Part shown: positions 1 through 61,208 of the stretch, one piece after another
Numbering within the stretch: position 1 is the first letter of the stretch
Layout of the letters: every line of letters starts with the position of its first letter
From: a virus
Lineage: Duplodnaviria; Caudoviricetes
Length of the DNA stretch: 61,208 nucleotides
Reading direction: 5' to 3' (one strand)
IMG/VR virus record: IMGVR_UViG_3300010330_000002
Coordinates: 1 to 61,208 of that record
Made by a program: the position numbers and the translations under genes
Notes under the pieces: model-generated
The model's input: only the letters and a program-made list of their open reading frames with translations
The model's database searches: none
What the model was told of the DNA's origin: nothing

Positions 1-123
1 ATTGTTGATCAGGTAGTCTTAAATCAACCTAAAACAATGGACGATTATGTCCGAGACTTGGTTGATACCACTGTCATTACTTTAGGGCAGACCAGTTTGA
101 CTGGATTGCCAGGCATAGCTTTA
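1..123. repeat. Terminal direct repeat / circular assembly overlap (identical to 61086-61208)
   Basis: attgttgatc...gcatagcttta is identical at both ends, and an ORF reads in frame across the join. Confidence 0.97.
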
Positions 124-3100
124 CAAACACGGTTACAAAAGCAAGAGAAAGTAAGTCCAGATAAATTAATTGACGAAGCTCTTAAATCAGCGGAGCAACA
201 GCCTACTCCAGAGGCTGCTGGCGATACGGCACTGGCTGTATTGCCTCTAGTAATAACTTCGCTAAGCAAGTCTAAGATAGACGCTAACGACTATGCAGGT
301 TGGGCTAAACAAGCTGCTCTGGCCTATGAGAAAATAGCTAAAGCTATCCCTGATGAAGATACATTAGTCAAACAGACCCTTAGCGACACTGTCAAAGCTT
401 TTAAGCTTATAGCAAGTGGCAGAAAGCTAAAGGATGAGGAATTGCCTATTTTGTCCCATGCTAGTGCTGAGGTTGCAGAATGGCCCGATGATATACCAGG
501 CAAACAAGCCCTGCTAAAAGCTATTGATACAGCAATCAAGACTAATGAATTTCCTAAACCTGCTACTGCTGTTCCTGAGTCTAACTTACTTACTCTTGGG
601 TTTAAGGCTTCTGAGCAAAAGAAGCTTAGTGCCGAAGACAAGGAGAAGATTCTAAAGAACAAGATTAGCAGAAAAGATGTGGTTCTCAAAAGGGACGGTA
701 CAGTAGTTTATAAAAAGGAAAAAGCTGTTGGTGAGGAGTTAATCCCCAAAGAAACAACGCCTGCTCCCACTAAGGAAAAGAAGAAAGCGCTGCCTATAGA
801 AGAGGGAATGAAAAAGACTGTAGATGTCTATAAGAATTTGGGATACAGCGCTAAAGACATTTCATCTCTAGCTCCTGAAGAACTAGCTAGAATAAAGAAA
901 GAAAAGATTCCTCGGAAACAGGTAGATATTAAAGAAGGCAAAATTGTACCTAAATCAGTAGAGAAAGTTTCTGCTAAGGAAGTAAAACCTACAAAAGAGC
1001 TAATTCCTAAAGAGGAAAAGCCTCAACAGGCAATTGATATTACCAAATTATCTCAGACGCCTAAGTCTAAAATCGGTGATTTAGTAACCATTGATGAAAA
1101 TGCAAAAGAACTCGTATCTGTAAAAGGCAATAAAGTAACTGTTCATCCTGATTTCTTTAAGAAGAGGAAAGTAACTCGTGCAAAGCTTCTACAAGAAGCT
1201 ATTCAACAAAAACCAGAACAAGCTCCGCCTCAGAAACAAAAAGTACCTCCTCCTAAATTTACAGATACGCAAAAGCGGTCGCTTAAAAAACTGGGGTACA
1301 GCGATAAGCAAATAAAAAGAATGAAAGCGGAAGCCGCTAAGGAAATCTTGTCTAAGAAGATCAAAGCCGATTTTGTTAGTGTAAAACAAGATGGAACTAT
1401 AAAAGTATTTAAAGAGAGTAACGAAGTAGAAGCGGCTCTGAAAAAGAAAGCCAAGGTTCTCAAGAAGAAGCCTAAAGCCGTATCCTTGCCTGAATTTCCA
1501 AAGATGAAAAAAGGGAAAGAGTCCCCTGAATTAGCAGCTAAAGTGTATAAAATAAACTACGATGGCCAATGGCCCGAAGGCTCTATGATGGGCAAACTTA
1601 GTGGTGCATACTCCTTTACTTTGACTGGAAAGACTCATCCTGTTTTTGAGAAAAAGGGCGGGGCAACTACTATAGTTGTGCCTAAAGGAGAACTCCACAA
1701 ACTGCCTGAAATCATCAAACAAAAAGTTAAGGAATACGAAGCAGAGACGGGGCTGTCTGCTCCTGAGCTTATTCCAGGACATCCTGTTAAATCAGAGGCC
1801 AAGAATTTAGAACAAGCTCCCTCTAAAAAGATGAGGTTGTTTAAAGTAAATATGAAAGCCCTTAAACGAGTGAAAGCTTCTCCCACTATTGAGGATAAAA
1901 TAAGTGCTGCTTATTTTAGATTTCAACCTACATGGGAAAAGTTTACAGGGAAAGGGCGGTATTTAATGCCCAATCTTGGCAGGACCAAGCTCGTACAAAA
2001 AGAAGCCAAGGCCAGAGGCGTTCAAGATAAAGACTTGTTTAGGCTTGACTATTTGCTAAGCGCCAAAGAATGGTTAGCTGGAACCAATTTCAAAGAACAG
2101 ATTAAAAAAGGACTAATTACCGAAAAAGAAGCTCAAGCCAGAATTAGGTTTTTCGATAAGTTCGGTGAAAACGTTTTCAGATTTAAGTCCGAGCTAACGT
2201 CTGGTCTAACGGATATGTTTCGTAAATGGGCGGAAGGAGAGCCTTATCGGTTAGACCCTGACGAACCTGATTCTCCTCATATTAACAACATAATTAAAGA
2301 AGCACAGGGAACTCCCAAAGAGAAAATTGCTCCTCGTTATACTCTAAAGGAGTTGCTACATCCACCAAAAGACAAGGCAGAAGATATATCCAACCATCTG
2401 GCATATAGCTTAGCCTACACCATAATGGATCGCTACATCAGGTTGGCTAAGAGCATAGGAGAGTCTGCATTAGAAACTTTGTTGGATAACATGCTAACGT
2501 ATGGCCTGGTCCATTACGAAATGGCCCTTGAAGACGAAGATTCCTTTTTCTTCAACGAAATGGCCCCTACTGAACTGTCCGACGAACAAATTCAGCAGCT
2601 TCTAAAAAATACCACCTTTGACAAAATTGCGGACTACTTGGAGAATTTCCACTTCTTCTATCTAAAGAATAACATGGGGCTTCATAAGCTGGACACCATT
2701 CTAGGACTGTCCGCAGGGTTAATGAAATATACAATGGACCTAATAAGGTCTGAAGAATATTTTGAATCCAATGATGCGGGACGGCTAGTAAGGAATGAAG
2801 TAAAGAATGTAGTTTTTCCTGCTATTCAGCGAATTATCCAGGCTGCCGATAGGCTAATGGTAGTAAGTCGAGACATTAAACATATTGTCGGCATCAAAGG
2901 CATTATGAAAAAGCTGGAGCGCATGATAATAGCATATCAGAATAAGGAGATAGACAACCCTGACAAGTATATCCGCACGTTAGAGCCTTATTGGAGAAAA
3001 GTAATCCTTCCTTACCTGAGCCGTAACGAAAGAGCCTTAGCTGAAAAAATAGGCAGTGAAGAATTTTATGCTTCTAAGAAAGAAGGTCTGGCAGAAAAGA

Positions 3101-6100
3101 TGCTGGACAATCTGGTCAGTCGAATAGATGCGCACGGCGCCAGTGCTAACGGATTTAAAAAGCTGATTACTCAGCCCAATGCAAATGCCTACCAAGGGTT
3201 ATTATATCTAGCCAAACACGCTCAATCGGCCCATGTGCGCTATATGGCTAGCATGTTGAGCGATCTAGGGTACGCTGCAAGGGCGCTACCTGATGTAGAG
3301 ATGAGAATAGCACGCACGCCACGCTCATCTAGGGCGATATTTAACCCCAGGGGGCCTAAAGTCGGGGCTATTTCTATCAGACCAGGACTATCTTCTTCTG
3401 AGATGGAAGCATGTTTCTTGCACGAAGTAGTCCATGCCCTTACTTATTATAGACTGTCTATTAATAAAGAAGCGAATAGGCAAATCAAAGACTTGATGAA
3501 GGAAGTCAGAAAGCACCTGTCCAGCGCTGAAAAGAAAGTAGCAGACCTTCTACTTGAAACTGTAAGATCAAAGACTGAAGTTGATTGGAAAGAAATAAAT
3601 AGAATTGTCACTGGAGACGAATCTTTCAGGAAACACTTTGATGAATTTGGGGAACATTGGTATGGATTACTTTATGCTTTTTCGGACCCTCATGAGTTTA
3701 CGGCATATGCTATGTCTGACCCCTCTGCATACTTATTCCTTAACAGTATCGAAATTGAAACAGAACCTAAAAAATCTCTGTGGGACAAAGTAGTTAATTT
3801 TGTAGCTGATTTATTAGGAATAGGCAAAGAGAAAGCTGCTCTGTGGACAGAGTCTGTCAAAGGTGTATTGAATATTATTAAACAAAGTCATCTGAGGGAA
3901 GTCGCAGAGCTTAAATCTATACGAGGTGAACCCCGATTCTCCGATTATCTGAAAAAACAAATAATGGGGGAAGCGCCTGCTGAAGAAGCTCTAAAAGATT
4001 TCCAAGTCAAACAATTTGATGGCGAACTTGCTCAGTTTGCTCCTTCTTTGAATGACTATGATTATGAGCACCTAAAAGGTTTTGCTAAACAAATCTTAAA
4101 GCAGTCGCCGAAGGCTGCTCCCAAGCTTGCAGATATAGGAAAAGTTCGTAAGGCAGTGGGGCTACCGTTGTGGACTTCTCTTATACATCCAGAATTTGCT
4201 CCTTTATTCAAACACGTAGTTAAAGCTATGGAAGAGAAGAACTTTTCCCTCCATAATATTTTGGAATCGGGAGATATATACTTCTCCCAACTCAATAATG
4301 AGGAGAAGGAAGCAGTCAATGCCGCTGTTAAAATAAGTGACGCTCTTAATATCAAGTTCAGTAAAAAAGAACTTGCTGAATTTCCTACTACTGTCAAAAA
4401 GCTTAAACAACTTTTTAATCAGCTTTTCTTGTACAGAAATGCTCCTGCCGCTATACGGCAACAGCTTTTGGAACAATCTGAATTTGATTTGCCCAAAGAG
4501 TATTCGCAACCAGAATATATTAAGCGGTTTAAGTATTTTTTTGATTATGCTTTGCCCAGCCTTAAAGTTAAAAAGATTTTCGGTACTGCTGCCGACGGGT
4601 ATTACAATTACCGAGAGGTAACTAACAAGACAGCGGAGCATATTTCTGACAAGCTTTTAACTCTTATCATTGATACTGTCATAAAAGACCCTATGGCAGC
4701 TAATACGGTATTTACCCTAATAAAGCATCCTAAACTAAAAGAGCAGTTGTCCAAAGAAAGTATGGCTATCTATAGGCCGTTAATAGAAGAAATAGAAAAT
4801 CATTCTTTGTTCAAAAAATATGAAAAGATTAGGGAGTTGATAGATAAGCTAGATTTTTACAGCCCTCGATACAGGGATCAGGACGCTGCTGAAATGATAG
4901 TAGCTTTCGATAAAGAAGCGTTTAAAGCCTCTTTTTCAAAACATATCGCTCAAACTGGAAGCAGAGCCAAAGCTTTGGAGAAGGTCTATAATGATCTCTC
5001 CCAGCAAAACAAAGTATATCTGAGAGAGCATGTCAGGCGCATAGACCCTGATATGCACAAAAAGATAGATAGAGCCAAAAAAGTATTTGGTAAAGAAAAC
5101 GTAGTGCTGTTGCTCCCTAATTACAAATTGGCAGAAAGCGTTTATGGGGATATTACCGAAGGCAATGTAGGTTCTTTCCTGGAAACTTTGGCTAATAAGA
5201 CTAAAACTGCTCAAGCCAACCCCGAAACTTTGAGCAATATTCTTAATGAGATTTCTAATATCATTGAAGAAGAACTTTTAGCTAGAAGTAGGGCGGGGCA
5301 AAAGTTCTTACATAGAAATCCTTATTTGATTTTAGGTTATCATTTGGACAAAACTACTGAAGAAACGTTTAACTATGTCAACAACGCTGCTAACTATATG
5401 GCTCGTATTGATGCTTTGGTTAATGGGCTGCCTCTGCTAAACAGGATTGACCCTAAACAACAGCCAAAATTGAGGGACTATGCCCATAAGTGGTTTTTCG
5501 ATCAGCTTAAACCACAAACTCAATTCGATAAGGTAGTCGGTAAAACCAAGGCGTATATGTTTTTGTGGTATTTGAGCGGGATGCTTCGTCCTGCGGCAGT
5601 ACAAACTACTCAGATGTTTGTCAGTACCATACCTTTGGCCAAAACTATTTACAAGATACCGATGAGCAAATCTATCAATCTATTTATGAAGGCTTACAAA
5701 GATGTAATCCTCAGCGGTAGTATAGAAGATAATGACAATCTGACTGAAGACGAAAAGAAGTTTTTGAATGTTACTTATGCCAAAGGTGTAACTACCGCCC
5801 AGTTTATCAATCAAATAAGAGACGAGGTAGCGGGGAGTGGTGGCTGGGCCGTTAAGGCAGCAACATGGCTGTCTACTCCGTTTGCATATATGGAACAAAC
5901 CAACCGTCTGGCTACCGCTTTAGGGGTATATAGGTTCTTTAAAGAAGGCAACAAAGGCATTAAACCTGACGATCCTACGTTGATTAACGAAGCTACTGAC
6001 CTAATTAATATGTCCCATTTTCTAATGGGAAAGCTAAACCTACCTTCTATTGCTACAGGTGGCACTGTGCCTCAAGGTTTGGCCCGACTAGCAGTGACAT

Positions 6101-6966
6101 TTAGGTCGTTTACCATGAACCTTATGGAATTATATAACTATACTTTGCGTCATATGCCTGCTAGTAAAAAGTTATGGGACCTGAATAAAGAAGGGCTAGA
6201 GTTTGTAGCATATAGCCTCCTAGCATTTACAATGTTTGGAGGGCTCCTTTCTATACCTTTCCTTGATGATTTGCTCAAATTACTTGAGCGACAGACAGGC
6301 AAGCCATTGAGACGCCAGTTCTTTAAAAAGATAGGCGATATTAATAGCCCGTTGGCTTATAGCCTGGAGCGAGGGCTGCCCTCATTGATAGGAGTAGATT
6401 TAAGTGGTTCTCTAAAGATAGAGATACCGACTTCTCCTTCTGATGCGCTGAACGCAATATTTGGCGTATATGGCGGCCTGGCCAAAAACGCTACGGACTC
6501 TCTTGTCGCATATCAAGGATTTGATAAGATCAACGCTGTTTATAGAATTTTGCCCCAGTTCATAGGCAATCCTCTAAAAGCATACGAAACATATAAAGGA
6601 TTGAAAAACCAATACAATAAACCTATATATGACGAAAACGGAAAACCTATTAAAGCTACTCCGTTAGAGGCTTTATTAATTGCCACAGGGTTTCGTCCTA
6701 CCAGGTTTGGGAAGACGTATTCTTATAAAAGCGCAGCAAGAAACATAGCTGCTCATTTTAGAGAAAGGCGAAATAAAATTTATAATATGTTTAGGTCGGC
6801 AGAGACACCTGCGCAACGTAAAAAAGTATTAGAAGAAATAATGAAATACAACAAGGAAGCATCTAAGTACATCACTGTTCCTAGAATAACTCTCAGGGCT
6901 CTTACTGCCGCTATTACCCCCAAGAGGGAGAAACTAGCTGAAGAACTAAGAATGAGAGGCCTCTAA
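37..6966 (+). CDS. Giant internal virion/ejection-type polyvalent protein, C-terminal part (true start 60381 across the junction, ~2556 aa); contains a zincin HExxH metallopeptidase-like motif
   Basis: Last gene of the structural operon; FLHEVVHALT...HEFTAYAMSDP; Lys-rich repeats; open frame from 60381 through the junction. Confidence 0.75.
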   Translation: MDDYVRDLVDTTVITLGQTSLTGLPGIALQTRLQKQEKVSPDKLIDEALKSAEQQPTPEAAGDTALAVLPLVITSLSKSKIDANDYAGWAKQAALAYEKIAKAIPDEDTLVKQTLSDTVKAFKLIASGRKLKDEELPILSHASAEVAEWPDDIPGKQALLKAIDTAIKTNEFPKPATAVPESNLLTLGFKASEQKKLSAEDKEKILKNKISRKDVVLKRDGTVVYKKEKAVGEELIPKETTPAPTKEKKKALPIEEGMKKTVDVYKNLGYSAKDISSLAPEELARIKKEKIPRKQVDIKEGKIVPKSVEKVSAKEVKPTKELIPKEEKPQQAIDITKLSQTPKSKIGDLVTIDENAKELVSVKGNKVTVHPDFFKKRKVTRAKLLQEAIQQKPEQAPPQKQKVPPPKFTDTQKRSLKKLGYSDKQIKRMKAEAAKEILSKKIKADFVSVKQDGTIKVFKESNEVEAALKKKAKVLKKKPKAVSLPEFPKMKKGKESPELAAKVYKINYDGQWPEGSMMGKLSGAYSFTLTGKTHPVFEKKGGATTIVVPKGELHKLPEIIKQKVKEYEAETGLSAPELIPGHPVKSEAKNLEQAPSKKMRLFKVNMKALKRVKASPTIEDKISAAYFRFQPTWEKFTGKGRYLMPNLGRTKLVQKEAKARGVQDKDLFRLDYLLSAKEWLAGTNFKEQIKKGLITEKEAQARIRFFDKFGENVFRFKSELTSGLTDMFRKWAEGEPYRLDPDEPDSPHINNIIKEAQGTPKEKIAPRYTLKELLHPPKDKAEDISNHLAYSLAYTIMDRYIRLAKSIGESALETLLDNMLTYGLVHYEMALEDEDSFFFNEMAPTELSDEQIQQLLKNTTFDKIADYLENFHFFYLKNNMGLHKLDTILGLSAGLMKYTMDLIRSEEYFESNDAGRLVRNEVKNVVFPAIQRIIQAADRLMVVSRDIKHIVGIKGIMKKLERMIIAYQNKEIDNPDKYIRTLEPYWRKVILPYLSRNERALAEKIGSEEFYASKKEGLAEKMLDNLVSRIDAHGASANGFKKLITQPNANAYQGLLYLAKHAQSAHVRYMASMLSDLGYAARALPDVEMRIARTPRSSRAIFNPRGPKVGAISIRPGLSSSEMEACFLHEVVHALTYYRLSINKEANRQIKDLMKEVRKHLSSAEKKVADLLLETVRSKTEVDWKEINRIVTGDESFRKHFDEFGEHWYGLLYAFSDPHEFTAYAMSDPSAYLFLNSIEIETEPKKSLWDKVVNFVADLLGIGKEKAALWTESVKGVLNIIKQSHLREVAELKSIRGEPRFSDYLKKQIMGEAPAEEALKDFQVKQFDGELAQFAPSLNDYDYEHLKGFAKQILKQSPKAAPKLADIGKVRKAVGLPLWTSLIHPEFAPLFKHVVKAMEEKNFSLHNILESGDIYFSQLNNEEKEAVNAAVKISDALNIKFSKKELAEFPTTVKKLKQLFNQLFLYRNAPAAIRQQLLEQSEFDLPKEYSQPEYIKRFKYFFDYALPSLKVKKIFGTAADGYYNYREVTNKTAEHISDKLLTLIIDTVIKDPMAANTVFTLIKHPKLKEQLSKESMAIYRPLIEEIENHSLFKKYEKIRELIDKLDFYSPRYRDQDAAEMIVAFDKEAFKASFSKHIAQTGSRAKALEKVYNDLSQQNKVYLREHVRRIDPDMHKKIDRAKKVFGKENVVLLLPNYKLAESVYGDITEGNVGSFLETLANKTKTAQANPETLSNILNEISNIIEEELLARSRAGQKFLHRNPYLILGYHLDKTTEETFNYVNNAANYMARIDALVNGLPLLNRIDPKQQPKLRDYAHKWFFDQLKPQTQFDKVVGKTKAYMFLWYLSGMLRPAAVQTTQMFVSTIPLAKTIYKIPMSKSINLFMKAYKDVILSGSIEDNDNLTEDEKKFLNVTYAKGVTTAQFINQIRDEVAGSGGWAVKAATWLSTPFAYMEQTNRLATALGVYRFFKEGNKGIKPDDPTLINEATDLINMSHFLMGKLNLPSIATGGTVPQGLARLAVTFRSFTMNLMELYNYTLRHMPASKKLWDLNKEGLEFVAYSLLAFTMFGGLLSIPFLDDLLKLLERQTGKPLRRQFFKKIGDINSPLAYSLERGLPSLIGVDLSGSLKIEIPTSPSDALNAIFGVYGGLAKNATDSLVAYQGFDKINAVYRILPQFIGNPLKAYETYKGLKNQYNKPIYDENGKPIKATPLEALLIATGFRPTRFGKTYSYKSAARNIAAHFRERRNKIYNMFRSAETPAQRKKVLEEIMKYNKEASKYITVPRITLRALTAAITPKREKLAEELRMRGL

Positions 6967-9320
6967 AACGCTAAAGTAGTTCCAACCTTTCCATCAGTTT
7001 CAATGGGGTATCCTACAGTGATACCCCAATTCTTTTTTATATATTCTTTGGTCCTGTTCTCGAAACAATCCTTTAAGATTTCTTGGCATTTCTCTACCAC
7101 GTCTTCTCTAGCTCGGTAATAATAGGCGTCGTGGATGAATAGATTAGTCAATTTGACTTTGGTTCTAAGTCTAGGCTGGCTCATTATTTCTTTGTAGAAC
7201 AGGCTTACCCCCAAACAAGCCAACTCCGAACTAAAGTTTTGGACTGGAGTATTGATAGCCTGCCTTTCTGCTTTGCTTCTCCAATAAATATCTTTGTCAT
7301 TGATCTTGGGCAAATGGCGTATCCTGCCCAATACACATCTAACGTGTCCTAATCTTGATGCTATTGCTACCATCTTTTTATGGTAAATAGGCAGGCGCCA
7401 GTACCCGTTGGGTACAGAGAAAAATTTCTCTCTATAAAGGGTAGCTTCTTTTTCAGTTAGAACTATGTCATAGTTTTTAAACGCATAATCTACTAAGGTT
7501 TTGGCTTGCATACCATAAAGCAATCCAAACACTACTGGTTTTGCTTTTTGCCTTTGTTCTTTAGTTACCTTGTCATAGGAAACTCCTGCTAATATGGATG
7601 CGGTGTAAGTATGAATATCTAATCCCTTATTCAAGGCCCCCAGAATGTTCTCGTCTCCTGCCAACCATCCTGCTATTCTTACTTCGCTCTGGGAAAGGTC
7701 TTGCGTGGCTATTACATACCCGTCTTCGGTAGTTATCAGTTCTAAGATATATTTAGCCAGGTCTCCATGAGTAGGGAATTGTTGTAGAGGCGGGTCAAGA
7801 ATAACCGTCCTTCCCGTAACAGTACCTGTAAGAAATATTTTAGGATAGATATAGCCATCTGGCTTTAGGTTTTTCCTAAGCAGAGGAATGTAAGTGCTTA
7901 GAATCTTTTTTATTCTATTATACCTAATAAGATCAGCAACCCAGGGATTGTCTTTAAACCGTTTCAGATGATGTTTGTCTGTAGAGGGTTGTTGAGTTTT
8001 CTCTGTAAAAGAGATTGGTTTTAAGCCCAAACCTTCTTTGGTAAACATATATTTTGCTATGACGTTGGGTGTGAGCTTTTCGGCGTCTGGTGGCAGGAGC
8101 TTTTCCTCTAGTTTGGATAGCTCGTCGTACAAGACATCCTCATTTTCATCGAGCTTTTTAAGATTTATAGGCCATCCTGTTTGTGAGATATTGGCAAACG
8201 CATTTTCTACAGGAATCATATAATAGTAATAATACCGTAGCAGTTTCTTATCTCGGCTAATCCGTGGAGCTAATTCTTTATAGACTTGGAGAGTAGCTTT
8301 TGCATCAATGGCAACGTATTTGAGTAACTTGGCTTTGCTTATTTCTGATAGGTTGCTACGGTTGTGCCCGACTATATCTTTTATGTTATACATATCAGTG
8401 TAGACATTGGCCAGATGCTCCAAATTATATGCTTCCATGTTTTCATCTACTACATGAGCCATAGTCATTACATCGTAAATCGGGCCTTTTACTTCACACT
8501 TCAAATTCTTTTTGCATATCCATTCATCAAATGGGCGGTTATGTACTACTTTAATTATCTTGGGGTCAGAAAGAATTTGCTTGATCTTGGGTTTAAGTTT
8601 ATTGTCTTTGATTCTAGCGGAATAAATCTTGTCTTTTCCTGCTACTGAAATGGCCAAGACTTCGCCGTTAGTATGAACTACGTCTAGGTTTTCTGTCTCC
8701 AGATCAAAGGCTACTACTTTGGAAGTTGGAGGGTCGATAGAGGAATATTCTATCTCTATCTCTGGAGTTTTACCGTGTTTTAGATATTCCACTGCTTCTT
8801 TGATGTCTGAGTAGAAAAGTTTTTCTGCCTCTCCCATTTTTGATACAGGGATATTAGGATAGCCAGCATGGGCCTGTCTTAGAATATATGAGGGATGGTA
8901 CGTTGCTATGTAAGTATACGGCCCTACGTTGTGTATTTCTCCTCGGAACTTGCCAATCTTTTTTCTGTTTAAGTGTTGAAGCAGGGACCATTCTCCCAGC
9001 AAAACAATAAGATCAGGTTTGAGTATTTCGAGGGCCTGCATTACATATTCTTTGCAATGTTTTACTGCCGATTCGATGTCTGCTCTAGAATCATTAGGCA
9101 GTTTGGGGCATCGCATCGAATTTAAAATAGAGTAATCCTTTCTACTTAGCCCAAAAAGTGAAAACGTTTTCATTAGCAATTGCCCACTTGGGCCGATGAA
9201 AGGCTTACCAGATTCTAATTCTTCCCTGCCAGGACATTCCCCTATTACAACAAGTTTAGGAGAATTCCTCTCGTACTTAACCTTCGGTCTTCCTTTGAAT
9301 GGACAGTCTTTACAGCTCAT
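6963..9320 (-). CDS. polA: Family A DNA polymerase with N-terminal family-4 uracil-DNA glycosylase domain and 3'-5' exonuclease
   Basis: UDG: CxxC, IGECPG, PFIGPSG, YHPSY; Exo: FDLET, HNRPFD, YVAIDA; Pol: DLSQSEVRI, RQKAKPVVFGLLYG, FIHDA. Confidence 0.95.
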   Translation of the reverse strand: MSCKDCPFKGRPKVKYERNSPKLVVIGECPGREELESGKPFIGPSGQLLMKTFSLFGLSRKDYSILNSMRCPKLPNDSRADIESAVKHCKEYVMQALEILKPDLIVLLGEWSLLQHLNRKKIGKFRGEIHNVGPYTYIATYHPSYILRQAHAGYPNIPVSKMGEAEKLFYSDIKEAVEYLKHGKTPEIEIEYSSIDPPTSKVVAFDLETENLDVVHTNGEVLAISVAGKDKIYSARIKDNKLKPKIKQILSDPKIIKVVHNRPFDEWICKKNLKCEVKGPIYDVMTMAHVVDENMEAYNLEHLANVYTDMYNIKDIVGHNRSNLSEISKAKLLKYVAIDAKATLQVYKELAPRISRDKKLLRYYYYYMIPVENAFANISQTGWPINLKKLDENEDVLYDELSKLEEKLLPPDAEKLTPNVIAKYMFTKEGLGLKPISFTEKTQQPSTDKHHLKRFKDNPWVADLIRYNRIKKILSTYIPLLRKNLKPDGYIYPKIFLTGTVTGRTVILDPPLQQFPTHGDLAKYILELITTEDGYVIATQDLSQSEVRIAGWLAGDENILGALNKGLDIHTYTASILAGVSYDKVTKEQRQKAKPVVFGLLYGMQAKTLVDYAFKNYDIVLTEKEATLYREKFFSVPNGYWRLPIYHKKMVAIASRLGHVRCVLGRIRHLPKINDKDIYWRSKAERQAINTPVQNFSSELACLGVSLFYKEIMSQPRLRTKVKLTNLFIHDAYYYRAREDVVEKCQEILKDCFENRTKEYIKKNWGITVGYPIETDGKVGTTLAF

Positions 9321-9556
9321 TGTTTGTCCAAATATGTTTGCATGTTATGCATTAGACGACTTAACAAACCTAACAAAGTAACTACTCTATCGTCCCCTGC
9401 GAAAAACGTAGCTACCAAGACTTCTTTGTCTTCGGGGTTATCATATTCATACGCTACACAGAAATTGCGTAACTTTCCATCTTCCAACAATTGTAATATT
9501 TCTGATAACGTAGCGTGCGCTTGCCCGTGCTCAACTATTTTGATTATTTCAGCCAT
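9317..9556 (-). CDS. Hypothetical protein
   Basis: Translationally coupled ORF with GGAG RBS. Confidence 0.7.
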   Translation of the reverse strand: MAEIIKIVEHGQAHATLSEILQLLEDGKLRNFCVAYEYDNPEDKEVLVATFFAGDDRVVTLLGLLSRLMHNMQTYLDKQ

Positions 9557-9857
9557 CGTTCTCTCCTTCCAAAATACTTAGCAAGTCTTTAATCCTTAAT
9601 ACAGCGTAATCATTCTCATATCTTTTACCTTTGATATGCACGACTAATAAAGGGAGCTTATCTTTTGGAGTGTACTTTTCTGCCTGGGCAAACCAGGATT
9701 CTATAACTGATTTAACTCTGGATTTACACTCAATAGCAAATTTATCTGCTAAGACATCGACTCCACCTAATGTACCTAGATTCAATCCTTTGAATAATTC
9801 AGCTATCCTTTTTTGGTGTTCCTTCCCTCTTTGCCTGTTTCTTTTTGGATTTGCCAA
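9549..9857 (-). CDS. PD-(D/E)xK Holliday-junction-resolvase-like nuclease
   Basis: RQRGKEHQ...VDVL...IECKSR; likely TTG start at 9857 after AAGGAGG. Confidence 0.7.
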   Translation of the reverse strand: MANPKRNRQRGKEHQKRIAELFKGLNLGTLGGVDVLADKFAIECKSRVKSVIESWFAQAEKYTPKDKLPLLVVHIKGKRYENDYAVLRIKDLLSILEGENDG

Positions 9858-10647
9858 AACACACCTCCTTAAAAGGACATTTTTTAGCATTTGGGGATAG
9901 CTCTGTTCTACACCCACGTTCAGGTATAGTTTTACTTGTCATATCTTTAAGAAGCTGGGGTATTCTTTCATCCAAACCATAGACTTTTCTGTCTATTAGA
10001 AAGGATTTAATACCCAGTTTTTGGAAATCTTTCTTGAAATAAATTATATATGCTTCTTCTTTGTCAACACGATATTTATCGAACGCTGGGTCTTTGACAA
10101 CGAATTTATTGTTGTGCATCCAGAGATAACCGCAACTCTGGACTAGATGATCAAATAGAGGTTCCTCTAATTTATCAAATTCTTTTGCTTCCATACTTTT
10201 TATTTCTGCAATAAAGACTTTATTGCCTACTCTAATAAAAGCGTCTACGCTTCCCGTCAGGGAAAACCAACCTCTTGTTAACTCAAGCCCATATTCCTCT
10301 AGTTTCATGTTGTACGGGTTACATTTTAATCCCTTAAAATCTGGATAAGAAATGTAGTGTGTTTTACCGCAATCGAAGCATTTCCACTTGGAAATAAGAT
10401 AGGAACTGTATTGAGATAGCAGGCGTTGTATTAGGATGCCATAACTAAATGCTAAGACCATCTGTTTAGGAAACGCACGTTTGAACCTGAAATTAGTCCC
10501 GTTTTTTCTGGCATACCATACTGCCCGTGGGCAGATATTTACTAGATCACTTACATGGAAATGAAGATTTACTCGTTTACTACCAGTAAATTTATCAATC
10601 ATGTTTTGATACAGATCGTTCTCTATTTGGGAATCGAATGATGTCAT
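9799..10647 (-). CDS. Cas4-like PD-(D/E)xK exonuclease
   Basis: SDL..CPR, GSVD..EIKS, Q..GY, C-terminal C..CPFKEVC Fe-S-type cysteines. Confidence 0.8.
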   Translation of the reverse strand: MTSFDSQIENDLYQNMIDKFTGSKRVNLHFHVSDLVNICPRAVWYARKNGTNFRFKRAFPKQMVLAFSYGILIQRLLSQYSSYLISKWKCFDCGKTHYISYPDFKGLKCNPYNMKLEEYGLELTRGWFSLTGSVDAFIRVGNKVFIAEIKSMEAKEFDKLEEPLFDHLVQSCGYLWMHNNKFVVKDPAFDKYRVDKEEAYIIYFKKDFQKLGIKSFLIDRKVYGLDERIPQLLKDMTSKTIPERGCRTELSPNAKKCPFKEVCFGKSKKKQAKREGTPKKDS

Positions 10648-10864
10648 TGGTCAGTGCCTCCTTGAACTTCTCCAGTGCAACTAGAACATCTATTAACCTG
10701 CTGTACTGGACTTCTGAATAACTAGCTATAGGTAAAAGTAACTCTCTAATAGACCTTAACTCATTAGCTAATACCGCTGGAGTTATTTTTGGCCCTCTTT
10801 CATAGTTGTCTTTTTCTTTCTGATAGTACCCTTTTACAAGTATCTCCTTGAGACTGGTACTCAT
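10595..10864 (-). CDS. Hypothetical protein
   Basis: Coupled ORF in the replication operon. Confidence 0.65.
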   Translation of the reverse strand: MSTSLKEILVKGYYQKEKDNYERGPKITPAVLANELRSIRELLLPIASYSEVQYSRLIDVLVALEKFKEALTNDIIRFPNRERSVSKHD

Positions 10865-11286
10865 AGCACCTCTAACAGTTTTAACATAGCTTCGGACAAT
10901 ACTATAAGAGGGCCTACAGTTTTACGATATAACTTCACTTTCTTTCTAGCTCCTGATTCCCAGACTCCTTTGATTTCTATCATATGCCCATTGACCATGA
11001 AGTCTGGGATGTACCATCTACCATTAGGCAGAGAGAAAGCAAACGGTTCGTACATAAAATTCAAATCATTTTCCCTACAAAACCTGGCAAAAGACGACTC
11101 CCATTCACTCTTGTAATCCCAGTGAGGGATTATTACGTGTCCTCCTTTTGGAGGGTCGGTAGGAATACTGAGATAATCAATAAGGCAATCTTTGGAGCAA
11201 AAATGGGCGCCATCATACCCTATTGCTTTTAACGTCTTCGCATCAGCGAGGAAGCGACCATTACAATGCAAGCATTTAACTATCAC
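10861..11286 (-). CDS. Zn-finger plus PD-(D/E)xK endonuclease (T7 endonuclease I-like)
   Basis: CxxC...FCSxxC; YEP...YIPDF..IEIKG. Confidence 0.75.
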   Translation of the reverse strand: MIVKCLHCNGRFLADAKTLKAIGYDGAHFCSKDCLIDYLSIPTDPPKGGHVIIPHWDYKSEWESSFARFCRENDLNFMYEPFAFSLPNGRWYIPDFMVNGHMIEIKGVWESGARKKVKLYRKTVGPLIVLSEAMLKLLEVL

Positions 11287-12280
11287 TGTATACCTCCTTG
11301 CGATATTGGTTGATTATGGCCTCGACCACCATATTTCTGAAATCTTCTTGGTTCAGTAACTGTTTCAATTCTTTTAGAGTAGGTCTTGTTTCTCCTAACA
11401 GGGAGAATGATTTTTTATTTTTGGTAAGTAAATTATACCTTTTTGCGTATTCCAAGATAGGTTTTTCGTCATCGACCTTGCCTCGAATTAAGTCAATAAC
11501 AAACTCTCCACTCATCTTGGGCAAACCCAGTCTATTCTTTTCTACCGTAAATGTATGGGTGCTAGTAGTAGGAATGCCTTCTACACTTTTATAACTTTTA
11601 TGGTACAGCTTGAGCGTGAGGCTCGTCAGGTGGTCGATTATCTTTCCACCTGGCATCCTGGTTTGAGAGGCAAACTTTTGAGCGCCAATATTAGCTCTTA
11701 CTTGATTTATTATTACTACGGTAAGCAGCCTGTCATTCTGTCTAGCCTGGCTCATTGCTACTAGGAGCTTATTAAACATTTGCCTGATAAGTCGGGCAGA
11801 AGGCCCTACAAAATTAGATTCGGCAGTAGCCTCTGCCTCTACGATACTAAAGATCATAGCTATACTGTCGATAATAATTAATCCTATATCATCTGCCTGT
11901 GCCAGTTTATAGATACTGTCTACTCCATGTTCTCCATAGAGAGGTTCAAACCATATCAATCTGTCCATGTCTGTTATGAATTTTTCCGCCCAGTCTCTGT
12001 TAAATCCTTTTTCAAAATCTGCATAGACGCATTTATAATCAGTGGCTTTAAAGTAACTGTCTATTATCTTATAAGACAAGGTACTTTTGCCTGAGCTTTT
12101 TGGCCCCCAGAGTACAGTAAACTTGTTTAGAGGGATACCCCCAGTAAGAAGGTCGATTGTAAACACCCCTGTTCTTAGTTGGAGTATTTTAGGGCTATTG
12201 GATGCTTTTTTAATAGTCCCTGGAAACTCAGATTCCAGACTTTCTATGATCTTGTCTGAGCTAATCATCCTACACCCCAC
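11276..12280 (-). CDS. recA: RecA/UvsX-like recombinase
   Basis: TGVFTIDLLTGGIP, GPKSSGKST, IIIDSI, INQVR, PGG motifs. Confidence 0.9.
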   Translation of the reverse strand: MGCRMISSDKIIESLESEFPGTIKKASNSPKILQLRTGVFTIDLLTGGIPLNKFTVLWGPKSSGKSTLSYKIIDSYFKATDYKCVYADFEKGFNRDWAEKFITDMDRLIWFEPLYGEHGVDSIYKLAQADDIGLIIIDSIAMIFSIVEAEATAESNFVGPSARLIRQMFNKLLVAMSQARQNDRLLTVVIINQVRANIGAQKFASQTRMPGGKIIDHLTSLTLKLYHKSYKSVEGIPTTSTHTFTVEKNRLGLPKMSGEFVIDLIRGKVDDEKPILEYAKRYNLLTKNKKSFSLLGETRPTLKELKQLLNQEDFRNMVVEAIINQYRKEVYSDS

Positions 12281-12546
12281 TCTTTCAACTTTTCATCCAT
12301 TTTTGTTTCAACGAATTTGGCTGCTTTTTTGTACATCTTGTTTATATTGTTTTTGGTGCAAGGCACAGTAAGGCCTATTCTAAACTTCAACATCTCCATG
12401 TTTCCTACGTTTATAGTCCTACCAAATTCGTAAGTAACATAGGCTGAATCTTCGGTAGCAGGAGTATCCGACGGGACTTGTTGGATGTCATCGTCTTGTA
12501 TTAGTGTTGCCTGTACCGTCTTGTTTTTTGTAGATTTCTTTGACAT
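12265..12546 (-). CDS. Conserved phage hypothetical protein
   Basis: GRTINVGNME motif typical of small phage replication-region proteins; GGAGG RBS. Confidence 0.65.
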   Translation of the reverse strand: MSKKSTKNKTVQATLIQDDDIQQVPSDTPATEDSAYVTYEFGRTINVGNMEMLKFRIGLTVPCTKNNINKMYKKAAKFVETKMDEKLKEWGVG

Positions 12547-12910
12547 AGTTCTCTACCTCCATTGGCCTAAAATGTGGGCGGTTTCTAAAGTGATAATAAG
12601 TCTTTTCTAGGACACTTTTAGGAATACCTTTCATTGTCATAAAGACCATACAAAGGTCTGCTAGAAAAGTTACCATCCCATAAGACCTCAAAACTTGTTT
12701 ACAAGGGCTGCCTTTGCTGCTCCATATACGAACAACAGGCCGCCCCTTGTATTCCCCATAGCAATGCCTTAGTTTGGCTATCCGCTTCCACCATAGCATT
12801 ACTATGTGTTTATCTGCGCTTCTCAATAATTTTGAATCTACTGTAGTCATGTTTTTTCTTACGCTTCCAGTAATTGTTAGACGGTCTACAAAAGACATCA
12901 ACGATGTCAA
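12488..12910 (-). CDS. Hypothetical protein (start uncertain)
   Basis: Fills the gap between helicase and the next gene. Confidence 0.5.
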   Translation of the reverse strand: MTSLMSFVDRLTITGSVRKNMTTVDSKLLRSADKHIVMLWWKRIAKLRHCYGEYKGRPVVRIWSSKGSPCKQVLRSYGMVTFLADLCMVFMTMKGIPKSVLEKTYYHFRNRPHFRPMEVENYVKEIYKKQDGTGNTNTRR

Positions 12911-14090
12911 ATATCATAATGGGTTTAGTTCCTTCATATCTGCTTAGTCTGCCAATAGCCTGTTTAATATCTGCTCGTGGCGTAGCAAGAATTAGACAGT
13001 TTATTTCTGGAGCATCGAATCCAATTCCTGCTGCCTGATAAGTACCAAGAATTATATCTTGGTCGCCAGAGTAGGTCTTTTTGTTTCCTGTTACCCAGGC
13101 TATTTTGTTAGTGTCTAACAACCGACTGTATGCCCGCAGCAGAGCTAATGAGTCAGAGAGGATAAGAACTTTATTCCCCTTTCTGACTGCTGCATCTGCT
13201 AATTGAGCAACGAGACGATTACGTCTGGGAACGTTTAGTTTTTTATTGAATGTGCTTCTTATAAATTTGCTGCCTATATAACAACCTTTGCTGGAAGTTT
13301 TGGGATCGGCATATTCTACTTTTACCACCTTAAAGTCCGACCTATTGGCTTTATAAGAAGCAATAATAGGGCCTATGTGCCATTTAAAAATATTGGTCTT
13401 TCCGTCTTTCCTGGTTGGAGTAGCAGAGAGACCGGTTCGTATCTTAGGGTTGAATTTAGGGGCAGTTTCGGAAAACTTCTCTGCTCCCATAATATGAACT
13501 TCGTCATAGATAATATGCCCAAAAGTTTCCTTGGGTATTTTTGCAGTAAGTAAGGTTTGTATCATAGCCACAGTTATAGGCTGGTAGTCTCTGATAGACT
13601 GTTGGATTAGGCCAGGCTCCTGGCCAGTGAACTTTCTAATAGCGTCCATCCATTGGTTCCTAAGCACCTCAGTATGGACAACTATCATTGTTCTCAATTT
13701 TAGAGCACAAGCCAGGGCCAGTCCTACTACAGTCTTCCCAGTGCCTGTAGGCATTTGAATTATACCGCCATAAGGATACTTTTTTAGGTTTTTCAAATAG
13801 AGCTTTATTATCTCTTCTTGATAAGGGCGTAGCTTCCCCTTGAAAGAGATAGAAACAGGCTCCCATTTACCTTTCAGTTCGGGATAAGGTGAGAGCTTGA
13901 AATAATAACGAGGGACTCCCACCTTATTCCCACTAAACCGCATTAAAGTATAATCGCCTTTTTTTGTCCCAAAGAAGTTTACCTTCTGGATAGTAAGGTT
14001 GTGCTTGTCCTCTTCGGACAACGCTTCTCGTGGGACAAACATTAGCTCTCTAGCTAAACAATTCGTGAAGGTTTTCTTCTGTAGAATCAT
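12810..14090 (-). CDS. Superfamily 2 DExH helicase (UvsW-like)
   Basis: LRPYQ, PTGTGKT, DEVH, GLSAT, QAIGR. Confidence 0.92.
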   Translation of the reverse strand: MILQKKTFTNCLARELMFVPREALSEEDKHNLTIQKVNFFGTKKGDYTLMRFSGNKVGVPRYYFKLSPYPELKGKWEPVSISFKGKLRPYQEEIIKLYLKNLKKYPYGGIIQMPTGTGKTVVGLALACALKLRTMIVVHTEVLRNQWMDAIRKFTGQEPGLIQQSIRDYQPITVAMIQTLLTAKIPKETFGHIIYDEVHIMGAEKFSETAPKFNPKIRTGLSATPTRKDGKTNIFKWHIGPIIASYKANRSDFKVVKVEYADPKTSSKGCYIGSKFIRSTFNKKLNVPRRNRLVAQLADAAVRKGNKVLILSDSLALLRAYSRLLDTNKIAWVTGNKKTYSGDQDIILGTYQAAGIGFDAPEINCLILATPRADIKQAIGRLSRYEGTKPIMIFDIVDVFCRPSNNYWKRKKKHDYSRFKIIEKRR

Positions 14091-14793
14091 CGGTAGCTTC
14101 CTCTTTCTCGTCTGAATCCTCGACCTCGTTAAATATATCGTCTATCTCTGCTCCAACGTCTTCTTCTGACCCTACTACTGTAGTGTCCATACCAAGGGCT
14201 TCAAGCTCTTCGTCAGTAGGAGGGGCCAGAATAACCTCATAGTCATAAGGCTTGTTGTCTTCGAACTTAGACAGATTGACCTTTCCCAATACCTCAAAAT
14301 AGTTACCGCAATTAGGGTCGTTGCTGGTGTACCGCTTTACTTTCATAGCGATGCCACGCAAATTTTTATGCTTCTTTTTGAGGTCTTCTATGAAATTAAT
14401 AGCAGAGCCTTTCAGAGGAATGAGAACCTTTCGGTTCTTTACTACCTTTCCGTCTGTAGTGGTGTACTTCCTACCATCAATGACCGTGTAATAGGCCGTA
14501 TACGTAGGACGGTAACCTTCCTTGCACACTGCACATGGGGCAAAATCGTCAGTACAAGTAACAAAGTTACCCCACTTACCACCAATTTTGAGATTATGTT
14601 CTTTGATATAGAACCCTTCGGAGTCCAAGAAGACTATCTTTGCCTCTTCATCAGGCTTTAGCCAAAACCTTGGAGCATATTTCTCCTTACGCTTTTCAGC
14701 TACTGCATCGAGTTTCTTCTTCTCTTCGAAACCATCCTTGCCTTTTTTAAACCAACCACTGGGACTCGTATTTTGTCCTTTTTTCTTAGCCAT
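14050..14793 (-). CDS. Single-stranded DNA-binding protein
   Basis: H..C..CxxC metal motif, strongly acidic C-terminal tail, position next to primase. Confidence 0.7.
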   Translation of the reverse strand: MAKKKGQNTSPSGWFKKGKDGFEEKKKLDAVAEKRKEKYAPRFWLKPDEEAKIVFLDSEGFYIKEHNLKIGGKWGNFVTCTDDFAPCAVCKEGYRPTYTAYYTVIDGRKYTTTDGKVVKNRKVLIPLKGSAINFIEDLKKKHKNLRGIAMKVKRYTSNDPNCGNYFEVLGKVNLSKFEDNKPYDYEVILAPPTDEELEALGMDTTVVGSEEDVGAEIDDIFNEVEDSDEKEEATDDSTEENLHELFS

Positions 14794-14794
14794 T

Positions 14795-15736
14795 TTAGAC
14801 CTCCTTGATAGTCGCTAAGACTTTCTTGATTATTCCTTTTTCTACGGCCTCTGCTGGGTCGTTACATCCAAAATACTTGGTAACTCTGTAAAACTTTACG
14901 CAGTCTTTTAGATTCTCGTACACTCTCTCTGTTGCTTTCTCACCCCCTTTGTCGTTGTCAAAGAATAGAATCATGGTTTTTGCCTCACATTTCCGCAATA
15001 CTTTTAGCTGTGCATTGCTTATTTCCGCCCCACCGCTGGCCCATACATTCGCTGCTCCTTTGTCGAATAGAGCCAAAAGGTTGCGCTCTCCTTCTACCAG
15101 TATAAGAGGTTTGTTTGGGTCGATAGGGCGGTGATACCCAAACCACACGCCTAAACTATGAGGCATAGTGCCCCCTAGTTCTTTGTAATACCTGTATTTC
15201 ATCTTGTCTTGGATGCGCTTGCTTTTTCCTAAATACCGTCCTTTGAGGGCTACTACTCGGTTGTTGTAATATCTAATCGGGATTACTAATCTTCTCTCTT
15301 TAGCATCGTACCTAAGAGAAAATACATGGATAGTTCGCATAGAAAACATGTTTCCTTTGTACAAAGGAAAAGGAATTTCGTTGATGTACTTAGGCTGCTT
15401 AGGTGCTATATTCCAGAATAATCTGGGAATAAACTCATGAGACGAAAGCATGGATTTCAAAGTTGGGTCGTTTATCCCTGTTATTTTCTTCCATATTCGA
15501 GGCAGATTACGAATGTGCCCTTTAGTCCCGCAAGCAAAGCAGTTGAATACACCGTTGTTGGTGTTTATCCCAAAAGAGGGATGCTCGTCTACTCCGTGTT
15601 CATGAGTCCATTTGGCAAAAGGGCATGACGCTTTAATCCATACAGAGGGTTTAGCAACGTCGTACTTTATATGGCTACAACCCAGATACCTCAATACCTC
15701 CAGGAATAAGTTCACGTTTGCTGGCACGTTTCCCAT
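14795..15736 (-). CDS. DNA primase (CHC2 zinc finger plus TOPRIM)
   Basis: CPF..H..PSF..CFACG; LVEGE; FFDNDKGG. Confidence 0.92.
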   Translation of the reverse strand: MGNVPANVNLFLEVLRYLGCSHIKYDVAKPSVWIKASCPFAKWTHEHGVDEHPSFGINTNNGVFNCFACGTKGHIRNLPRIWKKITGINDPTLKSMLSSHEFIPRLFWNIAPKQPKYINEIPFPLYKGNMFSMRTIHVFSLRYDAKERRLVIPIRYYNNRVVALKGRYLGKSKRIQDKMKYRYYKELGGTMPHSLGVWFGYHRPIDPNKPLILVEGERNLLALFDKGAANVWASGGAEISNAQLKVLRKCEAKTMILFFDNDKGGEKATERVYENLKDCVKFYRVTKYFGCNDPAEAVEKGIIKKVLATIKEV

Positions 15737-15968
15737 GATTCCACTCCTTTTTTGAAAGTTTTATCTGCCATCTTTGACAATAGTCAACATACCGTTGCCA
15801 GTCTTCTTCTTCAAAAAATTTTTCAGGCTCACCCATTAATGCAAAAACAATCAGTGTCTCCAGAATAAACGGGCTGGTGTCCATTATTCTGTCTCCGAGT
15901 ACCAGAATGAACGACTTTAACAGCCTGCGCTGTTTCTTATTCAGCTTTACCTTAGTGACCTTTCTCAT
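15675..15968 (-). CDS. Hypothetical protein
   Basis: ATGA overlap with the helicase stop. Confidence 0.55.
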   Translation of the reverse strand: MRKVTKVKLNKKQRRLLKSFILVLGDRIMDTSPFILETLIVFALMGEPEKFFEEEDWQRYVDYCQRWQIKLSKKEWNHGKRASKRELIPGGIEVSGL

Positions 15969-17167
15969 TCGAACGGTAGCTCCGTTTCTACTTCTGAAAA
16001 ATCCATCCTCTCCCAATTCCAATTGATTTGGAATATGCAATTAGTCCCTTCTCTATTAGCAACCATCTCAACTGTTTTTACATTTGATCCCTCCTCTCCG
16101 GATATTCCTATAGCTACTGAACATAACTGAGATAATGCGTCTGTTAAGTGAATGTGTTCCAGTCCCCCAGACTTGGTTTTAGGCGCTTCTCTGTTGAACT
16201 GGAACGAGACTATCAAAGGGATGTTGAAGTTTAGCGCCATCAGTTTTAGCTCCTGGGCTATCTCAGAAGCTACTTCCCACTTTGATTTGTACTTACTCTG
16301 TACTTTTATGAGATACCCCCCGTCAATGAATACAAGATCTGGTTCGTGGTTGTCGATTAAAGCAAAAATATCATCAAATCCGTGTTGGAATTTCCCATCG
16401 ACATAAATTAGAGGAACAGGACTCTGCTTCAATTCTTCCAACGATCTCTCTGCAAAAGTGGAGATTTCGCCCTTCTTTATTGCTTCAAATTTGAGTTTAT
16501 TGGCAAGAGCTGTGATTCTCTTTGCCTGTTGCATTAATCCCATTTCCATAGAGATTAGCATTGCTTTATACCCTGCTTTAGCTGCTGCATATGCAGAGTA
16601 GACCATCATCATGCTCTTGCCTCTTTTGGGCCTTGCTAAAATTAAATCCAGGTCTCCAGGTTGATAACCATCACAAGCTTCGTCTAAACTTTTCCATCCA
16701 GTGGGGATTCCGAATGTCTGTCCTATCTTTGTTCTACGTTCTCGTACATACCCTAAAAACACGTCTATTAACTCATCAAAGGTGTAAACCCCATCGTCTG
16801 TTTTTTGGATGCTTCGGTAGTAATCTACAATGTTTTTCATAATATCGAGAGCTTTTTGCACATTGTGTTTGTGTAGTGCAGTCTCGATTTCTTGGGATGC
16901 TTGAAACAAATCTTCCTTAAATTTTCTCTCAATACACCGTTCGAGCAGTAGCTCGATTGGAGAATCAGGGATAAGTAAAGTATCTTCGTCTAAAAGTTCA
17001 GCTAAAGTTGGAAGGCTCGGTAGCTCCCCGTATTTTTTAATGTAGTTTTTGATTACATGGTACACCTCTTTTTCATCCTCAATGAAAACGTTTTCACTCA
17101 GTTTGTTGAATAATTTCAAGTCTTTATTGTTAACTACTGCTGTTAGTAATCTAATTCCTATCGACAT
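15965..17167 (-). CDS. dnaB: DnaB-like replicative helicase
   Basis: GIPTGW..LD, ARPKRGKS, SMEM, FIDG, QFNR. Confidence 0.92.
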   Translation of the reverse strand: MSIGIRLLTAVVNNKDLKLFNKLSENVFIEDEKEVYHVIKNYIKKYGELPSLPTLAELLDEDTLLIPDSPIELLLERCIERKFKEDLFQASQEIETALHKHNVQKALDIMKNIVDYYRSIQKTDDGVYTFDELIDVFLGYVRERRTKIGQTFGIPTGWKSLDEACDGYQPGDLDLILARPKRGKSMMMVYSAYAAAKAGYKAMLISMEMGLMQQAKRITALANKLKFEAIKKGEISTFAERSLEELKQSPVPLIYVDGKFQHGFDDIFALIDNHEPDLVFIDGGYLIKVQSKYKSKWEVASEIAQELKLMALNFNIPLIVSFQFNREAPKTKSGGLEHIHLTDALSQLCSVAIGISGEEGSNVKTVEMVANREGTNCIFQINWNWERMDFSEVETELPFE

Positions 17168-17589
17168 TATTTGCCCTCGACTATCAAGTAAGCATTTGAT
17201 AGTAGCATATCAGCATAAGCTATGCCTAACGTTTGTTTGAGCACCATATCATCATAAGTATTTACTACTACTTCTTTGTCTTCGTAGACCATGACCATTA
17301 CTTCTTTCGGGTTGAATATATTAGTAAGTGCAGTATCAATAAAAACTATTCTTCCTTTACAATCTGGGTACACGGATAAGACTGCTGCGTCTGCTCTTCC
17401 TTGCTTGCGTATTTTTAGAGCGATAATCGTTGAAATCAACGCTCTCTTCTTTTTGCTATACTGCCCTATGATTACTACTTGTTTTGCATTCTTTGCTTTT
17501 TTGAGCATGTCCAAATCAAAATTGTAAGCTAACGGGTTCCCCAAAGGAATTCCTCGAAGTTTCATTAACTTGAGAATTTCGGTTTGCAT
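17167..17589 (-). CDS. Hypothetical protein (possible degenerate helicase loader)
   Basis: Position directly upstream of DnaB; alpha/beta pattern without an intact Walker A. Confidence 0.5.
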   Translation of the reverse strand: MQTEILKLMKLRGIPLGNPLAYNFDLDMLKKAKNAKQVVIIGQYSKKKRALISTIIALKIRKQGRADAAVLSVYPDCKGRIVFIDTALTNIFNPKEVMVMVYEDKEVVVNTYDDMVLKQTLGIAYADMLLSNAYLIVEGK

Positions 17590-17939
17590 TAGTAGACCCC
17601 GCTTTCATTTGAAAGGTTTGTCTTAGAAGATGCCAAATGCTTTATGTCTGGGTAATTGAAACAGAACGAGACAATTCCACAATCATATCGTGGTATGACG
17701 CTTCTCAATGTTTTATGGTTGGTAACGGCAAACACAATAACGGAGGGCAGGTCTTCGTCTGAGTAACTAAGAAACTTCTTTAGTATCGCTTTGGTCTTGT
17801 AGGTGTTGGGTGTTATTTTGGGAGCAACGTTGTGCATTTTGTGGGAAATAAACCAATACTTATGAAAATCTGTTTCCGACCATCCTTGCCTTTCGTATTT
17901 CTCTTCCAACTCTTCCAACATCTCGATCAGTTCAATCAT
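17589..17939 (-). CDS. Hypothetical protein, first gene of the replication operon
   Basis: GAAAGGAGG RBS downstream of a sigma70-type promoter. Confidence 0.7.
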   Translation of the reverse strand: MIELIEMLEELEEKYERQGWSETDFHKYWFISHKMHNVAPKITPNTYKTKAILKKFLSYSDEDLPSVIVFAVTNHKTLRSVIPRYDCGIVSFCFNYPDIKHLASSKTNLSNESGVY

Positions 17940-17969
17940 TTTTTCCTCCTTTCAACAACTCTTGACGAA

Positions 17970-17998
17970 AATATAAAAACGAATGACTGATTTGTCAA
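17970..17998 (-). promoter_or_regulatory. Sigma70-type promoter of the replication operon
   Basis: TTGACA-17 bp-TATATT. Confidence 0.8.
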
Positions 17999-18012
17999 GT
18001 AAAAATTTTTGA

Positions 18013-18041
18013 TTGACATTTTTTGCAATGATGATTATATT
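18013..18041 (+). promoter_or_regulatory. Divergent sigma70-type promoter for a short non-coding transcript
   Basis: TTGACA-17 bp-TATATT. Confidence 0.75.
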
Positions 18042-18046
18042 TTAGG

Positions 18047-18140
18047 CACAACAACTCATCATCAATACCTCCTTTCTTTTTGGTGATTCGAATGAATCCC
18101 AACCTAATTTCAAGGACCTCAAATGAGGTCCTTTTTTGTT
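18047..18140 (+). ncRNA. Putative ~90-nt small RNA with anti-Shine-Dalgarno motif
   Basis: Bounded by a consensus promoter and intrinsic terminator; contains ACCTCCTTTCT; no RBS-preceded ORF on this strand. Confidence 0.55.
18112..18140 (+). terminator. Intrinsic terminator
   Basis: AAGGACCTC-aaat-GAGGTCCTT followed by a T-tract. Confidence 0.8.
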
Positions 18141-18187
18141 TTTGGACCCCCCTCGGACTTAAGTAGCTGAACTAGGAGCTAGTAGAC

Positions 18188-18351
18188 TCCCATTTATATT
18201 TATAAATTTTTTAAATTTATAAATTAAATAAATGGGAATTTAATATAAATCTTTGATTTATATTTAGAAAATCTTCGATTTTCCTTTTTTATAATGATTA
18301 CTATCATAATCACCTGAGCATACACTAATACTTCGTATTATTGTATCTCAG
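18188..18351. other. AT-rich array of five consecutive inverted repeats; candidate replication origin
   Basis: Hairpins at 18188-18237, 18242-18264, 18267-18283, 18295-18312 and 18314-18351. Confidence 0.5.
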
Positions 18352-18366
18352 ATTATTAATATAGCG

Positions 18367-18588
18367 CTAGCCTTCTTTAAGTTTATGTAGCAGATACCCT
18401 CTTGCTATTCCATATCCATAAAATTCTTTATCAGGACATTCTTCTAAATCGCTGATGTAATTTGGAGTAAATCCGAAGGTGCATATCCTCCAAGGAGTTC
18501 GGTAGAATATGCACCTTCTTTCTCCTAATTCACAGCTCTTTATCCACTCTTTGTGGTCTAAAGGATACCCTGGAATCAGTTCTTTCAT
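18367..18588 (-). CDS. Small Cys-containing hypothetical protein
   Basis: ATGA-coupled to the AAA+ gene. Confidence 0.6.
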   Translation of the reverse strand: MKELIPGYPLDHKEWIKSCELGERRCIFYRTPWRICTFGFTPNYISDLEECPDKEFYGYGIARGYLLHKLKEG

Positions 18589-20126
18589 GTCAAAACCATC
18601 TTGGTGTTCTTGGTCTTGGACTTCTTGGGAATAAAATTAGCTACTCTTGCACGAGTAGTCCCCCACTGTCGCAACGCCTCGATTTCCTCTTTTCTACTGA
18701 TTGACAGAGGAACTGTTACATCACAAATTTCTAAAATATCTTCGGTAGTTACGTCACTTTCTTTATAAAATCCTTTAACTTTTGCTTGTTTCAATACATT
18801 CTCTATTTCCGCGCCTGTGTACCCCTCTGTTGCTGCTACGATCTTCTTTAGTGAAAATGTTTTCACATCCAGTTTGAGTTTATTCATATGAATTTTGATT
18901 ATCTCTTCCCGTTCTGTTTTCAATGGCAAATCTACAAACCAAAGTTCGTCTATCCTTCCTTTTCGTTCGAGTTCTGGAGGCAAAGCATGAACATTGTTTA
19001 CAGTGAAAGCAAAGAATACTGGGGCCTCGGTCTCCTGCATAAAGTACAGAAAAGAACCTATCACTCTTGCTGTGGTCCCTGCATCCGTAGAGTCTGACGA
19101 CCCCACTCCACTTAATGCTTTTTCTGCCTCGTCTATCATAACGATAGCAGGAGCCTGGGCCTCGATTTCTTTCAACACTCTTCTTGTATTTTCTTCTGTT
19201 TCCCCTAACCTAGAAGCAAATAGACTCCCTACATCTACTCTTAACAGTGGAACGTTGAATAGGTTAGCCAGAATCTTACAGCTTAGGGTCTTTCCTGTTC
19301 CTGGAACTCCTGCTAATAACATGCCTTTAGGGACAGGTACTTTCTTTGCGATAGCTTCCGCTCTGTTATTAAATACTTTGGCAGACATCATGGCCCACTC
19401 TCTAAAAGCATGTAATCCTCCTAAATCGTTGATAGTATCCTGCGGAGCTAGGTATTCTATCATCCCATTTTTCCTGACTTTCTCTGCTTTCAGTTTTTGT
19501 AAAGTATTCAAATTCAATTTACCTTTGCCTTGTACCAGAACTGTCCTAAATGCGAGGTCTGCTTCATATTTGGTTAACCCTGTAAGATATTCCGCAGCCT
19601 GTTTGCACTTTGATTTTGTTATCTTGATGTTATTGTTTTTGGTTATATGTTCGATCAATTCGAGCAGTTCTTCTTGAGTGGGCAGAGGAATATCTATCAA
19701 CCCACAATATTGGGAAATTTCCTCTGGCAAATTGAAACTGCCCTGCATTATACACGTAGCGAACGAATCTGAGTTGGCTATGTTTCTAAAGTAAGTGATC
19801 ATAAGAGGCAAATTAAACCTCTCGTCTATGAATCTGTGAAAATTGGTTAGCAGATAAATGTTTGGTTCGGTGTCTGATGCAATATGTCTCAAAATGTCTA
19901 AGTAGTTTGAATGGTTGCCGTTTACTCCTTCTATCGGGTCCCATACTTTTAGTTCATATCCTTTACTTTCTAAGTCTGGCGGCGCAGACTTTGCCTCTTT
20001 TAATTCTCTATTCAATTCCTTTACAGTATCCGTAACCAGGCTTATCACTCTTTCAGTTTCAATGGAATTGATTGCAATGATTTTATACCTGCTTTTTATC
20101 ATTGTTTTTAGCATCATCCACACCAT
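18585..20126 (-). CDS. Ycf46-like AAA+ ATPase
   Basis: N-terminal ETERV..WD pattern; GVPGTGKT, IDEAEK, LPPELERKGRIDE..FVDLP, C-terminal PLS...LRQW. Confidence 0.88.
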   Translation of the reverse strand: MVWMMLKTMIKSRYKIIAINSIETERVISLVTDTVKELNRELKEAKSAPPDLESKGYELKVWDPIEGVNGNHSNYLDILRHIASDTEPNIYLLTNFHRFIDERFNLPLMITYFRNIANSDSFATCIMQGSFNLPEEISQYCGLIDIPLPTQEELLELIEHITKNNNIKITKSKCKQAAEYLTGLTKYEADLAFRTVLVQGKGKLNLNTLQKLKAEKVRKNGMIEYLAPQDTINDLGGLHAFREWAMMSAKVFNNRAEAIAKKVPVPKGMLLAGVPGTGKTLSCKILANLFNVPLLRVDVGSLFASRLGETEENTRRVLKEIEAQAPAIVMIDEAEKALSGVGSSDSTDAGTTARVIGSFLYFMQETEAPVFFAFTVNNVHALPPELERKGRIDELWFVDLPLKTEREEIIKIHMNKLKLDVKTFSLKKIVAATEGYTGAEIENVLKQAKVKGFYKESDVTTEDILEICDVTVPLSISRKEEIEALRQWGTTRARVANFIPKKSKTKNTKMVLT

Positions 20127-20214
20127 CCTTTCTTACAATTTTTGCAGTTTTTGATGGGGCATTGATCACATTCATCAATCCACATTTCTATTTTAGTGCC
20201 CCTTACCACCAATA

Positions 20215-20385
20215 CTACTTCTTTATGATCTTTACTGTCTCCTCGCATAATGGTTTCTCTTCCAATGCCACGCCCAGTTTGTTTACTATTTCTTCTATCG
20301 GCTGTCTGCATTCTTCCCCCCAAAATCCTTCTCCTTTGACTGTTACTGTCCCATCCTTGTTAATTTTTATGTTGATCGTCGGCAT
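20215..20385 (-). CDS. DUF2997-like small protein (56 aa, not in the ORF track)
   Basis: GGAGGTG RBS; MPTINIKINKDGTVTVKGEGFWGEECRQPIEEIVNKLG... Confidence 0.75.
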   Translation of the reverse strand: MPTINIKINKDGTVTVKGEGFWGEECRQPIEEIVNKLGVALEEKPLCEETVKIIKK

Positions 20386-20713
20386 CTTCTTCACCTCCTA
20401 GAATAAATACTCTGCTAGTAATGAATATTTGTCTTTCTTTGAACATATTCAAATATATGATAATCCTATCAGCGGGATAAGACGTAGATTGAAAATACCT
20501 TACAGGAATATCGAATATGGACGAAACTTCCGCTCCTCCAAATAACTTTCTTAGAGATTTAGTAGCGAGGATTTCTTTCGGCAGCACCCCGTATGACTTA
20601 AAAGCCTCATCAATCATGTATCTGAGCCTTATTATAAAATCGTCTCTTTTTGGCTCTTTTAATTTTACTGCCTGATTCATTTTGTACATCTTGTTTCCCT
20701 CCTCTATTAGCAT
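20360..20713 (-). CDS. Hypothetical protein
   Basis: Coupled ORF. Confidence 0.6.
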   Translation of the reverse strand: MLIEEGNKMYKMNQAVKLKEPKRDDFIIRLRYMIDEAFKSYGVLPKEILATKSLRKLFGGAEVSSIFDIPVRYFQSTSYPADRIIIYLNMFKERQIFITSRVFILGGEEDADDQHKN

Positions 20714-20970
20714 TGTATTATCACCTCGTCTCTACTAACATTTTGGCGGACGCCTCCAGTTTGTTCTACCAAATAATCTGCAATTAAATCAGTAACATAA
20801 GGCACATCTATATTGTCATACTTTAACTTTTCGTTTTCTATTCTTATGGGCCTAAAAAGTAACTTTGAAGTGAAAACGTTTTCACTTGCTTCTTTGTAAC
20901 CCTTGCGCAGGGCCACTTGTTTAAACACATGCGGGTCTACTCTTAATTCTACTTCTACTATTCTGCTCAT
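20707..20970 (-). CDS. DUF1257/Ycf35-like protein
   Basis: MS-start, ALxxxGY pattern; context with Ycf46-like ATPase and DUF2997-like gene. Confidence 0.6.
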   Translation of the reverse strand: MSRIVEVELRVDPHVFKQVALRKGYKEASENVFTSKLLFRPIRIENEKLKYDNIDVPYVTDLIADYLVEQTGGVRQNVSRDEVIIQC

Positions 20971-20979
20971 CTTACCCTC

Positions 20980-21423
20980 CTACCACCATATAGTTTGTTT
21001 AGTTCTTGTAATCAATTCTAACATACTGTTTTTAGTGATAAACGCTTTTCCTGACGTTCTTATCCATAGACTAGGAGCTTCTTTTACTCTCATCAAAACC
21101 TGGGGAGTATTGTCTAATTCAATGAAACCATAGTTGGATTGAGTGGGCCTGCCCCACTTTATAACTCTAGTAGTAAGAACCAAAGTCAGATCAGGCGGTG
21201 CGTCTAATTTACAAACCACTCTGGTTATATAGGGATAGCTAGAGCAGTCTTTTTTGTACACCAACCATTCTCTTGGGAATATATAGTTTACGTGGTTGCG
21301 GACCCACTTCAATCCTTTTTGTTTGATCTTTTTTAGATCACAAGAGTAAAGGAAACCCACACTCAGCCTTATGGATGATCTGCTTGAGGTAGAAAGCGTT
21401 CCTCTGCTGAATTGGATTTCCAT
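20980..21423 (-). CDS. Hypothetical protein
   Basis: GGAG RBS, ORF in operon. Confidence 0.6.
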   Translation of the reverse strand: MEIQFSRGTLSTSSRSSIRLSVGFLYSCDLKKIKQKGLKWVRNHVNYIFPREWLVYKKDCSSYPYITRVVCKLDAPPDLTLVLTTRVIKWGRPTQSNYGFIELDNTPQVLMRVKEAPSLWIRTSGKAFITKNSMLELITRTKQTIWW

Positions 21424-21431
21424 AATAACTC

Positions 21432-22073
21432 CTACTCATCATCAAAATTTAATTCCTCTAACTCCTCATCGGACTCTGGCTCATCCTCTCCTATAGGCTC
21501 GTCTGCCAACAAGAACTCTTGGCAGATATATTCGAGGGCGGCTCCCGTGCTATCTGTCCCTACTGCCTCTTTTGCTTTGTCTATTGCCTGTTTTACAATC
21601 TCGTACTGATCCTCAATCAAGCTAAACGTTAGCTTAGTAATGGTAACCTCTTTTTTCGGGGCCAGGTTTTTCCTAAGTTGCTTGACTGTTTCTTTGACCT
21701 CGTTAAACGTCATGTTGGGTGCTTTTTTCAATAACCTGTCTATTTCTTTCTTGTCGTCCAGCAAGCTGATTTCCTTAAATTTGGTCCACGATACACTTAG
21801 AATTACATCTTTGGGAATATTATACTTTGCTATAGTCTCTCCCATTTGGGCGTACCACAAAGCAATCCGATACTCCAAATTCAACTCGGATTCTGCATAG
21901 TCTTTGAAGGTTTCGTATCCCCATTGGACGAACTGTTCCTTGCTTTTTACTTCGTGGAGCTTCAAATACAAATCATATCTGCTGTCATCAATACTCCGAA
22001 TGAGGTCTTTGATTTCCTCTCGGATACTAACCTTTGCCTTTTTCTCCATCTTTACGCTCTTTTTCTTTGCCAT
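21432..22073 (-). CDS. Helical DNA-binding protein, DUF3102/ParB-HTH-like, acidic tail
   Basis: LYLKLHEVK...WGYETFKDYAESELNL...SWTKFKEI...NEVKETVK pattern. Confidence 0.6.
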   Translation of the reverse strand: MAKKKSVKMEKKAKVSIREEIKDLIRSIDDSRYDLYLKLHEVKSKEQFVQWGYETFKDYAESELNLEYRIALWYAQMGETIAKYNIPKDVILSVSWTKFKEISLLDDKKEIDRLLKKAPNMTFNEVKETVKQLRKNLAPKKEVTITKLTFSLIEDQYEIVKQAIDKAKEAVGTDSTGAALEYICQEFLLADEPIGEDEPESDEELEELNFDDE

Positions 22074-22083
22074 TTTTATCCTC

Positions 22084-22275
22084 CTATTGTTTTTGAACTA
22101 GCTTAGTATATCGGCTGCTGTTGGGGAACGCATACTTAACACCCTCCAGTTTGAAGAAGGCGAACCCGCTCCTAAAGCAACCAGTTTCCGCTACTCGTCC
22201 AGACCATACTCCTGACAACTTCTTGTTTTTCGGGTACTGCACTTCCACAGTAACCACATCTCCCTTTCGTAACAT
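22084..22275 (-). CDS. Small beta-rich hypothetical protein
   Basis: GGAGGTG RBS, coupled start. Confidence 0.6.
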   Translation of the reverse strand: MLRKGDVVTVEVQYPKNKKLSGVWSGRVAETGCFRSGFAFFKLEGVKYAFPNSSRYTKLVQKQ

Positions 22276-22634
22276 TATTTCACCTCCTTTACTCTGTATT
22301 GGTAGTAAGTAGTTACTTTCTTGATGAGCTTGTTGAGTTCTGCTGGCAAGAAGAATTTCTTAACTGCTGATGTAACTTTGATCACTTTTACCAGTTCTTT
22401 CTTGGGGAGCCTGGTCGCAACTTTCAAAGGATCATACTCTACTCTCTCATTCTCTCCGACCACCAATTCATATTTTTTGCCGTCATGAGTGGCGTAATAC
22501 GTCCCTGCTGCTAAAGGTATCTCCTCGAATTCAGCCCTAAGTTGTTTTTGTCTAGCCTGGAGTTCTTTGATCTGCGTATCCAGGTAACAATACTCTCCTA
22601 TCTTCTTTTTAATATTATTGTTTTTTCTATTCAT
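22275..22634 (-). CDS. Coiled-coil phage protein
   Basis: GAAAGGAGG RBS before the ATG at 22634; N-terminal coiled coil. Confidence 0.65.
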   Translation of the reverse strand: MNRKNNNIKKKIGEYCYLDTQIKELQARQKQLRAEFEEIPLAAGTYYATHDGKKYELVVGENERVEYDPLKVATRLPKKELVKVIKVTSAVKKFFLPAELNKLIKKVTTYYQYRVKEVK

Positions 22635-22683
22635 TACATAACCTCCTTTCATCATTGAAAATTTTGGGTTTGCTTTGGCAGAA

Positions 22684-22712
22684 AATTTAAGATTTGAAAA
22701 TCCATTTGTCAA
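22684..22712 (-). promoter_or_regulatory. Sigma70-type leftward promoter
   Basis: TTGACA-17 bp-TAAATT; flanking AAAAATTTTTnCTTGACAAAT shared with the promoter at 17970-17998. Confidence 0.75.
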
Positions 22713-22749
22713 GCAAAAATTTTTTGGATAGAATCAAATCATTGAAATC

Positions 22750-23196
22750 ATGGAGGAAAAAATGAAAACGTTTTCACTTTTGCCATCAACCGAACCAAAA
22801 CAATTTTCCGATGAAGAACTGGATGGGTTTGATCTTCTTCCTCAGTCCTGGAAGACATTCGCCATTGAATATTTGAAGCATCGACGACCTATTCGAGCAG
22901 CAAAAAACGCAGGATTCAAAGACCCCAAAAAAATGGCGAAACGCCTGCTCCATAACGAGAAAGTAAAGCGTTATATGGAATACGAACAGGAAAGGATGAG
23001 AGAGCTAGCTCGAATAGATCGGGAGTATATAGTCTTAAAACTTAAAGAGGTAGCAGAAAGTGGCGCAAAAACGAGCGACCGACTCCAAGCTTTGAATTTG
23101 CTTGCCAGAATCGAGGGCCTACTCCAAGACAAAGCTCCTCAGCAGCCTCCTGTCCTCCTCTTTAACTTCCAGGGCTTAAAGGTAGACGATAAATAA
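22750..23196 (+). CDS. terS: Terminase small subunit
   Basis: FAIEYL..AAKNAGF..AKRLL..VKRY..KTSDRLQALNLLAR; likely start at 22762. Confidence 0.8.
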   Translation: MEEKMKTFSLLPSTEPKQFSDEELDGFDLLPQSWKTFAIEYLKHRRPIRAAKNAGFKDPKKMAKRLLHNEKVKRYMEYEQERMRELARIDREYIVLKLKEVAESGAKTSDRLQALNLLARIEGLLQDKAPQQPPVLLFNFQGLKVDDK

Positions 23197-23199
23197 GTA

Positions 23200-23231
23200 G
23201 GTTTGCGAAAAATTTTTGAGGCCTGTAAAAT
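23200..23231 (+). promoter_or_regulatory. Early-type promoter (GGTTTGC class)
   Basis: ggtTTGCGA-17-TAAAAT. Confidence 0.65.
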
Positions 23232-23262
23232 CAGGCCAAAATTTCGGAAAGGAGGAATCGAA

Positions 23263-23526
23263 ATGGCTTATTGTCGATGGGGGCCAAACAGTGATGTTTA
23301 TGTTTATCGTGGTTTTTCAGGATCGTGGTGGGGGTTCATTGCCAGACGTAATTTGCCTTTGCCTAATGGCGAAGACTGGTTTAAGTGTAGTTCTTTAGAA
23401 GAACTACAGCAGAAATTAACTGAACTGAGGGAACTTGGTTACAAAATACCTGATAGAACTTTTGAAAGAATTGGAAAGGAGGTAGATGATGGAGTTCTTA
23501 GAAGAATTGAAAGAGAAAGGATTTAA
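23263..23526 (+). CDS. Hypothetical early protein
   Basis: GAAAGGAGG RBS; MAYCRW..SDVYVY. Confidence 0.7.
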   Translation: MAYCRWGPNSDVYVYRGFSGSWWGFIARRNLPLPNGEDWFKCSSLEELQQKLTELRELGYKIPDRTFERIGKEVDDGVLRRIERERI

Positions 23527-25111
23527 GTCTCAAAAGCTAATAGGGATTGTTGCTATTAAATGTAAAGACTTGCAACTATTTCTGCCCGAGGGCATTTACT
23601 GCCCACCTACTGCTTTTTACAACGGTAAGCAAGTTTATTTATTGCGGGAGCCTTACAATCCGTGGGGCGGCCTTCCAAAGATGGCCCCAGCAGCTTGGGA
23701 AGACGTAGTTGCTGAGGTTTTTAACTATCACAACGAAGCAGTAATAAGAGCTTGCCCAGAAACGCCTCGTCATGGCGTATTGCCAAATGTAATAGTAGAA
23801 AGAGAAGACTGGGATAAACTTTACGCACTCATGCCTCCTTGTGAGGCAGTAATTCAGCCTTTTCTTAAAGACACAAATAACGTTGTGGCTAATGACAAGT
23901 TTATGTCAATTGGGCTAGGCCACGACGGAGCTACAAACAGATCGCCGACTACATTGTCTTTTCCTTTCAAACTAAATTATCGGCTAAGGAATACTGTTTC
24001 TCTGGCAGGAGAGGACGTTGATAATACGGAATTAGAGTTCTTGATTGACCAGTACATGGGAGTTTATTTGGTACAAATAAGGCGGGCAGCATCCGCACCC
24101 TATGTACCTATCTGCGGCAGGGGTAAGTGGCAAGGATTTGGGTTCAATGGGGAGCCACTAAGCCCGTATATTCTAATCGAGGGCTTGGAAGGGTTAGAGG
24201 AAATAGAAAACCTACAAGAAAGGACGGCAATTGTCCACATTGGGGGGAGTTTCAATTCCCACGCTGCGGCGTGGGCAAGACAAAAGAATTTTCCCTACCT
24301 CATACTAGACGATGAGAAATCTCTGGATGACGTTCTAAAAGCAAGAAAGCTCTACAGTAATGGATTTATGGTAGATACCAGGCCGTACAAAGAGCCGAAA
24401 AGAAAGAGTTATTCCTTTCCCGAAATCTTTCGGTTGGGGGCTAGATGCGGAGAAATATATTTTCCCACGACTTTACAAAAAGTAAAAGATTGGGTAGAGG
24501 GAGGGACCCTCCTTTTCATGTCATATGCCAGTGGCTGGCCTCATAACAAGAAAGCCGTATTTGCCGCTGGCATATACGCAAAGATCATTCCTAAAATAGC
24601 AATTATGTTATGTCTAGGTGAAGCTAGACATAAAACAAGGCGGAGCCATAGACATAAATATCCACTTGTACAAGAATTTCTAAAGGAGGATTTTCCTGCT
24701 AACAGTAGTGGCAGGATAAAACTCTATAATCACTTTATTTTCATTAGCGACAAGCTCGGTAGCCCCGATTATTTGAACCTGGCTTCGGAGTTGGAAAATA
24801 TGTTTTTTCAAGAAACCTGGGAAGAATCGTACGGGGGGAAGAGGTGGGGAAGAATAACTTCCTTGGCTAAAAAGGCGCTTAAAGCGCAAACAAACTCTGC
24901 AATAATCAATTCGGTCAACCTTTTGGTAAATGCACTGCACAATAGCAACTGGTTCCTTGACAAGCTGGTAGATATAGCATATTTCAATGCAATAGCTTGT
25001 CCGGAAAACAATACCCAGCACTATTTCTTAGCAGCTAACACGGCTTTAGGACTGGTAAACAGAATTCATCTGATAGAAAGAAAGGGGGAAAGTTATGAAA
25101 AGAAAATCTAG
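23486..25111 (+). CDS. PPDK/PEP-synthase-like ATP-grasp plus phosphohistidine swivel domain, fused to an uncharacterised C-terminal domain
   Basis: VIQPF, ELEF..VYLVQIR (ATP-grasp); GGSFNSHAAAWARQKNFP (His swivel); GEARH..YGGKRW..HN C-terminal domain. Confidence 0.75.
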   Translation: MMEFLEELKEKGFKSQKLIGIVAIKCKDLQLFLPEGIYCPPTAFYNGKQVYLLREPYNPWGGLPKMAPAAWEDVVAEVFNYHNEAVIRACPETPRHGVLPNVIVEREDWDKLYALMPPCEAVIQPFLKDTNNVVANDKFMSIGLGHDGATNRSPTTLSFPFKLNYRLRNTVSLAGEDVDNTELEFLIDQYMGVYLVQIRRAASAPYVPICGRGKWQGFGFNGEPLSPYILIEGLEGLEEIENLQERTAIVHIGGSFNSHAAAWARQKNFPYLILDDEKSLDDVLKARKLYSNGFMVDTRPYKEPKRKSYSFPEIFRLGARCGEIYFPTTLQKVKDWVEGGTLLFMSYASGWPHNKKAVFAAGIYAKIIPKIAIMLCLGEARHKTRRSHRHKYPLVQEFLKEDFPANSSGRIKLYNHFIFISDKLGSPDYLNLASELENMFFQETWEESYGGKRWGRITSLAKKALKAQTNSAIINSVNLLVNALHNSNWFLDKLVDIAYFNAIACPENNTQHYFLAANTALGLVNRIHLIERKGESYEKKI

Positions 25112-25661
25112 TATATGTACTTGTAACAGTTTTGGGCTTACCCATGCATTTACTGTAGAAAACCTTGAATTTTTTGGTGGCGGGATAAGATATCTAAATC
25201 TTGATGACTATGATCTGGTACTCAACGCCAGCGGTGTCCCTGCAACAACTAGAGTCAAAGGTAATGGGAAAGCTAGAGAGTTATTTCCCAGTCTTTTTTC
25301 TATCAAAACTGATGCAGCGGTTATTGAGATAGATTGGCCAGATGGATCAGTTCCTCCTCTCCCCAGGGAATGGTGGATTAACCTAGTAAACAAATTAAAA
25401 AGAATATCTGCTTCCCCATTTAGAATAGCTTGCTGTTGTGTTGGGGGGCATGGGAGAACGGGGACAATGTTAAGTATTTTTGCGGGGCTACTAAACCAGG
25501 GTAAAGATCCTGTAGCCTTCGTGAGGCGGAACTACTGTCCCAGAGCAGTAGAAAGCTTATCCCAAAAAACTTACATCGAGATGGTGACCGGAAAGGAGGT
25601 GAGAGCGAAAATAGAGAAATACGTATGGTACGGAGGAGGTGATATACACGAAATGTATTAG
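25095..25661 (+). CDS. Cys-based protein tyrosine / dual-specificity phosphatase
   Basis: WPDG loop; CVGGHGRTG (CX5R); VR..YC..AVE..Q. Confidence 0.9.
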   Translation: MKRKSSICTCNSFGLTHAFTVENLEFFGGGIRYLNLDDYDLVLNASGVPATTRVKGNGKARELFPSLFSIKTDAAVIEIDWPDGSVPPLPREWWINLVNKLKRISASPFRIACCCVGGHGRTGTMLSIFAGLLNQGKDPVAFVRRNYCPRAVESLSQKTYIEMVTGKEVRAKIEKYVWYGGGDIHEMY

Positions 25662-25827
25662 ATGTAATTTGATGATGTTCAGAGTAAAAGAATTAACTTA
25701 CAAATGCCCGCTTTGCGGGGATGAACTAGACCTAAAGGAGGTAGAAAAAGATGATACAAGTAAGAGAGAAAGACGGCGCACTACACGTACAGGCAACAAA
25801 AGACGAAGCTCTAAACTCAAGCCCTAA
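25639..25827 (+). CDS. Small zinc-ribbon protein
   Basis: CxxC...CPxC; GGAGG upstream. Confidence 0.55.
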   Translation: MIYTKCIRCNLMMFRVKELTYKCPLCGDELDLKEVEKDDTSKRERRRTTRTGNKRRSSKLKP

Positions 25828-26212
25828 CAGGAGTTATGGCTGGGCGTTTGATCTTTACCCAACTGACTCTGATCTAGAAGTTTTTAGGGACATCGCTGAA
25901 GAAATGGATACTTTACCTAGCTTAGCTGGGACTGAGGCATTGTATGTTGCCGCAGAGATAGAGAATGGGTTTTTGTATGTAGACGGCACATCAATATGCG
26001 CAGTGCCTCCCGAATACCAAAAAGCAAGTGAGGCGAAGCAGGAACAGGAAGACAAGCCTGAACAAGAGACCGACGAAGTAGAGGTCTCCGAAGAGACGAC
26101 ATCGCCACGTTTGTGGCTAGTGGCCGTAGGAGACAAGGTGGTGTTTGTAAAAAGCGAAGAGAAACCAGAAGTCAAGGAAGTAAAGGAGGTTATCAATGTT
26201 GATATGCCCTAA
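25751..26212 (+). CDS. Acidic hypothetical protein
   Basis: AAGGAGG RBS. Confidence 0.7.
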   Translation: MIQVREKDGALHVQATKDEALNSSPNRSYGWAFDLYPTDSDLEVFRDIAEEMDTLPSLAGTEALYVAAEIENGFLYVDGTSICAVPPEYQKASEAKQEQEDKPEQETDEVEVSEETTSPRLWLVAVGDKVVFVKSEEKPEVKEVKEVINVDMP

Positions 26213-26309
26213 ATGCGGTAAAGGATACCTACATATTTGGAAAGGGGGATATAGATGTTCTTTATGTGGGTATATAATAAAACTACTTGATGTAGTTATT
26301 AAACGCTAA
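26196..26309 (+). CDS. 37-aa zinc-ribbon peptide (not in the ORF track)
   Basis: AAGGAGG RBS; MLICPKCGKGYLHIWKGGYRCSLCGYIIKLLDVVIKR. Confidence 0.7.
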   Translation: MLICPKCGKGYLHIWKGGYRCSLCGYIIKLLDVVIKR

Positions 26310-26318
26310 TTCCAAGCT

Positions 26319-26343
26319 AAGGGGCCTTTTGGCCCCTTTTTTT
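26319..26343 (+). terminator. Intrinsic terminator
   Basis: AAGGGGCC-tttt-GGCCCCTT plus T-tract. Confidence 0.85.
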
Positions 26344-26366
26344 ATGTAAGTGTTTAGCCTAGCTTT

Positions 26367-26398
26367 GGTTTGCAGGCCAAAAACAGATTGGATAAAAT
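26367..26398 (+). promoter_or_regulatory. Early-type promoter (GGTTTGC class)
   Basis: ggtTTGCAG-17-TAAAAT. Confidence 0.65.
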
Positions 26399-26432
26399 CG
26401 AGCCAAAAATTTTTGGAAAGGAGGACGCAAAC

Positions 26433-26909
26433 ATGGAGGACAAACCAACAAAGGCTAGACTGTATCAATGCTTGCCGCATGGTAGCGGTATTAACGGGGA
26501 CTGGTACATTGAGGAAACTAGGCGGTCTTTTAGGTGTTATAACGGGTATCACTGCATGGACGAAAACGGCATGTACGACGGTTGGGCCGATTTTGTCCTT
26601 ATAGTACCTAAGTCTAGCCCGATAGAATTTAAGCTTCAGTTTAGAGGACGGCGGAGCCAATATTTGGCTAGGAAATATATGTTACGGGATTATTTAGAAG
26701 ACGAATTTCACTACTTTTTAGTGAGGGAGTTCCCACGAACTGTAGCAGATATTCCGCAAGATTTTGAATTGATTCCTAATAGCCAGGATATAAAGGCTAT
26801 GGGAATAGACCCTAACGAATGGCCTACAGTATTTACAAATGGAGAGAGAGTTTACGGTATCGAAAGTAACATTCCGTACCTTAATCTCCCAGTAACTAGA
26901 CTAAAATGA
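26433..26909 (+). CDS. Hypothetical early protein
   Basis: GAAAGGAGG RBS; LPHGSGI..YHCMDENGMYDGW. Confidence 0.75.
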   Translation: MEDKPTKARLYQCLPHGSGINGDWYIEETRRSFRCYNGYHCMDENGMYDGWADFVLIVPKSSPIEFKLQFRGRRSQYLARKYMLRDYLEDEFHYFLVREFPRTVADIPQDFELIPNSQDIKAMGIDPNEWPTVFTNGERVYGIESNIPYLNLPVTRLK

Positions 26910-26940
26910 AAACGTTTTCACTTATATAGGAGGATTGAAC

Positions 26941-27168
26941 ATGGCAAGGTTTCAGCTAATTATAGAAAGCGATCGAGCAAAGAAGACTAGCAGATTGGCA
27001 AATAAATGGGGTTGTGTTCGACTGAACACGTGGGGAAAAGGCATAATCGTTGAAGCACAATACAACGACACTACAAAACAAATAGTTTTTTCAGTATGGG
27101 AGAATGGGGGCAGCAATTACCCCAGGCCTAGAAAGTTATTAGCGAGAGTAGAAATGGAGAAAGACTAG
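26941..27168 (+). CDS. Hypothetical early protein
   Basis: AGGAGG RBS. Confidence 0.7.
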   Translation: MARFQLIIESDRAKKTSRLANKWGCVRLNTWGKGIIVEAQYNDTTKQIVFSVWENGGSNYPRPRKLLARVEMEKD

Positions 27169-27172
27169 TGTA

Positions 27173-27205
27173 GGTTTGCAACTGAAAATCCACTTGTGAT
27201 AGGCT
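27173..27205 (+). promoter_or_regulatory. Early-type promoter (GGTTTGC class)
   Basis: ggtTTGCAA-18-TAGGCT with TG extension. Confidence 0.55.
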
Positions 27206-27236
27206 GTGGCCAAAAACACGAAAGGAGGGTTTAGCT

Positions 27237-27560
27237 ATGAAAAAATACGGAATTTGTGTATTCAGAGACGACTTTGCTATTAATTGGTTTAAGGTATTTC
27301 TTAGGCCAGAGCAAGCCAGAAGGGCGTTTAATAAGTATAAAAACAATAGGCGGGGATTAATAGTATGCCTAGACGGCCCTGCCTTCGAGGTAGAATATAC
27401 GTCGTGGGCGCTGGGGGATAAACCTGGAGTGCACGACGTAGAAATAACTGAGGTTGAGACTATTTCTAGGGAAGAGCTTTTTGATCTCTATCCCGATTTG
27501 GGATCGTGGACGCAAAGAATCATTGCACGTTCCAACGAGTGCGGCGGGACGTGCTATTAA
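27237..27560 (+). CDS. Hypothetical early protein
   Basis: GAAAGGAGG RBS. Confidence 0.7.
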   Translation: MKKYGICVFRDDFAINWFKVFLRPEQARRAFNKYKNNRRGLIVCLDGPAFEVEYTSWALGDKPGVHDVEITEVETISREELFDLYPDLGSWTQRIIARSNECGGTCY

Positions 27561-27631
27561 AACTCCATACCACTGGGGAGTGTGCTAGTTTCTTATACCT
27601 ATTTAATAAGAGAGACTAGACGCCCCCTGGT

Positions 27632-27663
27632 GGTTTGCAATGTTTTTTCGATTGGGTTATATT
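27632..27663 (+). promoter_or_regulatory. Early-type promoter (GGTTTGC class)
   Basis: ggtTTGCAA-17-TATATT. Confidence 0.65.
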
Positions 27664-27731
27664 GTTGTCAAAACATCGGCAATAACCCTGCTTTGCGGGG
27701 TGCCGATGAATAGTAAAAGGGGGATTTAGAG

Positions 27732-28004
27732 ATGGAGATTACGATTAAAGGCGTAAAGGCGTTCGTTAAATCAGGAGACCGGAAAAGCGAATTAACGGAC
27801 GGAAAGTTGGTGGTAGATTTGGAAAATAAATGCCTTATTTACGGCAAGAAAAAAATAGAGTTGGAGCCTGTAGAAAAAGAGAAAAGTTTACATTTTCTTT
27901 GGGTACAAATATTTAGCAGTGATGGAAACACAACATTGTCTGGTAACATGCTAGCGTACAAAAAGAAAGCCAAGAAAAAGAAACAAGGTAGTAGTCTTCT
28001 ATAG
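27732..28004 (+). CDS. Hypothetical protein with basic tail
   Basis: Own promoter and terminator. Confidence 0.7.
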   Translation: MEITIKGVKAFVKSGDRKSELTDGKLVVDLENKCLIYGKKKIELEPVEKEKSLHFLWVQIFSSDGNTTLSGNMLAYKKKAKKKKQGSSLL

Positions 28005-28015
28005 GCCTTTTCAAT

Positions 28016-28052
28016 CCCCCTAGGGTATCGGACACCTAGGGGGTTGTTTTTT
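28016..28052 (+). terminator. Intrinsic terminator
   Basis: CCCCCTAGG...CCTAGGGGG plus T-tract. Confidence 0.8.
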
Positions 28053-28070
28053 GAGGGCGTGGGCGTTTTT

Positions 28071-28178
28071 TATCAAACCTCTCATATGAAATCTTCTTAT
28101 ACAAATTGCATAAAACCTCTCATATCAAATTCTCATATCAAACCTCTTATACGAATTATATAAACTCCTCATATAAAC
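28071..28178. repeat. Degenerate iteron-like direct repeats (YCTYATAY core, 6 copies)
   Basis: Cores at 28080, 28095, 28118, 28131, 28145 and 28167; G-poor non-coding tract. Confidence 0.75.
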
Positions 28179-28192
28179 TGTAAAAATGGGAG

Positions 28193-28328
28193 TGAAAATA
28201 TTTTCAATCACGAGTGAAAACGTTTTCATTCTTAAGGTGAAAATATTTTCAGTTACGAAATGAAAGTGAAAATATTTTCAATTAGAAGTGGTTGTGCTCC
28301 CCGAAATTCGCTATTGAAAATGTTTTCA
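28193..28328. promoter_or_regulatory. Cluster of five TGAAAA-NN-TTTTCA palindromic boxes
   Basis: Boxes start at 28193, 28215, 28238, 28267 and 28315. Confidence 0.85.
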
Positions 28329-28347
28329 GTTCGTTGAAATATTTTTC

Positions 28348-28375
28348 TTGACTTTAATATAATGTGTGTTATATT
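28348..28375 (+). promoter_or_regulatory. Sigma70-type promoter
   Basis: TTGACT-16-TATATT upstream of an AAGGAGG RBS. Confidence 0.65.
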
Positions 28376-28403
28376 ATTGTTAAAAAATAAAAAGGAGGTA
28401 CTG

Positions 28404-28823
28404 ATGGAAAAGTACAAAAAGAAACCAGTAATAGTAAAAGCGGAAAAGTGGGTAGGGGAGTTTACGCCCGAACTTTTGGAAGCATTGAAAGCGAGGGACC
28501 GTCGGTTTGCTAAAGCTGATAATGGAGATTTGATAATCTCGACTTCGGGAGGCACTATGCGAGCAACTAAAGGTGATTATATTGTTTTTGGTGTCAATGG
28601 CGAGCTTTATCCCTGCAAGCCTGATATTTTTATGAAAATCTATGAGAGAATTGACGAGCCGCCCGAAAGTTGGAGAGTGGCTATTGTTCTAAGGAAAGAC
28701 TCGAATGAGTGTGGTTTCAGATACCGCATTTTGAGACCTCAGTATTACAGTAAAAAGTATTATTGTAGTAAGCTCAGCAGCATTCAGGAATGCACATATG
28801 AGAATTGTCCATTTAAGTTATAA
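28404..28823 (+). CDS. Widespread phage protein (KKKPV..GDYI..YPCKPDIF family)
   Basis: Characteristic motif; AAGGAGG RBS. Confidence 0.8.
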   Translation: MEKYKKKPVIVKAEKWVGEFTPELLEALKARDRRFAKADNGDLIISTSGGTMRATKGDYIVFGVNGELYPCKPDIFMKIYERIDEPPESWRVAIVLRKDSNECGFRYRILRPQYYSKKYYCSKLSSIQECTYENCPFKL

Positions 28824-28849
28824 AATGCAAGATGAAAGGAGGTGTTTAG

Positions 28850-29152
28850 GTGAGAGAATTGGAAAATAAAGCACTAATTAAAAGAAAGGAGAAAGAAATG
28901 GCATGGTTATGTCTCAAACCAATGAAAGAGTTTTTGATAGGTAAGACCATCAAAGAGGTTAACACTGATAAATGGCCTGAAGCAGTCCTCGTTTTTACCG
29001 ATAACACGGCCATAGAGTTGAAACCCTGTATTGATATTAAAAATTCGCTTGTTCCTACAGAAGGAAGTATACGTATATCTCCGTACATTGTGGCGACACT
29101 GTTAAAGCTGGAAAATGGGAAGCCTAAAATTATCCAACTAAAAATAGATTGA
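28850..29152 (+). CDS. Hypothetical protein
   Basis: RBS plus ORF. Confidence 0.65.
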   Translation: MRELENKALIKRKEKEMAWLCLKPMKEFLIGKTIKEVNTDKWPEAVLVFTDNTAIELKPCIDIKNSLVPTEGSIRISPYIVATLLKLENGKPKIIQLKID

Positions 29153-29266
29153 AAAGAAAGGATGTGCTATGAGAGGAAAGAAAGCAAAAGAGTTGAGGAG
29201 GAAAGTATATGGGGATTTTTCTATTAGGGAGAAGATGTATAAGGTGGCCCCAGGGGGGCAGAGAGT

Positions 29267-29467
29267 ATGTGTAGGTCGCAGAGGGGAATATTTGAAGGCG
29301 AAAAAATTTATGTACGCTGCCCGAAGAGAGGGGACAAAGGACTGATACCAATTGGAGCATGTAAATCATGCTCTATATATAATAGGTATGTCGCCGCCCT
29401 CGAAACCAATGGAATTGAATTAGAAATGGAGGTAGAAACATGGAAGTGCGGTTCAAAGTCTTCGTAA
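29267..29467 (+). CDS. Small Cys-rich hypothetical protein
   Basis: CP..CxxC. Confidence 0.5.
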   Translation: MCRSQRGIFEGEKIYVRCPKRGDKGLIPIGACKSCSIYNRYVAALETNGIELEMEVETWKCGSKSS

Positions 29468-29667
29468 AGGAAGAAGAATATGGGCACAGTTTAATGATAG
29501 GAGAATACAGTACGTGCCCTACTTGTAATCATAGAAGTTTGAGGAGGCATGTAAGGATAAACCTTCCTGCTATTGAAGTTACGAAACAAGATTTACTGGA
29601 AAAGTTTGAAACTGTAGTAAAGTTTTTGAATATGAAGGAGAGTAAAGATGGAAATAGTTCATGTTGA
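29440..29667 (+). CDS. Small hypothetical protein (CxxC)
   Basis: GGAGG RBS. Confidence 0.6.
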   Translation: MEVRFKVFVKEEEYGHSLMIGEYSTCPTCNHRSLRRHVRINLPAIEVTKQDLLEKFETVVKFLNMKESKDGNSSC

Positions 29668-29842
29668 TTTGCAAGAAGCCACGGAAAGGTATCAGAACGA
29701 TGTGGAATTTCATTATATGGTAAGCGCCATTGCTAAAAGTATGTTGTCTGGGAGGATGACGCCCCAGGACATACTTGCTGGGTTTTTATTGGCTGTTCAG
29801 TTGGTAGGCACGCTAAAGGAAAAAGACCCTATAAATAATTAG
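29648..29842 (+). CDS. Hypothetical protein
   Basis: AAGGAG RBS. Confidence 0.6.
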   Translation: MEIVHVDLQEATERYQNDVEFHYMVSAIAKSMLSGRMTPQDILAGFLLAVQLVGTLKEKDPINN

Positions 29843-29850
29843 GAGGGGGT

Positions 29851-30120
29851 ATGTTTTTTGTTATATCTTTTGGTTTATTGTTTATATCTGTTTATTTCTT
29901 AATAAGAAGTGAGATAGTTTTTATGATAAAAACTCGTGCGTTGATTATGGCTGGCTCGTTGGCTAGACAGGCTATTGACTGTGGAGATCTTAATTGGGCT
30001 AGATATTATCGTATGTATGATGAGAAATCATATATCCGACTTTTATTTGGTTTTTGTTGGACGGTTAAACAAGCTTATCCCCAATTATATAAGGAGTATG
30101 GGGTGCTGCTACATGGATAG
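29851..30120 (+). CDS. Putative membrane protein
   Basis: N-terminal hydrophobic helix; GGAGG RBS. Confidence 0.65.
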   Translation: MFFVISFGLLFISVYFLIRSEIVFMIKTRALIMAGSLARQAIDCGDLNWARYYRMYDEKSYIRLLFGFCWTVKQAYPQLYKEYGVLLHG

Positions 30121-30141
30121 TAAGATAGTAAAGAAGGGCAA

Positions 30142-30333
30142 TTGGGTATGAAAACATCAGTGAAAGTCAAACATAATGATGAAGACGTTGAATTTGAAGT
30201 TATTGCTGATACTGAAAAGATTAAAATCGTCTTTCCAGACAAGGAAACTCCAATTTACCTCCAAGATGGAGACAGATTGGACGTTTTATTAACAAGAGAT
30301 CGAAGGAGTAAGGAAGAAATAGCTGAGCAGTAA
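30142..30333 (+). CDS. Hypothetical protein
   Basis: ORF in operon. Confidence 0.55.
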   Translation: MGMKTSVKVKHNDEDVEFEVIADTEKIKIVFPDKETPIYLQDGDRLDVLLTRDRRSKEEIAEQ

Positions 30334-30350
30334 AAAAGGAGAGATAAGTT

Positions 30351-31220
30351 ATGAAATGTTTTTACCATTCAAGTGATTTAGACGGTCATTGTTCAGGCGC
30401 AATCGTTAAATTTCATTACCCTGAGTGCGAAATGTGGCCTATTGACTACGGGGCTAGATTTCCTATAGACAAGATCAAAGAAGGTGGAACGGTTTATATG
30501 GTGGATTTTACTTTACAGCCTTTTGACCAAATGGTTGAGCTAGCTGAGAAATGTAAGCTCATCTGGATTGACCACCACAAGACCGCTTTGGAAGAAGCAG
30601 AGAAGAGAGGTTTTGTTGTACGTGGCCTGAGGCGTATAGGTATAGGGGCATGCTCTTTGACTTGGGAATTTATAAATTCACATTTGCCTATACCTAAACC
30701 TGTAAAACTTCTTGCCAAATACGATGTTTGGGACCATAGCGATCCTGACACCTTGCCTTTCCAGTACGGCATGAGACTGAGAGAGACCGATCCTGCCACA
30801 GAAGAAGGGATGAAGTTGTGGGGGCAATTGTTTAGCAGTTCGTTTTTCGCTTTTGACAAGATTTTGGAGGAAGGCAAGGTTATTCTCAAATACCAAAAAC
30901 AGATAGACACCAAATATTGCGCTAGGCATGCTTACCCTGCTGTTTTTGAGGGCTACAAAGCCCTTGTGCTGAACAGAGGCATTGTCAATAGCATGACGTT
31001 TGAAAATGCCCCAGGCGCAAAAGATGCGGACATTTTTGTAACCTATGTATTCAGTGGTAAAAATTGGATAGTTTCTTTGTATGCCAATAAACCTGACATA
31101 GATGTTAGCAGAATAGCCAAGAAGTACGGCGGTGGTGGTCATAAGGGAGCAGCAGGTTTCACCTGTTTGGATAAACAATTTCCACCTGAATTGAAAGGAG
31201 AGAATAGTCATGGCAATTGA
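30351..31220 (+). CDS. DHH/DHHA1 phosphoesterase (NrnB-like nano-RNase family)
   Basis: YH..DLDG, VDF, WIDHH, GGGGHKGAAGF. Confidence 0.9.
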   Translation: MKCFYHSSDLDGHCSGAIVKFHYPECEMWPIDYGARFPIDKIKEGGTVYMVDFTLQPFDQMVELAEKCKLIWIDHHKTALEEAEKRGFVVRGLRRIGIGACSLTWEFINSHLPIPKPVKLLAKYDVWDHSDPDTLPFQYGMRLRETDPATEEGMKLWGQLFSSSFFAFDKILEEGKVILKYQKQIDTKYCARHAYPAVFEGYKALVLNRGIVNSMTFENAPGAKDADIFVTYVFSGKNWIVSLYANKPDIDVSRIAKKYGGGGHKGAAGFTCLDKQFPPELKGENSHGN

Positions 31221-31476
31221 TTTAAGACCAGAGGTTAAGTGGTTTGCGGAAGTAATGGAATCCAAGCTGCGTAAATATGACAATGAAAAAGGCATTAGTG
31301 GATGGAAAGAGGAGTCTCGTTTGTGGTTGTACGCCCGCTTGGTTCAAGAGCTACTCGAACTACATGAAGCTCTTACTGAAGAGATTCCACTGGAAGAAAA
31401 TATACTAGAAGAATGTGCGGATGTAGCAAATGTGGCAATGATGATTGCTGATAAAGGAAGAGAAAAGGAGGAATGA
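31210..31476 (+). CDS. MazG-like all-alpha NTP pyrophosphohydrolase
   Basis: ELLELHEAL...EECADVANVAMMI. Confidence 0.75.
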   Translation: MAIDLRPEVKWFAEVMESKLRKYDNEKGISGWKEESRLWLYARLVQELLELHEALTEEIPLEENILEECADVANVAMMIADKGREKEE

Positions 31477-32036
31477 TGGATTTATACAAAGAAAGAGCTG
31501 CACTTAAATCTCTTCTAACTAATTGTATATTTAGATTTGACGGAATTAAGCTGTCATCAGGGAAGACCAGCCGCTATTATGTAGATGTTAGGGCGGTAAC
31601 CACACTTCCTGAAGGTGCAAAGTTGGCAGCTAAAATTATGGGAAAAATGATTGGTCCTGTTGATGCTGTGGGCGGGCCAATACTTGGGGCAGTTCCTATT
31701 TTGGGAGCGCTCGCAGCTTTAGAAAACTATCGTACTTTTATAGTTAGAAAAGAACCTAAAAAACATGGGCTTGGTAAATGGATTGAAGGATGTCTTGGAA
31801 AGAAAGTAGCAATTATTGATGATGTTGCAACTACAGGGCGTTCTTTAATAAGGGCAATCCAAATAATTAATGACCTGTCTCCTTGGACAGAAATAACTAA
31901 AGTCGTAGTTCTTGTTGATCGTCAAGAAGGAGCGCAAAAGAAACTTGCTAAACATGGCTATCAGTTAATGAGTGTTTTCCAGATGGACGAGCTTTTAAAA
32001 GTGAAAACGTTTTCACTGGAGGAAAGGAGTAAATAA
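31473..32036 (+). CDS. pyrE: Orotate phosphoribosyltransferase
   Basis: LSSGKTSRYYVD, VRKEPKKHG, IIDDVATTGRS, VLVDRQEG. Confidence 0.88.
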   Translation: MMDLYKERAALKSLLTNCIFRFDGIKLSSGKTSRYYVDVRAVTTLPEGAKLAAKIMGKMIGPVDAVGGPILGAVPILGALAALENYRTFIVRKEPKKHGLGKWIEGCLGKKVAIIDDVATTGRSLIRAIQIINDLSPWTEITKVVVLVDRQEGAQKKLAKHGYQLMSVFQMDELLKVKTFSLEERSK

Positions 32037-32389
32037 TGCCTGAATTAAAAAAGATAGTTTTATCTACTGGGAAACTTGAGGCTACGTTTGATGATATAGA
32101 AAAAATAGATCGTAGGATGGGAATTTTGCGCATTGATTATTCTCTTTATGCAAAGGGCGCCGCTGTTATTGGAGAAATCTTTCATAAACTAAAGATAGTA
32201 CCTATTCAGGTCAATACTAATTTGGCTACGAATGAAGTCTTTGTTTATTTCATTTGTCCTCATTTAAGTGTCGTTCCTTTGGGAATGCGCCCGCCAATTT
32301 TTGTACTTGAATTTCATAGAGACGATAATGGCATTATAACAGACGTAAAATTAGTAGAAACGGAGGATTACTATGGAACACCGAATTGA
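32036..32389 (+). CDS. Hypothetical protein
   Basis: Coupled ORF. Confidence 0.6.
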   Translation: MPELKKIVLSTGKLEATFDDIEKIDRRMGILRIDYSLYAKGAAVIGEIFHKLKIVPIQVNTNLATNEVFVYFICPHLSVVPLGMRPPIFVLEFHRDDNGIITDVKLVETEDYYGTPN

Positions 32390-32768
32390 AATAGTAATGG
32401 ATATTGAAGGAAATGCAGTAACAGTTAGGCCGTCACCAGGACTGCCTGGGCATTCTTTGTTCTATAAAGGTCTTGGGAAAATGGCATTGATTCATGCTAA
32501 AAAGAATTTAGATTATGGAGATGGAGACCCTTTAGGTAATTTCAAATTTTCTGAGGAAGTGACTGGGGTTCCTGCTTGGAAAGGCGCTTTGGTTCGACTT
32601 ACGGACAAGTGGGGGCGAATTAAATCCCTTGTCAAGCGGGGCAAGGCTTATGTAACTGATGAAAGCTTAGAAGATACTCTACTCGACAATGCAGTTTATA
32701 GTTTATTGATTCTTGCTTTGTACGGGGAGGATTCTGTTGAAGACGGATATTCTAAAGTTTGCGAATGA
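32373..32768 (+). CDS. Nucleotide-modification-associated domain 1 (Nmad1/DUF1599)-like protein
   Basis: KKNLDYG..PLGNF..VRLTDKWGRI..ESLEDTLLDNAVY. Confidence 0.78.
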   Translation: MEHRIEIVMDIEGNAVTVRPSPGLPGHSLFYKGLGKMALIHAKKNLDYGDGDPLGNFKFSEEVTGVPAWKGALVRLTDKWGRIKSLVKRGKAYVTDESLEDTLLDNAVYSLLILALYGEDSVEDGYSKVCE

Positions 32769-32982
32769 AATGGAACGAGTGTTTTACCAGAATAATGATT
32801 GGGGTTATATAGATCGCTCTGATTTATTACTTCGATTAAAAATCGAGGTAGACAACCTGGTAGAAACTATCATTAGTGGTAATTCAAAGAGGCTTGTTAC
32901 GAATTGTTGTAATATAGCTTTGTATGCCATGTTATTAGCAAAGGAGGATTGGGATGATAGATTGGGAAGGAATGGCGATTAA
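32713..32982 (+). CDS. Degenerate paralog of the MazG-like protein at 31210
   Basis: FANEME..W..LLRL..EV..L..CCNIALYAML versus FAEVME..W..YARL..EL..L..CADVANVAMM. Confidence 0.55.
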   Translation: MLCTGRILLKTDILKFANEMERVFYQNNDWGYIDRSDLLLRLKIEVDNLVETIISGNSKRLVTNCCNIALYAMLLAKEDWDDRLGRNGD

Positions 32983-33313
32983 GCATGGGTTTAATACACC
33001 AAAAGAACTTTTGGAGCATCTTTACTGGGATAAAAAGCTATCAACATTAGAAATAGCAGATAAATTAATTGTGTCAAATACATCAGTCTGGACCGCTCTT
33101 GTAAAGTACGGGATACCCACAAGAAGCCGAGCTAAGATAAGGTCGGGGCCTGGATGCCCCAAATGTTCTATAGGAAATTCAAAAGTGAGACATTCTGTCA
33201 GAACTAAGTCGGGCGTAATCAGGCATAGAATTTGTAACTCTTGCGGGACTAAATTTACAACAAAAGAAGTGGTTATAAACGATGAAGCTGAACTTTCTGG
33301 AACTGATAGTTAA
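32954..33313 (+). CDS. HTH plus C-terminal zinc-ribbon (NrdR/Ogr-like) regulator
   Basis: LSTLEIADKL.VS HTH; CPKC..RHRICNSCG.KFTT.E. Confidence 0.75.
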   Translation: MIDWEGMAIKHGFNTPKELLEHLYWDKKLSTLEIADKLIVSNTSVWTALVKYGIPTRSRAKIRSGPGCPKCSIGNSKVRHSVRTKSGVIRHRICNSCGTKFTTKEVVINDEAELSGTDS

Positions 33314-33464
33314 CGATATATTAGCCGCTGCCAAAGCTAGGGAAAGTAGTGACGAGGTGGCGGCTATTCATGGAGTATGGATGGAAATAGGTAGAATGCT
33401 GGGCAAAGAAATAAGACGCATTAGAGAAAAGGAGCGTACTGATGAATCTCTTAGATCGGATTGA
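33282..33464 (+). CDS. Hypothetical protein
   Basis: Overlapping ORF in operon. Confidence 0.5.
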   Translation: MKLNFLELIVNDILAAAKARESSDEVAAIHGVWMEIGRMLGKEIRRIREKERTDESLRSD

Positions 33465-33774
33465 AGCAATTTGGACTGGCAACAAAAAACTACAGCTACC
33501 TCATCTTGATGCTTTTTTAATAGAAGAAGAGGACAATTGTTCTGTTTCTTTAGAAACAGAGAAGCAGTATAGAATTGGGGTTAGTTATTACTGGTCGGTT
33601 TACTGCCAACCTTCTGAATTAAATCATATGATTAAAAGAGTGAGGGACGAACTTAAACATGTTCTATATTCTGATTTCATAAAAGATTTGTACGAATTGC
33701 GGCGGGCCATTGCTTATGAAAACAAAAAGAAGAGTTTAGATTTGATAGATCAATTGTTTAACAAAATTCAGTGA
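33442..33774 (+). CDS. Hypothetical protein
   Basis: AAGGAG RBS. Confidence 0.65.
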   Translation: MNLLDRIEAIWTGNKKLQLPHLDAFLIEEEDNCSVSLETEKQYRIGVSYYWSVYCQPSELNHMIKRVRDELKHVLYSDFIKDLYELRRAIAYENKKKSLDLIDQLFNKIQ

Positions 33775-33783
33775 GGGATAAAA

Positions 33784-34005
33784 GTGAAAACGTTTTCAGA
33801 AACTAAAATGCCGTTTGGAAAATACAGGGGTATTTCTATAGCGTTAATAAATACAGGTTATTTGTCTTGGTTACTTGGCCAGGATTGGTTTTTGGAGGCT
33901 TATGACGATTTGGCTTCTAATATAGAAAAGGAATTAGTCTGGAGGGACCAATGGAATCTTCATTTTTATAAAGACAAAGTAAAACCTTATGGAGGAAACC
34001 AATGA
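33784..34005 (+). CDS. DUF3820-like small protein
   Basis: MPFGKYRG..I...YL.W. Confidence 0.75.
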   Translation: MKTFSETKMPFGKYRGISIALINTGYLSWLLGQDWFLEAYDDLASNIEKELVWRDQWNLHFYKDKVKPYGGNQ

Positions 34006-34340
34006 AAGTTGATTGGGACGAATTAGCTAAAAAACATGGCTTTGATAATATTAGAGACTTGATAATTGATTTATATTATCGCCAGAGCAAGAGTATACAA
34101 GATTTACATTCTTTATTGGGGGTTAGCCGAGGCTCGTTATATAGTTGCTTAAATCAGCTTAATCTCCCTTCTAAAGGTCGTGCTCTGGCTAGATATGTTG
34201 CTGGGCCTCCGTGCCCTAAGTGCGGAGCCACGAAAGCTAGGATTATCTATTCTAAAGGCTTTAGCTTCGGCCATAGAAGGATCAAGGTCTGTAAAGAGTG
34301 CGGTAACAAGTTTGTCACCATTGAGCGTGTAAAAGAGTAG
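34002..34340 (+). CDS. HTH plus zinc-ribbon regulator, paralog of 32954-33313
   Basis: VDWDELAKKHGF; CPKCG..RRIKVCKECG.KFVT.E. Confidence 0.75.
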   Translation: MKVDWDELAKKHGFDNIRDLIIDLYYRQSKSIQDLHSLLGVSRGSLYSCLNQLNLPSKGRALARYVAGPPCPKCGATKARIIYSKGFSFGHRRIKVCKECGNKFVTIERVKE

Positions 34341-34347
34341 ACATTTA

Positions 34348-34791
34348 TTGTATATTTGGTATAATCCGTGGTACTTAGTTACTCGGAGATTATACCAAAT
34401 GCTAGAAGAAACTTTTTCTCTTATAAAGAAGTTTGAGCCTTTACGGAAGTTTCCAAGCAGAAATAAAATTGGATTGTTAAGAATTGGGTATGATCATCCG
34501 CTTAGCCTTACTCAAAGTGAGGCTAATTTTTTGCTCAAAGAAGACATTTCAGCCATAATTCGTTTTCTCGAACAAGAGAACCTTCCGATTAATCCTGGCC
34601 TTATTTCCCTTATTCATCAAATTGGTATAGTTACATTTAAGAGGTCCAAACTAAGAAAGGCTTTGGAGTCTGGAAATTTTGAGGCTGTCAAAAGCTTTTT
34701 TATGTCTTGGTCTAAAATTGACGGTGTTTCTGACCCAGAATTATATGAAAGGCGGAAAGAGGAGTTACTCTATTTAAGGTTAGAGGAGTAG
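34348..34791 (+). CDS. GH24 lysozyme-like protein with degenerate catalytic motif (likely start 34399)
   Basis: LIKKFE..IGYDH..W...G....L..RR.EE. Confidence 0.7.
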   Translation: MYIWYNPWYLVTRRLYQMLEETFSLIKKFEPLRKFPSRNKIGLLRIGYDHPLSLTQSEANFLLKEDISAIIRFLEQENLPINPGLISLIHQIGIVTFKRSKLRKALESGNFEAVKSFFMSWSKIDGVSDPELYERRKEELLYLRLEE

Positions 34792-36669
34792 TTGGTGAAA
34801 GTACAAAAAGTTTATAACTTTGATGACGTGCCAACTGTCCGAAAGTTCTATCTATCTGACAAGAAAATACGTGCCATAATAGGGCCTTATGGTTCTGGCA
34901 AATCTAGCGGGTGTGTTATTACTTTATTGAAGGTTGCTTCCGAGCAACAACCTGACCCCGAAGGGGTTCGTTACACACGATTTGTTATAATAAGAAATTG
35001 TTATTCGGACGATACCGAAATTTTGACTGAACAACGGGGATGGGTCTTATTTAAAGACCTTCTTTCAGAGGACAAGGTTGCTCAATATAATCCTTCAACA
35101 GATAGATTAGAATTTGTTTATCCTATTTATTATTATTGCGCTCCTTATGAAGGAAGAATGATCGGTGTTCGTTCTGATGAGATTGATTTTCTTGTAACTC
35201 CAGATCATAAATTGTTTGTTCGCACAAAAGATGCAGAAAATTATAGTTTAGTATTTGCAAAAGATTGTTTTGGCACTTTTACACGATTTATGTGCTCTCC
35301 AGAAAAAGAAGTAGCAATAAATCCTTCTCAATGGCGTGCGCAGTTTTATAAAGGTTTTGTATATTGTGTAGAAGTTCCGAGTCACGTTGTTCTGGTTCGG
35401 AGAAATGGAAAACCAGTATTATGTTCTCAAACTTATAGACAACTGAAGGACACTACTAAGAAAACTATAGATGAATGGTTGTCGTTCGCAGAGTGGAAAG
35501 AGTCCGAGCATTCTTACACCATTCATGTCCAAAAGGAAGACGGGACTATAATCCATTCTGAGTGGTTGCTTAGAGCCTTAGATCGTCCTGAGCACATTGC
35601 TAATTTGCTGTCTTTAGAGGTTACTGCTGGGTGGATAAACGAGGCACGAGAGATACCCAAAGAAATATTTGATAATTTAGAGTCCAGGCTGAGATACCCT
35701 CCTACTATTCGTGATTCTGAAGGCAATGTTATTTATGGCCCTACTTGGTCTGGTATTTTATTGGATACCAACCCGCCTGATACTGATCATTGGTTTTATA
35801 AATACTTTGAAGAGGATAGACCAGAAAAGGCGGAAATATTCCACCAACCGTCTGGGTTATCTCCTGAAGCTGAAAATATTAATAATTTGCCTCAGAATTA
35901 TTATGAAGACTTGGTAACAGGTAAAGACCCCGAATGGATTGATATTTATGTGCATGGCAAATATGGGTCCCTGAGAGAAGGGATGCCCGTTTTTACGCTG
36001 TACAATGACAAAGTTCATTGTGCTAAAGAGCCGTTGGCCCCGCTTCCAGGTATGAATACTTTAATAATAGGTATGGATTTTGGGCTTACTCCTGCTGCTG
36101 TTATTACCCAACAACCCCCAGGCAGGCTATTGGTTCTTGATGAAGTGGTTGTGTTTGAGCCGATTGATATTGGCGAGTTTACTAGAATGTTCCTATTGCC
36201 TTTCCTTTCCTCTGAGAAATACAAATTTAAGCATTATATTATAATAGGTGACCCTGCGGGGCGAGGGACATCCCAAACAGACGGACGTACTTGCTTTCAG
36301 GTACTTAATCAATTAGGGATACGAGCATATCCTGCGTTTTCCAATTCTATCCAGTTAAGAATCAATGCAGTAAACCAATATCTATCTCGTATTGACCCTT
36401 CTTCTGGGGAGGAAGCTCGGCCTGCGTTTTTGCTATCTCCTACTTGTATTACTTTAAGAAAAGCCTTGAAGACAAAGTATAAATTGAAGAAAATAAGCAT
36501 AGGCGGGGAGCGGTATGCTACTGCGCCTGTTAAAGATAAATACTCCCATGTGGCGGATGCTCTTCAATATGCGGCGTTGGGCCATACAATTAATAGTATA
36601 AATACTAGAACAGATTTGCCAGTCAGGGATTCGTCTCCTACAAGACTGGCTGGAACGGGTTATTACTAA
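34792..36669 (+). CDS. terL: Terminase large subunit (intein-containing)
   Basis: GPYGSGKSS, WINEARE, DTNPP, GMDFGLTP, SHVADALQY. Confidence 0.95.
   Translation: MVKVQKVYNFDDVPTVRKFYLSDKKIRAIIGPYGSGKSSGCVITLLKVASEQQPDPEGVRYTRFVIIRNCYSDDTEILTEQRGWVLFKDLLSEDKVAQYNPSTDRLEFVYPIYYYCAPYEGRMIGVRSDEIDFLVTPDHKLFVRTKDAENYSLVFAKDCFGTFTRFMCSPEKEVAINPSQWRAQFYKGFVYCVEVPSHVVLVRRNGKPVLCSQTYRQLKDTTKKTIDEWLSFAEWKESEHSYTIHVQKEDGTIIHSEWLLRALDRPEHIANLLSLEVTAGWINEAREIPKEIFDNLESRLRYPPTIRDSEGNVIYGPTWSGILLDTNPPDTDHWFYKYFEEDRPEKAEIFHQPSGLSPEAENINNLPQNYYEDLVTGKDPEWIDIYVHGKYGSLREGMPVFTLYNDKVHCAKEPLAPLPGMNTLIIGMDFGLTPAAVITQQPPGRLLVLDEVVVFEPIDIGEFTRMFLLPFLSSEKYKFKHYIIIGDPAGRGTSQTDGRTCFQVLNQLGIRAYPAFSNSIQLRINAVNQYLSRIDPSSGEEARPAFLLSPTCITLRKALKTKYKLKKISIGGERYATAPVKDKYSHVADALQYAALGHTINSINTRTDLPVRDSSPTRLAGTGYY
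34999..35430 (+). mobile_element. Mini-intein (144 aa) in TerL, ending in Ser-Gln
   Basis: CYSDDTEILT...VTPDHK...VYCVEV...CSQ/T; removal restores IIRN-TYRQL. Confidence 0.9.
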
Positions 36670-36680
36670 GGAGTTAAATA

Positions 36681-39600
36681 ATGGTATCCTTTGTACCTGT
36701 TAAAGATATGTCTTCTGCGCTCCTTCCAGAAGAACCATTTACCGAAATGGTGGAGCTTAAAACCCAAGATCAATATGTATTGTCTAATTTGTCTAATTAT
36801 GTTTTAAGTAAATTTGAGGAAGCCAGAAGAGCCAAAGTTGGAATAGAAGAGAGATTAATAGACTGCCTACAACGCTTCAAGTCCGAGTATTCCCCCCAGA
36901 AATTACAGGAAATTAAATCCATAGACGCTCCTCCTATTTATATTCCTCTTACTTCTATAAAGGTGCGAGCCTTGACAGCTTGGCTAGTTGACGTTCTCTT
37001 TCAAACTCCTGACCTTCCTTATGACATAACTCCTACTCCTATTCCAGAATTACCTTTAGAAGTTCAACATGCTTTGGCACGAAGAGTATACGATACCATT
37101 ATGCCGATGGTGGAATTGTTGCCTTTTAACGAGCTGCAATCTATGGCCCTCGACGCTAAGAACTTGGCTGAAAAGGAAATTAAAATAGAAATAGATAAAT
37201 GGTCTAAAAAGTTGGCCGAAGGATTCAAGAAAAAATTAGACGATGTATTTATTGAAGGAGGACTTCCCGAAGCTCTTTCTGCGATGTGCGTAGACATTGC
37301 AATCTTTCCTACTGCTATAATTAAAGGTGGAATTCTGAGGAAAGAGAAAGGATATGTGAGGACTAAATATGGGTTGGAGCCAAAGAACAAAGTAATCTAT
37401 ACCTTTAATAGAGTATCTCCTTTTAACGCATATCCTGCTCCTTATTCCAGTGGCTTTGAAAATTATTTTATAGAAGTCGTGCCCCTCTTACCTAACGATC
37501 TTTATGATATGATCGGGATGCCAGGGTATAATTCTAAAATACTTACAGAGGTATTAGATAGGTATGAGCACGGATATAAATTTCACCATATGAACTATGG
37601 GTTGGATAAGGAAGCGCTGGAAGGCAATGAATTTGCCTCTTCTTCGGATTATGAATATATCGACGTGTTGGAATTTTGGGGGCCAGTCAAAGGCTCTTTA
37701 TTAAAAGATTTTGGTATAAGTGTTCCGAGCAGTAACGCTTACTATGAAGCTACGGTATGGGTAATTGAGGATTATGTAATCAAAGCAGTTTTGAATGAAA
37801 ATCCTTTGGGGCTTAAACCCTACGCAAAAGCTTCTTTTATAGATATTCCCGATTCTTTTTGGGGGCAGGCTCTGCCAGAAGTATTGGCTCCTATTCAAGA
37901 TTCTGTTAATGCTTTTGCCAGGTCTGTAGTAGTTAACGCTGCTATGTCTTCGGGGCCTATGGTAGAGCGCAACATAGATAGAGTCGATCCGAGTCAGCCT
38001 AAGATGATTATTCCCTGGCATATGTATGATGCTCATGACTCCGCTCTTAACTCCGCTCCTGCATACCGATTCTTTCAGCCTCAACTGACCGCAGATCGTT
38101 TGTCTACTGTTATGGCCTATTATCTAAAGTTGGCTGATGAGACTTGCGGCATTCCCAGCTATGCTCATGGTGATATTACAGTTGGCGGAGCAGGTCGAGC
38201 TTTGGCAGACTATGAATTAGTTCTAACTGAGACTGGAGCCAAACCTATTTCTTCTATCGAAGTGGGAGATAAGGTGGCAGGGACCGATGGCAAGTTTTAT
38301 GAAGTTCTGGGAGTTTACCCACAGAAAGGAAAACGTTTAATCTATCGAGTGCATTTTAGTAATGGATTTACAATTGATTGCGATGCAGATCATTTATGGA
38401 CTGTATCTAGTAAGCCTTCTAGGAAGAGTAGTTGGCAAACTCTGACTTTAGCCGAACTATTGAATAAAGGAATATTTAGACAAGATAACGGTCGTAAGAG
38501 TAAAGGTTTAAGACCAAAATGGGCAGTGTCCAAGATAAAACCAGTACAGTTTCCTAAACGTGAAGTGAAGATAGACCCTTATACTTTGGGTGTAATTTTA
38601 GGAGACGGAGACAATCGAGGCAGAATTCATCTAAATACAGAAGACAGCGAACATATAATTAGCCAGTTGGCCTATAGTGTAGGAAAGCCCAGTTATAATT
38701 CTGCTAAAACTGCTGTTTCTTATACAGTTAAAGGCGTAAAGAAGTGGTTGAGGTTCTATGGTTTGGGAGATACGACCGCACCAGATAAATTCATTCCAGA
38801 GGACTATCTGTTTAATACGGTAGACGTTCGATTGGCTTTGCTGCGTGGGCTTATGGACACAGATGGTTACACCAGCGAAGGGCGAGTATTTTTATCTTCT
38901 TCATCCAGAAAGCTGATAGAGCAAGTAAAGTTTCTTGTGATTTCTCTTGGTGGTTGGGCGGGAACTATAACAGAGTACCCTGAAGGAGAAGGCGAAATTA
39001 AAGGCCGTACAATTCATAGAAAGAAGAATTATAGGTTATATTTTTCTCTGAGTGAAAACGTTTTCACTTTGCCTCGAAAGAAGGAAGCAGTAAAAGGTGG
39101 AAAACGTCCTACATGGTTTGTTTATATCAGAGGGATAGAATTGCTGGGCGAAGGTACTACTACCTGTATAAAAGTTTCTAGCCCCGACCATTTGTTTTTG
39201 TGTGCCAATCTTATTCCTACGCATAACACAGCTACAGGGTTGTCAATGCTTACAAACAACGCCACACGTGGAATCAAGGCTGTATTGAGAAATATAGATA
39301 AAGGGATTATTGAGCCAATTGTGAAACGGCAATATTATACCTTAATAAAAGAGGCGAATGTTACAGACATTCCTGATCTTAAAATCAGAACCAAAGGCTC
39401 TATTTCCTTGTCTGAAAGAGAAATGGAAGCTACAAGGGCCTTGGAATTTCTGCGAGTGGTTAGCAATCCTCTTGACCAAAATCTGGTTCCTTTAGAAGGC
39501 AGGCGTTACTTGCTTACTTCTGCTGCCAAAGCTACTGGATTTGACCCTGATAGGATATTTGGCTACGAAGCTGACTTACAACAAATGCTTCGCCCTCTAA

Positions 39601-39725
39601 TTGAGGAAACGCAGGCTCAATTTGCTCAGCAACAAAGTCCTATAAATGTACCTCAGAATAAAGCGGTGCAGCTTGGTATGGGCGTTTCTAATTATGTAAA
39701 TGAAAACGGGAGGGTAGCTATATGA
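36681..39725 (+). CDS. Portal protein (intein-containing)
   Basis: Follows TerL; VLEFWG, SFWG, GAGR/TATGLSML. Confidence 0.88.
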   Translation: MVSFVPVKDMSSALLPEEPFTEMVELKTQDQYVLSNLSNYVLSKFEEARRAKVGIEERLIDCLQRFKSEYSPQKLQEIKSIDAPPIYIPLTSIKVRALTAWLVDVLFQTPDLPYDITPTPIPELPLEVQHALARRVYDTIMPMVELLPFNELQSMALDAKNLAEKEIKIEIDKWSKKLAEGFKKKLDDVFIEGGLPEALSAMCVDIAIFPTAIIKGGILRKEKGYVRTKYGLEPKNKVIYTFNRVSPFNAYPAPYSSGFENYFIEVVPLLPNDLYDMIGMPGYNSKILTEVLDRYEHGYKFHHMNYGLDKEALEGNEFASSSDYEYIDVLEFWGPVKGSLLKDFGISVPSSNAYYEATVWVIEDYVIKAVLNENPLGLKPYAKASFIDIPDSFWGQALPEVLAPIQDSVNAFARSVVVNAAMSSGPMVERNIDRVDPSQPKMIIPWHMYDAHDSALNSAPAYRFFQPQLTADRLSTVMAYYLKLADETCGIPSYAHGDITVGGAGRALADYELVLTETGAKPISSIEVGDKVAGTDGKFYEVLGVYPQKGKRLIYRVHFSNGFTIDCDADHLWTVSSKPSRKSSWQTLTLAELLNKGIFRQDNGRKSKGLRPKWAVSKIKPVQFPKREVKIDPYTLGVILGDGDNRGRIHLNTEDSEHIISQLAYSVGKPSYNSAKTAVSYTVKGVKKWLRFYGLGDTTAPDKFIPEDYLFNTVDVRLALLRGLMDTDGYTSEGRVFLSSSSRKLIEQVKFLVISLGGWAGTITEYPEGEGEIKGRTIHRKKNYRLYFSLSENVFTLPRKKEAVKGGKRPTWFVYIRGIELLGEGTTTCIKVSSPDHLFLCANLIPTHNTATGLSMLTNNATRGIKAVLRNIDKGIIEPIVKRQYYTLIKEANVTDIPDLKIRTKGSISLSEREMEATRALEFLRVVSNPLDQNLVPLEGRRYLLTSAAKATGFDPDRIFGYEADLQQMLRPLIEETQAQFAQQQSPINVPQNKAVQLGMGVSNYVNENGRVAI
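38199..39227 (+). mobile_element. Class 3 intein (343 aa) with LAGLIDADG homing endonuclease, in the portal
   Basis: Ala1 start; DHLW, TCIKV, PTHN/T (WCT triplet); LGVILGDG and LRGLMDTDG. Confidence 0.88.
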
Positions 39726-39940
39726 GAGACGAATTTAAACGTTTAAAAGGAGCCAATCCTCAAGTATTTGAGGCGCTTAATAGTTATTTTAGGCGAGAAC
39801 TGGATAATGTTTTATTGAAATTGCTGGCGTGCGAAGAGACCAACCGCCTCAATTTCTTACGTGGCGTAGGGAGCGCATATCTGAAAATTGTGAATGATAT
39901 GCTTGATATGGAGGAAACTAAAACAAAAGTAAAAGTATAA
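39722..39940 (+). CDS. Small protein downstream of the portal
   Basis: Coupled ORF; LRG motif typical at this position. Confidence 0.65.
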   Translation: MRDEFKRLKGANPQVFEALNSYFRRELDNVLLKLLACEETNRLNFLRGVGSAYLKIVNDMLDMEETKTKVKV

Positions 39941-39958
39941 ATTTTGTGGAGGTGTAAA

Positions 39959-40354
39959 ATGGAAGAATTTGTAAGACAAATTATAGCTGCGGTAGCCCCT
40001 TATTTCATTACGTTTGTGGTTACTATGGTAGGTTTGGTTCTTACTATGGTAACTGCTTGGCTTAAAAACAAGATCAAATCTGAGAAGGCGGACAACGCTA
40101 TTAGCATGGTTGAAGACGCTGTTTATGATGTTGTCCAGCATATGGAGCAGACTGTCCGTCCTATGCTTTCTGATGGGAAGCTTAGTGACCAGGAACGCCA
40201 ACTAATTAAAACCAAAGCTTTGAAAAGGCTGAAAGAGAATTTAAGCCCACAGGTTGTAAAAGCTTTGCAGATGGTTACTGGGGATATGGAAAAATACCTG
40301 GAAACCAAGATGGAAGCTACTATTCATCGTCTTAAAAGGAGGGAGTCGCTGTGA
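39959..40354 (+). CDS. Holin-like membrane protein
   Basis: Single N-terminal TM helix followed by a charged helical domain. Confidence 0.6.
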   Translation: MEEFVRQIIAAVAPYFITFVVTMVGLVLTMVTAWLKNKIKSEKADNAISMVEDAVYDVVQHMEQTVRPMLSDGKLSDQERQLIKTKALKRLKENLSPQVVKALQMVTGDMEKYLETKMEATIHRLKRRESL

Positions 40355-40686
40355 AACGTAAACTCGTATTAGTATTATTGTTATTGGTAATGGCTGCTTG
40401 TGTTACTACTCCTGCCAATCCCAAGACAGCTTACCTTCAAGCTCGTATTGAGTTTAATACCCTGCTTCGCCAGTATCTTTCTTACTACAACCAAGCTACT
40501 GCTGAAGTACAGGCCGAGTGGAAAGAAAAAGTCGATTCCTTATTTAAAGAGGCAGGGAATGTTTTGGATTTGTGGGGCGCTTCTTTGAAGCAAGGGCAGC
40601 CAGGGATAGAACAGCAACAACGTTATTTGGAGCTAAAAAATAAACTACTGGATGCCTTAATTCCTGTATTAGGAGGTTCTTCATGA
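40351..40686 (+). CDS. Lipoprotein (spanin candidate)
   Basis: MKRKLVLVLLLLVMAA-C lipobox. Confidence 0.7.
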   Translation: MKRKLVLVLLLLVMAACVTTPANPKTAYLQARIEFNTLLRQYLSYYNQATAEVQAEWKEKVDSLFKEAGNVLDLWGASLKQGQPGIEQQQRYLELKNKLLDALIPVLGGSS

Positions 40687-40850
40687 AAGAAAATACTCTT
40701 CTTCTGATTAAACTTTTGTCGGACGTAGCGCTAACTGCTTTGGCTACTATTAAGCAAGTTGAATCAATGACTCCAGACCAAATTGATGCCGCTATTAAGA
40801 AAGCAGAATCTGTATCTGAGCTTTTGTTGGATGAACTGAATTCTCATTAG
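40683..40850 (+). CDS. 55-aa hypothetical protein (not in the ORF track)
   Basis: AGGAGG RBS, ATGA coupling; MKENTLLLIKLLSDVALTALATIKQ... Confidence 0.6.
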   Translation: MKENTLLLIKLLSDVALTALATIKQVESMTPDQIDAAIKKAESVSELLLDELNSH

Positions 40851-40887
40851 CTAAGTGAAAACGTTTTCATTTTTGGAGGCAATATGG

Positions 40888-41247
40888 ATGGCAGTATACG
40901 AACTGTTGGGGCCGCTACTAAGTTTGTGTGGAAGCTTGATGGGGCTGGCCTATGTCTGGGGGAAAGTCAAACAAAATCTGGAAACACACGAACAAGAAAT
41001 CAAACAGCTAAAAGGAGGGCTTTACAACCCTGACGGTACATTAGTTTATATGCCGAGGTCGGAATGTATGGAACAACATAACAGATGTGGAAATAGTGTT
41101 ACAGTTCAGTTGGGCGAAGTTAAAGCAATGATTGCTGATTTACGTACAGAAATGCTTAATAACAATCGAAACCATAACCACGAGCTTCAAAAGCTAATGA
41201 AGTTTGTGGGGAGAGTTGAAGAGCATATTAGGGGGGTTAAAGACTAA
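40888..41247 (+). CDS. Membrane-anchored coiled-coil protein
   Basis: N-terminal TM segment, lysis-region context. Confidence 0.65.
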   Translation: MAVYELLGPLLSLCGSLMGLAYVWGKVKQNLETHEQEIKQLKGGLYNPDGTLVYMPRSECMEQHNRCGNSVTVQLGEVKAMIADLRTEMLNNNRNHNHELQKLMKFVGRVEEHIRGVKD

Positions 41248-41250
41248 TTT

Positions 41251-41427
41251 ATGCCCAAAGGTACTAAAGTAGAGCGGTGCTATACTAAGCTTCGCAGACA
41301 AGGAAAAAGCAAAGCCAGTGCTGCTAGAATTTGTCAAGCAGCTACGGGTTTGTCTTTAAAAACAGGCAAGCCTCCTAAATCCAAACGCAAAAGGAGACGA
41401 AAGAATGGCAAGAAGAAAAACACCTAA
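41251..41427 (+). CDS. 58-aa highly basic peptide (not in the ORF track)
   Basis: MPKGTKVERCYTKLRRQGKSKASAARICQAATG...KRKRRRK. Confidence 0.65.
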   Translation: MPKGTKVERCYTKLRRQGKSKASAARICQAATGLSLKTGKPPKSKRKRRRKNGKKKNT

Positions 41428-41659
41428 AGTGGGGGAAAAGGTCACTATCAGGGCTAAAGGCAAGAAACCTCTTTCCTTTACTAAAGGGAAACTTCATCGT
41501 CTTTTGGGAGTGCCTCAAGATAAGAAAATACCTCAGTCTAAAGTAAAGGCTGCATTGGCAGGGAAGTATGGCCCCGAAGCTAAAAAGGCTGCGGTCTTTG
41601 CATTTAAAGGCCCTCTTAAAAAAGGCAGGCAAACGGCGTCTAAGCGTAGGAGGAAATGA
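41405..41659 (+). CDS. Small highly basic protein
   Basis: AAGGAG RBS; GKLHRLLGVP..KKIP. Confidence 0.7.
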   Translation: MARRKTPKVGEKVTIRAKGKKPLSFTKGKLHRLLGVPQDKKIPQSKVKAALAGKYGPEAKKAAVFAFKGPLKKGRQTASKRRRK

Positions 41660-41660
41660 G

Positions 41661-42107
41661 ATGGTTAACTGGGATGCCATACCTGACAAAGTATTTGTAC
41701 GAGAAGAATTTGACGATCCCAAATACCCAGGTTCTGGCGATCTCATAGATTCTCATCTGATACATAAGTTAGTGGGGTTGCGTCTCTATACTAAGTGGCC
41801 CATGATTATTCATGGTAAAGTTGGGGGTGCAGTAGACGTAGACGGTAGCTGGGGCCATGCTCCCCATAGTTATCACAGAAAAGACATGGGATGCAAAGCA
41901 GTAGATTTTCATTTCATTACCGACGCTTCTCCTAGAGAGCAGGCTTATTATGTCTCGTTGTTTGCTTTTGGGGGGATAGGCTTTTATTTTGATTGGCATT
42001 GGAATGGTAAACTTCTGCCTATTGGTTTTCATGTGGATACTCGTCCAATTAAGCGGTTTCAAATGTGGAAGAGAGAACGTGGAAAGTATATTTATATGTT
42101 AAAGTGA
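41661..42107 (+). CDS. Peptidase M15-like endolysin
   Basis: EF...SYH...AVD...GIGFY...FHVDTR zinc peptidase pattern; ATG at 41661 after AGGAGG. Confidence 0.8.
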   Translation: MVNWDAIPDKVFVREEFDDPKYPGSGDLIDSHLIHKLVGLRLYTKWPMIIHGKVGGAVDVDGSWGHAPHSYHRKDMGCKAVDFHFITDASPREQAYYVSLFAFGGIGFYFDWHWNGKLLPIGFHVDTRPIKRFQMWKRERGKYIYMLK

Positions 42108-42141
42108 GAAAACATAATAGAGATTTTATAAGGAATAACCT

Positions 42142-42429
42142 ATGGGTGTTGGGATTGAGTGGATAGATCAAGTAAAGGGAAGAATAGGGATAATGCGATT
42201 GGGTAAGGATTTTAAGGCGTATGGTGATCCCTATGAAATGGCTTGTGTAGCACAAGAGCAAAGACCTGAAGAAGCTTATTTGTTGGGAGCGTATACAACT
42301 GATTTTACTTCCTTAGTAAGATTTAGAAGTCAGGTGCGGAAAGTTTTAAAAAATGAGGGATTTAAATTTGTGAGATGGAAAAGACACAGAAAAAACGGTC
42401 AATGGAAAGAGATAAGAAAAGAGCTTTAA
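42142..42429 (+). CDS. Hypothetical protein
   Basis: ORF with RBS. Confidence 0.6.
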   Translation: MGVGIEWIDQVKGRIGIMRLGKDFKAYGDPYEMACVAQEQRPEEAYLLGAYTTDFTSLVRFRSQVRKVLKNEGFKFVRWKRHRKNGQWKEIRKEL

Positions 42430-42450
42430 TTTTAGTATGGGAGGTAGGGA

Positions 42451-42723
42451 ATGGCCCTCAAAACCAAGCACATATCAAAACGAGACAACGGCACTTTCAT
42501 CATAACAGCAGAAGAAACTTCTCTTCAAATCGGAACAGACGAAAAGGGAAACCCGATCTATCAGACATTTACGGTGATCCATAATCCTAAAGATGGAGAC
42601 ACTGTCTTGCAAGAGAAGTTTGCCAAAGAAATTAAACGATACAAAGAAAGGCAAGAGACTATAAACACTATAAAGTCAAAGATAGATTCAGTGCTCGAGG
42701 AGATAGACTATAGCAAGATTTAG
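42451..42723 (+). CDS. Hypothetical protein
   Basis: GGAGG RBS. Confidence 0.7.
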   Translation: MALKTKHISKRDNGTFIITAEETSLQIGTDEKGNPIYQTFTVIHNPKDGDTVLQEKFAKEIKRYKERQETINTIKSKIDSVLEEIDYSKI

Positions 42724-42734
42724 GAGGACAGAGG

Positions 42735-43175
42735 ATGGCAAACGTTAGATGGGAAACACCTAGTAGTTGGGCTACAGCTTTAAGCTCAGAATTGGATAGC
42801 TTAGCCGACGAAGGGTTAGCATTAAGTAGTGAAATAAGCAATGACACAAACAGATATATGTTCATTGACCTTGAGTTAAACTTAGCATCAGTTGATTTAC
42901 AAAGCTCAAGCAATCCTGTGATTCGTGTTTGGTTTTTACCCAAATTGAGTGACGGCACAAATTTTGAAGATGGCGAATCAAGTGTCGAACCTGCTCGGAT
43001 GCCAGACGCAAACTTTCCTCTTAGAGAAATTAGTGGAGAACAACATGTTGTAGCGAGAAGTGTTTTGGCCCCTAACGGCAACTTTAAAATTTTAGTGAAG
43101 AATGAAACAGATGCTACATTGGCTTCCAATGGTAACACTTTAAAATACAAGATGTACGGACAAACGGTGTCGTAA
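42735..43175 (+). CDS. Putative beta-sandwich virion protein
   Basis: AGGAGG RBS; beta-rich. Confidence 0.65.
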   Translation: MANVRWETPSSWATALSSELDSLADEGLALSSEISNDTNRYMFIDLELNLASVDLQSSSNPVIRVWFLPKLSDGTNFEDGESSVEPARMPDANFPLREISGEQHVVARSVLAPNGNFKILVKNETDATLASNGNTLKYKMYGQTVS

Positions 43176-43176
43176 A

Positions 43177-45078
43177 ATGTTTCGCTTTGTCAGAAACCCA
43201 GACCCTCGAAAGAAACCGCCTTATGGCAGCAGGATTGATCCTACGCATCCTTTGGCGCAGGGATTGGTGGGATGTTGGTTGTTTAATGAGGGAGGGGGGA
43301 ACAAAGTTTTTGATTTAGTAGAAGCAAAATCTCTGATAGGAAATAATGACTTTAATTGGAGCAATAATGTTTTAGATTCTGGAACGAATGGGTATCTTGA
43401 AAGTCAATCTTCAAAGTACAAAATATTGAATGATTTAACTGTCATTCTTTCTTTTAAGGCAATAGAAGCAACTGATGGGGGTTGTTTTTGTGCGATAGAA
43501 GGAAGTCCAGGAGAAACAGAAGATGAGAATAGTATTCTCTATCTCTACAATAATGGTGGCAATATTTACTACATTCATGAATATTCATCTGGGCAGAACC
43601 AATCAATAGATACTCAAATCAATTTATCGGAATTACAAACCAACATTTCTACTATTGTTTGCAAACGCAATGCTTCCGTTAAGGCGTTTAAAGCGTTTTT
43701 TAACAGAGAATTACGAACTAATATTAGTTACACTTATAATCCAACAAATACGGCAACAAACTTATATCTTTCTTTAAGTAGTCGAAGTAATGGTAACAAT
43801 CAGATCCGTGCTTGTTGGGAAAAATGTTATATTTATAATTGTGTTCTAGAAGATAGTGAAGTGCTTCAACTCCACGCCGAACCCTACTCCTTCATCCTCG
43901 TCCCTCAATACTGGTACATGGTGGATCTTGGGGCGGTGGGAGGAGGTGAAATCGTTGTTTCCGATAGCGGGAGCGGTTCTGATTCTTTATCCCAAATTGC
44001 AGTATCTCTTGCTTTAAGCGATTCAGGTGCGGGGTCTGACTCTCTTCCCAGTCTCCAGGCATCATTTGGGCTTTCTGACCAAGGCACAGGCTCAGATTTT
44101 TTATCCCAACTTTTAGCTGCGTTAAGTATAGGCGATTCTGGTACTGGCGCAGATACTTTGTCCCCTATGTCGGTTTCTGCTTCTGTGTCTGATACTGGAG
44201 CAGCTTCTGATTCTATTTCGTCTTTGACTGTAACTCTTTCAGTTTCAGACACTGGAACAGGTACTGATGTTGTTTCAGTTCTAAAAGAGCTTCTTAAAAC
44301 TATATATGATTCGGGCATTGCTTCCGACATAGTTTCTTCTATCGCTGTAAACGTAGCTATTCCTGATTCTGCATCGGGCCAGGATAATATACATAATGTG
44401 TCTGCAACTTTGATACTATCTGATACTGCCTCTGGTCTGGATGCGATAACAGTTTTAAAGGAACTTTTAAAGCAAGTTGCTGATAGTGGGCTAGGGACAG
44501 ACAGTGTTTCGTTTTTGAATGTATCTTTTGCTATGTTTGATGCTGGTGAAGGCAACGATATTTTGTCTTCTATCTCTGCTAGAATCCCTATATCAGACCT
44601 TGGTTCTGCTATAGACGCAGTTTCTGTTCTGACAGAAATAGTTAAAAGCATATTTGAGTCTGGGCAAGGCACGGACACGCTTTCTTCTATTTCTGTAGAT
44701 TTAGGCGTGGCAGATAACGCAGCCGGGGCGGACTCTATTGGAATAGAAGTAGCTCTAACTATTTCTGACGCCGCAACTTCAACAGAAGTTATAACAATAG
44801 CTAAGACTGCTTTAAAGGTAATAACTGATAGCGGAATAGGGGCGGATACATTAAGCGGTATTGTAGTCAACGTTCCAGTTAAGGATTATGGGCAAGGGCT
44901 GGACTTTATTGCGCAGATAACAGCAATACTGTCCATTTCTGATTTAGGAGTTGCTACTGATGTCGTTTTAAAATATGATACTGCTGTTAAGCTAGTTAGT
45001 ATATCTTTTAGGCTTAGGAAACCAAATATTGAATTTGGGCTTAAAACTAATAAAATTGAATTTAAACTTTATACTTAG
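43177..45078 (+). CDS. LamG/concanavalin-like domain plus (S)DSGxGxD-repeat fibre-like protein
   Basis: GLVGCWLFNEGGG N-terminal motif; ~19-aa periodic repeats. Confidence 0.75.
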   Translation: MFRFVRNPDPRKKPPYGSRIDPTHPLAQGLVGCWLFNEGGGNKVFDLVEAKSLIGNNDFNWSNNVLDSGTNGYLESQSSKYKILNDLTVILSFKAIEATDGGCFCAIEGSPGETEDENSILYLYNNGGNIYYIHEYSSGQNQSIDTQINLSELQTNISTIVCKRNASVKAFKAFFNRELRTNISYTYNPTNTATNLYLSLSSRSNGNNQIRACWEKCYIYNCVLEDSEVLQLHAEPYSFILVPQYWYMVDLGAVGGGEIVVSDSGSGSDSLSQIAVSLALSDSGAGSDSLPSLQASFGLSDQGTGSDFLSQLLAALSIGDSGTGADTLSPMSVSASVSDTGAASDSISSLTVTLSVSDTGTGTDVVSVLKELLKTIYDSGIASDIVSSIAVNVAIPDSASGQDNIHNVSATLILSDTASGLDAITVLKELLKQVADSGLGTDSVSFLNVSFAMFDAGEGNDILSSISARIPISDLGSAIDAVSVLTEIVKSIFESGQGTDTLSSISVDLGVADNAAGADSIGIEVALTISDAATSTEVITIAKTALKVITDSGIGADTLSGIVVNVPVKDYGQGLDFIAQITAILSISDLGVATDVVLKYDTAVKLVSISFRLRKPNIEFGLKTNKIEFKLYT

Positions 45079-45087
45079 GAGGAGATC

Positions 45088-45603
45088 ATGGTTACAGAAA
45101 GAGTCGGCCACAAAAGTAAGTGGGTAATAACTCGTTATCCTGATGAAGAAGCTTTTAAGAACAAGACTCCCAAACCAGTAATAGACGCTGAGGGTCGGGA
45201 GCTACCCGCAGTTTCGGTTGTAGAGGGCAATATTTTATTAAACGTAGGCATTGGCGAGATGTGGGACCTAATTTGCGGGTTAGGGTCTCCTACAGCCTAT
45301 AATAACGCTAATGCTGAATTGGGGGTAGGTGATGGGACTACTGCTGCCGATGCCTCTCAAACAGATTTGCAGGGAACGAGCACTGCTTGGCAGTCAATGT
45401 CAACAGGCTATCCCCAACGCTCTGGTCAAACAGTGACTTTTAGGGCTGAGTTTGATGGAAGTACAGCTAATTTTAGTTGGCAGGAATTCGCTGTAAGAAA
45501 TGGCGCTACTGCTAATGTATTGATGAACAGAAGAGTAGAAGATCAGGGAACAAAAGCTTCGGGCCAAGTATGGACTCTTGAGCTTCAAATAACCTTGTCG
45601 TAG
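45088..45603 (+). CDS. Putative virion structural protein
   Basis: GVGDGTTAA..QTDLQ, ANFSWQE, LMNR..GTK..W. Confidence 0.7.
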   Translation: MVTERVGHKSKWVITRYPDEEAFKNKTPKPVIDAEGRELPAVSVVEGNILLNVGIGEMWDLICGLGSPTAYNNANAELGVGDGTTAADASQTDLQGTSTAWQSMSTGYPQRSGQTVTFRAEFDGSTANFSWQEFAVRNGATANVLMNRRVEDQGTKASGQVWTLELQITLS

Positions 45604-45610
45604 AGGGCTT

Positions 45611-45928
45611 ATGAAAAAAATAGTAAACGAAAATAGCACAGCCTATTTGTCTCTGACTTTTAAGAACAAAGAGGGGGAGGTAGAAAGCCCTCAGGCGGTG
45701 ACCTATAACATTCATTGTTTGACTAATGATGTAGAGATAAGAGGAAATACTTCGGTGTCTCCAGGGCCTTCAATTGAAATTGTTTTATCTCCTACTGAGA
45801 ATAGAATTATTGATGCTAATAATAAGTACGAACGGCGTGTAGTTACTGTTACAGCTACCTATGGGCCTGATGATGAAATAACTGGACAGTATGAATATAA
45901 GGTTTTGAATTTGAAATATATTTCATAG
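45611..45928 (+). CDS. Putative virion protein (Ig-like beta pattern)
   Basis: Beta-rich, structural context. Confidence 0.6.
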   Translation: MKKIVNENSTAYLSLTFKNKEGEVESPQAVTYNIHCLTNDVEIRGNTSVSPGPSIEIVLSPTENRIIDANNKYERRVVTVTATYGPDDEITGQYEYKVLNLKYIS

Positions 45929-45962
45929 TATGGTAATAACTTATTAACCAACAGGAGGATTT

Positions 45963-46865
45963 ATGCCAATACCAGAAGCAGTGAAAAAACAAGCAGAAAA
46001 AGCTAAGGAGTTGGAGAAAGAGCTTTTGAGTAAAACCAAAGGCGATGACGATAACCCTGAACCTTCTCCAGAACCTGAGCCGCAGCCTGAACCCGAACCA
46101 AAACCCGAACCTGAGCCAACTCCAGAGCCTTCTCCTGATGTATGGGAGCAGAGATATAAAACTCTGCAAGGCAAATACAATACTGAGATAGGTAGATTGC
46201 AAGAATCTTTGAGAACATTGCAGGCCGAAAATGAGTTTTTGAAGGGTAAGCTGGCTACGTTGGAAGAGATGGTACAATCTCAGCCACAACCGGCCCCGCC
46301 CGCTCCTTCTCAAGAAGACCCTCTTGCTGTTATTAAAGATACCCTTCCAGAAGTTTATGACGCTCTTATTAAATATACTTCTCAGTTTGTACGTAAAGAC
46401 GAAATTCCGAACATAGAGGAAACAGTAAATAGTAAAGTTCAGCCTATTGTTCAGACTACGTTTAAGACTACTTTGACAAGTCTTGTGCCTGATTGGGAGA
46501 TACTGAACACTGACCAGGATTTTATTGACTGGCTTCAGCGTCCAGCCCCCTATACAGACAAGACTTTGCACGAATTAATGCTAGAATATTTTAACCAGGG
46601 AGACGCACACAAAGTAGCTCAATTCTTTCTTGATTATAAGAAAGAAAAGCAAGCGTCTTCCCAACCTAGCCCGCCCTCGACAAGTGTTGCACCTCCGAGG
46701 AGACAGGCTGCCGTTTCTCAACCGCAAAGTCCCAGACCAATAAGGCGGGACGAAATCGTTCAGTTTTATAGGGACTCTGCATTAGGCAGATATTCTCCAG
46801 AACAAAAAGCTCAAATGGAAGCCGAGATTATGAAGGCTATCCGAGAAAATCGAGTAATCGACTAG
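45963..46865 (+). CDS. Capsid scaffolding protein
   Basis: PE repeats, WEQRYKTLQGKYN coiled coil, VPDW; directly upstream of the capsid gene. Confidence 0.85.
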   Translation: MPIPEAVKKQAEKAKELEKELLSKTKGDDDNPEPSPEPEPQPEPEPKPEPEPTPEPSPDVWEQRYKTLQGKYNTEIGRLQESLRTLQAENEFLKGKLATLEEMVQSQPQPAPPAPSQEDPLAVIKDTLPEVYDALIKYTSQFVRKDEIPNIEETVNSKVQPIVQTTFKTTLTSLVPDWEILNTDQDFIDWLQRPAPYTDKTLHELMLEYFNQGDAHKVAQFFLDYKKEKQASSQPSPPSTSVAPPRRQAAVSQPQSPRPIRRDEIVQFYRDSALGRYSPEQKAQMEAEIMKAIRENRVID

Positions 46866-46875
46866 GAGGTCAACC

Positions 46876-47796
46876 ATGCCCGTTGCAAAAGTACCAGGAT
46901 ACCCTGATTATAATGCGACTAAAAACATTCCTGTAATCTTTGCAGGTAAAACCCTTGAAAAATTTTATGCAGCCAGTACGGTTGCGAACATTTCGTCTGT
47001 AGACTATGTAGGCGAAGTGCGTGAGCAAGGCGATACGGTATATATCAGGACCGTTCCGAACATTACGATCAAAGAGTATCGTAAAGGCCAAAAGCTTGAA
47101 CTGGAATACCCTGAAAGCCCGTATGTTGAGTTTAGTATTAACAAAGCAAAATACTACAATTTTGCATTGGATGAGATCGACATCAAGCAGTTTGATCTCA
47201 AAATGATGGATAAGTATGCGGACGATGCCGCTGAACAGTTGAAGATAACCCAGGATACAGAAGTATTCGCCACAATTTATGCAGATGTGGACGATGCCAA
47301 CCAGGGAAGCTCTGCTGGAGCCAGAACTGGGAAATTTAACCTGGGCGAAACTGGCTCTCCTATTACTCTGACAAAAGACAGTATCCTAGACTACATTGTC
47401 GATTGCGGAGTGGTTTTGGATGAGCAAAATAGGCCTTCTACTGATAGGTTTATGGTTATGCCTCCGCATATTGCAGGTATGATCAAGAAATCTGATCTAA
47501 GAAACGCCTCGATTACAGGGGATGGAAAATCTATCCTTCGTAGCGGTTATATCGGAGATATTGATAGGTTTCATATTTATATCTCTAACTTACTGCCCAT
47601 CGTAGATGACGGCGGCTCTGATTGTACCTATATTTACTTTGGGCACAAATCGGCTTTGGTATTCGTTACCCAACTAACCAGAGAAGAAACCTATAGGCCA
47701 CAAGACACGTTTGCGGAGGCCATGAAGGGTCTAGTCGTTTATGACTTTGACGTTATTCAACCTGCAAGTCTTGGCGTTCTGTACGCTCTAGTCTAA
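46876..47796 (+). CDS. Major capsid protein (P22-coat-like, HK97 fold)
   Basis: DYVGEV..GDTVYI, G.IG.IDRF.IY.SN, GLVVY. Confidence 0.9.
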   Translation: MPVAKVPGYPDYNATKNIPVIFAGKTLEKFYAASTVANISSVDYVGEVREQGDTVYIRTVPNITIKEYRKGQKLELEYPESPYVEFSINKAKYYNFALDEIDIKQFDLKMMDKYADDAAEQLKITQDTEVFATIYADVDDANQGSSAGARTGKFNLGETGSPITLTKDSILDYIVDCGVVLDEQNRPSTDRFMVMPPHIAGMIKKSDLRNASITGDGKSILRSGYIGDIDRFHIYISNLLPIVDDGGSDCTYIYFGHKSALVFVTQLTREETYRPQDTFAEAMKGLVVYDFDVIQPASLGVLYALV

Positions 47797-47812
47797 TAAG
47801 GAGGTGTAACCA

Positions 47813-48250
47813 ATGGCTGTAGTCAATGGACTTGGTGGTCATACCGCAGAAGTTCCCTTTAAGGGAGCAGGTGCGGCGTTTATATTGGAAAATACTATTG
47901 ATTTAGACGCATTGAACGTAAGTAGCGGGGATACAGTGCAAGCCCTTCCTGTCAAAGAAGGAATGAGAATACCTATTGTTGAAACAGAAATTGTAACCCC
48001 TTCTGACGCTGCCACTTCAGCTACGGCTGATATTGGGGATGGCGATGATGCTGATGGGTTTGATGCTGCCGTGGACCTCAAAGCAAGTGCGGGTACTATA
48101 GTATGCACTGCTATAGGCACGGATGCTTATGGCGCATCTGGGAAACGCTATACAGGCTCAGACACCATTGATATTACCGTTACTTATTCTGGCGCTGTTA
48201 CTGTAAAAGGTAAGGTAAAAATCCGAGCACTTGGATTTAAATTTGAATAG
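47813..48250 (+). CDS. Capsid decoration protein
   Basis: Follows MCP; DIGDG.DADGF, YT..DTID. Confidence 0.7.
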   Translation: MAVVNGLGGHTAEVPFKGAGAAFILENTIDLDALNVSSGDTVQALPVKEGMRIPIVETEIVTPSDAATSATADIGDGDDADGFDAAVDLKASAGTIVCTAIGTDAYGASGKRYTGSDTIDITVTYSGAVTVKGKVKIRALGFKFE

Positions 48251-48260
48251 TCTGATTATA

Positions 48261-48281
48261 AGGGGGCCTTGTGCCCCCTTT
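48261..48281 (+). terminator. Probable terminator after the capsid genes
   Basis: AGGGGG..CCCCCT hairpin, short T-run. Confidence 0.45.
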
Positions 48282-48297
48282 GGTAATGGAGGGTGAA

Positions 48298-48468
48298 ATG
48301 CGTTTACTGAAACAAGTAACTACTGGGCGTGTTTATGCCTACACTGAAGCTTTGGCCAAAAGGAAAGATATGGTGCTCTTAGAGCCAAAGAAGAAGGTTA
48401 AAAAAAGGATAAAAAAAGACAAAGAACCTGTGGATTTGATAGGACCAGAAGGCGATGAACAGAAGTGA
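48298..48468 (+). CDS. Small hypothetical protein
   Basis: GGAGG RBS. Confidence 0.6.
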   Translation: MRLLKQVTTGRVYAYTEALAKRKDMVLLEPKKKVKKRIKKDKEPVDLIGPEGDEQK

Positions 48469-49075
48469 GCTTGTCCAAAGAGTAAGGCAGCTTTTGTTTG
48501 ACACAGAAGTTCCTTACTTGTGGGAAGACCCTGATCTCGAATTTTATTACTATCTTTCTGTAAGGGAGATGTGCCGCCGCACTCTCCTTTACAGGGAGAC
48601 CTTTGATCCTATTCTTTCTGTAGCAAATCAGTATTTGTATAACTATCCTGATAGGCTATTGTTGCCTCTGAGCATTACTTATAATGGAAATGATTTGACT
48701 AAAGTCGATTATGACAGAATAAAATCTGTAAGAGGTACTGTGGGGACAGTCAAATATTATTGTTTGGATTATGCCCCGAAACAAATTGTCTTACATATGA
48801 CCCCCGAAGAAGATGATAAAGAGATTGTTATCTACGGGGCGGCTGTTCCTGATTCTTCTCATATTCAAACAGCTATTCCTGATGAATATACTGATTACTT
48901 GCTTTATGGGATGTTAATGTTTGCTTTTCAAAAAGCTGATTCAGAAACAGTTAGTCCTTTTGCATCCAAATACGAGACTCTTTGGAATGCGTACATCGAA
49001 AAGATTAACAGAGAATTAGATAGGAACAAGTATGTTCCAACATCACAAACTTACACACATCCTGGGTTGCTGTGA
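48455..49075 (+). CDS. Head-tail adaptor / tail tubular protein
   Basis: VR.LL.D...PYLW.D..L; position after the capsid genes. Confidence 0.7.
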   Translation: MNRSELVQRVRQLLFDTEVPYLWEDPDLEFYYYLSVREMCRRTLLYRETFDPILSVANQYLYNYPDRLLLPLSITYNGNDLTKVDYDRIKSVRGTVGTVKYYCLDYAPKQIVLHMTPEEDDKEIVIYGAAVPDSSHIQTAIPDEYTDYLLYGMLMFAFQKADSETVSPFASKYETLWNAYIEKINRELDRNKYVPTSQTYTHPGLL

Positions 49076-49773
49076 AACCTATATTTCAGACAGAATTGTT
49101 TTTAGGAGAGATACGAACTCCTCCTAAGTTTGTAGCGGTGTCTAAAAAGACTCCGCTTCCCCTCTTGATTAACGGCTTACCTACCGATTCGGGTTCTCTT
49201 AAAACTCAAGCATTAACTGGATTAGAATTTATCGGAGAAGCGCACCCTCCCCCATTGTCTATTCAATTTACTTCTTTAGGGAGAGAGTGGAGGGCAGAAG
49301 GTAATAGGCTTTATTACAGTCCTCCTTTTACTTCTCTTCGTATTGATGGCGGCGAACATTATGAGGACGATTCAATTCGACCTATTACTTTTAAACAACT
49401 AATTACTGCTGTGAGCGTAAGTCCTTCGTCTGTAGTATGTAAATGGGCGGTGTACATTTCTACTACAGAAGCTGTTTATGTGATAAGATTTCAGGGAACA
49501 AAACCAGTCATACAAAAAGTAGTTAGTGCTCCTGCGCTTGGGTCGATAGGAGTAGGAGTTTTGGCTCGGCCTGCATCAGATGAACTTCCTTCTGGAACTC
49601 AAATTGTAGTTATTCCTACTCATAAAGGAATATTCCTGGCTACAGAAACAGGATTATTGCCTTTAACTGAGTCTCACCCAAATGCATTGGAGCATTTTGA
49701 CTATGTACATATCGCTTTAGTATCAAATGATTATGGCCAGTATTTAGTGTTTTTAGATGCGTTAAAGAAGTGA
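49072..49773 (+). CDS. Putative tail protein
   Basis: Structural-operon context. Confidence 0.55.
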   Translation: MKPIFQTELFLGEIRTPPKFVAVSKKTPLPLLINGLPTDSGSLKTQALTGLEFIGEAHPPPLSIQFTSLGREWRAEGNRLYYSPPFTSLRIDGGEHYEDDSIRPITFKQLITAVSVSPSSVVCKWAVYISTTEAVYVIRFQGTKPVIQKVVSAPALGSIGVGVLARPASDELPSGTQIVVIPTHKGIFLATETGLLPLTESHPNALEHFDYVHIALVSNDYGQYLVFLDALKK

Positions 49774-49801
49774 AAACGTTTTCATTTTTGGAGGTAAGTA
49801 A

Positions 49802-50605
49802 ATGGGAAATGTAAAGATTTCAACTGGTTTAGCAAAAGCTTTGGCGGTTGGGGATAATCTCAAAAGTTTATTAACTGATTGTGTTTTACAGATATTTAGC
49901 GGGTCTGTGCCCAATTCTGCTGATGATGCAGAAACGGGAACTTTGCTAGTTACGATTACTACAGATGGCAATAGCTGGTCTGCTAGTGAAAAGCAAGTGT
50001 TCTCTTTTAGTGTAACTGCTGTAGGCGATAACGGGGACACTCTTACCGTAACTATCAGTCCTGTAAATCCTTCAGGTAGTAACGAGGTTATCCAATATAC
50101 TAAATCTGCGTCCGAAACCACGGTTAATGAAGTAGCCAAAGCAGTAGTTGATTTGATCAATTCTAATTCTGATCTTACCAGGGCCGTAGTAGGCTCTAAC
50201 GGAGAAGTCATTTTGCAATCCAGATATGCAGGGGATAGTTTTTCTGTAACTGCTGTGGGGAGTGGAAGTTTGACTGTAAGTGCAGTATTCGAACTGGTTG
50301 CTAATGTAAGAGGCAATGGTCTCCATTTCGAATCTCCGCAAAACATAGACGCTGGCGTTCTACAAAAGACTGATGAGACGTGGAAAGGAACTGTAGCAGC
50401 GTCGGGCACAGCTTCTTATTTTAGACTGAAGTCTAATGGTGACGCTGGAGGACAGGATAGTTCTGGTGAGTACAAAAGAGTGCAAGGCACAGTAGGTACT
50501 TTATCTGACTCGCCATTGCAATTGTCTGGAAGCTCGACATTAACCCAGGATACTACAATAACCATAGGGTCTTTTTCTATACAGGTTCCCTTGGCTAATG
50601 TTTAA
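49802..50605 (+). CDS. Virion structural protein, paralog of 52312-53163
   Basis: STGL, SG..P.SADDA.TGT.LV.IT, W.G...ASGTA..FRL. Confidence 0.7.
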   Translation: MGNVKISTGLAKALAVGDNLKSLLTDCVLQIFSGSVPNSADDAETGTLLVTITTDGNSWSASEKQVFSFSVTAVGDNGDTLTVTISPVNPSGSNEVIQYTKSASETTVNEVAKAVVDLINSNSDLTRAVVGSNGEVILQSRYAGDSFSVTAVGSGSLTVSAVFELVANVRGNGLHFESPQNIDAGVLQKTDETWKGTVAASGTASYFRLKSNGDAGGQDSSGEYKRVQGTVGTLSDSPLQLSGSSTLTQDTTITIGSFSIQVPLANV

Positions 50606-52301
50606 AAAGATTTTATTAGGTTCTAGCGCATACCAATATCTGCCTTTAGCTAGGCGTTTGTGGAATAAAATGCCCGAAGGTAAAAAGTCTTATAGGTTTC
50701 CTGGGGTGTATATCGACCTAGCTAAAGGTGCGGCAAATTATGTCCGTATACGAGCAGACGAAATCAAAAGAGACGCTATTTGTTTATATGCTACTTATAC
50801 CTACAATATCTGGGGCGAATATTCTGTGTCTATCTGGCGAGTAGATATGCGAGGTAATTTGGATATATTGACAATACCAGGTAAAAGCATAACTACTCTT
50901 GTAGGAATGGTTACAGATATTAAATGCGGTAGATTCAACCACGACAATCCGTCAGAATTTATTTTGTGTATCCAAGACACGCCTCCTTCTCCTACTACAG
51001 TTAATTATGTGCCTGGTAAATACAGACCTTGTTTAACAGACAGCGAAAGCAAAGCTAATCAAAGGTTTTTTAAAATATCCGTTGATTTTGATTCTATGCG
51101 TATTACTTGTGATTTAATAAAAACTATTCAGTATTATAATTATTATCGTCAATCTGATCTATCTTCGGATTGTAACGTTTATTATCTGCCTGGGTCTTGG
51201 GAACTTAGGTGGCACTACCAAAGAGGCTCTGGTATTGAAGAGTATTTTAAAGACTCTATTTTAGATATGTTTGTAGACAATAGTGGTATTCGAAGGTTGT
51301 TGGAAGCAACTAAATATAAATATACGTGGAAACCTTGTGGTTTGTGGAATATGGATACGCAATCCAGCCCTCCTCCAGAATCTAAAAGAGGGCACGAAAC
51401 TATATTTACTAGGGTTTATTTTGAAGGTGGGGATGACGGTTTTGTATTAGAAGATACAGATAGAGAAAAATACACATATAAGGTCTTTACTGGGACTCAG
51501 TATAAATTTGGAGAAAAATTTATTGAATCTAGTAATTATTTAGTTGATGTTGTTGGTTGCAAGATTATTAATTCCCAAGATTTTATTTATGCCAAAAACG
51601 ATGCAAATGACAAAGCCCATGTAGAAATCGGGGCAACTGGGCATGGAAAATTTGTTGAATTAATTATTCCCTATGTTCCTGCTTTAGGAACTAGATCAGG
51701 AAACAGGCCAATTTATCCGAGTATAACTCTATTAAAAGATCGGGGTATTTCTACTACTATTAACGCTCGATTTATTGAAACTTTTTCGTGGGGGCGCAAT
51801 GATTTTTCTTCCTATACTCTTTGGATTGGCAGTTATGCTGACCCCTTGAAAGGAAATAGTTCTATTTTCGAGAACAATAATACTTTTTTAACAGGATTTC
51901 CTAATCCTTTTAAAGAAGATCAATATCTTGGAGTGTGGTATAGCGATGCTCCTGATTTTGGATATGGCGGGTTAGGCTGGTCTTATCCTCCTATTTGGGA
52001 TGGGTTTTTCACGTTACCTTTTTCTAGTTGGGACGGAGATTTAAAAGGCTGGCAAGATGTTAAGCCTGTTGAAATAAAAGATTATGCGCTTTCGTTGCCT
52101 AATCATTATTTCAATAATTTTATTATCATTCCTAAAATACTTTTTAGAGGTTTTTACATTAAAGGAGCAGAAGTGTTTGCTGATTATGGGGCCGATATTT
52201 TATTAGATGTAACTATTATCCAAACGAAGAATGATGAAATTTATGTAAATGGTGATGAAAAAACAAAATCTGTAGATAAAAACAGACTAAAACTAAAATA
52301 G
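50598..52301 (+). CDS. Putative tail / receptor-binding protein
   Basis: Large aromatic-rich beta protein in the tail region. Confidence 0.55.
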   Translation: MFKKILLGSSAYQYLPLARRLWNKMPEGKKSYRFPGVYIDLAKGAANYVRIRADEIKRDAICLYATYTYNIWGEYSVSIWRVDMRGNLDILTIPGKSITTLVGMVTDIKCGRFNHDNPSEFILCIQDTPPSPTTVNYVPGKYRPCLTDSESKANQRFFKISVDFDSMRITCDLIKTIQYYNYYRQSDLSSDCNVYYLPGSWELRWHYQRGSGIEEYFKDSILDMFVDNSGIRRLLEATKYKYTWKPCGLWNMDTQSSPPPESKRGHETIFTRVYFEGGDDGFVLEDTDREKYTYKVFTGTQYKFGEKFIESSNYLVDVVGCKIINSQDFIYAKNDANDKAHVEIGATGHGKFVELIIPYVPALGTRSGNRPIYPSITLLKDRGISTTINARFIETFSWGRNDFSSYTLWIGSYADPLKGNSSIFENNNTFLTGFPNPFKEDQYLGVWYSDAPDFGYGGLGWSYPPIWDGFFTLPFSSWDGDLKGWQDVKPVEIKDYALSLPNHYFNNFIIIPKILFRGFYIKGAEVFADYGADILLDVTIIQTKNDEIYVNGDEKTKSVDKNRLKLK

Positions 52302-52311
52302 GAGGAGAATT

Positions 52312-53163
52312 ATGGCTCTTAGGTTTTCTACTGGCTTAAAGAACATTTTGTTGGGATTAACCAGGGATTCGGTTGAGAATGGAAGTTTTACAGCCGATAC
52401 CAGTGGTTGGAGTGCGATAGACGCAACTTTGGCTTCTGTGTCTGGCGGGCAGGATGGTAATTGTTTGCAGATAACTAATAATACTTCTGCAAAAGGATAT
52501 GCTTACCAGGCCCAGCAGGTTAAAAATGGGCATAGATACATGCTTGAGTTGTACCATAAAAACGGTACTGGGCAAGGCTTTGTCAAAGTGGGAACTTCTG
52601 CAAACGATGGTACGTTTATCGACCAAGCTGCTCTGGACGATTCTGATTGGACTAAATACTATTTCCTAATAGAGAGCAATGTACAAGGGAGTATTTATGT
52701 AACTTTGGGCGTGGATGACGCCACTTCAGGGCATACCACTCTTTTTGATGAAGTCAAATTTACCTGGGAAGCTTCTTCTATTAAGGAAGTCTTTAAGAAT
52801 TCCAAGCTTATTATGTACACAGGTTCTCAACCTGCAAGTGCTGACGATGCTCCTATTGGCACTAAGTTAGTTGAAATTACTAAAAATGGTTCTGGCAACT
52901 TTGACTTGGTTTTTGATGAAGCAGAAGACGGTTCTATCAATAAAGTTCCCGCAGATAATTGGAGTGGCCAGGCTGTAGCTTCTGGAACTGCTGGTTGGTT
53001 TAGATTGATAGTTAACGGAGATAGTGAAGTATACAATACGGACGACCCCCGTATAGACGGGGCAATTGGTACTGCTAATGCGGAATTAGTAATGGCTGAT
53101 ACTAATATAACTGTGGATTCTGTTCAGACCATCTCTGTCTTCAGATTAAGTGTTTCTGTCTAA
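52312..53163 (+). CDS. Virion structural protein with carbohydrate-binding-like insert
   Basis: Paralog core plus NGSFTADTSGWS...YAYQ..FDEV galactose-binding-like insert. Confidence 0.7.
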   Translation: MALRFSTGLKNILLGLTRDSVENGSFTADTSGWSAIDATLASVSGGQDGNCLQITNNTSAKGYAYQAQQVKNGHRYMLELYHKNGTGQGFVKVGTSANDGTFIDQAALDDSDWTKYYFLIESNVQGSIYVTLGVDDATSGHTTLFDEVKFTWEASSIKEVFKNSKLIMYTGSQPASADDAPIGTKLVEITKNGSGNFDLVFDEAEDGSINKVPADNWSGQAVASGTAGWFRLIVNGDSEVYNTDDPRIDGAIGTANAELVMADTNITVDSVQTISVFRLSVSV

Positions 53164-53172
53164 GGAGAAATC

Positions 53173-55470
53173 ATGCCTCTTGTTGATCCTGTAACTTTTT
53201 CAGTTCAGAAATATTCTTCTCCGTCTAACAATCAAGGAGTATATTATAAAGACGGAGACGGTATTTTTGGTATTTCATCTGGGGACGGTATTATATGGAT
53301 ATCTAAAACAGATGAAGTAGGCAATAAGTTATGGGACGCTCCCGTTTTAGCTCCTGGGGCAAATTACTATGGGGGTGTAGTTCTTGTTACAGATGATAGA
53401 ATATATTTTCGAGACAGATCAAGCTCTCCTCAAAGAATAGTTTGGATTCCATATACATCTAATCCTATTCCAGATTATCCTCCTTTGACTACTGTTATTT
53501 CTTATGGTCCAGGTGCGCAAGATTTGCATGGGAGCAATAATGCTTGGTGGTGTGGTACTTTATACGGTACTCAATATATTTTTCATTGTGACAGAGGCGC
53601 TCATCGTATTGTCGTTACTGATTTAGACGGTAATTATATTGGAGAGTTTGGAACATATGGTTCTGGTTTAGGAGAATTGAATAGTCCTATTCAGGTGTGC
53701 GTTATTTATCCTGATATGGTAGGGGTAGTAGAGTACGGAAATAGGCGTGTGTCTTTTTGGGAAATTAAAAGTTGGTCTCCTTTTGTGGCTCAAATGGTAG
53801 TTGGTGGTGTAGAATCTTCCCAACTTATAAGCGAAGATTATTATCCTATTGGCGTTGCTGCTTGGAAAGATACTCAGTTGTATGTTATGGAGTACAAACC
53901 TAGTTATCTGGCGAGCATTTATGTGACAGAATTCAAAATAAACTCGGATTTATCGACTACAAAACAAGGAAGTTATTATTATAGTCATGATTCAAATACT
54001 GCTCTTTGTGCGTGGGCTGGTACATCCAAATTAGTTACTTCTTATAAAAGTAAAGAATGTAGAGTCTATGGTCTTCGTGTTATTGATAGTGGTCTTTCTG
54101 AAACTATGACTTTTGATATATACGCCATGATTTCTGGTGTGGGCGTAGATATTAATTTTGATTTAATCTCTGGGTCGCCTCAAGCTTTAATGGATGCACC
54201 ATTTGAAATAGATGCAGAGGCCAGAACTCAAATCAATGAATTTGATGAAAATTTCTTTTTTTCTCTTACAGCGAAAGCTGGCCCGTATAATATGATTTCT
54301 GAGTTTGGTTTTGATCTTGTTGCTGGAGAACACGGAATACGACAATCTTTTGGTTTTGAGTTATTTGCAGGACAAAATCATTTAGAAGATGCTTTTGGTT
54401 TTGAGCTTTATACTGAAACTTCAACAATAGAATTTTCTACCGTAGAAAGCTCTTTTGGATTTGAGCTTTTAGCAGGCGCTCCTTGTAGTGGCGGGTTGTC
54501 TCTGGAATTAGAAACTTTAGAATTACACAGCAAAGCTGCCGCTGACATTATAGGAACATGTCAGTTCTTACTTGAGTCTTTAGTAGTCGAAGCTTATGAA
54601 GGTCCGACGAGCGAATTAGTTCTTCCTGCTTTGGAAGTAGAAGCGTCTATTTCTGTACCTTCTACAGGGGTATCTCAACTGATATTGCCAGAGCTATCTG
54701 TGGTTGCTTCGGCATCTGTGCCTTCTGTAGCTTCTATGGTTTTAGAACTTGAAGGTTTGAGTGCCGAAGGACAAGCACTTATTCATGGACAGTTGAATGG
54801 AGCCGTAGTTCTTCCTTCTCTAGTTACCCAAGGAATTATGTCGATGGGAGCAGCTTCTGCTCAGATTTCGGCAGTTGTAAACAATTTAAAGGTAAATAGT
54901 TGGGGGGCAGTAGTACCGTCTATTACGGGTGCTTTGGTACTTCCTTCTTTGGCGGTATCATCGTCTCAAAGTATACAGCTTTATAGTATTTCTGAACTTT
55001 ACGATGGCAATTCTCTAATACATATACCAGGTGCAGATTATTACCAAATTGATTTGAGTTCTTTTTCTGATTTGGAAGAAAATTTATTTGATGTCCAGGG
55101 CCTAGCAATAAACCTTGGCACTAAGGCAGTCACAAAATTAGGACATCCTGCTACGTATAATGTCATTGATCTTGGTTATCTCGATGTTCATAAAGTAGCA
55201 GTGATGGATTATTTGATTGTATATTTGTATGGAGATATGTCTACTGAGGAGGACTCGGTTGGGCAGCTTGTCATAGGAGACTATTCATATGAAATAAAAC
55301 GCTGGGTTACTAATGGGGAATGGAGAGTTGTAATAGGTAAAGGGCTGACCAAGCAGTCGTTCAGAGGCCCTAGCGTTAGGTATCAACGAATTTTGTTACA
55401 GTTAAAAGATGGTTTTGAACTTAAAGGCATTACTATTTTAGCTACTCCAAATCCACGGAGACTGCGTTAA
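53173..55470 (+). CDS. Tail protein with NHL-repeat beta-propeller and repetitive stalk
   Basis: GEFGTYGSGLGELNSP..EYGNRRV; FGFEL and LxLPxL repeats. Confidence 0.7.
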   Translation: MPLVDPVTFSVQKYSSPSNNQGVYYKDGDGIFGISSGDGIIWISKTDEVGNKLWDAPVLAPGANYYGGVVLVTDDRIYFRDRSSSPQRIVWIPYTSNPIPDYPPLTTVISYGPGAQDLHGSNNAWWCGTLYGTQYIFHCDRGAHRIVVTDLDGNYIGEFGTYGSGLGELNSPIQVCVIYPDMVGVVEYGNRRVSFWEIKSWSPFVAQMVVGGVESSQLISEDYYPIGVAAWKDTQLYVMEYKPSYLASIYVTEFKINSDLSTTKQGSYYYSHDSNTALCAWAGTSKLVTSYKSKECRVYGLRVIDSGLSETMTFDIYAMISGVGVDINFDLISGSPQALMDAPFEIDAEARTQINEFDENFFFSLTAKAGPYNMISEFGFDLVAGEHGIRQSFGFELFAGQNHLEDAFGFELYTETSTIEFSTVESSFGFELLAGAPCSGGLSLELETLELHSKAAADIIGTCQFLLESLVVEAYEGPTSELVLPALEVEASISVPSTGVSQLILPELSVVASASVPSVASMVLELEGLSAEGQALIHGQLNGAVVLPSLVTQGIMSMGAASAQISAVVNNLKVNSWGAVVPSITGALVLPSLAVSSSQSIQLYSISELYDGNSLIHIPGADYYQIDLSSFSDLEENLFDVQGLAINLGTKAVTKLGHPATYNVIDLGYLDVHKVAVMDYLIVYLYGDMSTEEDSVGQLVIGDYSYEIKRWVTNGEWRVVIGKGLTKQSFRGPSVRYQRILLQLKDGFELKGITILATPNPRRLR

Positions 55471-57465
55471 ATGGATGTTAGTGATCTTTTAGGATTTTAT
55501 TCAGATGCTACTGATTTAATTACTCAAGTAAGCGAAGAAGTATCTAGCTTTGCTGCGACGGCTAGTGACATAATTAATTTCAATTTCAGTATTCCAGAGC
55601 TTTCCAGTGCTCCTGCGGAGTTATCTAATTATCCTGATCCTTTAATTGATCTCTCGACTCTTCCTAGATTAAGTTGGGATTATCCTAATATACCTTTGTC
55701 TCCTGAAGATTATAAATCTGCGATAACTGATTTACGCCATGTTGTAGATCGTTTGCTAGATGCTTTTCAAAATATTGTACCTGACTTGGGTCAGCTAAGT
55801 TTAACTTCTTTGCCAGATGTTCCTGTTACGGATATTAATTTGGAATACCCTTCTCTTACCTTAGATACTAAAGATATTCCTTCTTTGCCCAATGTTCCTA
55901 GTTTAAATCTTCCTACTATCCCAAGTGTTGAGGATGTATCGACTAAAACTAAGACTTATTCTGTTGAAGATATAACTGGTTACTTCGAATCTTTGGCAGA
56001 CTATATTGCACAAATCAGACAGCTTTTGCAGGACCAGCCGATAGAGGTTGATACTGATTTTCCTAATGATGCAGAAATAGCTACTGCTAAAAAGACTTTG
56101 AATGATTGGTTGTTGCATGATTACATTCCTACTCTTGCTAAAATGGATAGCATAGATTTAGCTGGTCTTGTCGATGTAGTAGAAGGTACAAGTATCGAAG
56201 GCTATAGATATTACATACTTCCAGACGGTTTTGTTAAAGCCGTTATGGATTTTGCAGAGAATATAAACGGTCTGGACCTTCCACGCAAAGAGCCTATTTC
56301 TTATTTAGACTCACTAAGAATGAGTGAAGAAATAGAACAACTTTTGGGAGAAACTGCTGATAGAGGGTTTAATGAGGATGTAATCGACGAAGGAGCGGCT
56401 TATGATATTACCCTTCACCGAATCAAAACACAGCTTGAACTTACTGAGAAAAAAGGGAAAGTATTATCCTCTTATACAGATCAGATGTGGAAAGCCATTG
56501 ATAGAAAGCCTAAGCTTTATAATCAGCTATCTACTTGGCTTCTTGTATCTTATTATTCTCTCGTGGACAACATTGCAAAGCTTTATCAAGTCAAAATTAA
56601 GACTATTCAGGAGAGGATAGATTTAGTCGATAAGGCTGTTAAAGCAAATCAAACTCGACTACGAGTTCTAATTTCATCTTCATTAAATCTTTTTATTAAT
56701 ATCGAAACTCGAATTCGTAATTTAACGTCTAAATTAAAAGCTCAAACGTTAGAAGCTCAGAGCGAGGTATTAGCGACACAAGCCGAAGCATTGGAAAGCC
56801 AAGCTATCGCAAAGAAAATTGCAGAATACGTTCAGAAGATAAAGCTAGCAGAAACTGCTTTTAAGGAAGTACAGACTAGGCTTAGGTTGTATGAAGTCAA
56901 AGCTGGAGTGCTTAGTAGTCAACTTCAATTTGAAATCTTAAAAAATAATCAGATTATTTTAGAAAACCAGAACGAGGTGCTATCCACGTTAACACAATTT
57001 ATAGATTATGATAAGTTATCAGAGCAATATAGATTATTGGCTAATCTACAAGAAAGTAAGCTTTCTGTGTTTAGCGATTATGTTTCTTACTTAACTACCG
57101 TAGTAGAAAAACTAACTCAGACTCCAGACGTAGTTAAACTAAGAGGAGAATTAAAAAATCTTAAAGCTCAAATAAGTAAGTTTCTTATCCAAAGAGAAGG
57201 TAAAGATCAAATGATGAGCACCTGGCAGTCTTCTTTAACAGATCGTTGGGCTGTTGATTCCTACGAATATAAAAAATTAATGCAAAAAATAGTTTATGAT
57301 GCAGAAGCTTCTGTTGTTTTCTCAGAGAGTCTTTTGGCTGATATGATTGCTAGAAATTCTGGAAATTTTGATGTTTTAGGTAATTTTTACTCTGAAAAAG
57401 CGGCAGGAGCTTTGTCTGCTGCCCATACTGTTGTAAGTTTAACTAATAAGATTTTGGAAGAGTAA
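55471..57465 (+). CDS. Internal virion protein (Pro-rich plus coiled coil)
   Basis: Context; architecture similar to the next gene. Confidence 0.65.
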   Translation: MDVSDLLGFYSDATDLITQVSEEVSSFAATASDIINFNFSIPELSSAPAELSNYPDPLIDLSTLPRLSWDYPNIPLSPEDYKSAITDLRHVVDRLLDAFQNIVPDLGQLSLTSLPDVPVTDINLEYPSLTLDTKDIPSLPNVPSLNLPTIPSVEDVSTKTKTYSVEDITGYFESLADYIAQIRQLLQDQPIEVDTDFPNDAEIATAKKTLNDWLLHDYIPTLAKMDSIDLAGLVDVVEGTSIEGYRYYILPDGFVKAVMDFAENINGLDLPRKEPISYLDSLRMSEEIEQLLGETADRGFNEDVIDEGAAYDITLHRIKTQLELTEKKGKVLSSYTDQMWKAIDRKPKLYNQLSTWLLVSYYSLVDNIAKLYQVKIKTIQERIDLVDKAVKANQTRLRVLISSSLNLFINIETRIRNLTSKLKAQTLEAQSEVLATQAEALESQAIAKKIAEYVQKIKLAETAFKEVQTRLRLYEVKAGVLSSQLQFEILKNNQIILENQNEVLSTLTQFIDYDKLSEQYRLLANLQESKLSVFSDYVSYLTTVVEKLTQTPDVVKLRGELKNLKAQISKFLIQREGKDQMMSTWQSSLTDRWAVDSYEYKKLMQKIVYDAEASVVFSESLLADMIARNSGNFDVLGNFYSEKAAGALSAAHTVVSLTNKILEE

Positions 57466-57466
57466 A

Positions 57467-59344
57467 ATGAGCTACGATGTAACTGAACTTATTTCAGAGA
57501 GACTAGACGCAATTAATAGCGGGATAAATTATACCCTAAATACTATTACAAATGTTATTAATGGGTTTCTATCTAGAGGTGTGTTGGAAATTGACCCTGC
57601 TTTTGTTGAAGATTTGCATCTTCATACTTATCCTATTCCTATTTTATCAAAGGGCGTAGGTGCGTCCGACATACAGCTAATTCCTACTGATTTAAAATTT
57701 CCTGATCATTCTGCTGAAGATTTTGATTTAAATACACTCATTTCTGAATTTGATTCTATACTTACAGAAATAGGCCAGAACATTGCTCCTCCTACAATTG
57801 ATTCTGTTTCTCAAAATCTGCATTCTATTTCTGCCCCACGTATTCCAGATAATTTAGATTCTATAGAATCTCCTTCTTTGGATACTGTTAAACTCCCTAC
57901 TTTACCAGTATTTGACAAAATTTCTGTTCCCTATCCAGAATCAGTTACTACGAATTTCACACCTTCGGATGTAACTTCGCTAACATTTGTTGAAACTCAA
58001 CATTTATTTGAAGAGTTTGACTCTATTTTACAAGAGGAATTGCAGTTTTCCACATACGTTCATAGTTTGATAAAAGATAGGCGCCTTAGAGTTGGAGAGT
58101 TGGTAGAGTTTTATGGCAGAATTTTAAACGCTCTTAAGGCTACTAATCCTCTTCAAAGAACTAGGGGAGTTATTGATGAAATCAATCAAATTGTAGATGA
58201 GGGTGAAGAGAAATTCATCAAACCTATTTATGATAGGTATACTACTTTTGTCTCTGAGGATATTAAAAATAAATTAGAAAATTTATATTCCCAAGCTAAA
58301 ACTTTGAGTGAAGGGCAATTACAAGAAAAATTTTATAGTGAAAACGTTTTCACTGATCGAGATAAAGAAGACGAAATAGAGGTTTTAAAGCTTCAACTTA
58401 AAGAAGATTTGGACAAACATGAAGCTGCTTATATGGACATTTGTATCCAACTCTGGAATCTTACTCTTTCTTATGTTCTTGTTTATGTAAATAAGTTATT
58501 GATAGAGTTTCAGCAAAGAATTGAATATGAGAGGGTTTTGGCAGAACTTCATGCTAACTTAGGCAAAGCAATTTTTCAGTATTATAATTTGTACGATTCT
58601 TTACTTCAGGCGGGAAATGTTCAGTTAGATAATTTTAAAGCTATTTTGAGCAAAGCTGATACAGAGTTGAATAAACTTCAATCTATATTAGAAAAAAACA
58701 ATGCTTATATCGAAGCATACGCCGCTCAGATTACTGGGCTTCAGACTTTAGTAGACAAGTACGATACTGATAGGAAAAATTACCAGGCACAACTTACTGA
58801 GAGGTCTTCAAGAGTAGACTTAGCTAAAACTGTGTATCAAAACAACCAGGCTAAGGTTGATTTGTATCAAAGAGCCGTAGGCTTGGTTAATAAGTTGTAC
58901 AGATTAAGACAAGAGAAAATAAGAGATATTCTCAATAGGACTAAAGCTAAAGTAGGTGCAGCTAAAGCCCAGCAGAGTTTAGATGTAGCAGGCTCTAAAA
59001 GCCTAGAAGAAATTTACAATATTTATGGGGATATATTAGAAACAGATGTGAGCAGATATAATGCCGAATATAACAATGTTCTCAAAGATAATTTAATGGG
59101 TTACAAAACTACAGTCCGTTTGAACGCAGAACGAGCTAATTTGTTGAAGCAAGCTTATTCAGTATTTCTTCAGAAAGTGATGCAGGAGAACCGCTATCTT
59201 CTAACAACTACTAGACTGGTCAATAGCACTGTAAATAAAATTGCTATGGAAGGAATCAGGCCCCTGTCTTCTATGTCGGCTGGGTTGCTGAGCGCTATTG
59301 ATGCTGTTGTCAATGGCTTATATGAATTTGTTGCAGAGGGATAA
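57467..59344 (+). CDS. Internal virion protein (Pro-rich plus coiled coil)
   Basis: Context; C-terminal AGLLSA matches AGALSA of the previous gene. Confidence 0.65.
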   Translation: MSYDVTELISERLDAINSGINYTLNTITNVINGFLSRGVLEIDPAFVEDLHLHTYPIPILSKGVGASDIQLIPTDLKFPDHSAEDFDLNTLISEFDSILTEIGQNIAPPTIDSVSQNLHSISAPRIPDNLDSIESPSLDTVKLPTLPVFDKISVPYPESVTTNFTPSDVTSLTFVETQHLFEEFDSILQEELQFSTYVHSLIKDRRLRVGELVEFYGRILNALKATNPLQRTRGVIDEINQIVDEGEEKFIKPIYDRYTTFVSEDIKNKLENLYSQAKTLSEGQLQEKFYSENVFTDRDKEDEIEVLKLQLKEDLDKHEAAYMDICIQLWNLTLSYVLVYVNKLLIEFQQRIEYERVLAELHANLGKAIFQYYNLYDSLLQAGNVQLDNFKAILSKADTELNKLQSILEKNNAYIEAYAAQITGLQTLVDKYDTDRKNYQAQLTERSSRVDLAKTVYQNNQAKVDLYQRAVGLVNKLYRLRQEKIRDILNRTKAKVGAAKAQQSLDVAGSKSLEEIYNIYGDILETDVSRYNAEYNNVLKDNLMGYKTTVRLNAERANLLKQAYSVFLQKVMQENRYLLTTTRLVNSTVNKIAMEGIRPLSSMSAGLLSAIDAVVNGLYEFVAEG

Positions 59345-59345
59345 A

Positions 59346-60368
59346 ATGCCTCGTTATTATGATCCAAACAAACCTGTAAAAATAAACAAAAAATTAGTTG
59401 AACAGGAAGCTCTCCAAACTCCGTGGATAGACCCTATTGACTTATTGACTTTTGGCACAGGACGAAGTGTGTTATCCAAGTTAGGGTCCAAAGGAGTTGG
59501 GGGAATATTAGGAGCACTATCCACTAAAGGAGCTACAAAGATGGGATTAATTAACAAAGCCATTGATTTAGGTGGGAAGGCATTAAAAAAAGGATGGCCT
59601 ATATTAGCAGGCTATGCTTTAGGCTCAATGGGTGGGGGAAACAAAGATAAAAAAGAAGCTCTGCCCTCTATAGAAAAGCCCGTTCTTACTAAAGAACAAT
59701 TCCAAGGATTTGTTAATCAAATTAACAGTATTCTGGGCGGGAACATTCCTATTAATCCTTATTCTGCCCAAGCTGCTAAGATGGCTAATAATGCTATTCC
59801 TATGCTACAACGTGCTTACGCTCCTCTTATAGAGTCTGGCAAAGAAGCATCGTCAGCCTTGACTGAGTTAGCATCTAAAATACCTTTAACCTCTGTACAA
59901 GGACCTAGTTATTATGACACCGCATTGTTAAAAAACATGGGTGCTCAGATTTCCGAGCTTTTAGCTCAATCTCAACCCCCTGACCTTAGTTTTAAATCTT
60001 TATTGAGAGCCAAATATGCAAGACGAGCGCTGCAAACAGCTTTACCTGCCTATGCTAGTTTAGTTAGCAGCGGGCGCCAAGCTATTACTCCGTCTTCTGT
60101 TGTACCTAATTTAATAACTGCTGCTTATGAGGCTCAAATGCGCCCGCATTTTAATATGCTATCGGCACTTCCAGGACTTTTAACAGGGGCGCAAACTACA
60201 CTACGTCAAGTTGGTGCAGGCCAACAAGCAAAAGCTGCTATGCTACTTAATACGTTGTTAGGCGGCCAAACTAAAATGGACACTGCTACCTTGACCGCAT
60301 TAGCTAAATTGGGAGCATTGGACCCCGCAATCAAAGATTTGATACTCCAGAATTACGTTCAACAATAA
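59346..60368 (+). CDS. Internal virion / ejection protein
   Basis: Gly/Ala-rich helical protein preceding the giant protein; ATG at 59346. Confidence 0.65.
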   Translation: MPRYYDPNKPVKINKKLVEQEALQTPWIDPIDLLTFGTGRSVLSKLGSKGVGGILGALSTKGATKMGLINKAIDLGGKALKKGWPILAGYALGSMGGGNKDKKEALPSIEKPVLTKEQFQGFVNQINSILGGNIPINPYSAQAAKMANNAIPMLQRAYAPLIESGKEASSALTELASKIPLTSVQGPSYYDTALLKNMGAQISELLAQSQPPDLSFKSLLRAKYARRALQTALPAYASLVSSGRQAITPSSVVPNLITAAYEAQMRPHFNMLSALPGLLTGAQTTLRQVGAGQQAKAAMLLNTLLGGQTKMDTATLTALAKLGALDPAIKDLILQNYVQQ

Positions 60369-60380
60369 GGAGAGAAGTAG

Positions 60381-61208
60381 ATGCCTGAAAACAATGCTCT
60401 TGCTGAATTAATAGCTAGAAAATTATTAGGCCTCCCTCTTCAGGGAGATTTAGGTTTGCCTTCAGAGACCGAGGCGATTCCGCAACAACAACCTGTAACA
60501 ACTCCACCTGCGGCCCTCCCTACTGGGACCAGCTTAGTTCAGGTTCCGCAAGCACCCACAATGAGACAGATTACTGCTCAAGAAGAATCTTGGCCTGGGG
60601 TAGTAGCTAAGTCTATTGGAAGTGGCCTTACCCAAGTTGCTACAGGAGCGTTGGGTACTGCTTCGGGTATATTGGAAAACTTAGGAGCTAATACTCAAGA
60701 ACTCCAGCACATGGCAAACGAAGTTAATCAGTATCTGGCCCCCAAAGTAGGGAAGAGCAGGGCCAAATCCTGGGTATCAGGGATTATTCAATCTACTATA
60801 AATTCCCTGGCTCAGTATGTAATTTCTAAGAGGCTTGGTATACCTTTATTGCCTATGTTTGGGGCAACAAGCGGAGGGCAGAAATACCTCCAAGTAAGAC
60901 AGCAAGGATACACTCCTGGGCAAGCACTAAAAGCAGCAGTACCTACTGGAATATCTGAAGCTGTTACCGAGAAGATACCTTTTGAAGCTGTATTTAAAGA
61001 TGTAGGGAAACCCATAGTTCGTCGTCTACTAAAGCTGTACGGTGGGGAGCTATTAGGGGAAAATATCAATACTATCACAGAAAATATTGTTGATCAGGTA
61101 GTCTTAAATCAACCTAAAACAATGGACGATTATGTCCGAGACTTGGTTGATACCACTGTCATTACTTTAGGGCAGACCAGTTTGACTGGATTGCCAGGCA
61201 TAGCTTTA
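60381..61208 (+). CDS. N-terminal part of the giant virion protein (continues at position 1)
   Basis: AAGGAGA RBS, ATG at 60381, stop-free to the window end and in frame with the ATG at 37. Confidence 0.9.
   Translation, partial: MPENNALAELIARKLLGLPLQGDLGLPSETEAIPQQQPVTTPPAALPTGTSLVQVPQAPTMRQITAQEESWPGVVAKSIGSGLTQVATGALGTASGILENLGANTQELQHMANEVNQYLAPKVGKSRAKSWVSGIIQSTINSLAQYVISKRLGIPLLPMFGATSGGQKYLQVRQQGYTPGQALKAAVPTGISEAVTEKIPFEAVFKDVGKPIVRRLLKLYGGELLGENINTITENIVDQVVLNQPKTMDDYVRDLVDTTVITLGQTSLTGLPGIAL
61086..61208. repeat. Second copy of the 123-bp terminal overlap
   Basis: Exact match to 1-123. Confidence 0.97.

Follow-up and report, generated by a model that had tools for sequence, protein, structure and literature searches.

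Several well-described replicons carry one short DNA site in many copies. The IncP plasmid RK2 has 12 OB sites; the stoperators of Cluster A (L5-type) mycobacteriophages are oriented with transcription; the inverted repeats of the plasmid-prophage N15 are scattered over the phage genome and influence phage gene expression; and the half consensus of parS, the site of chromosomal ParB proteins, is GTGAAAC. On RK2, KorB is described as a ParB-fold global repressor that recognizes many short palindromes on this ~60-kb plasmid, adjacent to promoters or kilobases away from them (PMC11790492). In Cluster A phages, stoperators are described as asymmetric sites present in many copies, often in short intergenic gaps, and bound by a monomeric two-domain immunity repressor that halts elongation (PMC9283540); N15 is described as having several inverted repeats bound by the ParB-family protein SopB (PMC7205306).

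The window analyzed here is a complete IMG/VR phage genome of 61,208 nt with a terminal repeat of 123 bp (hereafter W). The original prediction listed 13 exact copies of the palindrome TGAAAACGTTTTCA in this genome, and all 13 were found where it placed them. As with OB on RK2, a short palindrome thus recurs many times over the replicon, with a candidate binder that is ParB-like in structural models; the OB core, TTTAGCGGCTAAA (PMC11790492), is unrelated to the phage site. The numerous copies of one short site across a phage genome, many of them in short gaps, resemble the stoperators, although the phage site is a perfect palindrome with a putative ParB-like binder, and lysogeny is not established for this phage. 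An inverted repeat in several copies together with a predicted ParB-like binder also recalls N15, which differs from the present phage: its sites number 4, its SopB is full-length and includes a spreading N-terminal domain, it has the SopA ATPase, and it is a proven linear plasmid prophage. Palindromic sites of 14–16 bp dispersed over the replicon are likewise typical of Noc-NBS and chromosomal ParB-parS, and the phage half-site GTGAAA(A)C is similar to that of the parS consensus, though everted in order, but the site sequence as a whole differs.

Base composition predicts ~0.0007 copies of TGAAAACGTTTTCA in W, in line with the prior estimate of well under 0.01 per 61 kb; no copy appeared in 100 dinucleotide-preserving shuffles, and codon-preserving shuffling (within-ORF permutation of synonymous codons plus permuted intergenic bases, n=300) yielded 0.24 copies on average and never more than 2. 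Under the same codon-preserving procedure, the wider family TGAAAA-NN-TTTTCA, including the anticipated variants with TG (18852 and 28315) and TA (28193, 28238 and 28267) centers, is represented by 18 sites, whereas the shuffled sequences averaged 0.80 and never exceeded 3. Four related uncultured phages contain 5–16 exact copies each, compared to the codon-shuffle means as follows: 14 vs 0.20, 9 vs 0.07, 16 vs 0.27, and 5 vs 0.013. The extension of the palindrome into its flanks, also part of the original prediction, is borne out by the 57 exact sites in the five genomes: A at −2 (51 sites) mirrors T at +2 (48), with G (32) or A (17) at −1 and C (30) or T (13) at +1. The full unit is an 18-bp palindrome, A-R-TGAAAA-CG-TTTTCA-Y-T. 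Among the 83 14-mers with at most two mismatches in these genomes, 57 are exact, 23 deviate in the central dinucleotide only, and 3 are affected in the arms; the combination of near-invariant arms, a variable center and symmetric flanks looks like a protein recognition pattern.

Inside genes, the word is translated in different frames, as had been claimed. The ENVF frame is used in the giant virion ORF (2166..2179), DnaB (17083..17096, 71 nt in), the 87-aa ORF within the leftward operon (20871..20884), the portal gene adjoining its LAGLIDADG intein region (39053..39066), and the 57467 gene (58339..58352, 872 nt into this 625-aa gene). The KTFS frame appears in the UDG-PolA gene (9159..9172, 148 nt in, as M-KTFS), TerS, the final codons of the phosphoribosyltransferase gene (32002..32015, with the next start codon 20 nt downstream), and the 33784 gene, where the site (33785..33798) overlaps the GTG start codon of a 73-aa product (V/M-KTFS). 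In two further sites, the TGA is a stop codon: 26907..26920 terminates ORF 26370-26909, with AGGAGG and the next gene's start codon within 20 nt, and 49771..49784 terminates ORF 49072-49773, followed by GGAGG and the ATG of a virion structural gene. The site at 40856..40869 lies between genes, ahead of TTTTT-GGAGG-CAAT-ATG.

Comparison with the related phages shows retention of homologous sites far above background, along with gains and losses at non-homologous positions. All 11 W sites alignable to G001b (~74% nucleotide identity) are letter-perfect, compared to 3.8% of the remaining 48,806 aligned 14-mers. In both G002 and G006, 2 of the 3 alignable sites are letter-perfect, against backgrounds of 0.67% and 0.51%, respectively. 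The sites at 2166, 20871, 39053 and 40856 are kept in G001b, as is, at equal offset, the DnaB site, which G006 retains as a TG-center variant; conversely, the TG-center variant in the AAA ATPase gene of W (18852..18865) corresponds to an exact CG site in G001b. The UDG-PolA site has an equal offset in 4 genomes, the 49771 site is kept in 4 genomes, and the 58339 site has a counterpart in 5 of 5, located 851–899 nt into a similarly sized gene. The identical word is also present in G009, whose proteins are just 23–54% identical. The word is under purifying selection as DNA, and the earlier claim that selection acts on the nucleotide sequence agrees with the codon-shuffle enrichment, the homologous retention and the non-homologous turnover alike.

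The sites are not randomly placed relative to genes: 25 of the 57 lie on a start codon or at most 40 nt upstream of one (7.0% of random positions) and 6 others are intergenic (3.1%), so that the two classes together account for more than half of the exact sites against 10% by chance; the remaining 26 are intragenic. In the divergent region, back-to-back sigma70-like promoters are predicted by sequence match (22684..22734), namely, TTGTCA-17-TAGAAT at 22706-22734, directed rightward to TerS, and TTGACA-17-TAAATT at 22712-22684, directed leftward. The site at 22763..22776 overlaps the start codon of TerS (ATG at 22762) and lies at roughly +21 to +35 relative to the rightward promoter. Each of the five genomes has a site in the TerS promoter leader, just past the −10 element and at a variable distance from it, and each has a site on or ahead of the TerS start. 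A cluster of five sites (28193..28328; centers TA, CG, TA, TA, TG; start-to-start spacing 22, 23, 29 and 48 bp) occupies a 358-bp intergenic region and ends 5 nt ahead of the −35 hexamer of the best sigma70-like match within the scanned 20–40 kb (28334..28375, + strand), where TTGAAA-18-TATAAT (11/12) overlaps TTGACT-16-TATATT; the predicted promoter or promoters would drive a gene with an AGGAGG-preceded start at ~28404. No recognizable promoter was found near many of the sites.

The proximity of sites to start codons, the ~7 genes that open with (A/G)TG-AAA-ACG-TTT-TCA, the T run after all 5 sites of G009, and the lack of a nearby promoter at most sites could all be accommodated by an RNA element, that is, a transcribed palindrome hairpin that would control translation, mRNA stability or the processing of long polycistronic mRNAs via binding or cleavage. 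We consider this explanation very improbable: the predicted hairpins are weak (−0.7, −5.0 and −6.8 kcal/mol for the 14-mer, 18-mer and 22-mer, respectively), compensatory arm changes are absent among 26 variants, the arms being invariant, and several sites precede −35 hexamers, so that transcription from those promoters probably does not include them. Furthermore, ordinary GC-rich terminators are also used by these phages, and in the cultured phage DLP5, a single coding strand carries asymmetric variants in either orientation (11 vs 5).

The original prediction named the helix-turn-helix protein encoded at 21432..22073 (− strand; 213 aa) among the possible binders, and it emerges as the best candidate. 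All five motif-bearing phages conserve this protein, which is predicted to combine a ParB/Noc/KorB-like helical DNA-binding domain with an acidic tail; Pfam and PDB sequence searches with it produced no match. For the first AF2 model (pLDDT 73.7), 12 of the 13 top VIA matches were ParB/Spo0J/Noc DNA-binding-domain chains (Z 8.7–10.5), and KorB scored 6.8; for the second (pLDDT 83), ParB-parS came out on top at Z 7.6 when 48,161 chains were searched without bias. The best matches belong to the Noc/ParB-parS class (6y93, Z 10.2, rmsd 2.8 over 112 residues; 6s6h, Z 7.6), with the DNA-binding domains of KorB at Z 5.3–6.8 and of SopB at 3.8–4.3, but Raf1 helical domains match as well (Z 5.5–6.3), helical folds may reach such values by arrangement alone, and we rate the modeled match to the ParB class as moderate. 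No CTPase domain was found in the protein, unlike KorB, which has a CTP-binding N-terminal domain, acts as a sliding clamp, and works with KorA and the ParA-type IncC; neither a ParA nor a KorA was found in the phage. The protein also differs from Noc and ParB in this domain, in having no membrane-targeting or ParA partner, and in giving no match to the Pfam ParB models.

Homologues of the 213-aa protein are encoded in 21 viral loci, most of which have a dispersed palindrome of their own (TGAAAAcgTTTTCA, TGAAAAcgCTTTCA, TGCAATcgATTGCA, TGCAATtaATTGCA, TGCAATcgCTTGCA, TGCAATcaATTGCA and GGAAATtaATTTCC). In phages with distant homologues, these conform to TGCAAT-NN-ATTGCA, with up to 47 copies per genome; TGCAATtaATTGCA occurs 27 times in 20 kb and 47 times in the whole 92-kb record. 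The cultured phages DLP5 and RcZahn have 27 palindromes in the whole record and 6 in the 50 kb examined, respectively. The association has exceptions: the homologue-bearing SIO-2 has one strict and ~9 loose sites, and no palindrome family was found in the homologue-bearing loci L215, L217 and L219, the first and last of which contain recurrent 10-mers with TTGCA; in the homologue-free phage sequences G001a, VA-RY-3 and Ss1, no family exceeded 3 copies. The co-occurrence is with the whole shared replication module and does not single out the 213-aa protein. Of the 17 loci examined, 7 have a site 55–108 nt ahead of the start codon of the homologue itself, as does RcZahn; this placement fits an autoregulated regulator, and in several of these promoters, the site is 8 nt ahead of a −35-like hexamer. 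In the W-class phages, no site was found within 100 nt of the gene, which is the third in its operon; the operon promoter region contains one site. All family members share the motif GWTK(L/F)KEI without variation, and the helix that precedes it reads YR-I/N-A-L/M in 4 of the 5 distinct sequences of the TGAAAA class and, in the TGCAAT class, mostly YRKAT (RKAK, RTAK, YRRAV and YRKSM in four others), a covariation with site class that is confounded by phylogeny.

Because the co-occurrence involves the entire conserved module, the ParB-like protein might be merely co-inherited with it, and the operators would then be bound by another phage protein, such as TerS, one of the two Zn-ribbon proteins encoded at 32954 and 34002, or an unrecognized small HTH protein among the many unannotated small ORFs. 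The site on or ahead of the TerS start in every genome fits this alternative, which we nevertheless deem unlikely. TerS is conserved, but to our knowledge, no dispersed sites are known for proteins of its family; conservation across the five genomes does not extend to the Zn-ribbon proteins, with nothing similar detected in G009; and only for the ParB-like protein do conservation in five genomes, a modeled DNA-binding fold and, in 8 lineages, a site at the gene's own promoter come together.

The single dense cluster accompanied by dispersed lone sites is also what would be expected if the same protein–DNA pair provided centromere-like, organizing or origin-associated anchors (in the style of parS, Noc-NBS or the N15 inverted repeats) that would serve to segregate a plasmid-like prophage, to achieve compaction, or to couple replication with packaging, with the five-site cluster as the core locus. 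The modeled fold resembles those of ParB, Noc, SopB and KorB, whose structures have been solved in complex with palindromic DNA, either centromere or operator; two records with a homologue carry a provirus classification; and the cultured relatives DLP5 and DLP3 are described as maintained as phagemids (PMC5834331, PMC7326821), a form of persistence compatible with such a role. The spacing of sites is slightly more even than random in W (p=0.02) and G006 (p=0.035–0.047) but not significantly so in G002, and the run of CTCATAT direct repeats that adjoins the cluster is not kept in G001b. We find a physical role doubtful, though far from negligible: among the 81 ORFs scanned, there was no ParA-type ATPase, ParB N-terminal CTPase domain or integrase, and both the strong gene-start bias and the fixed gap of 5–9 nt to −35 hexamers in several lineages point to transcription.

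The likeness to LacI/GalR/CcpA operators that had been noted is real: the 14-mer is the core of the RegPrecise CcpA consensus for Streptococcus thermophilus, ATGAAAACGTTTTCAA, as reproduced in PMC6090898, and near-identical in vivo CcpA sites of group A Streptococcus are listed in PMC8359418. Combined with the strong GGAGG ribosome sites and TTGACA/TATAAT-like promoters of the phage, this match would suit cre-like operators for a host regulator, coupling the phage to carbon status or titrating the regulator. Such a host CcpA/cre reading is nonetheless unlikely, indeed very much so. The base ahead of TG is G in 56% of the sites, where cre has A or T; homologue-bearing phages of the proteobacteria Stenotrophomonas and Rhodobacter share the architecture with TGCAAT-NN-ATTGCA; and 79 kb of sequence from an unrelated phage, joined in the same record, contain 0 sites. 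LacI-family proteins require a central CG, whereas 23 of the 80 arm-perfect sites have TG, CA, TA or other centers, including 3 TA in the main cluster. A scan of 185,579 species genomes indicated no host. We argue that the likeness to cre is convergent, given the variable centers, the flanking bases, and the TGCAAT-class relatives found among phages of Proteobacteria. With respect to the proposed dimeric binder of phage or host origin, a phage protein is accordingly favored, as a candidate, over a host factor.

Our preferred reading, held tentatively and at somewhat less than an even chance, is that the palindromes are sites of a phage-encoded, two-fold symmetric regulator, most likely the 213-aa ParB/KorB-type HTH protein, and form a genome-wide operator network. 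It builds on the observed enrichment, selection on the DNA word, positional bias and co-occurrence of protein family and palindromes; from these, we infer the identity of the binder, dimeric binding, and the sign and purpose of regulation. The many sites with no recognizable promoter nearby and the intragenic ones are unexplained by a simple promoter–operator model. Regulation, condensation, segregation and packaging had all been proposed as functions; the evidence tentatively narrows these towards regulation. Under the operator-network reading, the 213-aa protein would bind as a dimer to half-sites A-R-T-G-A-A-A-A, with the central CG only preferred. One group of sites would act next to host-type promoters, five before the −35 hexamer at 28334 and one in the transcribed leader of TerS, and another at short junctions just ahead of ribosome-binding sites or on start codons, with a few more within genes. 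The bound protein may switch or block transcription throughout the phage genome, either repressing promoters or acting as a roadblock, in a mode of action similar to that of KorB on plasmid RK2 or of the mycobacteriophage stoperator repressors.

The window contains 13 exact copies of the perfect 14-bp palindrome TGAAAACGTTTTCA (at 2166, 9159, 17083, 20871, 22763, 26907, 28215, 32002, 33785, 39053, 40856, 49771, and 58339), precisely as listed in the original prediction, compared to none in 100 dinucleotide shuffles. The enrichment survives a shuffle that retained every protein and the codon pool of each gene (13 copies observed; over 300 trials, the shuffle mean was 0.24 and the maximum 2). 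Five additional sites in the window differ from this word in the central dinucleotide only. The reading frames previously assigned to the intragenic copies and the two TGA stop codons supplied by sites (26907 and 49771) agree with the ORFs of the window.

Scanning IMG/VR for the exact word and searching with the capsid protein brought up four related uncultured phage records: G001b (58 kb within a 137-kb record, with ~74% nucleotide identity to the window; 14 exact sites and 4 centre variants), G002 (60.9 kb, ~66% identity across the aligning 14 kb; 9 and 5), G006 (60.2 kb, ~66% identity across the aligning 14.6 kb; 16 and 9), and the incomplete G009 (49.6 kb, with 54% amino acid identity in the capsid protein and 50% in TerL; 5 exact sites and no others). 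The exact copies compare with codon-preserving shuffle means of 0.20, 0.07, 0.27, and 0.013, respectively, and their density is 13–16 per 60 kb, but only 9 in the 60.9-kb G002. The record that includes G001b (IMGVR_UViG_3300017593_000402; loci L022–L028), 137 kb long and rated complete, appears to consist of two unrelated phage genomes joined together: positions 79,043–137,043 are the relative of the window, and positions 1 to ~79,000 belong to an unrelated phage with queuosine-pathway genes and with matches to QueC, FolE2, RNR, and an SU10-type capsid protein. There are no sites in this unrelated 79-kb part.

Together, the five genomes hold 83 14-mers with at most two mismatches to the word, of which 57 are exact, 23 are changed in the centre only and 3 in an arm, so that the centre is other than CG in 23 of the 80 arm-perfect sites, including three TA centres among the five sites of the main cluster in the window. 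Such near confinement of the variation to the centre is the pattern of two identical half-sites that are read by a protein, with the spacer tolerated. Alignment of the 57 exact sites also bears out the longer form that had been claimed, an 18-bp palindrome A-R-TGAAAACGTTTTCA-Y-T, with A at position −2 in 51 sites and T at position +2 in 48. All eight one-mismatch variants in G006 are CG to TG/CA transitions, as expected from deamination of methylated CpG; a scan of the ORF annotations in the window found no methyltransferase.

The claim that selection acts on the nucleotide word holds in the comparison with G001b, to which 11 of the 13 window sites can be aligned by BLAST: all 11 are letter-perfect, compared to 3.8% of the 48,806 other aligned 14-mers. 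Among the alignable window sites, two of three are perfect in G002 (background 0.67%) and two of three in G006 (background 0.51%). The offsets of intragenic sites are constant as well, at nucleotide 148 of the Pol gene in four genomes, nucleotide 71 of the DnaB gene in three, and nucleotides 851–899 of a late gene coding for ~610 amino acids in all five; G009 retains the late-gene site although BLAST no longer detects that late protein there. Apart from these sites kept at homologous places, every genome has sites that are absent from the others, which indicates gain and loss of sites. We regard the enrichment, conservation, and covariation of the palindromes as solid.

The window is a complete genome of an uncultured phage, 61,208 bp in length, with a 123-bp direct terminal repeat and 39.7% G+C, and has no close cultured relative by DNA comparison (a single weak match; the matches for TerL and Pol are distant only). 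The genes form a leftward block, from ~22.7 to 6.9 kb, that encodes the ParB-like protein discussed below, an AAA ATPase, DnaB, primase, SF2 helicase, RecA, and a UDG-PolA fusion, and a rightward block, from 22.75 kb around to 6.97 kb, that encodes TerS, many small proteins, lysozyme, TerL, portal, SU10-type head and adaptor proteins, and a giant protein. The DNA polymerase A (6963–9320) is fused to an N-terminal domain of the uracil-DNA glycosylase superfamily, and the portal gene (36681–39725) contains a LAGLIDADG intein-like insert (residues 715–785). The TerL homologue of G006 (locus L167, 13084–15966; 33084–35966 in the record) is 960 amino acids long, compared to 625 for the window protein; the extra length suggests an inserted element, for instance an intein. 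The ORF at 60381–61208 continues in frame over the terminal repeat into 1–6966, yielding a single 2,556-aa protein that has no match in Pfam or PHROGs and has conserved counterparts in G001b (78% identity) and G009 (24%). This ORF had prompted consideration of an N4-like virion RNA polymerase with hairpin promoters, to which sites that precede late genes and lie within genes in both senses are a poor fit.

Mapped onto a mechanical ORF set, 25 of the 57 exact sites lie on or within 40 nt upstream of a start codon, 6 more are intergenic, and 26 are intragenic, so that the first two classes account for 31 of the 57 sites compared to 10% of random positions (7.0% start-proximal, 3.1% intergenic, and 90% intragenic). 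The usual order at a gene junction is palindrome, 2–15 nt, GGAGG, and start codon; in about seven genes, the TG of the start codon coincides with the first two letters of the site, so that the protein begins with M/V-K-T-F-S. The divergent region at 22684–22734 contains back-to-back matches to host-type promoters, and in all five genomes, the rightward promoter is followed by a site in the transcribed leader. The distance from the −10 element to this site is 6, 12, or ~28 nt in four genomes and greater in G002; operators that act by blocking, and not by recruitment, typically show such variability. Within the 358-bp gap (28004–28362) are a hairpin with a T run (~28016–28052), CTCATAT direct repeats, and five palindromes, and the top promoter match in the scan of 20–40 kb (11/12) starts 5 nt past the last palindrome of this cluster. 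The CTCATAT (CTYWTAY) repeats, located at 28073–28180 between the T-run hairpin and the palindromes, include four of the seven plus-strand CTCATAT copies of the entire genome within 131 bp; they are not conserved in G001b and could represent iterons or the sites of another protein. In the late region (40–60 kb), no promoter match exceeded the shuffle expectation, so the sites in this region cannot be tied to promoters.

The possibility that the element acts in RNA, as a hairpin, appears quite improbable: the predicted hairpin is weak (−0.7 to −6.8 kcal/mol), no compensatory changes were seen among the variants in the five genomes, and sites located upstream of a promoter would go untranscribed. 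Two other assignments were discarded. Intrinsic terminators, with a stable GC-rich stem and a U tract, do not match these weak stems (−0.7 to −6.8 kcal/mol), the terminator scan recovered no site, and T runs follow only some of the sites. A mobile REP/MITE-like repeat does not agree with flanks that are unrelated beyond ±2 nt in the phages, nor with sites that stand in frame at fixed offsets within conserved genes.

Few proteins are common to all five genomes, and among these, the 213-aa product of 21432–22073 (minus strand) is the one with the appearance of a DNA-binding protein. Searches with this candidate binder produced nothing significant in Pfam, only families of unknown function in PHROGs, only chance-level rows in a profile search of the PDB, seven close relatives, all nameless, among 5.8 billion proteins, and leads that all scored below 0.9 in the ESM Atlas (‘DUF1016/ParB HTH’; ‘DUF3102’ at 0.83). 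In the first AlphaFold2 model (9 sequences, pLDDT 73.7), residues 14–137 match the DNA-binding domains of ParB, Spo0J, and Noc with Z scores of 8.7–10.5, which account for 12 of the top 13 structure rows (root mean square deviation of 2.8 over 112 residues for the Noc-NBS complex); KorB scored 6.8, the helical domains of Raf1 6.9–9.1, and unrelated chains at most 4.0, and all Foldseek E-values were at least 0.18. The second model (24 sequences, pLDDT 83), compared without Foldseek against 48,161 chains, was most similar to a ParB-parS complex (Z 7.6), followed by Spo0J (6.3), KorB (5.6 and 5.3), SopB, and VirB, with the caveat that the Raf1 helical domains reach 5.5–6.3 and that such values can come from helical packing alone. 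The modelled protein is all-helical from residue 17; a short, disordered stretch rich in Lys precedes this part, and the C-terminal tail is acidic. The N-terminal ParB/Srx CTPase domain (ParB_N) was not matched in it at E ≤ 1, and the same Pfam search does detect this domain in gp114 of the Stenotrophomonas phage DLP5. Given the likeness in fold without a CTPase domain or a sequence match, the candidate is probably ParB/KorB-like in how it works, as far as the models indicate, rather than a member of that family. That the sites are bound by another phage protein appears clearly unlikely to us; we infer the identity of the binder and its mechanism by reasoning from these observations.

A ParB-like fold and a five-site cluster would also fit a purely physical role of the sites, as a centromere, organizer, or origin element. 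The spacing of the sites is slightly even in the window (p = 0.02) and in G006 (p = 0.035–0.047), but this evenness is weak and inconsistent (not significant in G002), and the phagemid lifestyle of DLP5 and of DLP3, another Stenotrophomonas phage, as described in the accessible text of the respective papers (PMC5834331, PMC7326821), agrees with such a role. However, the window ORFs encode neither a CTPase domain nor a ParA/SopA-type Walker ATPase (no ParA, CbiA, or AAA_31-type match among the 81 ORFs in Pfam or PHROGs), and we consider the purely physical reading rather unlikely.

A pattern search with the alignment of this protein identified 21 viral loci that encode homologues of the candidate binder, with 26–81% identity; homologues are found also in cultured phages of Vibrio, Stenotrophomonas, Rhizobium, Rhodobacter, and Aeromonas. 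Most of the 21 loci contain a dispersed palindrome of the shape TG-N4-NN-N4-CA (GG-N4-NN-N4-CC in locus L216), in which the letters depend on the lineage: TGAAAAcgTTTTCA in low-GC relatives; TGAAAAcgCTTTCA in a contig of 24% GC (6 copies, one of them in the opposite orientation to the other five); TGCAATcgATTGCA and TGCAATcgCTTGCA (5 copies each); TGCAATcaATTGCA (3–4 copies); GGAAATtaATTTCC, specific to the lineage of a single locus; and TGCAATtaATTGCA, with 5–27 copies per 12–20 kb (47 in 92 kb, 25 in 96 kb, and 32 in 72 kb in whole records). At three homologue loci, the palindrome family is absent, two of these having recurrent TTGCA-containing 10-mers and one (L217) nothing. The whole DLP5 record contains 27 TGCAAT-NN-ATTGCA sites compared to none for the reversed control pattern, Rhodobacter phage RcZahn, in which gp66 is the homologue, has 6 such sites in the 50 kb examined, and SIO-2 has 1 strict and ~9 loose sites; in the relatives with TGCAAT arms, the centre is mostly TA or CA. 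Three homologue-free phage sequences (G001a, VA-RY-3, and Ss1) have no palindrome family with more than 3 copies.

In the high-GC lineages, the palindrome often precedes a well-formed promoter, 8–9 nt upstream of its −35-like hexamer; the site at 28315 in the window is placed likewise. In RcZahn and at 7 of 17 examined loci, the start codon of the homologue itself is preceded by a site at a distance of 55–108 nt, where autoregulation would place it. The motif GWTK(L/F)KEI is invariant across the homologue family; the helix before it has YR-I/N-A-L/M in four of the five distinct sequences from phages with TGAAAA arms, YRKAT in most of those with TGCAAT arms, and RKAK, RTAK, YRRAV, or YRKSM in four others. 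These differences track the class of the site but follow phylogeny as well, and thus are suggestive only. DLP5 gp059, a MerR-type regulator from the shared module, was set aside, having no detectable counterpart in the window. In locus L208 (IMGVR_UViG_3300025572_000001), ~1 kb of non-coding sequence (14500–15600) contains nine TGCAATTAATTGCA sites alternating with a repeat that includes TAACATGTTA, after which come several small genes in a row, all equipped with a terminator, a palindrome, and a promoter of their own; this stretch may serve that phage as a control or origin region.

A central CG is a requirement of LacI-family operators. The likeness to LacI/GalR/CcpA-type operators noted in the original prediction is genuine in the core match to the cre consensus but fails at the centre, given the 23 arm-perfect sites with another dinucleotide. 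According to the accessible text of two papers, the 14-mer is the core of the RegPrecise CcpA consensus ATGAAAACGTTTTCAA (PMC6090898), and the CcpA sites listed for group A Streptococcus in vivo deviate little from it (PMC8359418). A host regulator of this family that binds the sites as cre-like operators nevertheless appears highly improbable: apart from the non-CG centres, the −1 position is G-rich, phages of Proteobacteria have sites with TGCAAT arms, the unrelated phage in the G001 record lacks sites, and a scan of 185,579 species genomes for the 18-mer yielded no host signal, only 26 stretches without a credible host lead. Sixteen of these came from one Planctomycetota MAG, and the others were singletons except for a tandem pair in Sphingomonas rubra. 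The 6.49-Mb Planctomycetota MAG (OY970367.1; loci L174–L197) carries the identical 18-mer AGTGAAAACGTTTTCACT 17 times, 14 of these inside a longer repeat that joins three palindromes, TTCGAACGGTTCGCA, the 18-mer, and GTGTGAACCGTTCACAC; this repeat looks like a REP/MITE-like family and, with an average of 53% GC at its loci, is probably unrelated to the phage. In the Sphingomonas rubra pair (NZ_FOXP01000009.1, 14914–15531; L183), 13 bp separate the two copies; the locus has 56% GC, and the arrangement resembles a tandem pair of operators for a cellular regulator.

Judging from the accessible text of the respective papers, the known systems closest in mode of working to the ParB-like candidate and its palindromes include the KorB-OB operators of RK2 (PMC11790492), the stoperator repressors of Cluster A mycobacteriophages (PMC9283540), and N15 SopB with IR1–4 (PMC7205306), along with, by structure titles, Noc-NBS. 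With the stoperators, the window phage shares many dispersed copies and intergenic enrichment, but the stoperator is an asymmetric, one-orientation site, whereas the site in the window is a perfect palindrome, and in the related phages, asymmetric centre variants occur in both orientations. In contrast to all four systems, a perfect palindrome is combined here with a CTPase-less, partner-less ParB-like candidate protein, and the site sequence diversifies over a broad set of podophages and siphophages. In the searchable literature, full-text search recovered no paper that mentions these palindromes; the searchable text of the DLP3 paper (PMC7326821) contains no occurrence of ‘palindrom’.

A more far-reaching reading, which is tentative and, in our estimate, has a real but minor chance of being correct, is that an undescribed, widespread family of CTPase-less ParB-fold proteins would be the master regulator of tailed phages of marine and soil bacteria, each lineage with a co-evolving 14–18-bp palindrome present in 10–47 copies per genome, beside early promoters, at the promoter of the regulator itself, at the junctions between genes, and within genes. 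A single protein–site pair would thus unite KorB-type global silencing, stoperator-type elongation block, and a centromere, and may be the switch for phagemid persistence of integrase-less phages such as DLP5. To our knowledge, few mobile elements are known to have a genome-wide network of one regulator site, examples being RK2 with KorB and the Cluster A phages with stoperators; if the proposal is true, this would be a third, phylogenetically broad example. The cultured carriers of the protein include RcZahn, DLP3, DLP5, Vibrio SIO-2-like, and Rhizobium phages, and two of those checked, DLP5 and RcZahn, have the sites, so the idea is open to bench tests. Annotators would gain a testable function for a family of ‘hypothetical proteins’ as well as a motif for recognizing regulatory junctions in phage genomes that otherwise defy annotation. 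The readable code of TGAAAA, TGCAAT, and GGAAAT arms, which changes with the protein, would make these phages a natural system for studying the co-evolution of DNA-binding specificity and a whole regulon.

Follow-up and report, generated by a model that had tools for sequence, protein, structure and literature searches.

A predicted His-relay dikinase, a Cys-based phosphatase and an all-helical domain assigned to PHROG 20946 form one conserved unit in phages. It was analyzed here in a viral sequence of 61,208 nucleotides (the window), and is defined by its domain architecture, its conservation, the linkage of its genes and its occurrence in both split and fused forms. We give about even odds (0.5) to the reading that this unit is a conserved three-part phage phosphotransfer module, acting in one pathway on a substrate other than pyruvate. 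The kinase family comprises 346 representatives (E <= 1e-3, 50% clustering), and the genomes of its carriers span 43 kb to 448 kb, the largest being that of a jumbo phage. The module is thus widespread, yet it is absent from Pfam. New here are the conserved kinase-phosphatase pair, the free-standing form of the kinase's C-terminal domain in cultured phages, the zinc ribbons and basic tails often found on the partner phosphatases, a conserved third, acidic protein and the modified DNA of two carriers.

The features of the unit in the window are as follows.

23486-25111, + strand: kinase reading frame from the ORF list, 541 aa
23486..24100, + strand: reduced ATP-grasp nucleotide-binding domain, kinase residues 1-205, assigned by AF2, structure alignment and conservation
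24101..24385, + strand: phosphohistidine swivel domain, kinase residues 206-300, with the His259 codon at 24260-24262
24398..25111, + strand: all-alpha domain, the putative acceptor domain, kinase residues 305-541 (PHROG 20946, E 3e-5)
25095-25661, + strand: Cys-based phosphatase of PTP/DSP fold, 188 aa, overlapping the kinase gene by 17 nt; C115-x5-R121 with the Cys codon at 25437-25439, and D83 as the WPD Asp
25639-25827, + strand: zinc-ribbon reading frame, 62 aa, bearing two CxxC pairs; its tail is basic (11 K/R per 20 residues)
25751-26212, + strand: acidic reading frame, 153 aa, pI 4.2, a weak homologue found by HMM match
26196-26309, + strand: zinc-ribbon peptide, 37 aa, the final gene of the unit (PHROG 32002, E 7e-6), with two CxxC pairs
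26319-26338, + strand: intrinsic-terminator-like hairpin, with an 8 bp stem, 6 of its pairs GC, and a T run after it

The first-pass annotation, made from the DNA alone, had described a dikinase gene overlapping a phosphatase gene and followed by zinc-ribbon peptides. The coordinates of both genes and their overlap were confirmed, and the reading frames with CxxC pairs are present downstream. It had also placed all of these genes in one promoter-terminator unit (23200-26343), of which only the terminator end was borne out, as a strong terminator-like structure. The putative promoter near 23203 is weak (9/12), a better promoter-like site (10/12) lies at 22706-22734, and the 17 promoter-like sites found in the region are not above the 13.2 +/- 3.7 expected by chance.

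The kinase core and its helical C-terminal domain

The AF2 model of the 541-aa kinase has a pLDDT of 90.4 and a pTM of 0.91. In an alignment of 60 relatives, E184, Q197, R199 and H259 are invariant (60/60), and an R88/C90/P91/P94/H96/G97 motif in the ATP-grasp domain and G254 and S258 in the swivel are near-invariant. The catalytic His of the swivel lies in a GG-x-(T/S)-x-H-A-A-type motif. All of the motifs quoted earlier, including those for an ATP-grasp and an intact phosphohistidine swivel, are present and fall at positions conserved in the family.

Structural comparison points the same way. With VIA-align, kinase residues 1-205 matched RPH (5hv1) at Z 10.5 (rmsd 3.6, 170 residues aligned), and the ATP-grasp part matched PPDK (1vbg) at Z 7.2 and synapsin at Z 11.9. 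The top Foldseek match of the kinase was PPDK (1dik, E 7e-4), and the ESM Atlas neighbours of its N-terminal part bear PPDK_N and PEP-utilizers. The ATP-grasp assignment is supported by these comparisons of the predicted structure. An ATP-grasp fold alone is no proof of a dikinase, however, because the top matches include unrelated ligases such as synapsin.

Searches with the 541-aa sequence returned nothing from Pfam, NCBIfam, the PDB or the INPHARED phage collection. Two divergent relatives likewise had no match in INPHARED, and a profile of the 60 relatives gave only chance-level rows against the PDB (best E 0.1). No significant match of the window kinase to PPDK_N or PEP-utilizers was obtained with Pfam or by profile search. 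Within the family, GWD1_pHisD was weakly matched by one member of 60 (E 0.007), and the domain-level sequence significance of the swivel is weak because PF00391 reached E < 0.01 in only 2/60. The His motif can be aligned with that of phage kinases bearing PPDK_N and PEP-utilizers, over 25-27 columns only (E 0.013-0.017, probability about 3%). Since the sequence and profile matches are either insignificant or this short, the case for homology of the kinase core is made by structure, motifs and shared partners.

The C-terminal part had been described as an unrelated helical domain in place of the pyruvate-binding TIM barrel, with structure prediction and Foldseek proposed as the check. These were run, and a standard PEP/pyruvate-binding fold was not found; the domain is all-alpha in two AF2 models, with no TIM barrel. 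A Pfam scan of the window protein and 33 C-terminal domains gave no PEP-utilizers_C match, only single chance matches. A PEP/pyruvate TIM barrel is ruled out by the all-alpha fold and the lack of a PEP-utilizers_C match. Neither a profile search of the PDB (best E 0.87) nor Foldseek against it (best E 0.22) produced a match, and the best VIA-align score over 48,161 chains (Z 6.2, to GPCR-like helical bundles) is below the noise level of that tool for helical proteins. RPH gave no structural match among the top 50 rows. Three viral proteins in BFVD were returned with probabilities of 0.89-0.96 but E values of at least 0.06, and a profile word-index search recovered only the domain itself and one 513-aa relative. 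By ESM Atlas features, the nearest clusters are those with PF27448 (Rph_4th; score 0.89), which is a sub-threshold lead only.

Conservation of the C-terminal domain was computed over 37 fused and free forms, and the core motifs are kept in both. The conserved polar cluster consists of E379, R381, H382, R410, G450, G451, W454, N478, H485, N486 and K493; three histidines (H353, H382 and H485) are near-invariant, and the median pI is 8.9. Vibrio phage J26 encodes a homologue of this domain as a protein on its own (hhalign, probability 96%, E 3.6e-9). The predicted fold and the conservation together suggest an acceptor domain new to His-relay dikinases, with candidate catalytic residues.

Linkage to the phosphatase and the cassette in cultured phages

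Co-occurrence of kinase and phosphatase, the neighbourhood check called for in the first-pass annotation, was seen in 38/41 related viral loci, in each of which the phosphatase adjoins the kinase on the same strand. The three loci without a phosphatase (L001-L003) are one near-identical lineage. In many loci the kinase stop and phosphatase start codons overlap. The identity matrices of the two proteins are correlated (Mantel r 0.89, 0/2000 permutations), although the correlation is weak among distant pairs (r 0.23). No kinase-phosphatase fusion was present among 153 proteins examined, and a search for longer forms of the phosphatase found two proteins.

The adjacent gene had been read as a CX5R phosphatase with a WPD loop, and its relatives agree: C115, R121 and D83 are invariant in 31/31 sequences, as is the E153/Q157 pair, and W81 is near-invariant. 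The protein belongs to PHROG 17568 (E 4e-12). Its closest solved sequences are PRL-3 (PDB chains, E 5e-4) and receptor PTPs, and the D83 loop aligns with the WPFDD region of PRL-3. The window phosphatase itself scores below the Pfam cut-offs (PTP-SAK, 20.1 bits against 27; Y_phosphatase, 17.1 against 20.9), whereas relatives pass the PTP-SAK cut-off, for example with 39.5 and 35.0 bits.

Small zinc-ribbon and basic elements accompany the phosphatase. Among the phosphatases of 30 relatives, 18 have at least two CxxC motifs and 9 are very basic in places, with 10 or more K/R within 20 residues. The 62-aa zinc-ribbon protein of the window is probably the split-off counterpart of these zinc-ribbon and basic extensions. 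Thirteen related loci encode a protein of about 140-170 aa ("cluster 2"), in 12 of them as the gene immediately after the phosphatase, and an HMM built from these 13 proteins matches the window at 25745-26212 (E 2.5e-5).

A free-standing PHROG 20946 protein was found in 41 records of cultured phages infecting Vibrio, Stenotrophomonas, Rhizobium and Rhodobacter. In these isolates, which include VHS1/SIO-2-like vibriophages, Delepquintavirus (DLP3, DLP5), RcZahn and Rhizobium phages, the same three components occur as in the window but in split form; the helical domain has a gene of its own rather than being fused to the kinase. The split cassette consists of the free helical protein, a kinase with PPDK_N and PEP-utilizers, and one or two phosphatases. 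In J26 the phosphatase belongs to PHROG 17568, and the same cassette is present in DLP5, RcZahn and RHph_Y1_11, all three of which add a second phosphatase paralogue. Unlike that of the window, the kinase core of the isolates is canonical (PPDK_N, E 1e-45; PEP-utilizers, E 2e-19) and carries its own extra C-terminal piece. The isolates' cassettes also add a protein of about 260 aa (PHROG 25950 in J26), for which neither a PDB match nor a homologue in the window and the 41 loci was found. Their small reading frames mostly lack zinc ribbons, and no similarity was found between the 160-aa reading frame of J26 and the 153-aa reading frame of the window. In the isolates the cassette is located between the genes for terminase and DNA polymerase.

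In the phage literature, the kinase of these isolates is listed as pyruvate phosphate dikinase in four papers, and in GenBank records likewise. PMC12038007 and PMC9229204 place its gene among the auxiliary metabolic ones, and residues 524-691 of the J26 kinase were modelled as a four-stranded TIM-like PEP-binding domain with PEP docked (PMC12038007). Treatment of the cassette genes as one module was not found in these papers.

The phosphate route and its candidate substrates

In the mechanism that we propose, the reduced ATP-grasp domain would bind ATP and phosphorylate His259 of the PEP-utilizer-type swivel. PEP synthase, glucan water dikinase and rifampin phosphotransferase transfer the beta-phosphate to His and release AMP, and by analogy the phage kinase would do the same. 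The swivel would deliver the phosphate to the all-helical PHROG 20946 acceptor domain, where a putative second active site (E379, R381, H382, Y/F-G-G-x-x-W, H485, N486 and K493) would phosphorylate a non-pyruvate substrate. The Cys phosphatase (C115, R121, D83), whose translation is coupled to that of the kinase, would act in the kinase's pathway. Most probably it would remove the phosphate added by the kinase, or another one, after an intervening step, the phosphate being a transient activating or handle group. Which way the phosphate flows, what the acceptor domain does and that both enzymes serve one pathway are our inferences from the features described above. A futile eraser role for the phosphatase is less likely, and the "writer/eraser" action on one target proposed in the first-pass annotation is unproven. 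The obligate pair may equally catalyze successive pathway steps, with a transient phosphate handle, or form a His-to-Cys relay.

A nucleic acid or nucleotide precursor, implying DNA modification or a function in the nucleotide pool, is tentatively the likeliest class of substrate. This class is favoured because of the zinc ribbons and basic tails, the replication-gene neighbourhood in the isolates and the modified DNA of two carriers. The DNA of DLP3 is described as resistant to 15/15 restriction enzymes (PMC7326821), and that of DLP5 as cut by only 4/36 (PMC5834331). Both cassette carriers have heavily modified DNA of unexplained chemistry. The link to DNA modification is correlative, and it is confounded because both phages are also described as encoding a glycosyltransferase and sugar enzymes (PMC7326821, PMC5834331). 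Restriction data for other carriers were not found in the Virtus, RcZahn and Vp08/Vp11 papers.

Pfam and PHROG scans covered 56 reading frames of the window, 10 in or around the unit and 46 elsewhere (45 of them of at least 90 aa). They revealed no hydroxymethylase or other recognised base-modifying enzyme. Thymidine hypermodification pathways use a hydroxymethylase (ThyA homologue), aGPT-Pplase and P-loop 5-HMUDK families; no dUMP/dCMP hydroxymethylase of the ThyA type, aGPT-Pplase or P-loop 5-HMUDK was detected in the window by either scan. Our literature search found nothing on a dikinase in phage DNA hypermodification, and only unrelated work for a dikinase in phage anti-defence. The more specific proposal, that dikinase, helical domain and phosphatase constitute an unrecognised route of DNA modification, is speculative. 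Such a route would act on DNA or on a deoxynucleotide precursor, with phosphate serving for activation or as a leaving group until the phosphatase clears it, and could underlie the almost complete restriction resistance of DLP3 and DLP5 DNA. If this holds, DNA hypermodification would have a third activation chemistry in addition to those of P-loop 5-hmdU kinases and glycosyltransferases. A DNA or nucleotide substrate would explain the modified DNA of Delepquintavirus and represent a new phage counter-defence chemistry.

It is unlikely that the module instead serves host takeover by protein modification, with the kinase phosphorylating a host or phage protein, RNA polymerase or a defence protein for instance, while the phosphatase resets it or strips host phosphoproteins. 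The PTP/DSP fold is classically that of protein phosphatases, and the nearest solved sequences are PRL-3 and receptor PTPs. Zinc ribbons frequently mediate protein-protein contacts with the transcription machinery, and the conserved small acidic protein could be a substrate or a mimic. However, we know of no His-relay dikinase that phosphorylates proteins other than phosphotransfer carriers, Pfam scans recognised no kinase-substrate docking domains in the kinases, and a protein target does not explain why kinase and phosphatase are so strictly coupled 1:1.

The analogy to glucan water dikinase and its glucan phosphatases drawn in the first-pass annotation is not supported by any carbohydrate-binding module. 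Mobilisation of glycogen or another glucan, in which the kinase would phosphorylate host storage glucan and the DSP would dephosphorylate it, the cycle speeding degradation and feeding phage replication, is improbable. The glucan system is the only well-known case of an obligate His-relay dikinase and DSP-family phosphatase acting on one substrate, and the reading would suit both the joint presence of the two genes in 38/41 loci and the single weak match to the GWD1 phospho-His model. Against it, 60 + 32 kinases and 31 phosphatases yielded no carbohydrate-binding module, starch-binding domain or other glucan-related Pfam domain. The accessory domains consist of zinc ribbons and of tails rich in Lys/Arg, and no glycogen-degrading enzymes are encoded nearby.

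A PTS-like phosphorelay, running from His259, perhaps through the helical domain, to Cys115 of the phosphatase and on to a final acceptor, appears slightly more doubtful still. Translational coupling and near-universal adjacency, both read from the genes, would suit a stoichiometric complex, and H353, H382 and H485 are near-invariant. The swivel family includes Enzyme I of the PTS, from which phosphate finally reaches EIIB, in some cases on a Cys. The invariant D83 and E153/Q157 are nevertheless as expected of a hydrolytic phosphatase, and a PTP-fold phosphodonor is without precedent to our knowledge. Finally, the carbon-metabolism reading of the phage papers, in which the auxiliary metabolic gene encodes a true pyruvate phosphate dikinase or PEP synthase, is very probably wrong despite the database labels and the docked J26 model, given the all-alpha C-terminal domain without a PEP-utilizers_C match in the window, the lack of such a Pfam match (E <= 0.01) in the J26 kinase as well, and constant partners (phosphatase and helical protein) that have no role in PEP/pyruvate interconversion.

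Comparison with known systems

The preferred reading, a three-part phosphotransfer module with a non-pyruvate substrate, can be set against several characterized dikinases. PPDK and PEP synthase have in common with the window kinase the order of ATP-grasp and then His swivel, together with the E...Q-x-R and GG-x-x-x-S-H-A-A motifs. Their TIM-barrel PEP/pyruvate domain is absent from the window kinase, which also has no Pfam-level match to PPDK_N or PEP-utilizers.

RPH (5HV1), among the best structural matches to residues 4-204, combines an ATP-grasp, a phosphohistidine swivel and a non-TIM substrate domain, as does the window kinase. The swivel of RPH is C-terminal, whereas that of the window kinase precedes the C-terminal domain. 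The window kinase further differs in its much reduced ATP-grasp (about 205 aa) and its obligatory Cys-phosphatase partner. For a rifampin-binding domain in its C-terminal part there is no Pfam match, and only the sub-threshold lead to Rph_4th points to RPH.

Glucan water dikinase is a His-relay dikinase that has DSP-fold phosphatases (SEX4, LSF2, laforin) as obligate partners, a pairing that resembles the one in the window. It differs from the window kinase in domain order and in its acceptor domain, and no carbohydrate-binding modules were found in the phage family.

Two-component small-molecule dikinases with dedicated phosphatases are represented by CreHI/CreD, HpeHI and the phenylphosphate synthase PpsAB. 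HpeI (9goj) matched the ATP-grasp part of the window kinase at Z 6.8, and no sequence relationship was seen outside the shared core. These systems belong to cellular phenolic catabolism and have other substrate domains and non-PTP phosphatases, but in them a dikinase installs a phosphate that is later removed within the pathway, which is like the logic proposed here for the phages. Viewing kinase, phosphatase and PHROG 20946 domain as one unit yields a testable system in easily grown phages such as Rhodobacter phage RcZahn.

A conserved kinase, helical-domain and phosphatase triad

Kinase-phosphatase linkage was assessed in 41 loci with kinase relatives, taken from an IMG/VR scan, by applying a phosphatase HMM to all six frames with open ends included. 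In 38 of the 41 loci a phosphatase homologue is the kinase's same-strand neighbour (35 downstream, 3 upstream), and the gene ends overlap in many of them. The pairing claimed by the first-pass annotation from the window alone therefore recurs among relatives. It is not merely the synteny of one phage group, because the other neighbouring genes are mostly unshared among loci; the contigs range from 43 kb to a 448-kb jumbo phage. The three remaining loci (L001-L003) lie on contigs that are nearly identical and represent a single lineage; their kinase is shorter (513 aa) and has the acceptor domain, and no phosphatase was found within the 5-13 kb examined per locus. Their neighbour genes are unlike those of all other loci. 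Kinase and phosphatase identity matrices are correlated (Mantel r 0.89, 0/2000 permutations), with r of 0.23 when only distant pairs are considered, a pattern that demonstrates co-inheritance and nothing further. No kinase-phosphatase fusion was seen among 153 kinase-family proteins.

The window is a complete virus record of 61,208 bp with direct terminal repeats, and encodes a family A DNA polymerase, primase, DnaB-like and SF2 helicases, a UvsX-like recombinase, terminase, major capsid protein and tail genes. A divergent junction lies near 22.7 kb, and the rightward gene set starts there:

22750-23196, +, Terminase_2/HTH-like protein, 148 aa (Terminase_2 28.5 bits), head of the rightward unit
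between the 148-aa protein and the kinase, rightward, 107-aa ORF
23486-25111, +, kinase, 541 aa
25095-25661, +, phosphatase, 188 aa, 17-nt overlap with the kinase gene
25639-25827, +, zinc-ribbon protein, 62 aa, very basic tail
25751-26212, +, acidic protein, 153 aa
26196-26309, +, zinc ribbon, 37 aa
26319-26338, +, strong terminator-like hairpin

Shine-Dalgarno-like purine runs precede both the kinase and the phosphatase starts. Only half of the promoter-terminator description of these genes is borne out: the hairpin stands, but the region is not enriched in promoter-like sites over shuffled sequence. The 148-aa protein lies 11.6 kb upstream of the large terminase gene and may be a DNA-binding regulator rather than a packaging subunit.

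Several other window genes were recorded. A DHH-family phosphoesterase (PHROG 4771; 30351-31220, +) and a phosphoribosyltransferase (PF00156; 31473-32036, +) lie 5-6 kb downstream of the module, and two small paralogues with C-terminal NrdR-type zinc ribbons are found at 32954-33313 and 34002-34340 (+). Extra internal stretches of the large terminase (34792-36669, +) match PHROGs that bear the labels ribonucleotide reductase and thymidylate synthase; in the following gene, a 1014-aa ORF (36681-39725, +), one half is portal/adaptor-like and the other P-loop terminase/DnaC-like. Inteins or fusions may account for both. A giant 2309-aa ORF (37-6966, +), open at the window's 5' end, has no PHROG or Pfam match.

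Architecture of the kinase and its helical domain

Searches of the kinase against Pfam, NCBIfam and PDB sequences gave no match. Only three close homologues were present in a 5.8-billion-protein index, and phmmer, run exhaustively on 1.84 billion cluster representatives, gave 346 relatives at E <= 1e-3. These are mostly 500-1100 aa, and the matched region spans roughly residues 80 to 500, so the three-part architecture is a family trait. E184, Q197, R199 and H259 are invariant in a 60-member alignment. At least 90% conservation extends to an R-x-C-P-x-x-P-x-H-G block, G148, T150, G152, G254 and S258 in the N-terminal and swivel parts, and to G378, E379, R381, R410, W445, G450, G451, W454, N478, H485, N486, G488 and K493 in the C-domain.

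In an AlphaFold2 model built from this alignment (pLDDT 90.4, pTM 0.91), residues 1-205 form an ATP-grasp domain with structural matches to synapsin (Z 11.9), rifampin phosphotransferase (Z 10.5 over 170 residues), PPDK (Z 7.2) and HpeI (Z 6.8). The best Foldseek match of the kinase was PPDK 1dik, and the ESM Atlas neighbours of its N-terminal part are PPDK_N + PEP-utilizers clusters. Residues 206-300 follow the PEP-utilizer swivel pattern, strand / GG-S-x-x-S-H / helix / strand, around invariant His259. Support for the swivel at the sequence level is thin: PF00391 was detected in 2 of 60 members and the GWD phospho-His domain in one, all weakly, and the His motif alone aligned with genuine phage PPDK_N + PEP-utilizers kinases (E 0.013-0.017). 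Some kinases (11/153) carry multiple CxxC motifs. An N-terminal left-handed beta-helix (Hexapep/LbH) domain is present in 2 of 32, at loci L025 (4981-8226) and L028 (5182-7725). Such domains are typical of acyl- or nucleotidyl-transferases, and may hint at the chemistry of the pathway.

Residues 305-541 are modelled as helices only, and an 11-helix domain was again obtained when the C-domain was folded alone from 33 sequences (pLDDT 80.7, pTM 0.84). No Pfam family or PDB sequence match was found; the best Foldseek E was only 0.22, and the best VIA-align hits were GPCR-like bundles at Z 6.2, a level that counts as noise for helical proteins by the tool's own rating. The earlier view of this domain as helical and unlike the pyruvate-binding TIM barrel agrees with both models, and a PEP/pyruvate barrel is ruled out. 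The searches recognised no known fold in the models, which stops short of calling the fold new. The sole positive database match was PHROG 20946 (E 3e-5). A 337-aa gene of Vibrio phage vB_VneS_J26, annotated "putative membrane protein", belongs to that family (E 2.5e-173) and matches the C-domain profile (probability 96%, E 3.6e-9), with the motifs (G/R)-E-x-R-H, (Y/F)-G-G-x-x-W and H-N-N-G-x-x-x-N-K aligned. The invariant Glu/Arg/His/Asn/Lys cluster of the C-domain looks like a phosphoryl-transfer site.

The split form and the phosphatase

The helical protein is free-standing in 41 records of cultured phages (34 Vibrio, 4 Stenotrophomonas, 2 Rhizobium and 1 Rhodobacter). In J26, DLP5, RcZahn and RHph_Y1_11 it belongs to a cassette between the large terminase and DNA polymerase/portal genes, together with a kinase, small ORFs, a PHROG 17568 phosphatase and a ~260-aa protein; the latter three phages have a second phosphatase paralogue. 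The cassette kinase is of the PPDK_N + PEP-utilizers type (J26 Pfam E 1e-45 and 2e-19), with no Pfam PEP-utilizers_C domain. Thus, the window kinase is a strongly diverged kinase core fused to the acceptor protein.

In the available portions of the published descriptions, the kinase is called pyruvate phosphate dikinase, read as a glycolytic auxiliary gene for J26 (PMC12038007) and Virtus (PMC9229204) and placed in gene lists only for DLP3 and DLP5 (PMC7326821, PMC5834331); within those portions, none of the four papers handles kinase, helical protein and phosphatase as one module. Residues 524-691 of the J26 kinase (locus L042, 14495-16570) were modelled by docking as a four-stranded TIM-like PEP site (PMC12038007). 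A PEP-utilizers_C signal was not reproduced there, Pfam giving PPDK_N + PEP-utilizers only.

The window phosphatase has a C115-x5-R121 loop and a W-P-D83 loop, and matches PHROG 17568 (E 4e-12) and PRL-3 and other PTP chains (E 5e-4). It scores under the Pfam cut-offs for PTP-SAK and Y_phosphatase, which several relatives exceed. C10, D83, W94, C115, G120, R121, G123, E153 and Q157 are invariant in 31 phosphatases, as would be expected for an active enzyme. Two DLP5 genes (locus L044, 5468-5938 and 6993-7781) are annotated 'thymidylate synthase', and both are PTP-fold phosphatase homologues; the same label on PHROG 17568 is probably a propagated misannotation, apparently from these two genes. 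Relatives' phosphatases are usually 250-550 aa; at least two CxxC motifs occur in 18 of 30, and 10 or more Lys/Arg within 20 residues in 9 of 30. In the window, the CxxC/zinc-ribbon and basic features sit in separate small genes. A ~140-170-aa protein with an acidic tail is found in 13 loci, directly after the phosphatase in 12, and its HMM matches the window's 153-aa ORF (E 2.5e-5).

Proposed function and known dikinase-phosphatase pairs

These results show a conserved triad of a His-relay kinase core, a PHROG 20946 domain and a Cys phosphatase. Phosphate would pass from ATP to His259 and then to whatever substrate the helical domain binds, and the phosphatase would act in the same pathway. 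Four features suggest that the target is nucleic acid or nucleotides: the zinc ribbons and basic tails that accompany the phosphatase, the basic C-domain (median pI 8.9), the position of the cassette among replication genes, and restriction-resistant DNA in two carriers. DLP3 DNA resisted 15 of 15 restriction enzymes (PMC7326821) and DLP5 DNA all but 4 of 36 (PMC5834331), the chemistry of modification not being identified in the available text of either paper. However, DLP3 and DLP5 also encode a glycosyltransferase and sugar enzymes, restriction data for other carriers (Virtus, RcZahn, Vp08/Vp11) were not found in their papers, and ORF scans of the window gave no hydroxymethylase or other known base-modifying gene. 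A glucan substrate, after the GWD model, is disfavoured by the lack of a carbohydrate-binding module in the kinases or phosphatases examined.

We see a realistic chance, roughly one in five, that the module provides a new route of DNA or nucleotide modification. Literature searches on dikinases and phage hypermodification found nothing, and those on dikinases and phage anti-defense found unrelated work only. The enzyme classes are already known; new are the acceptor domain, the view of the triad as a single module that exists fused and split, and how widely it occurs. Dikinases are paired with phosphatases elsewhere, for example GWD with SEX4/laforin and CreHI with CreD.
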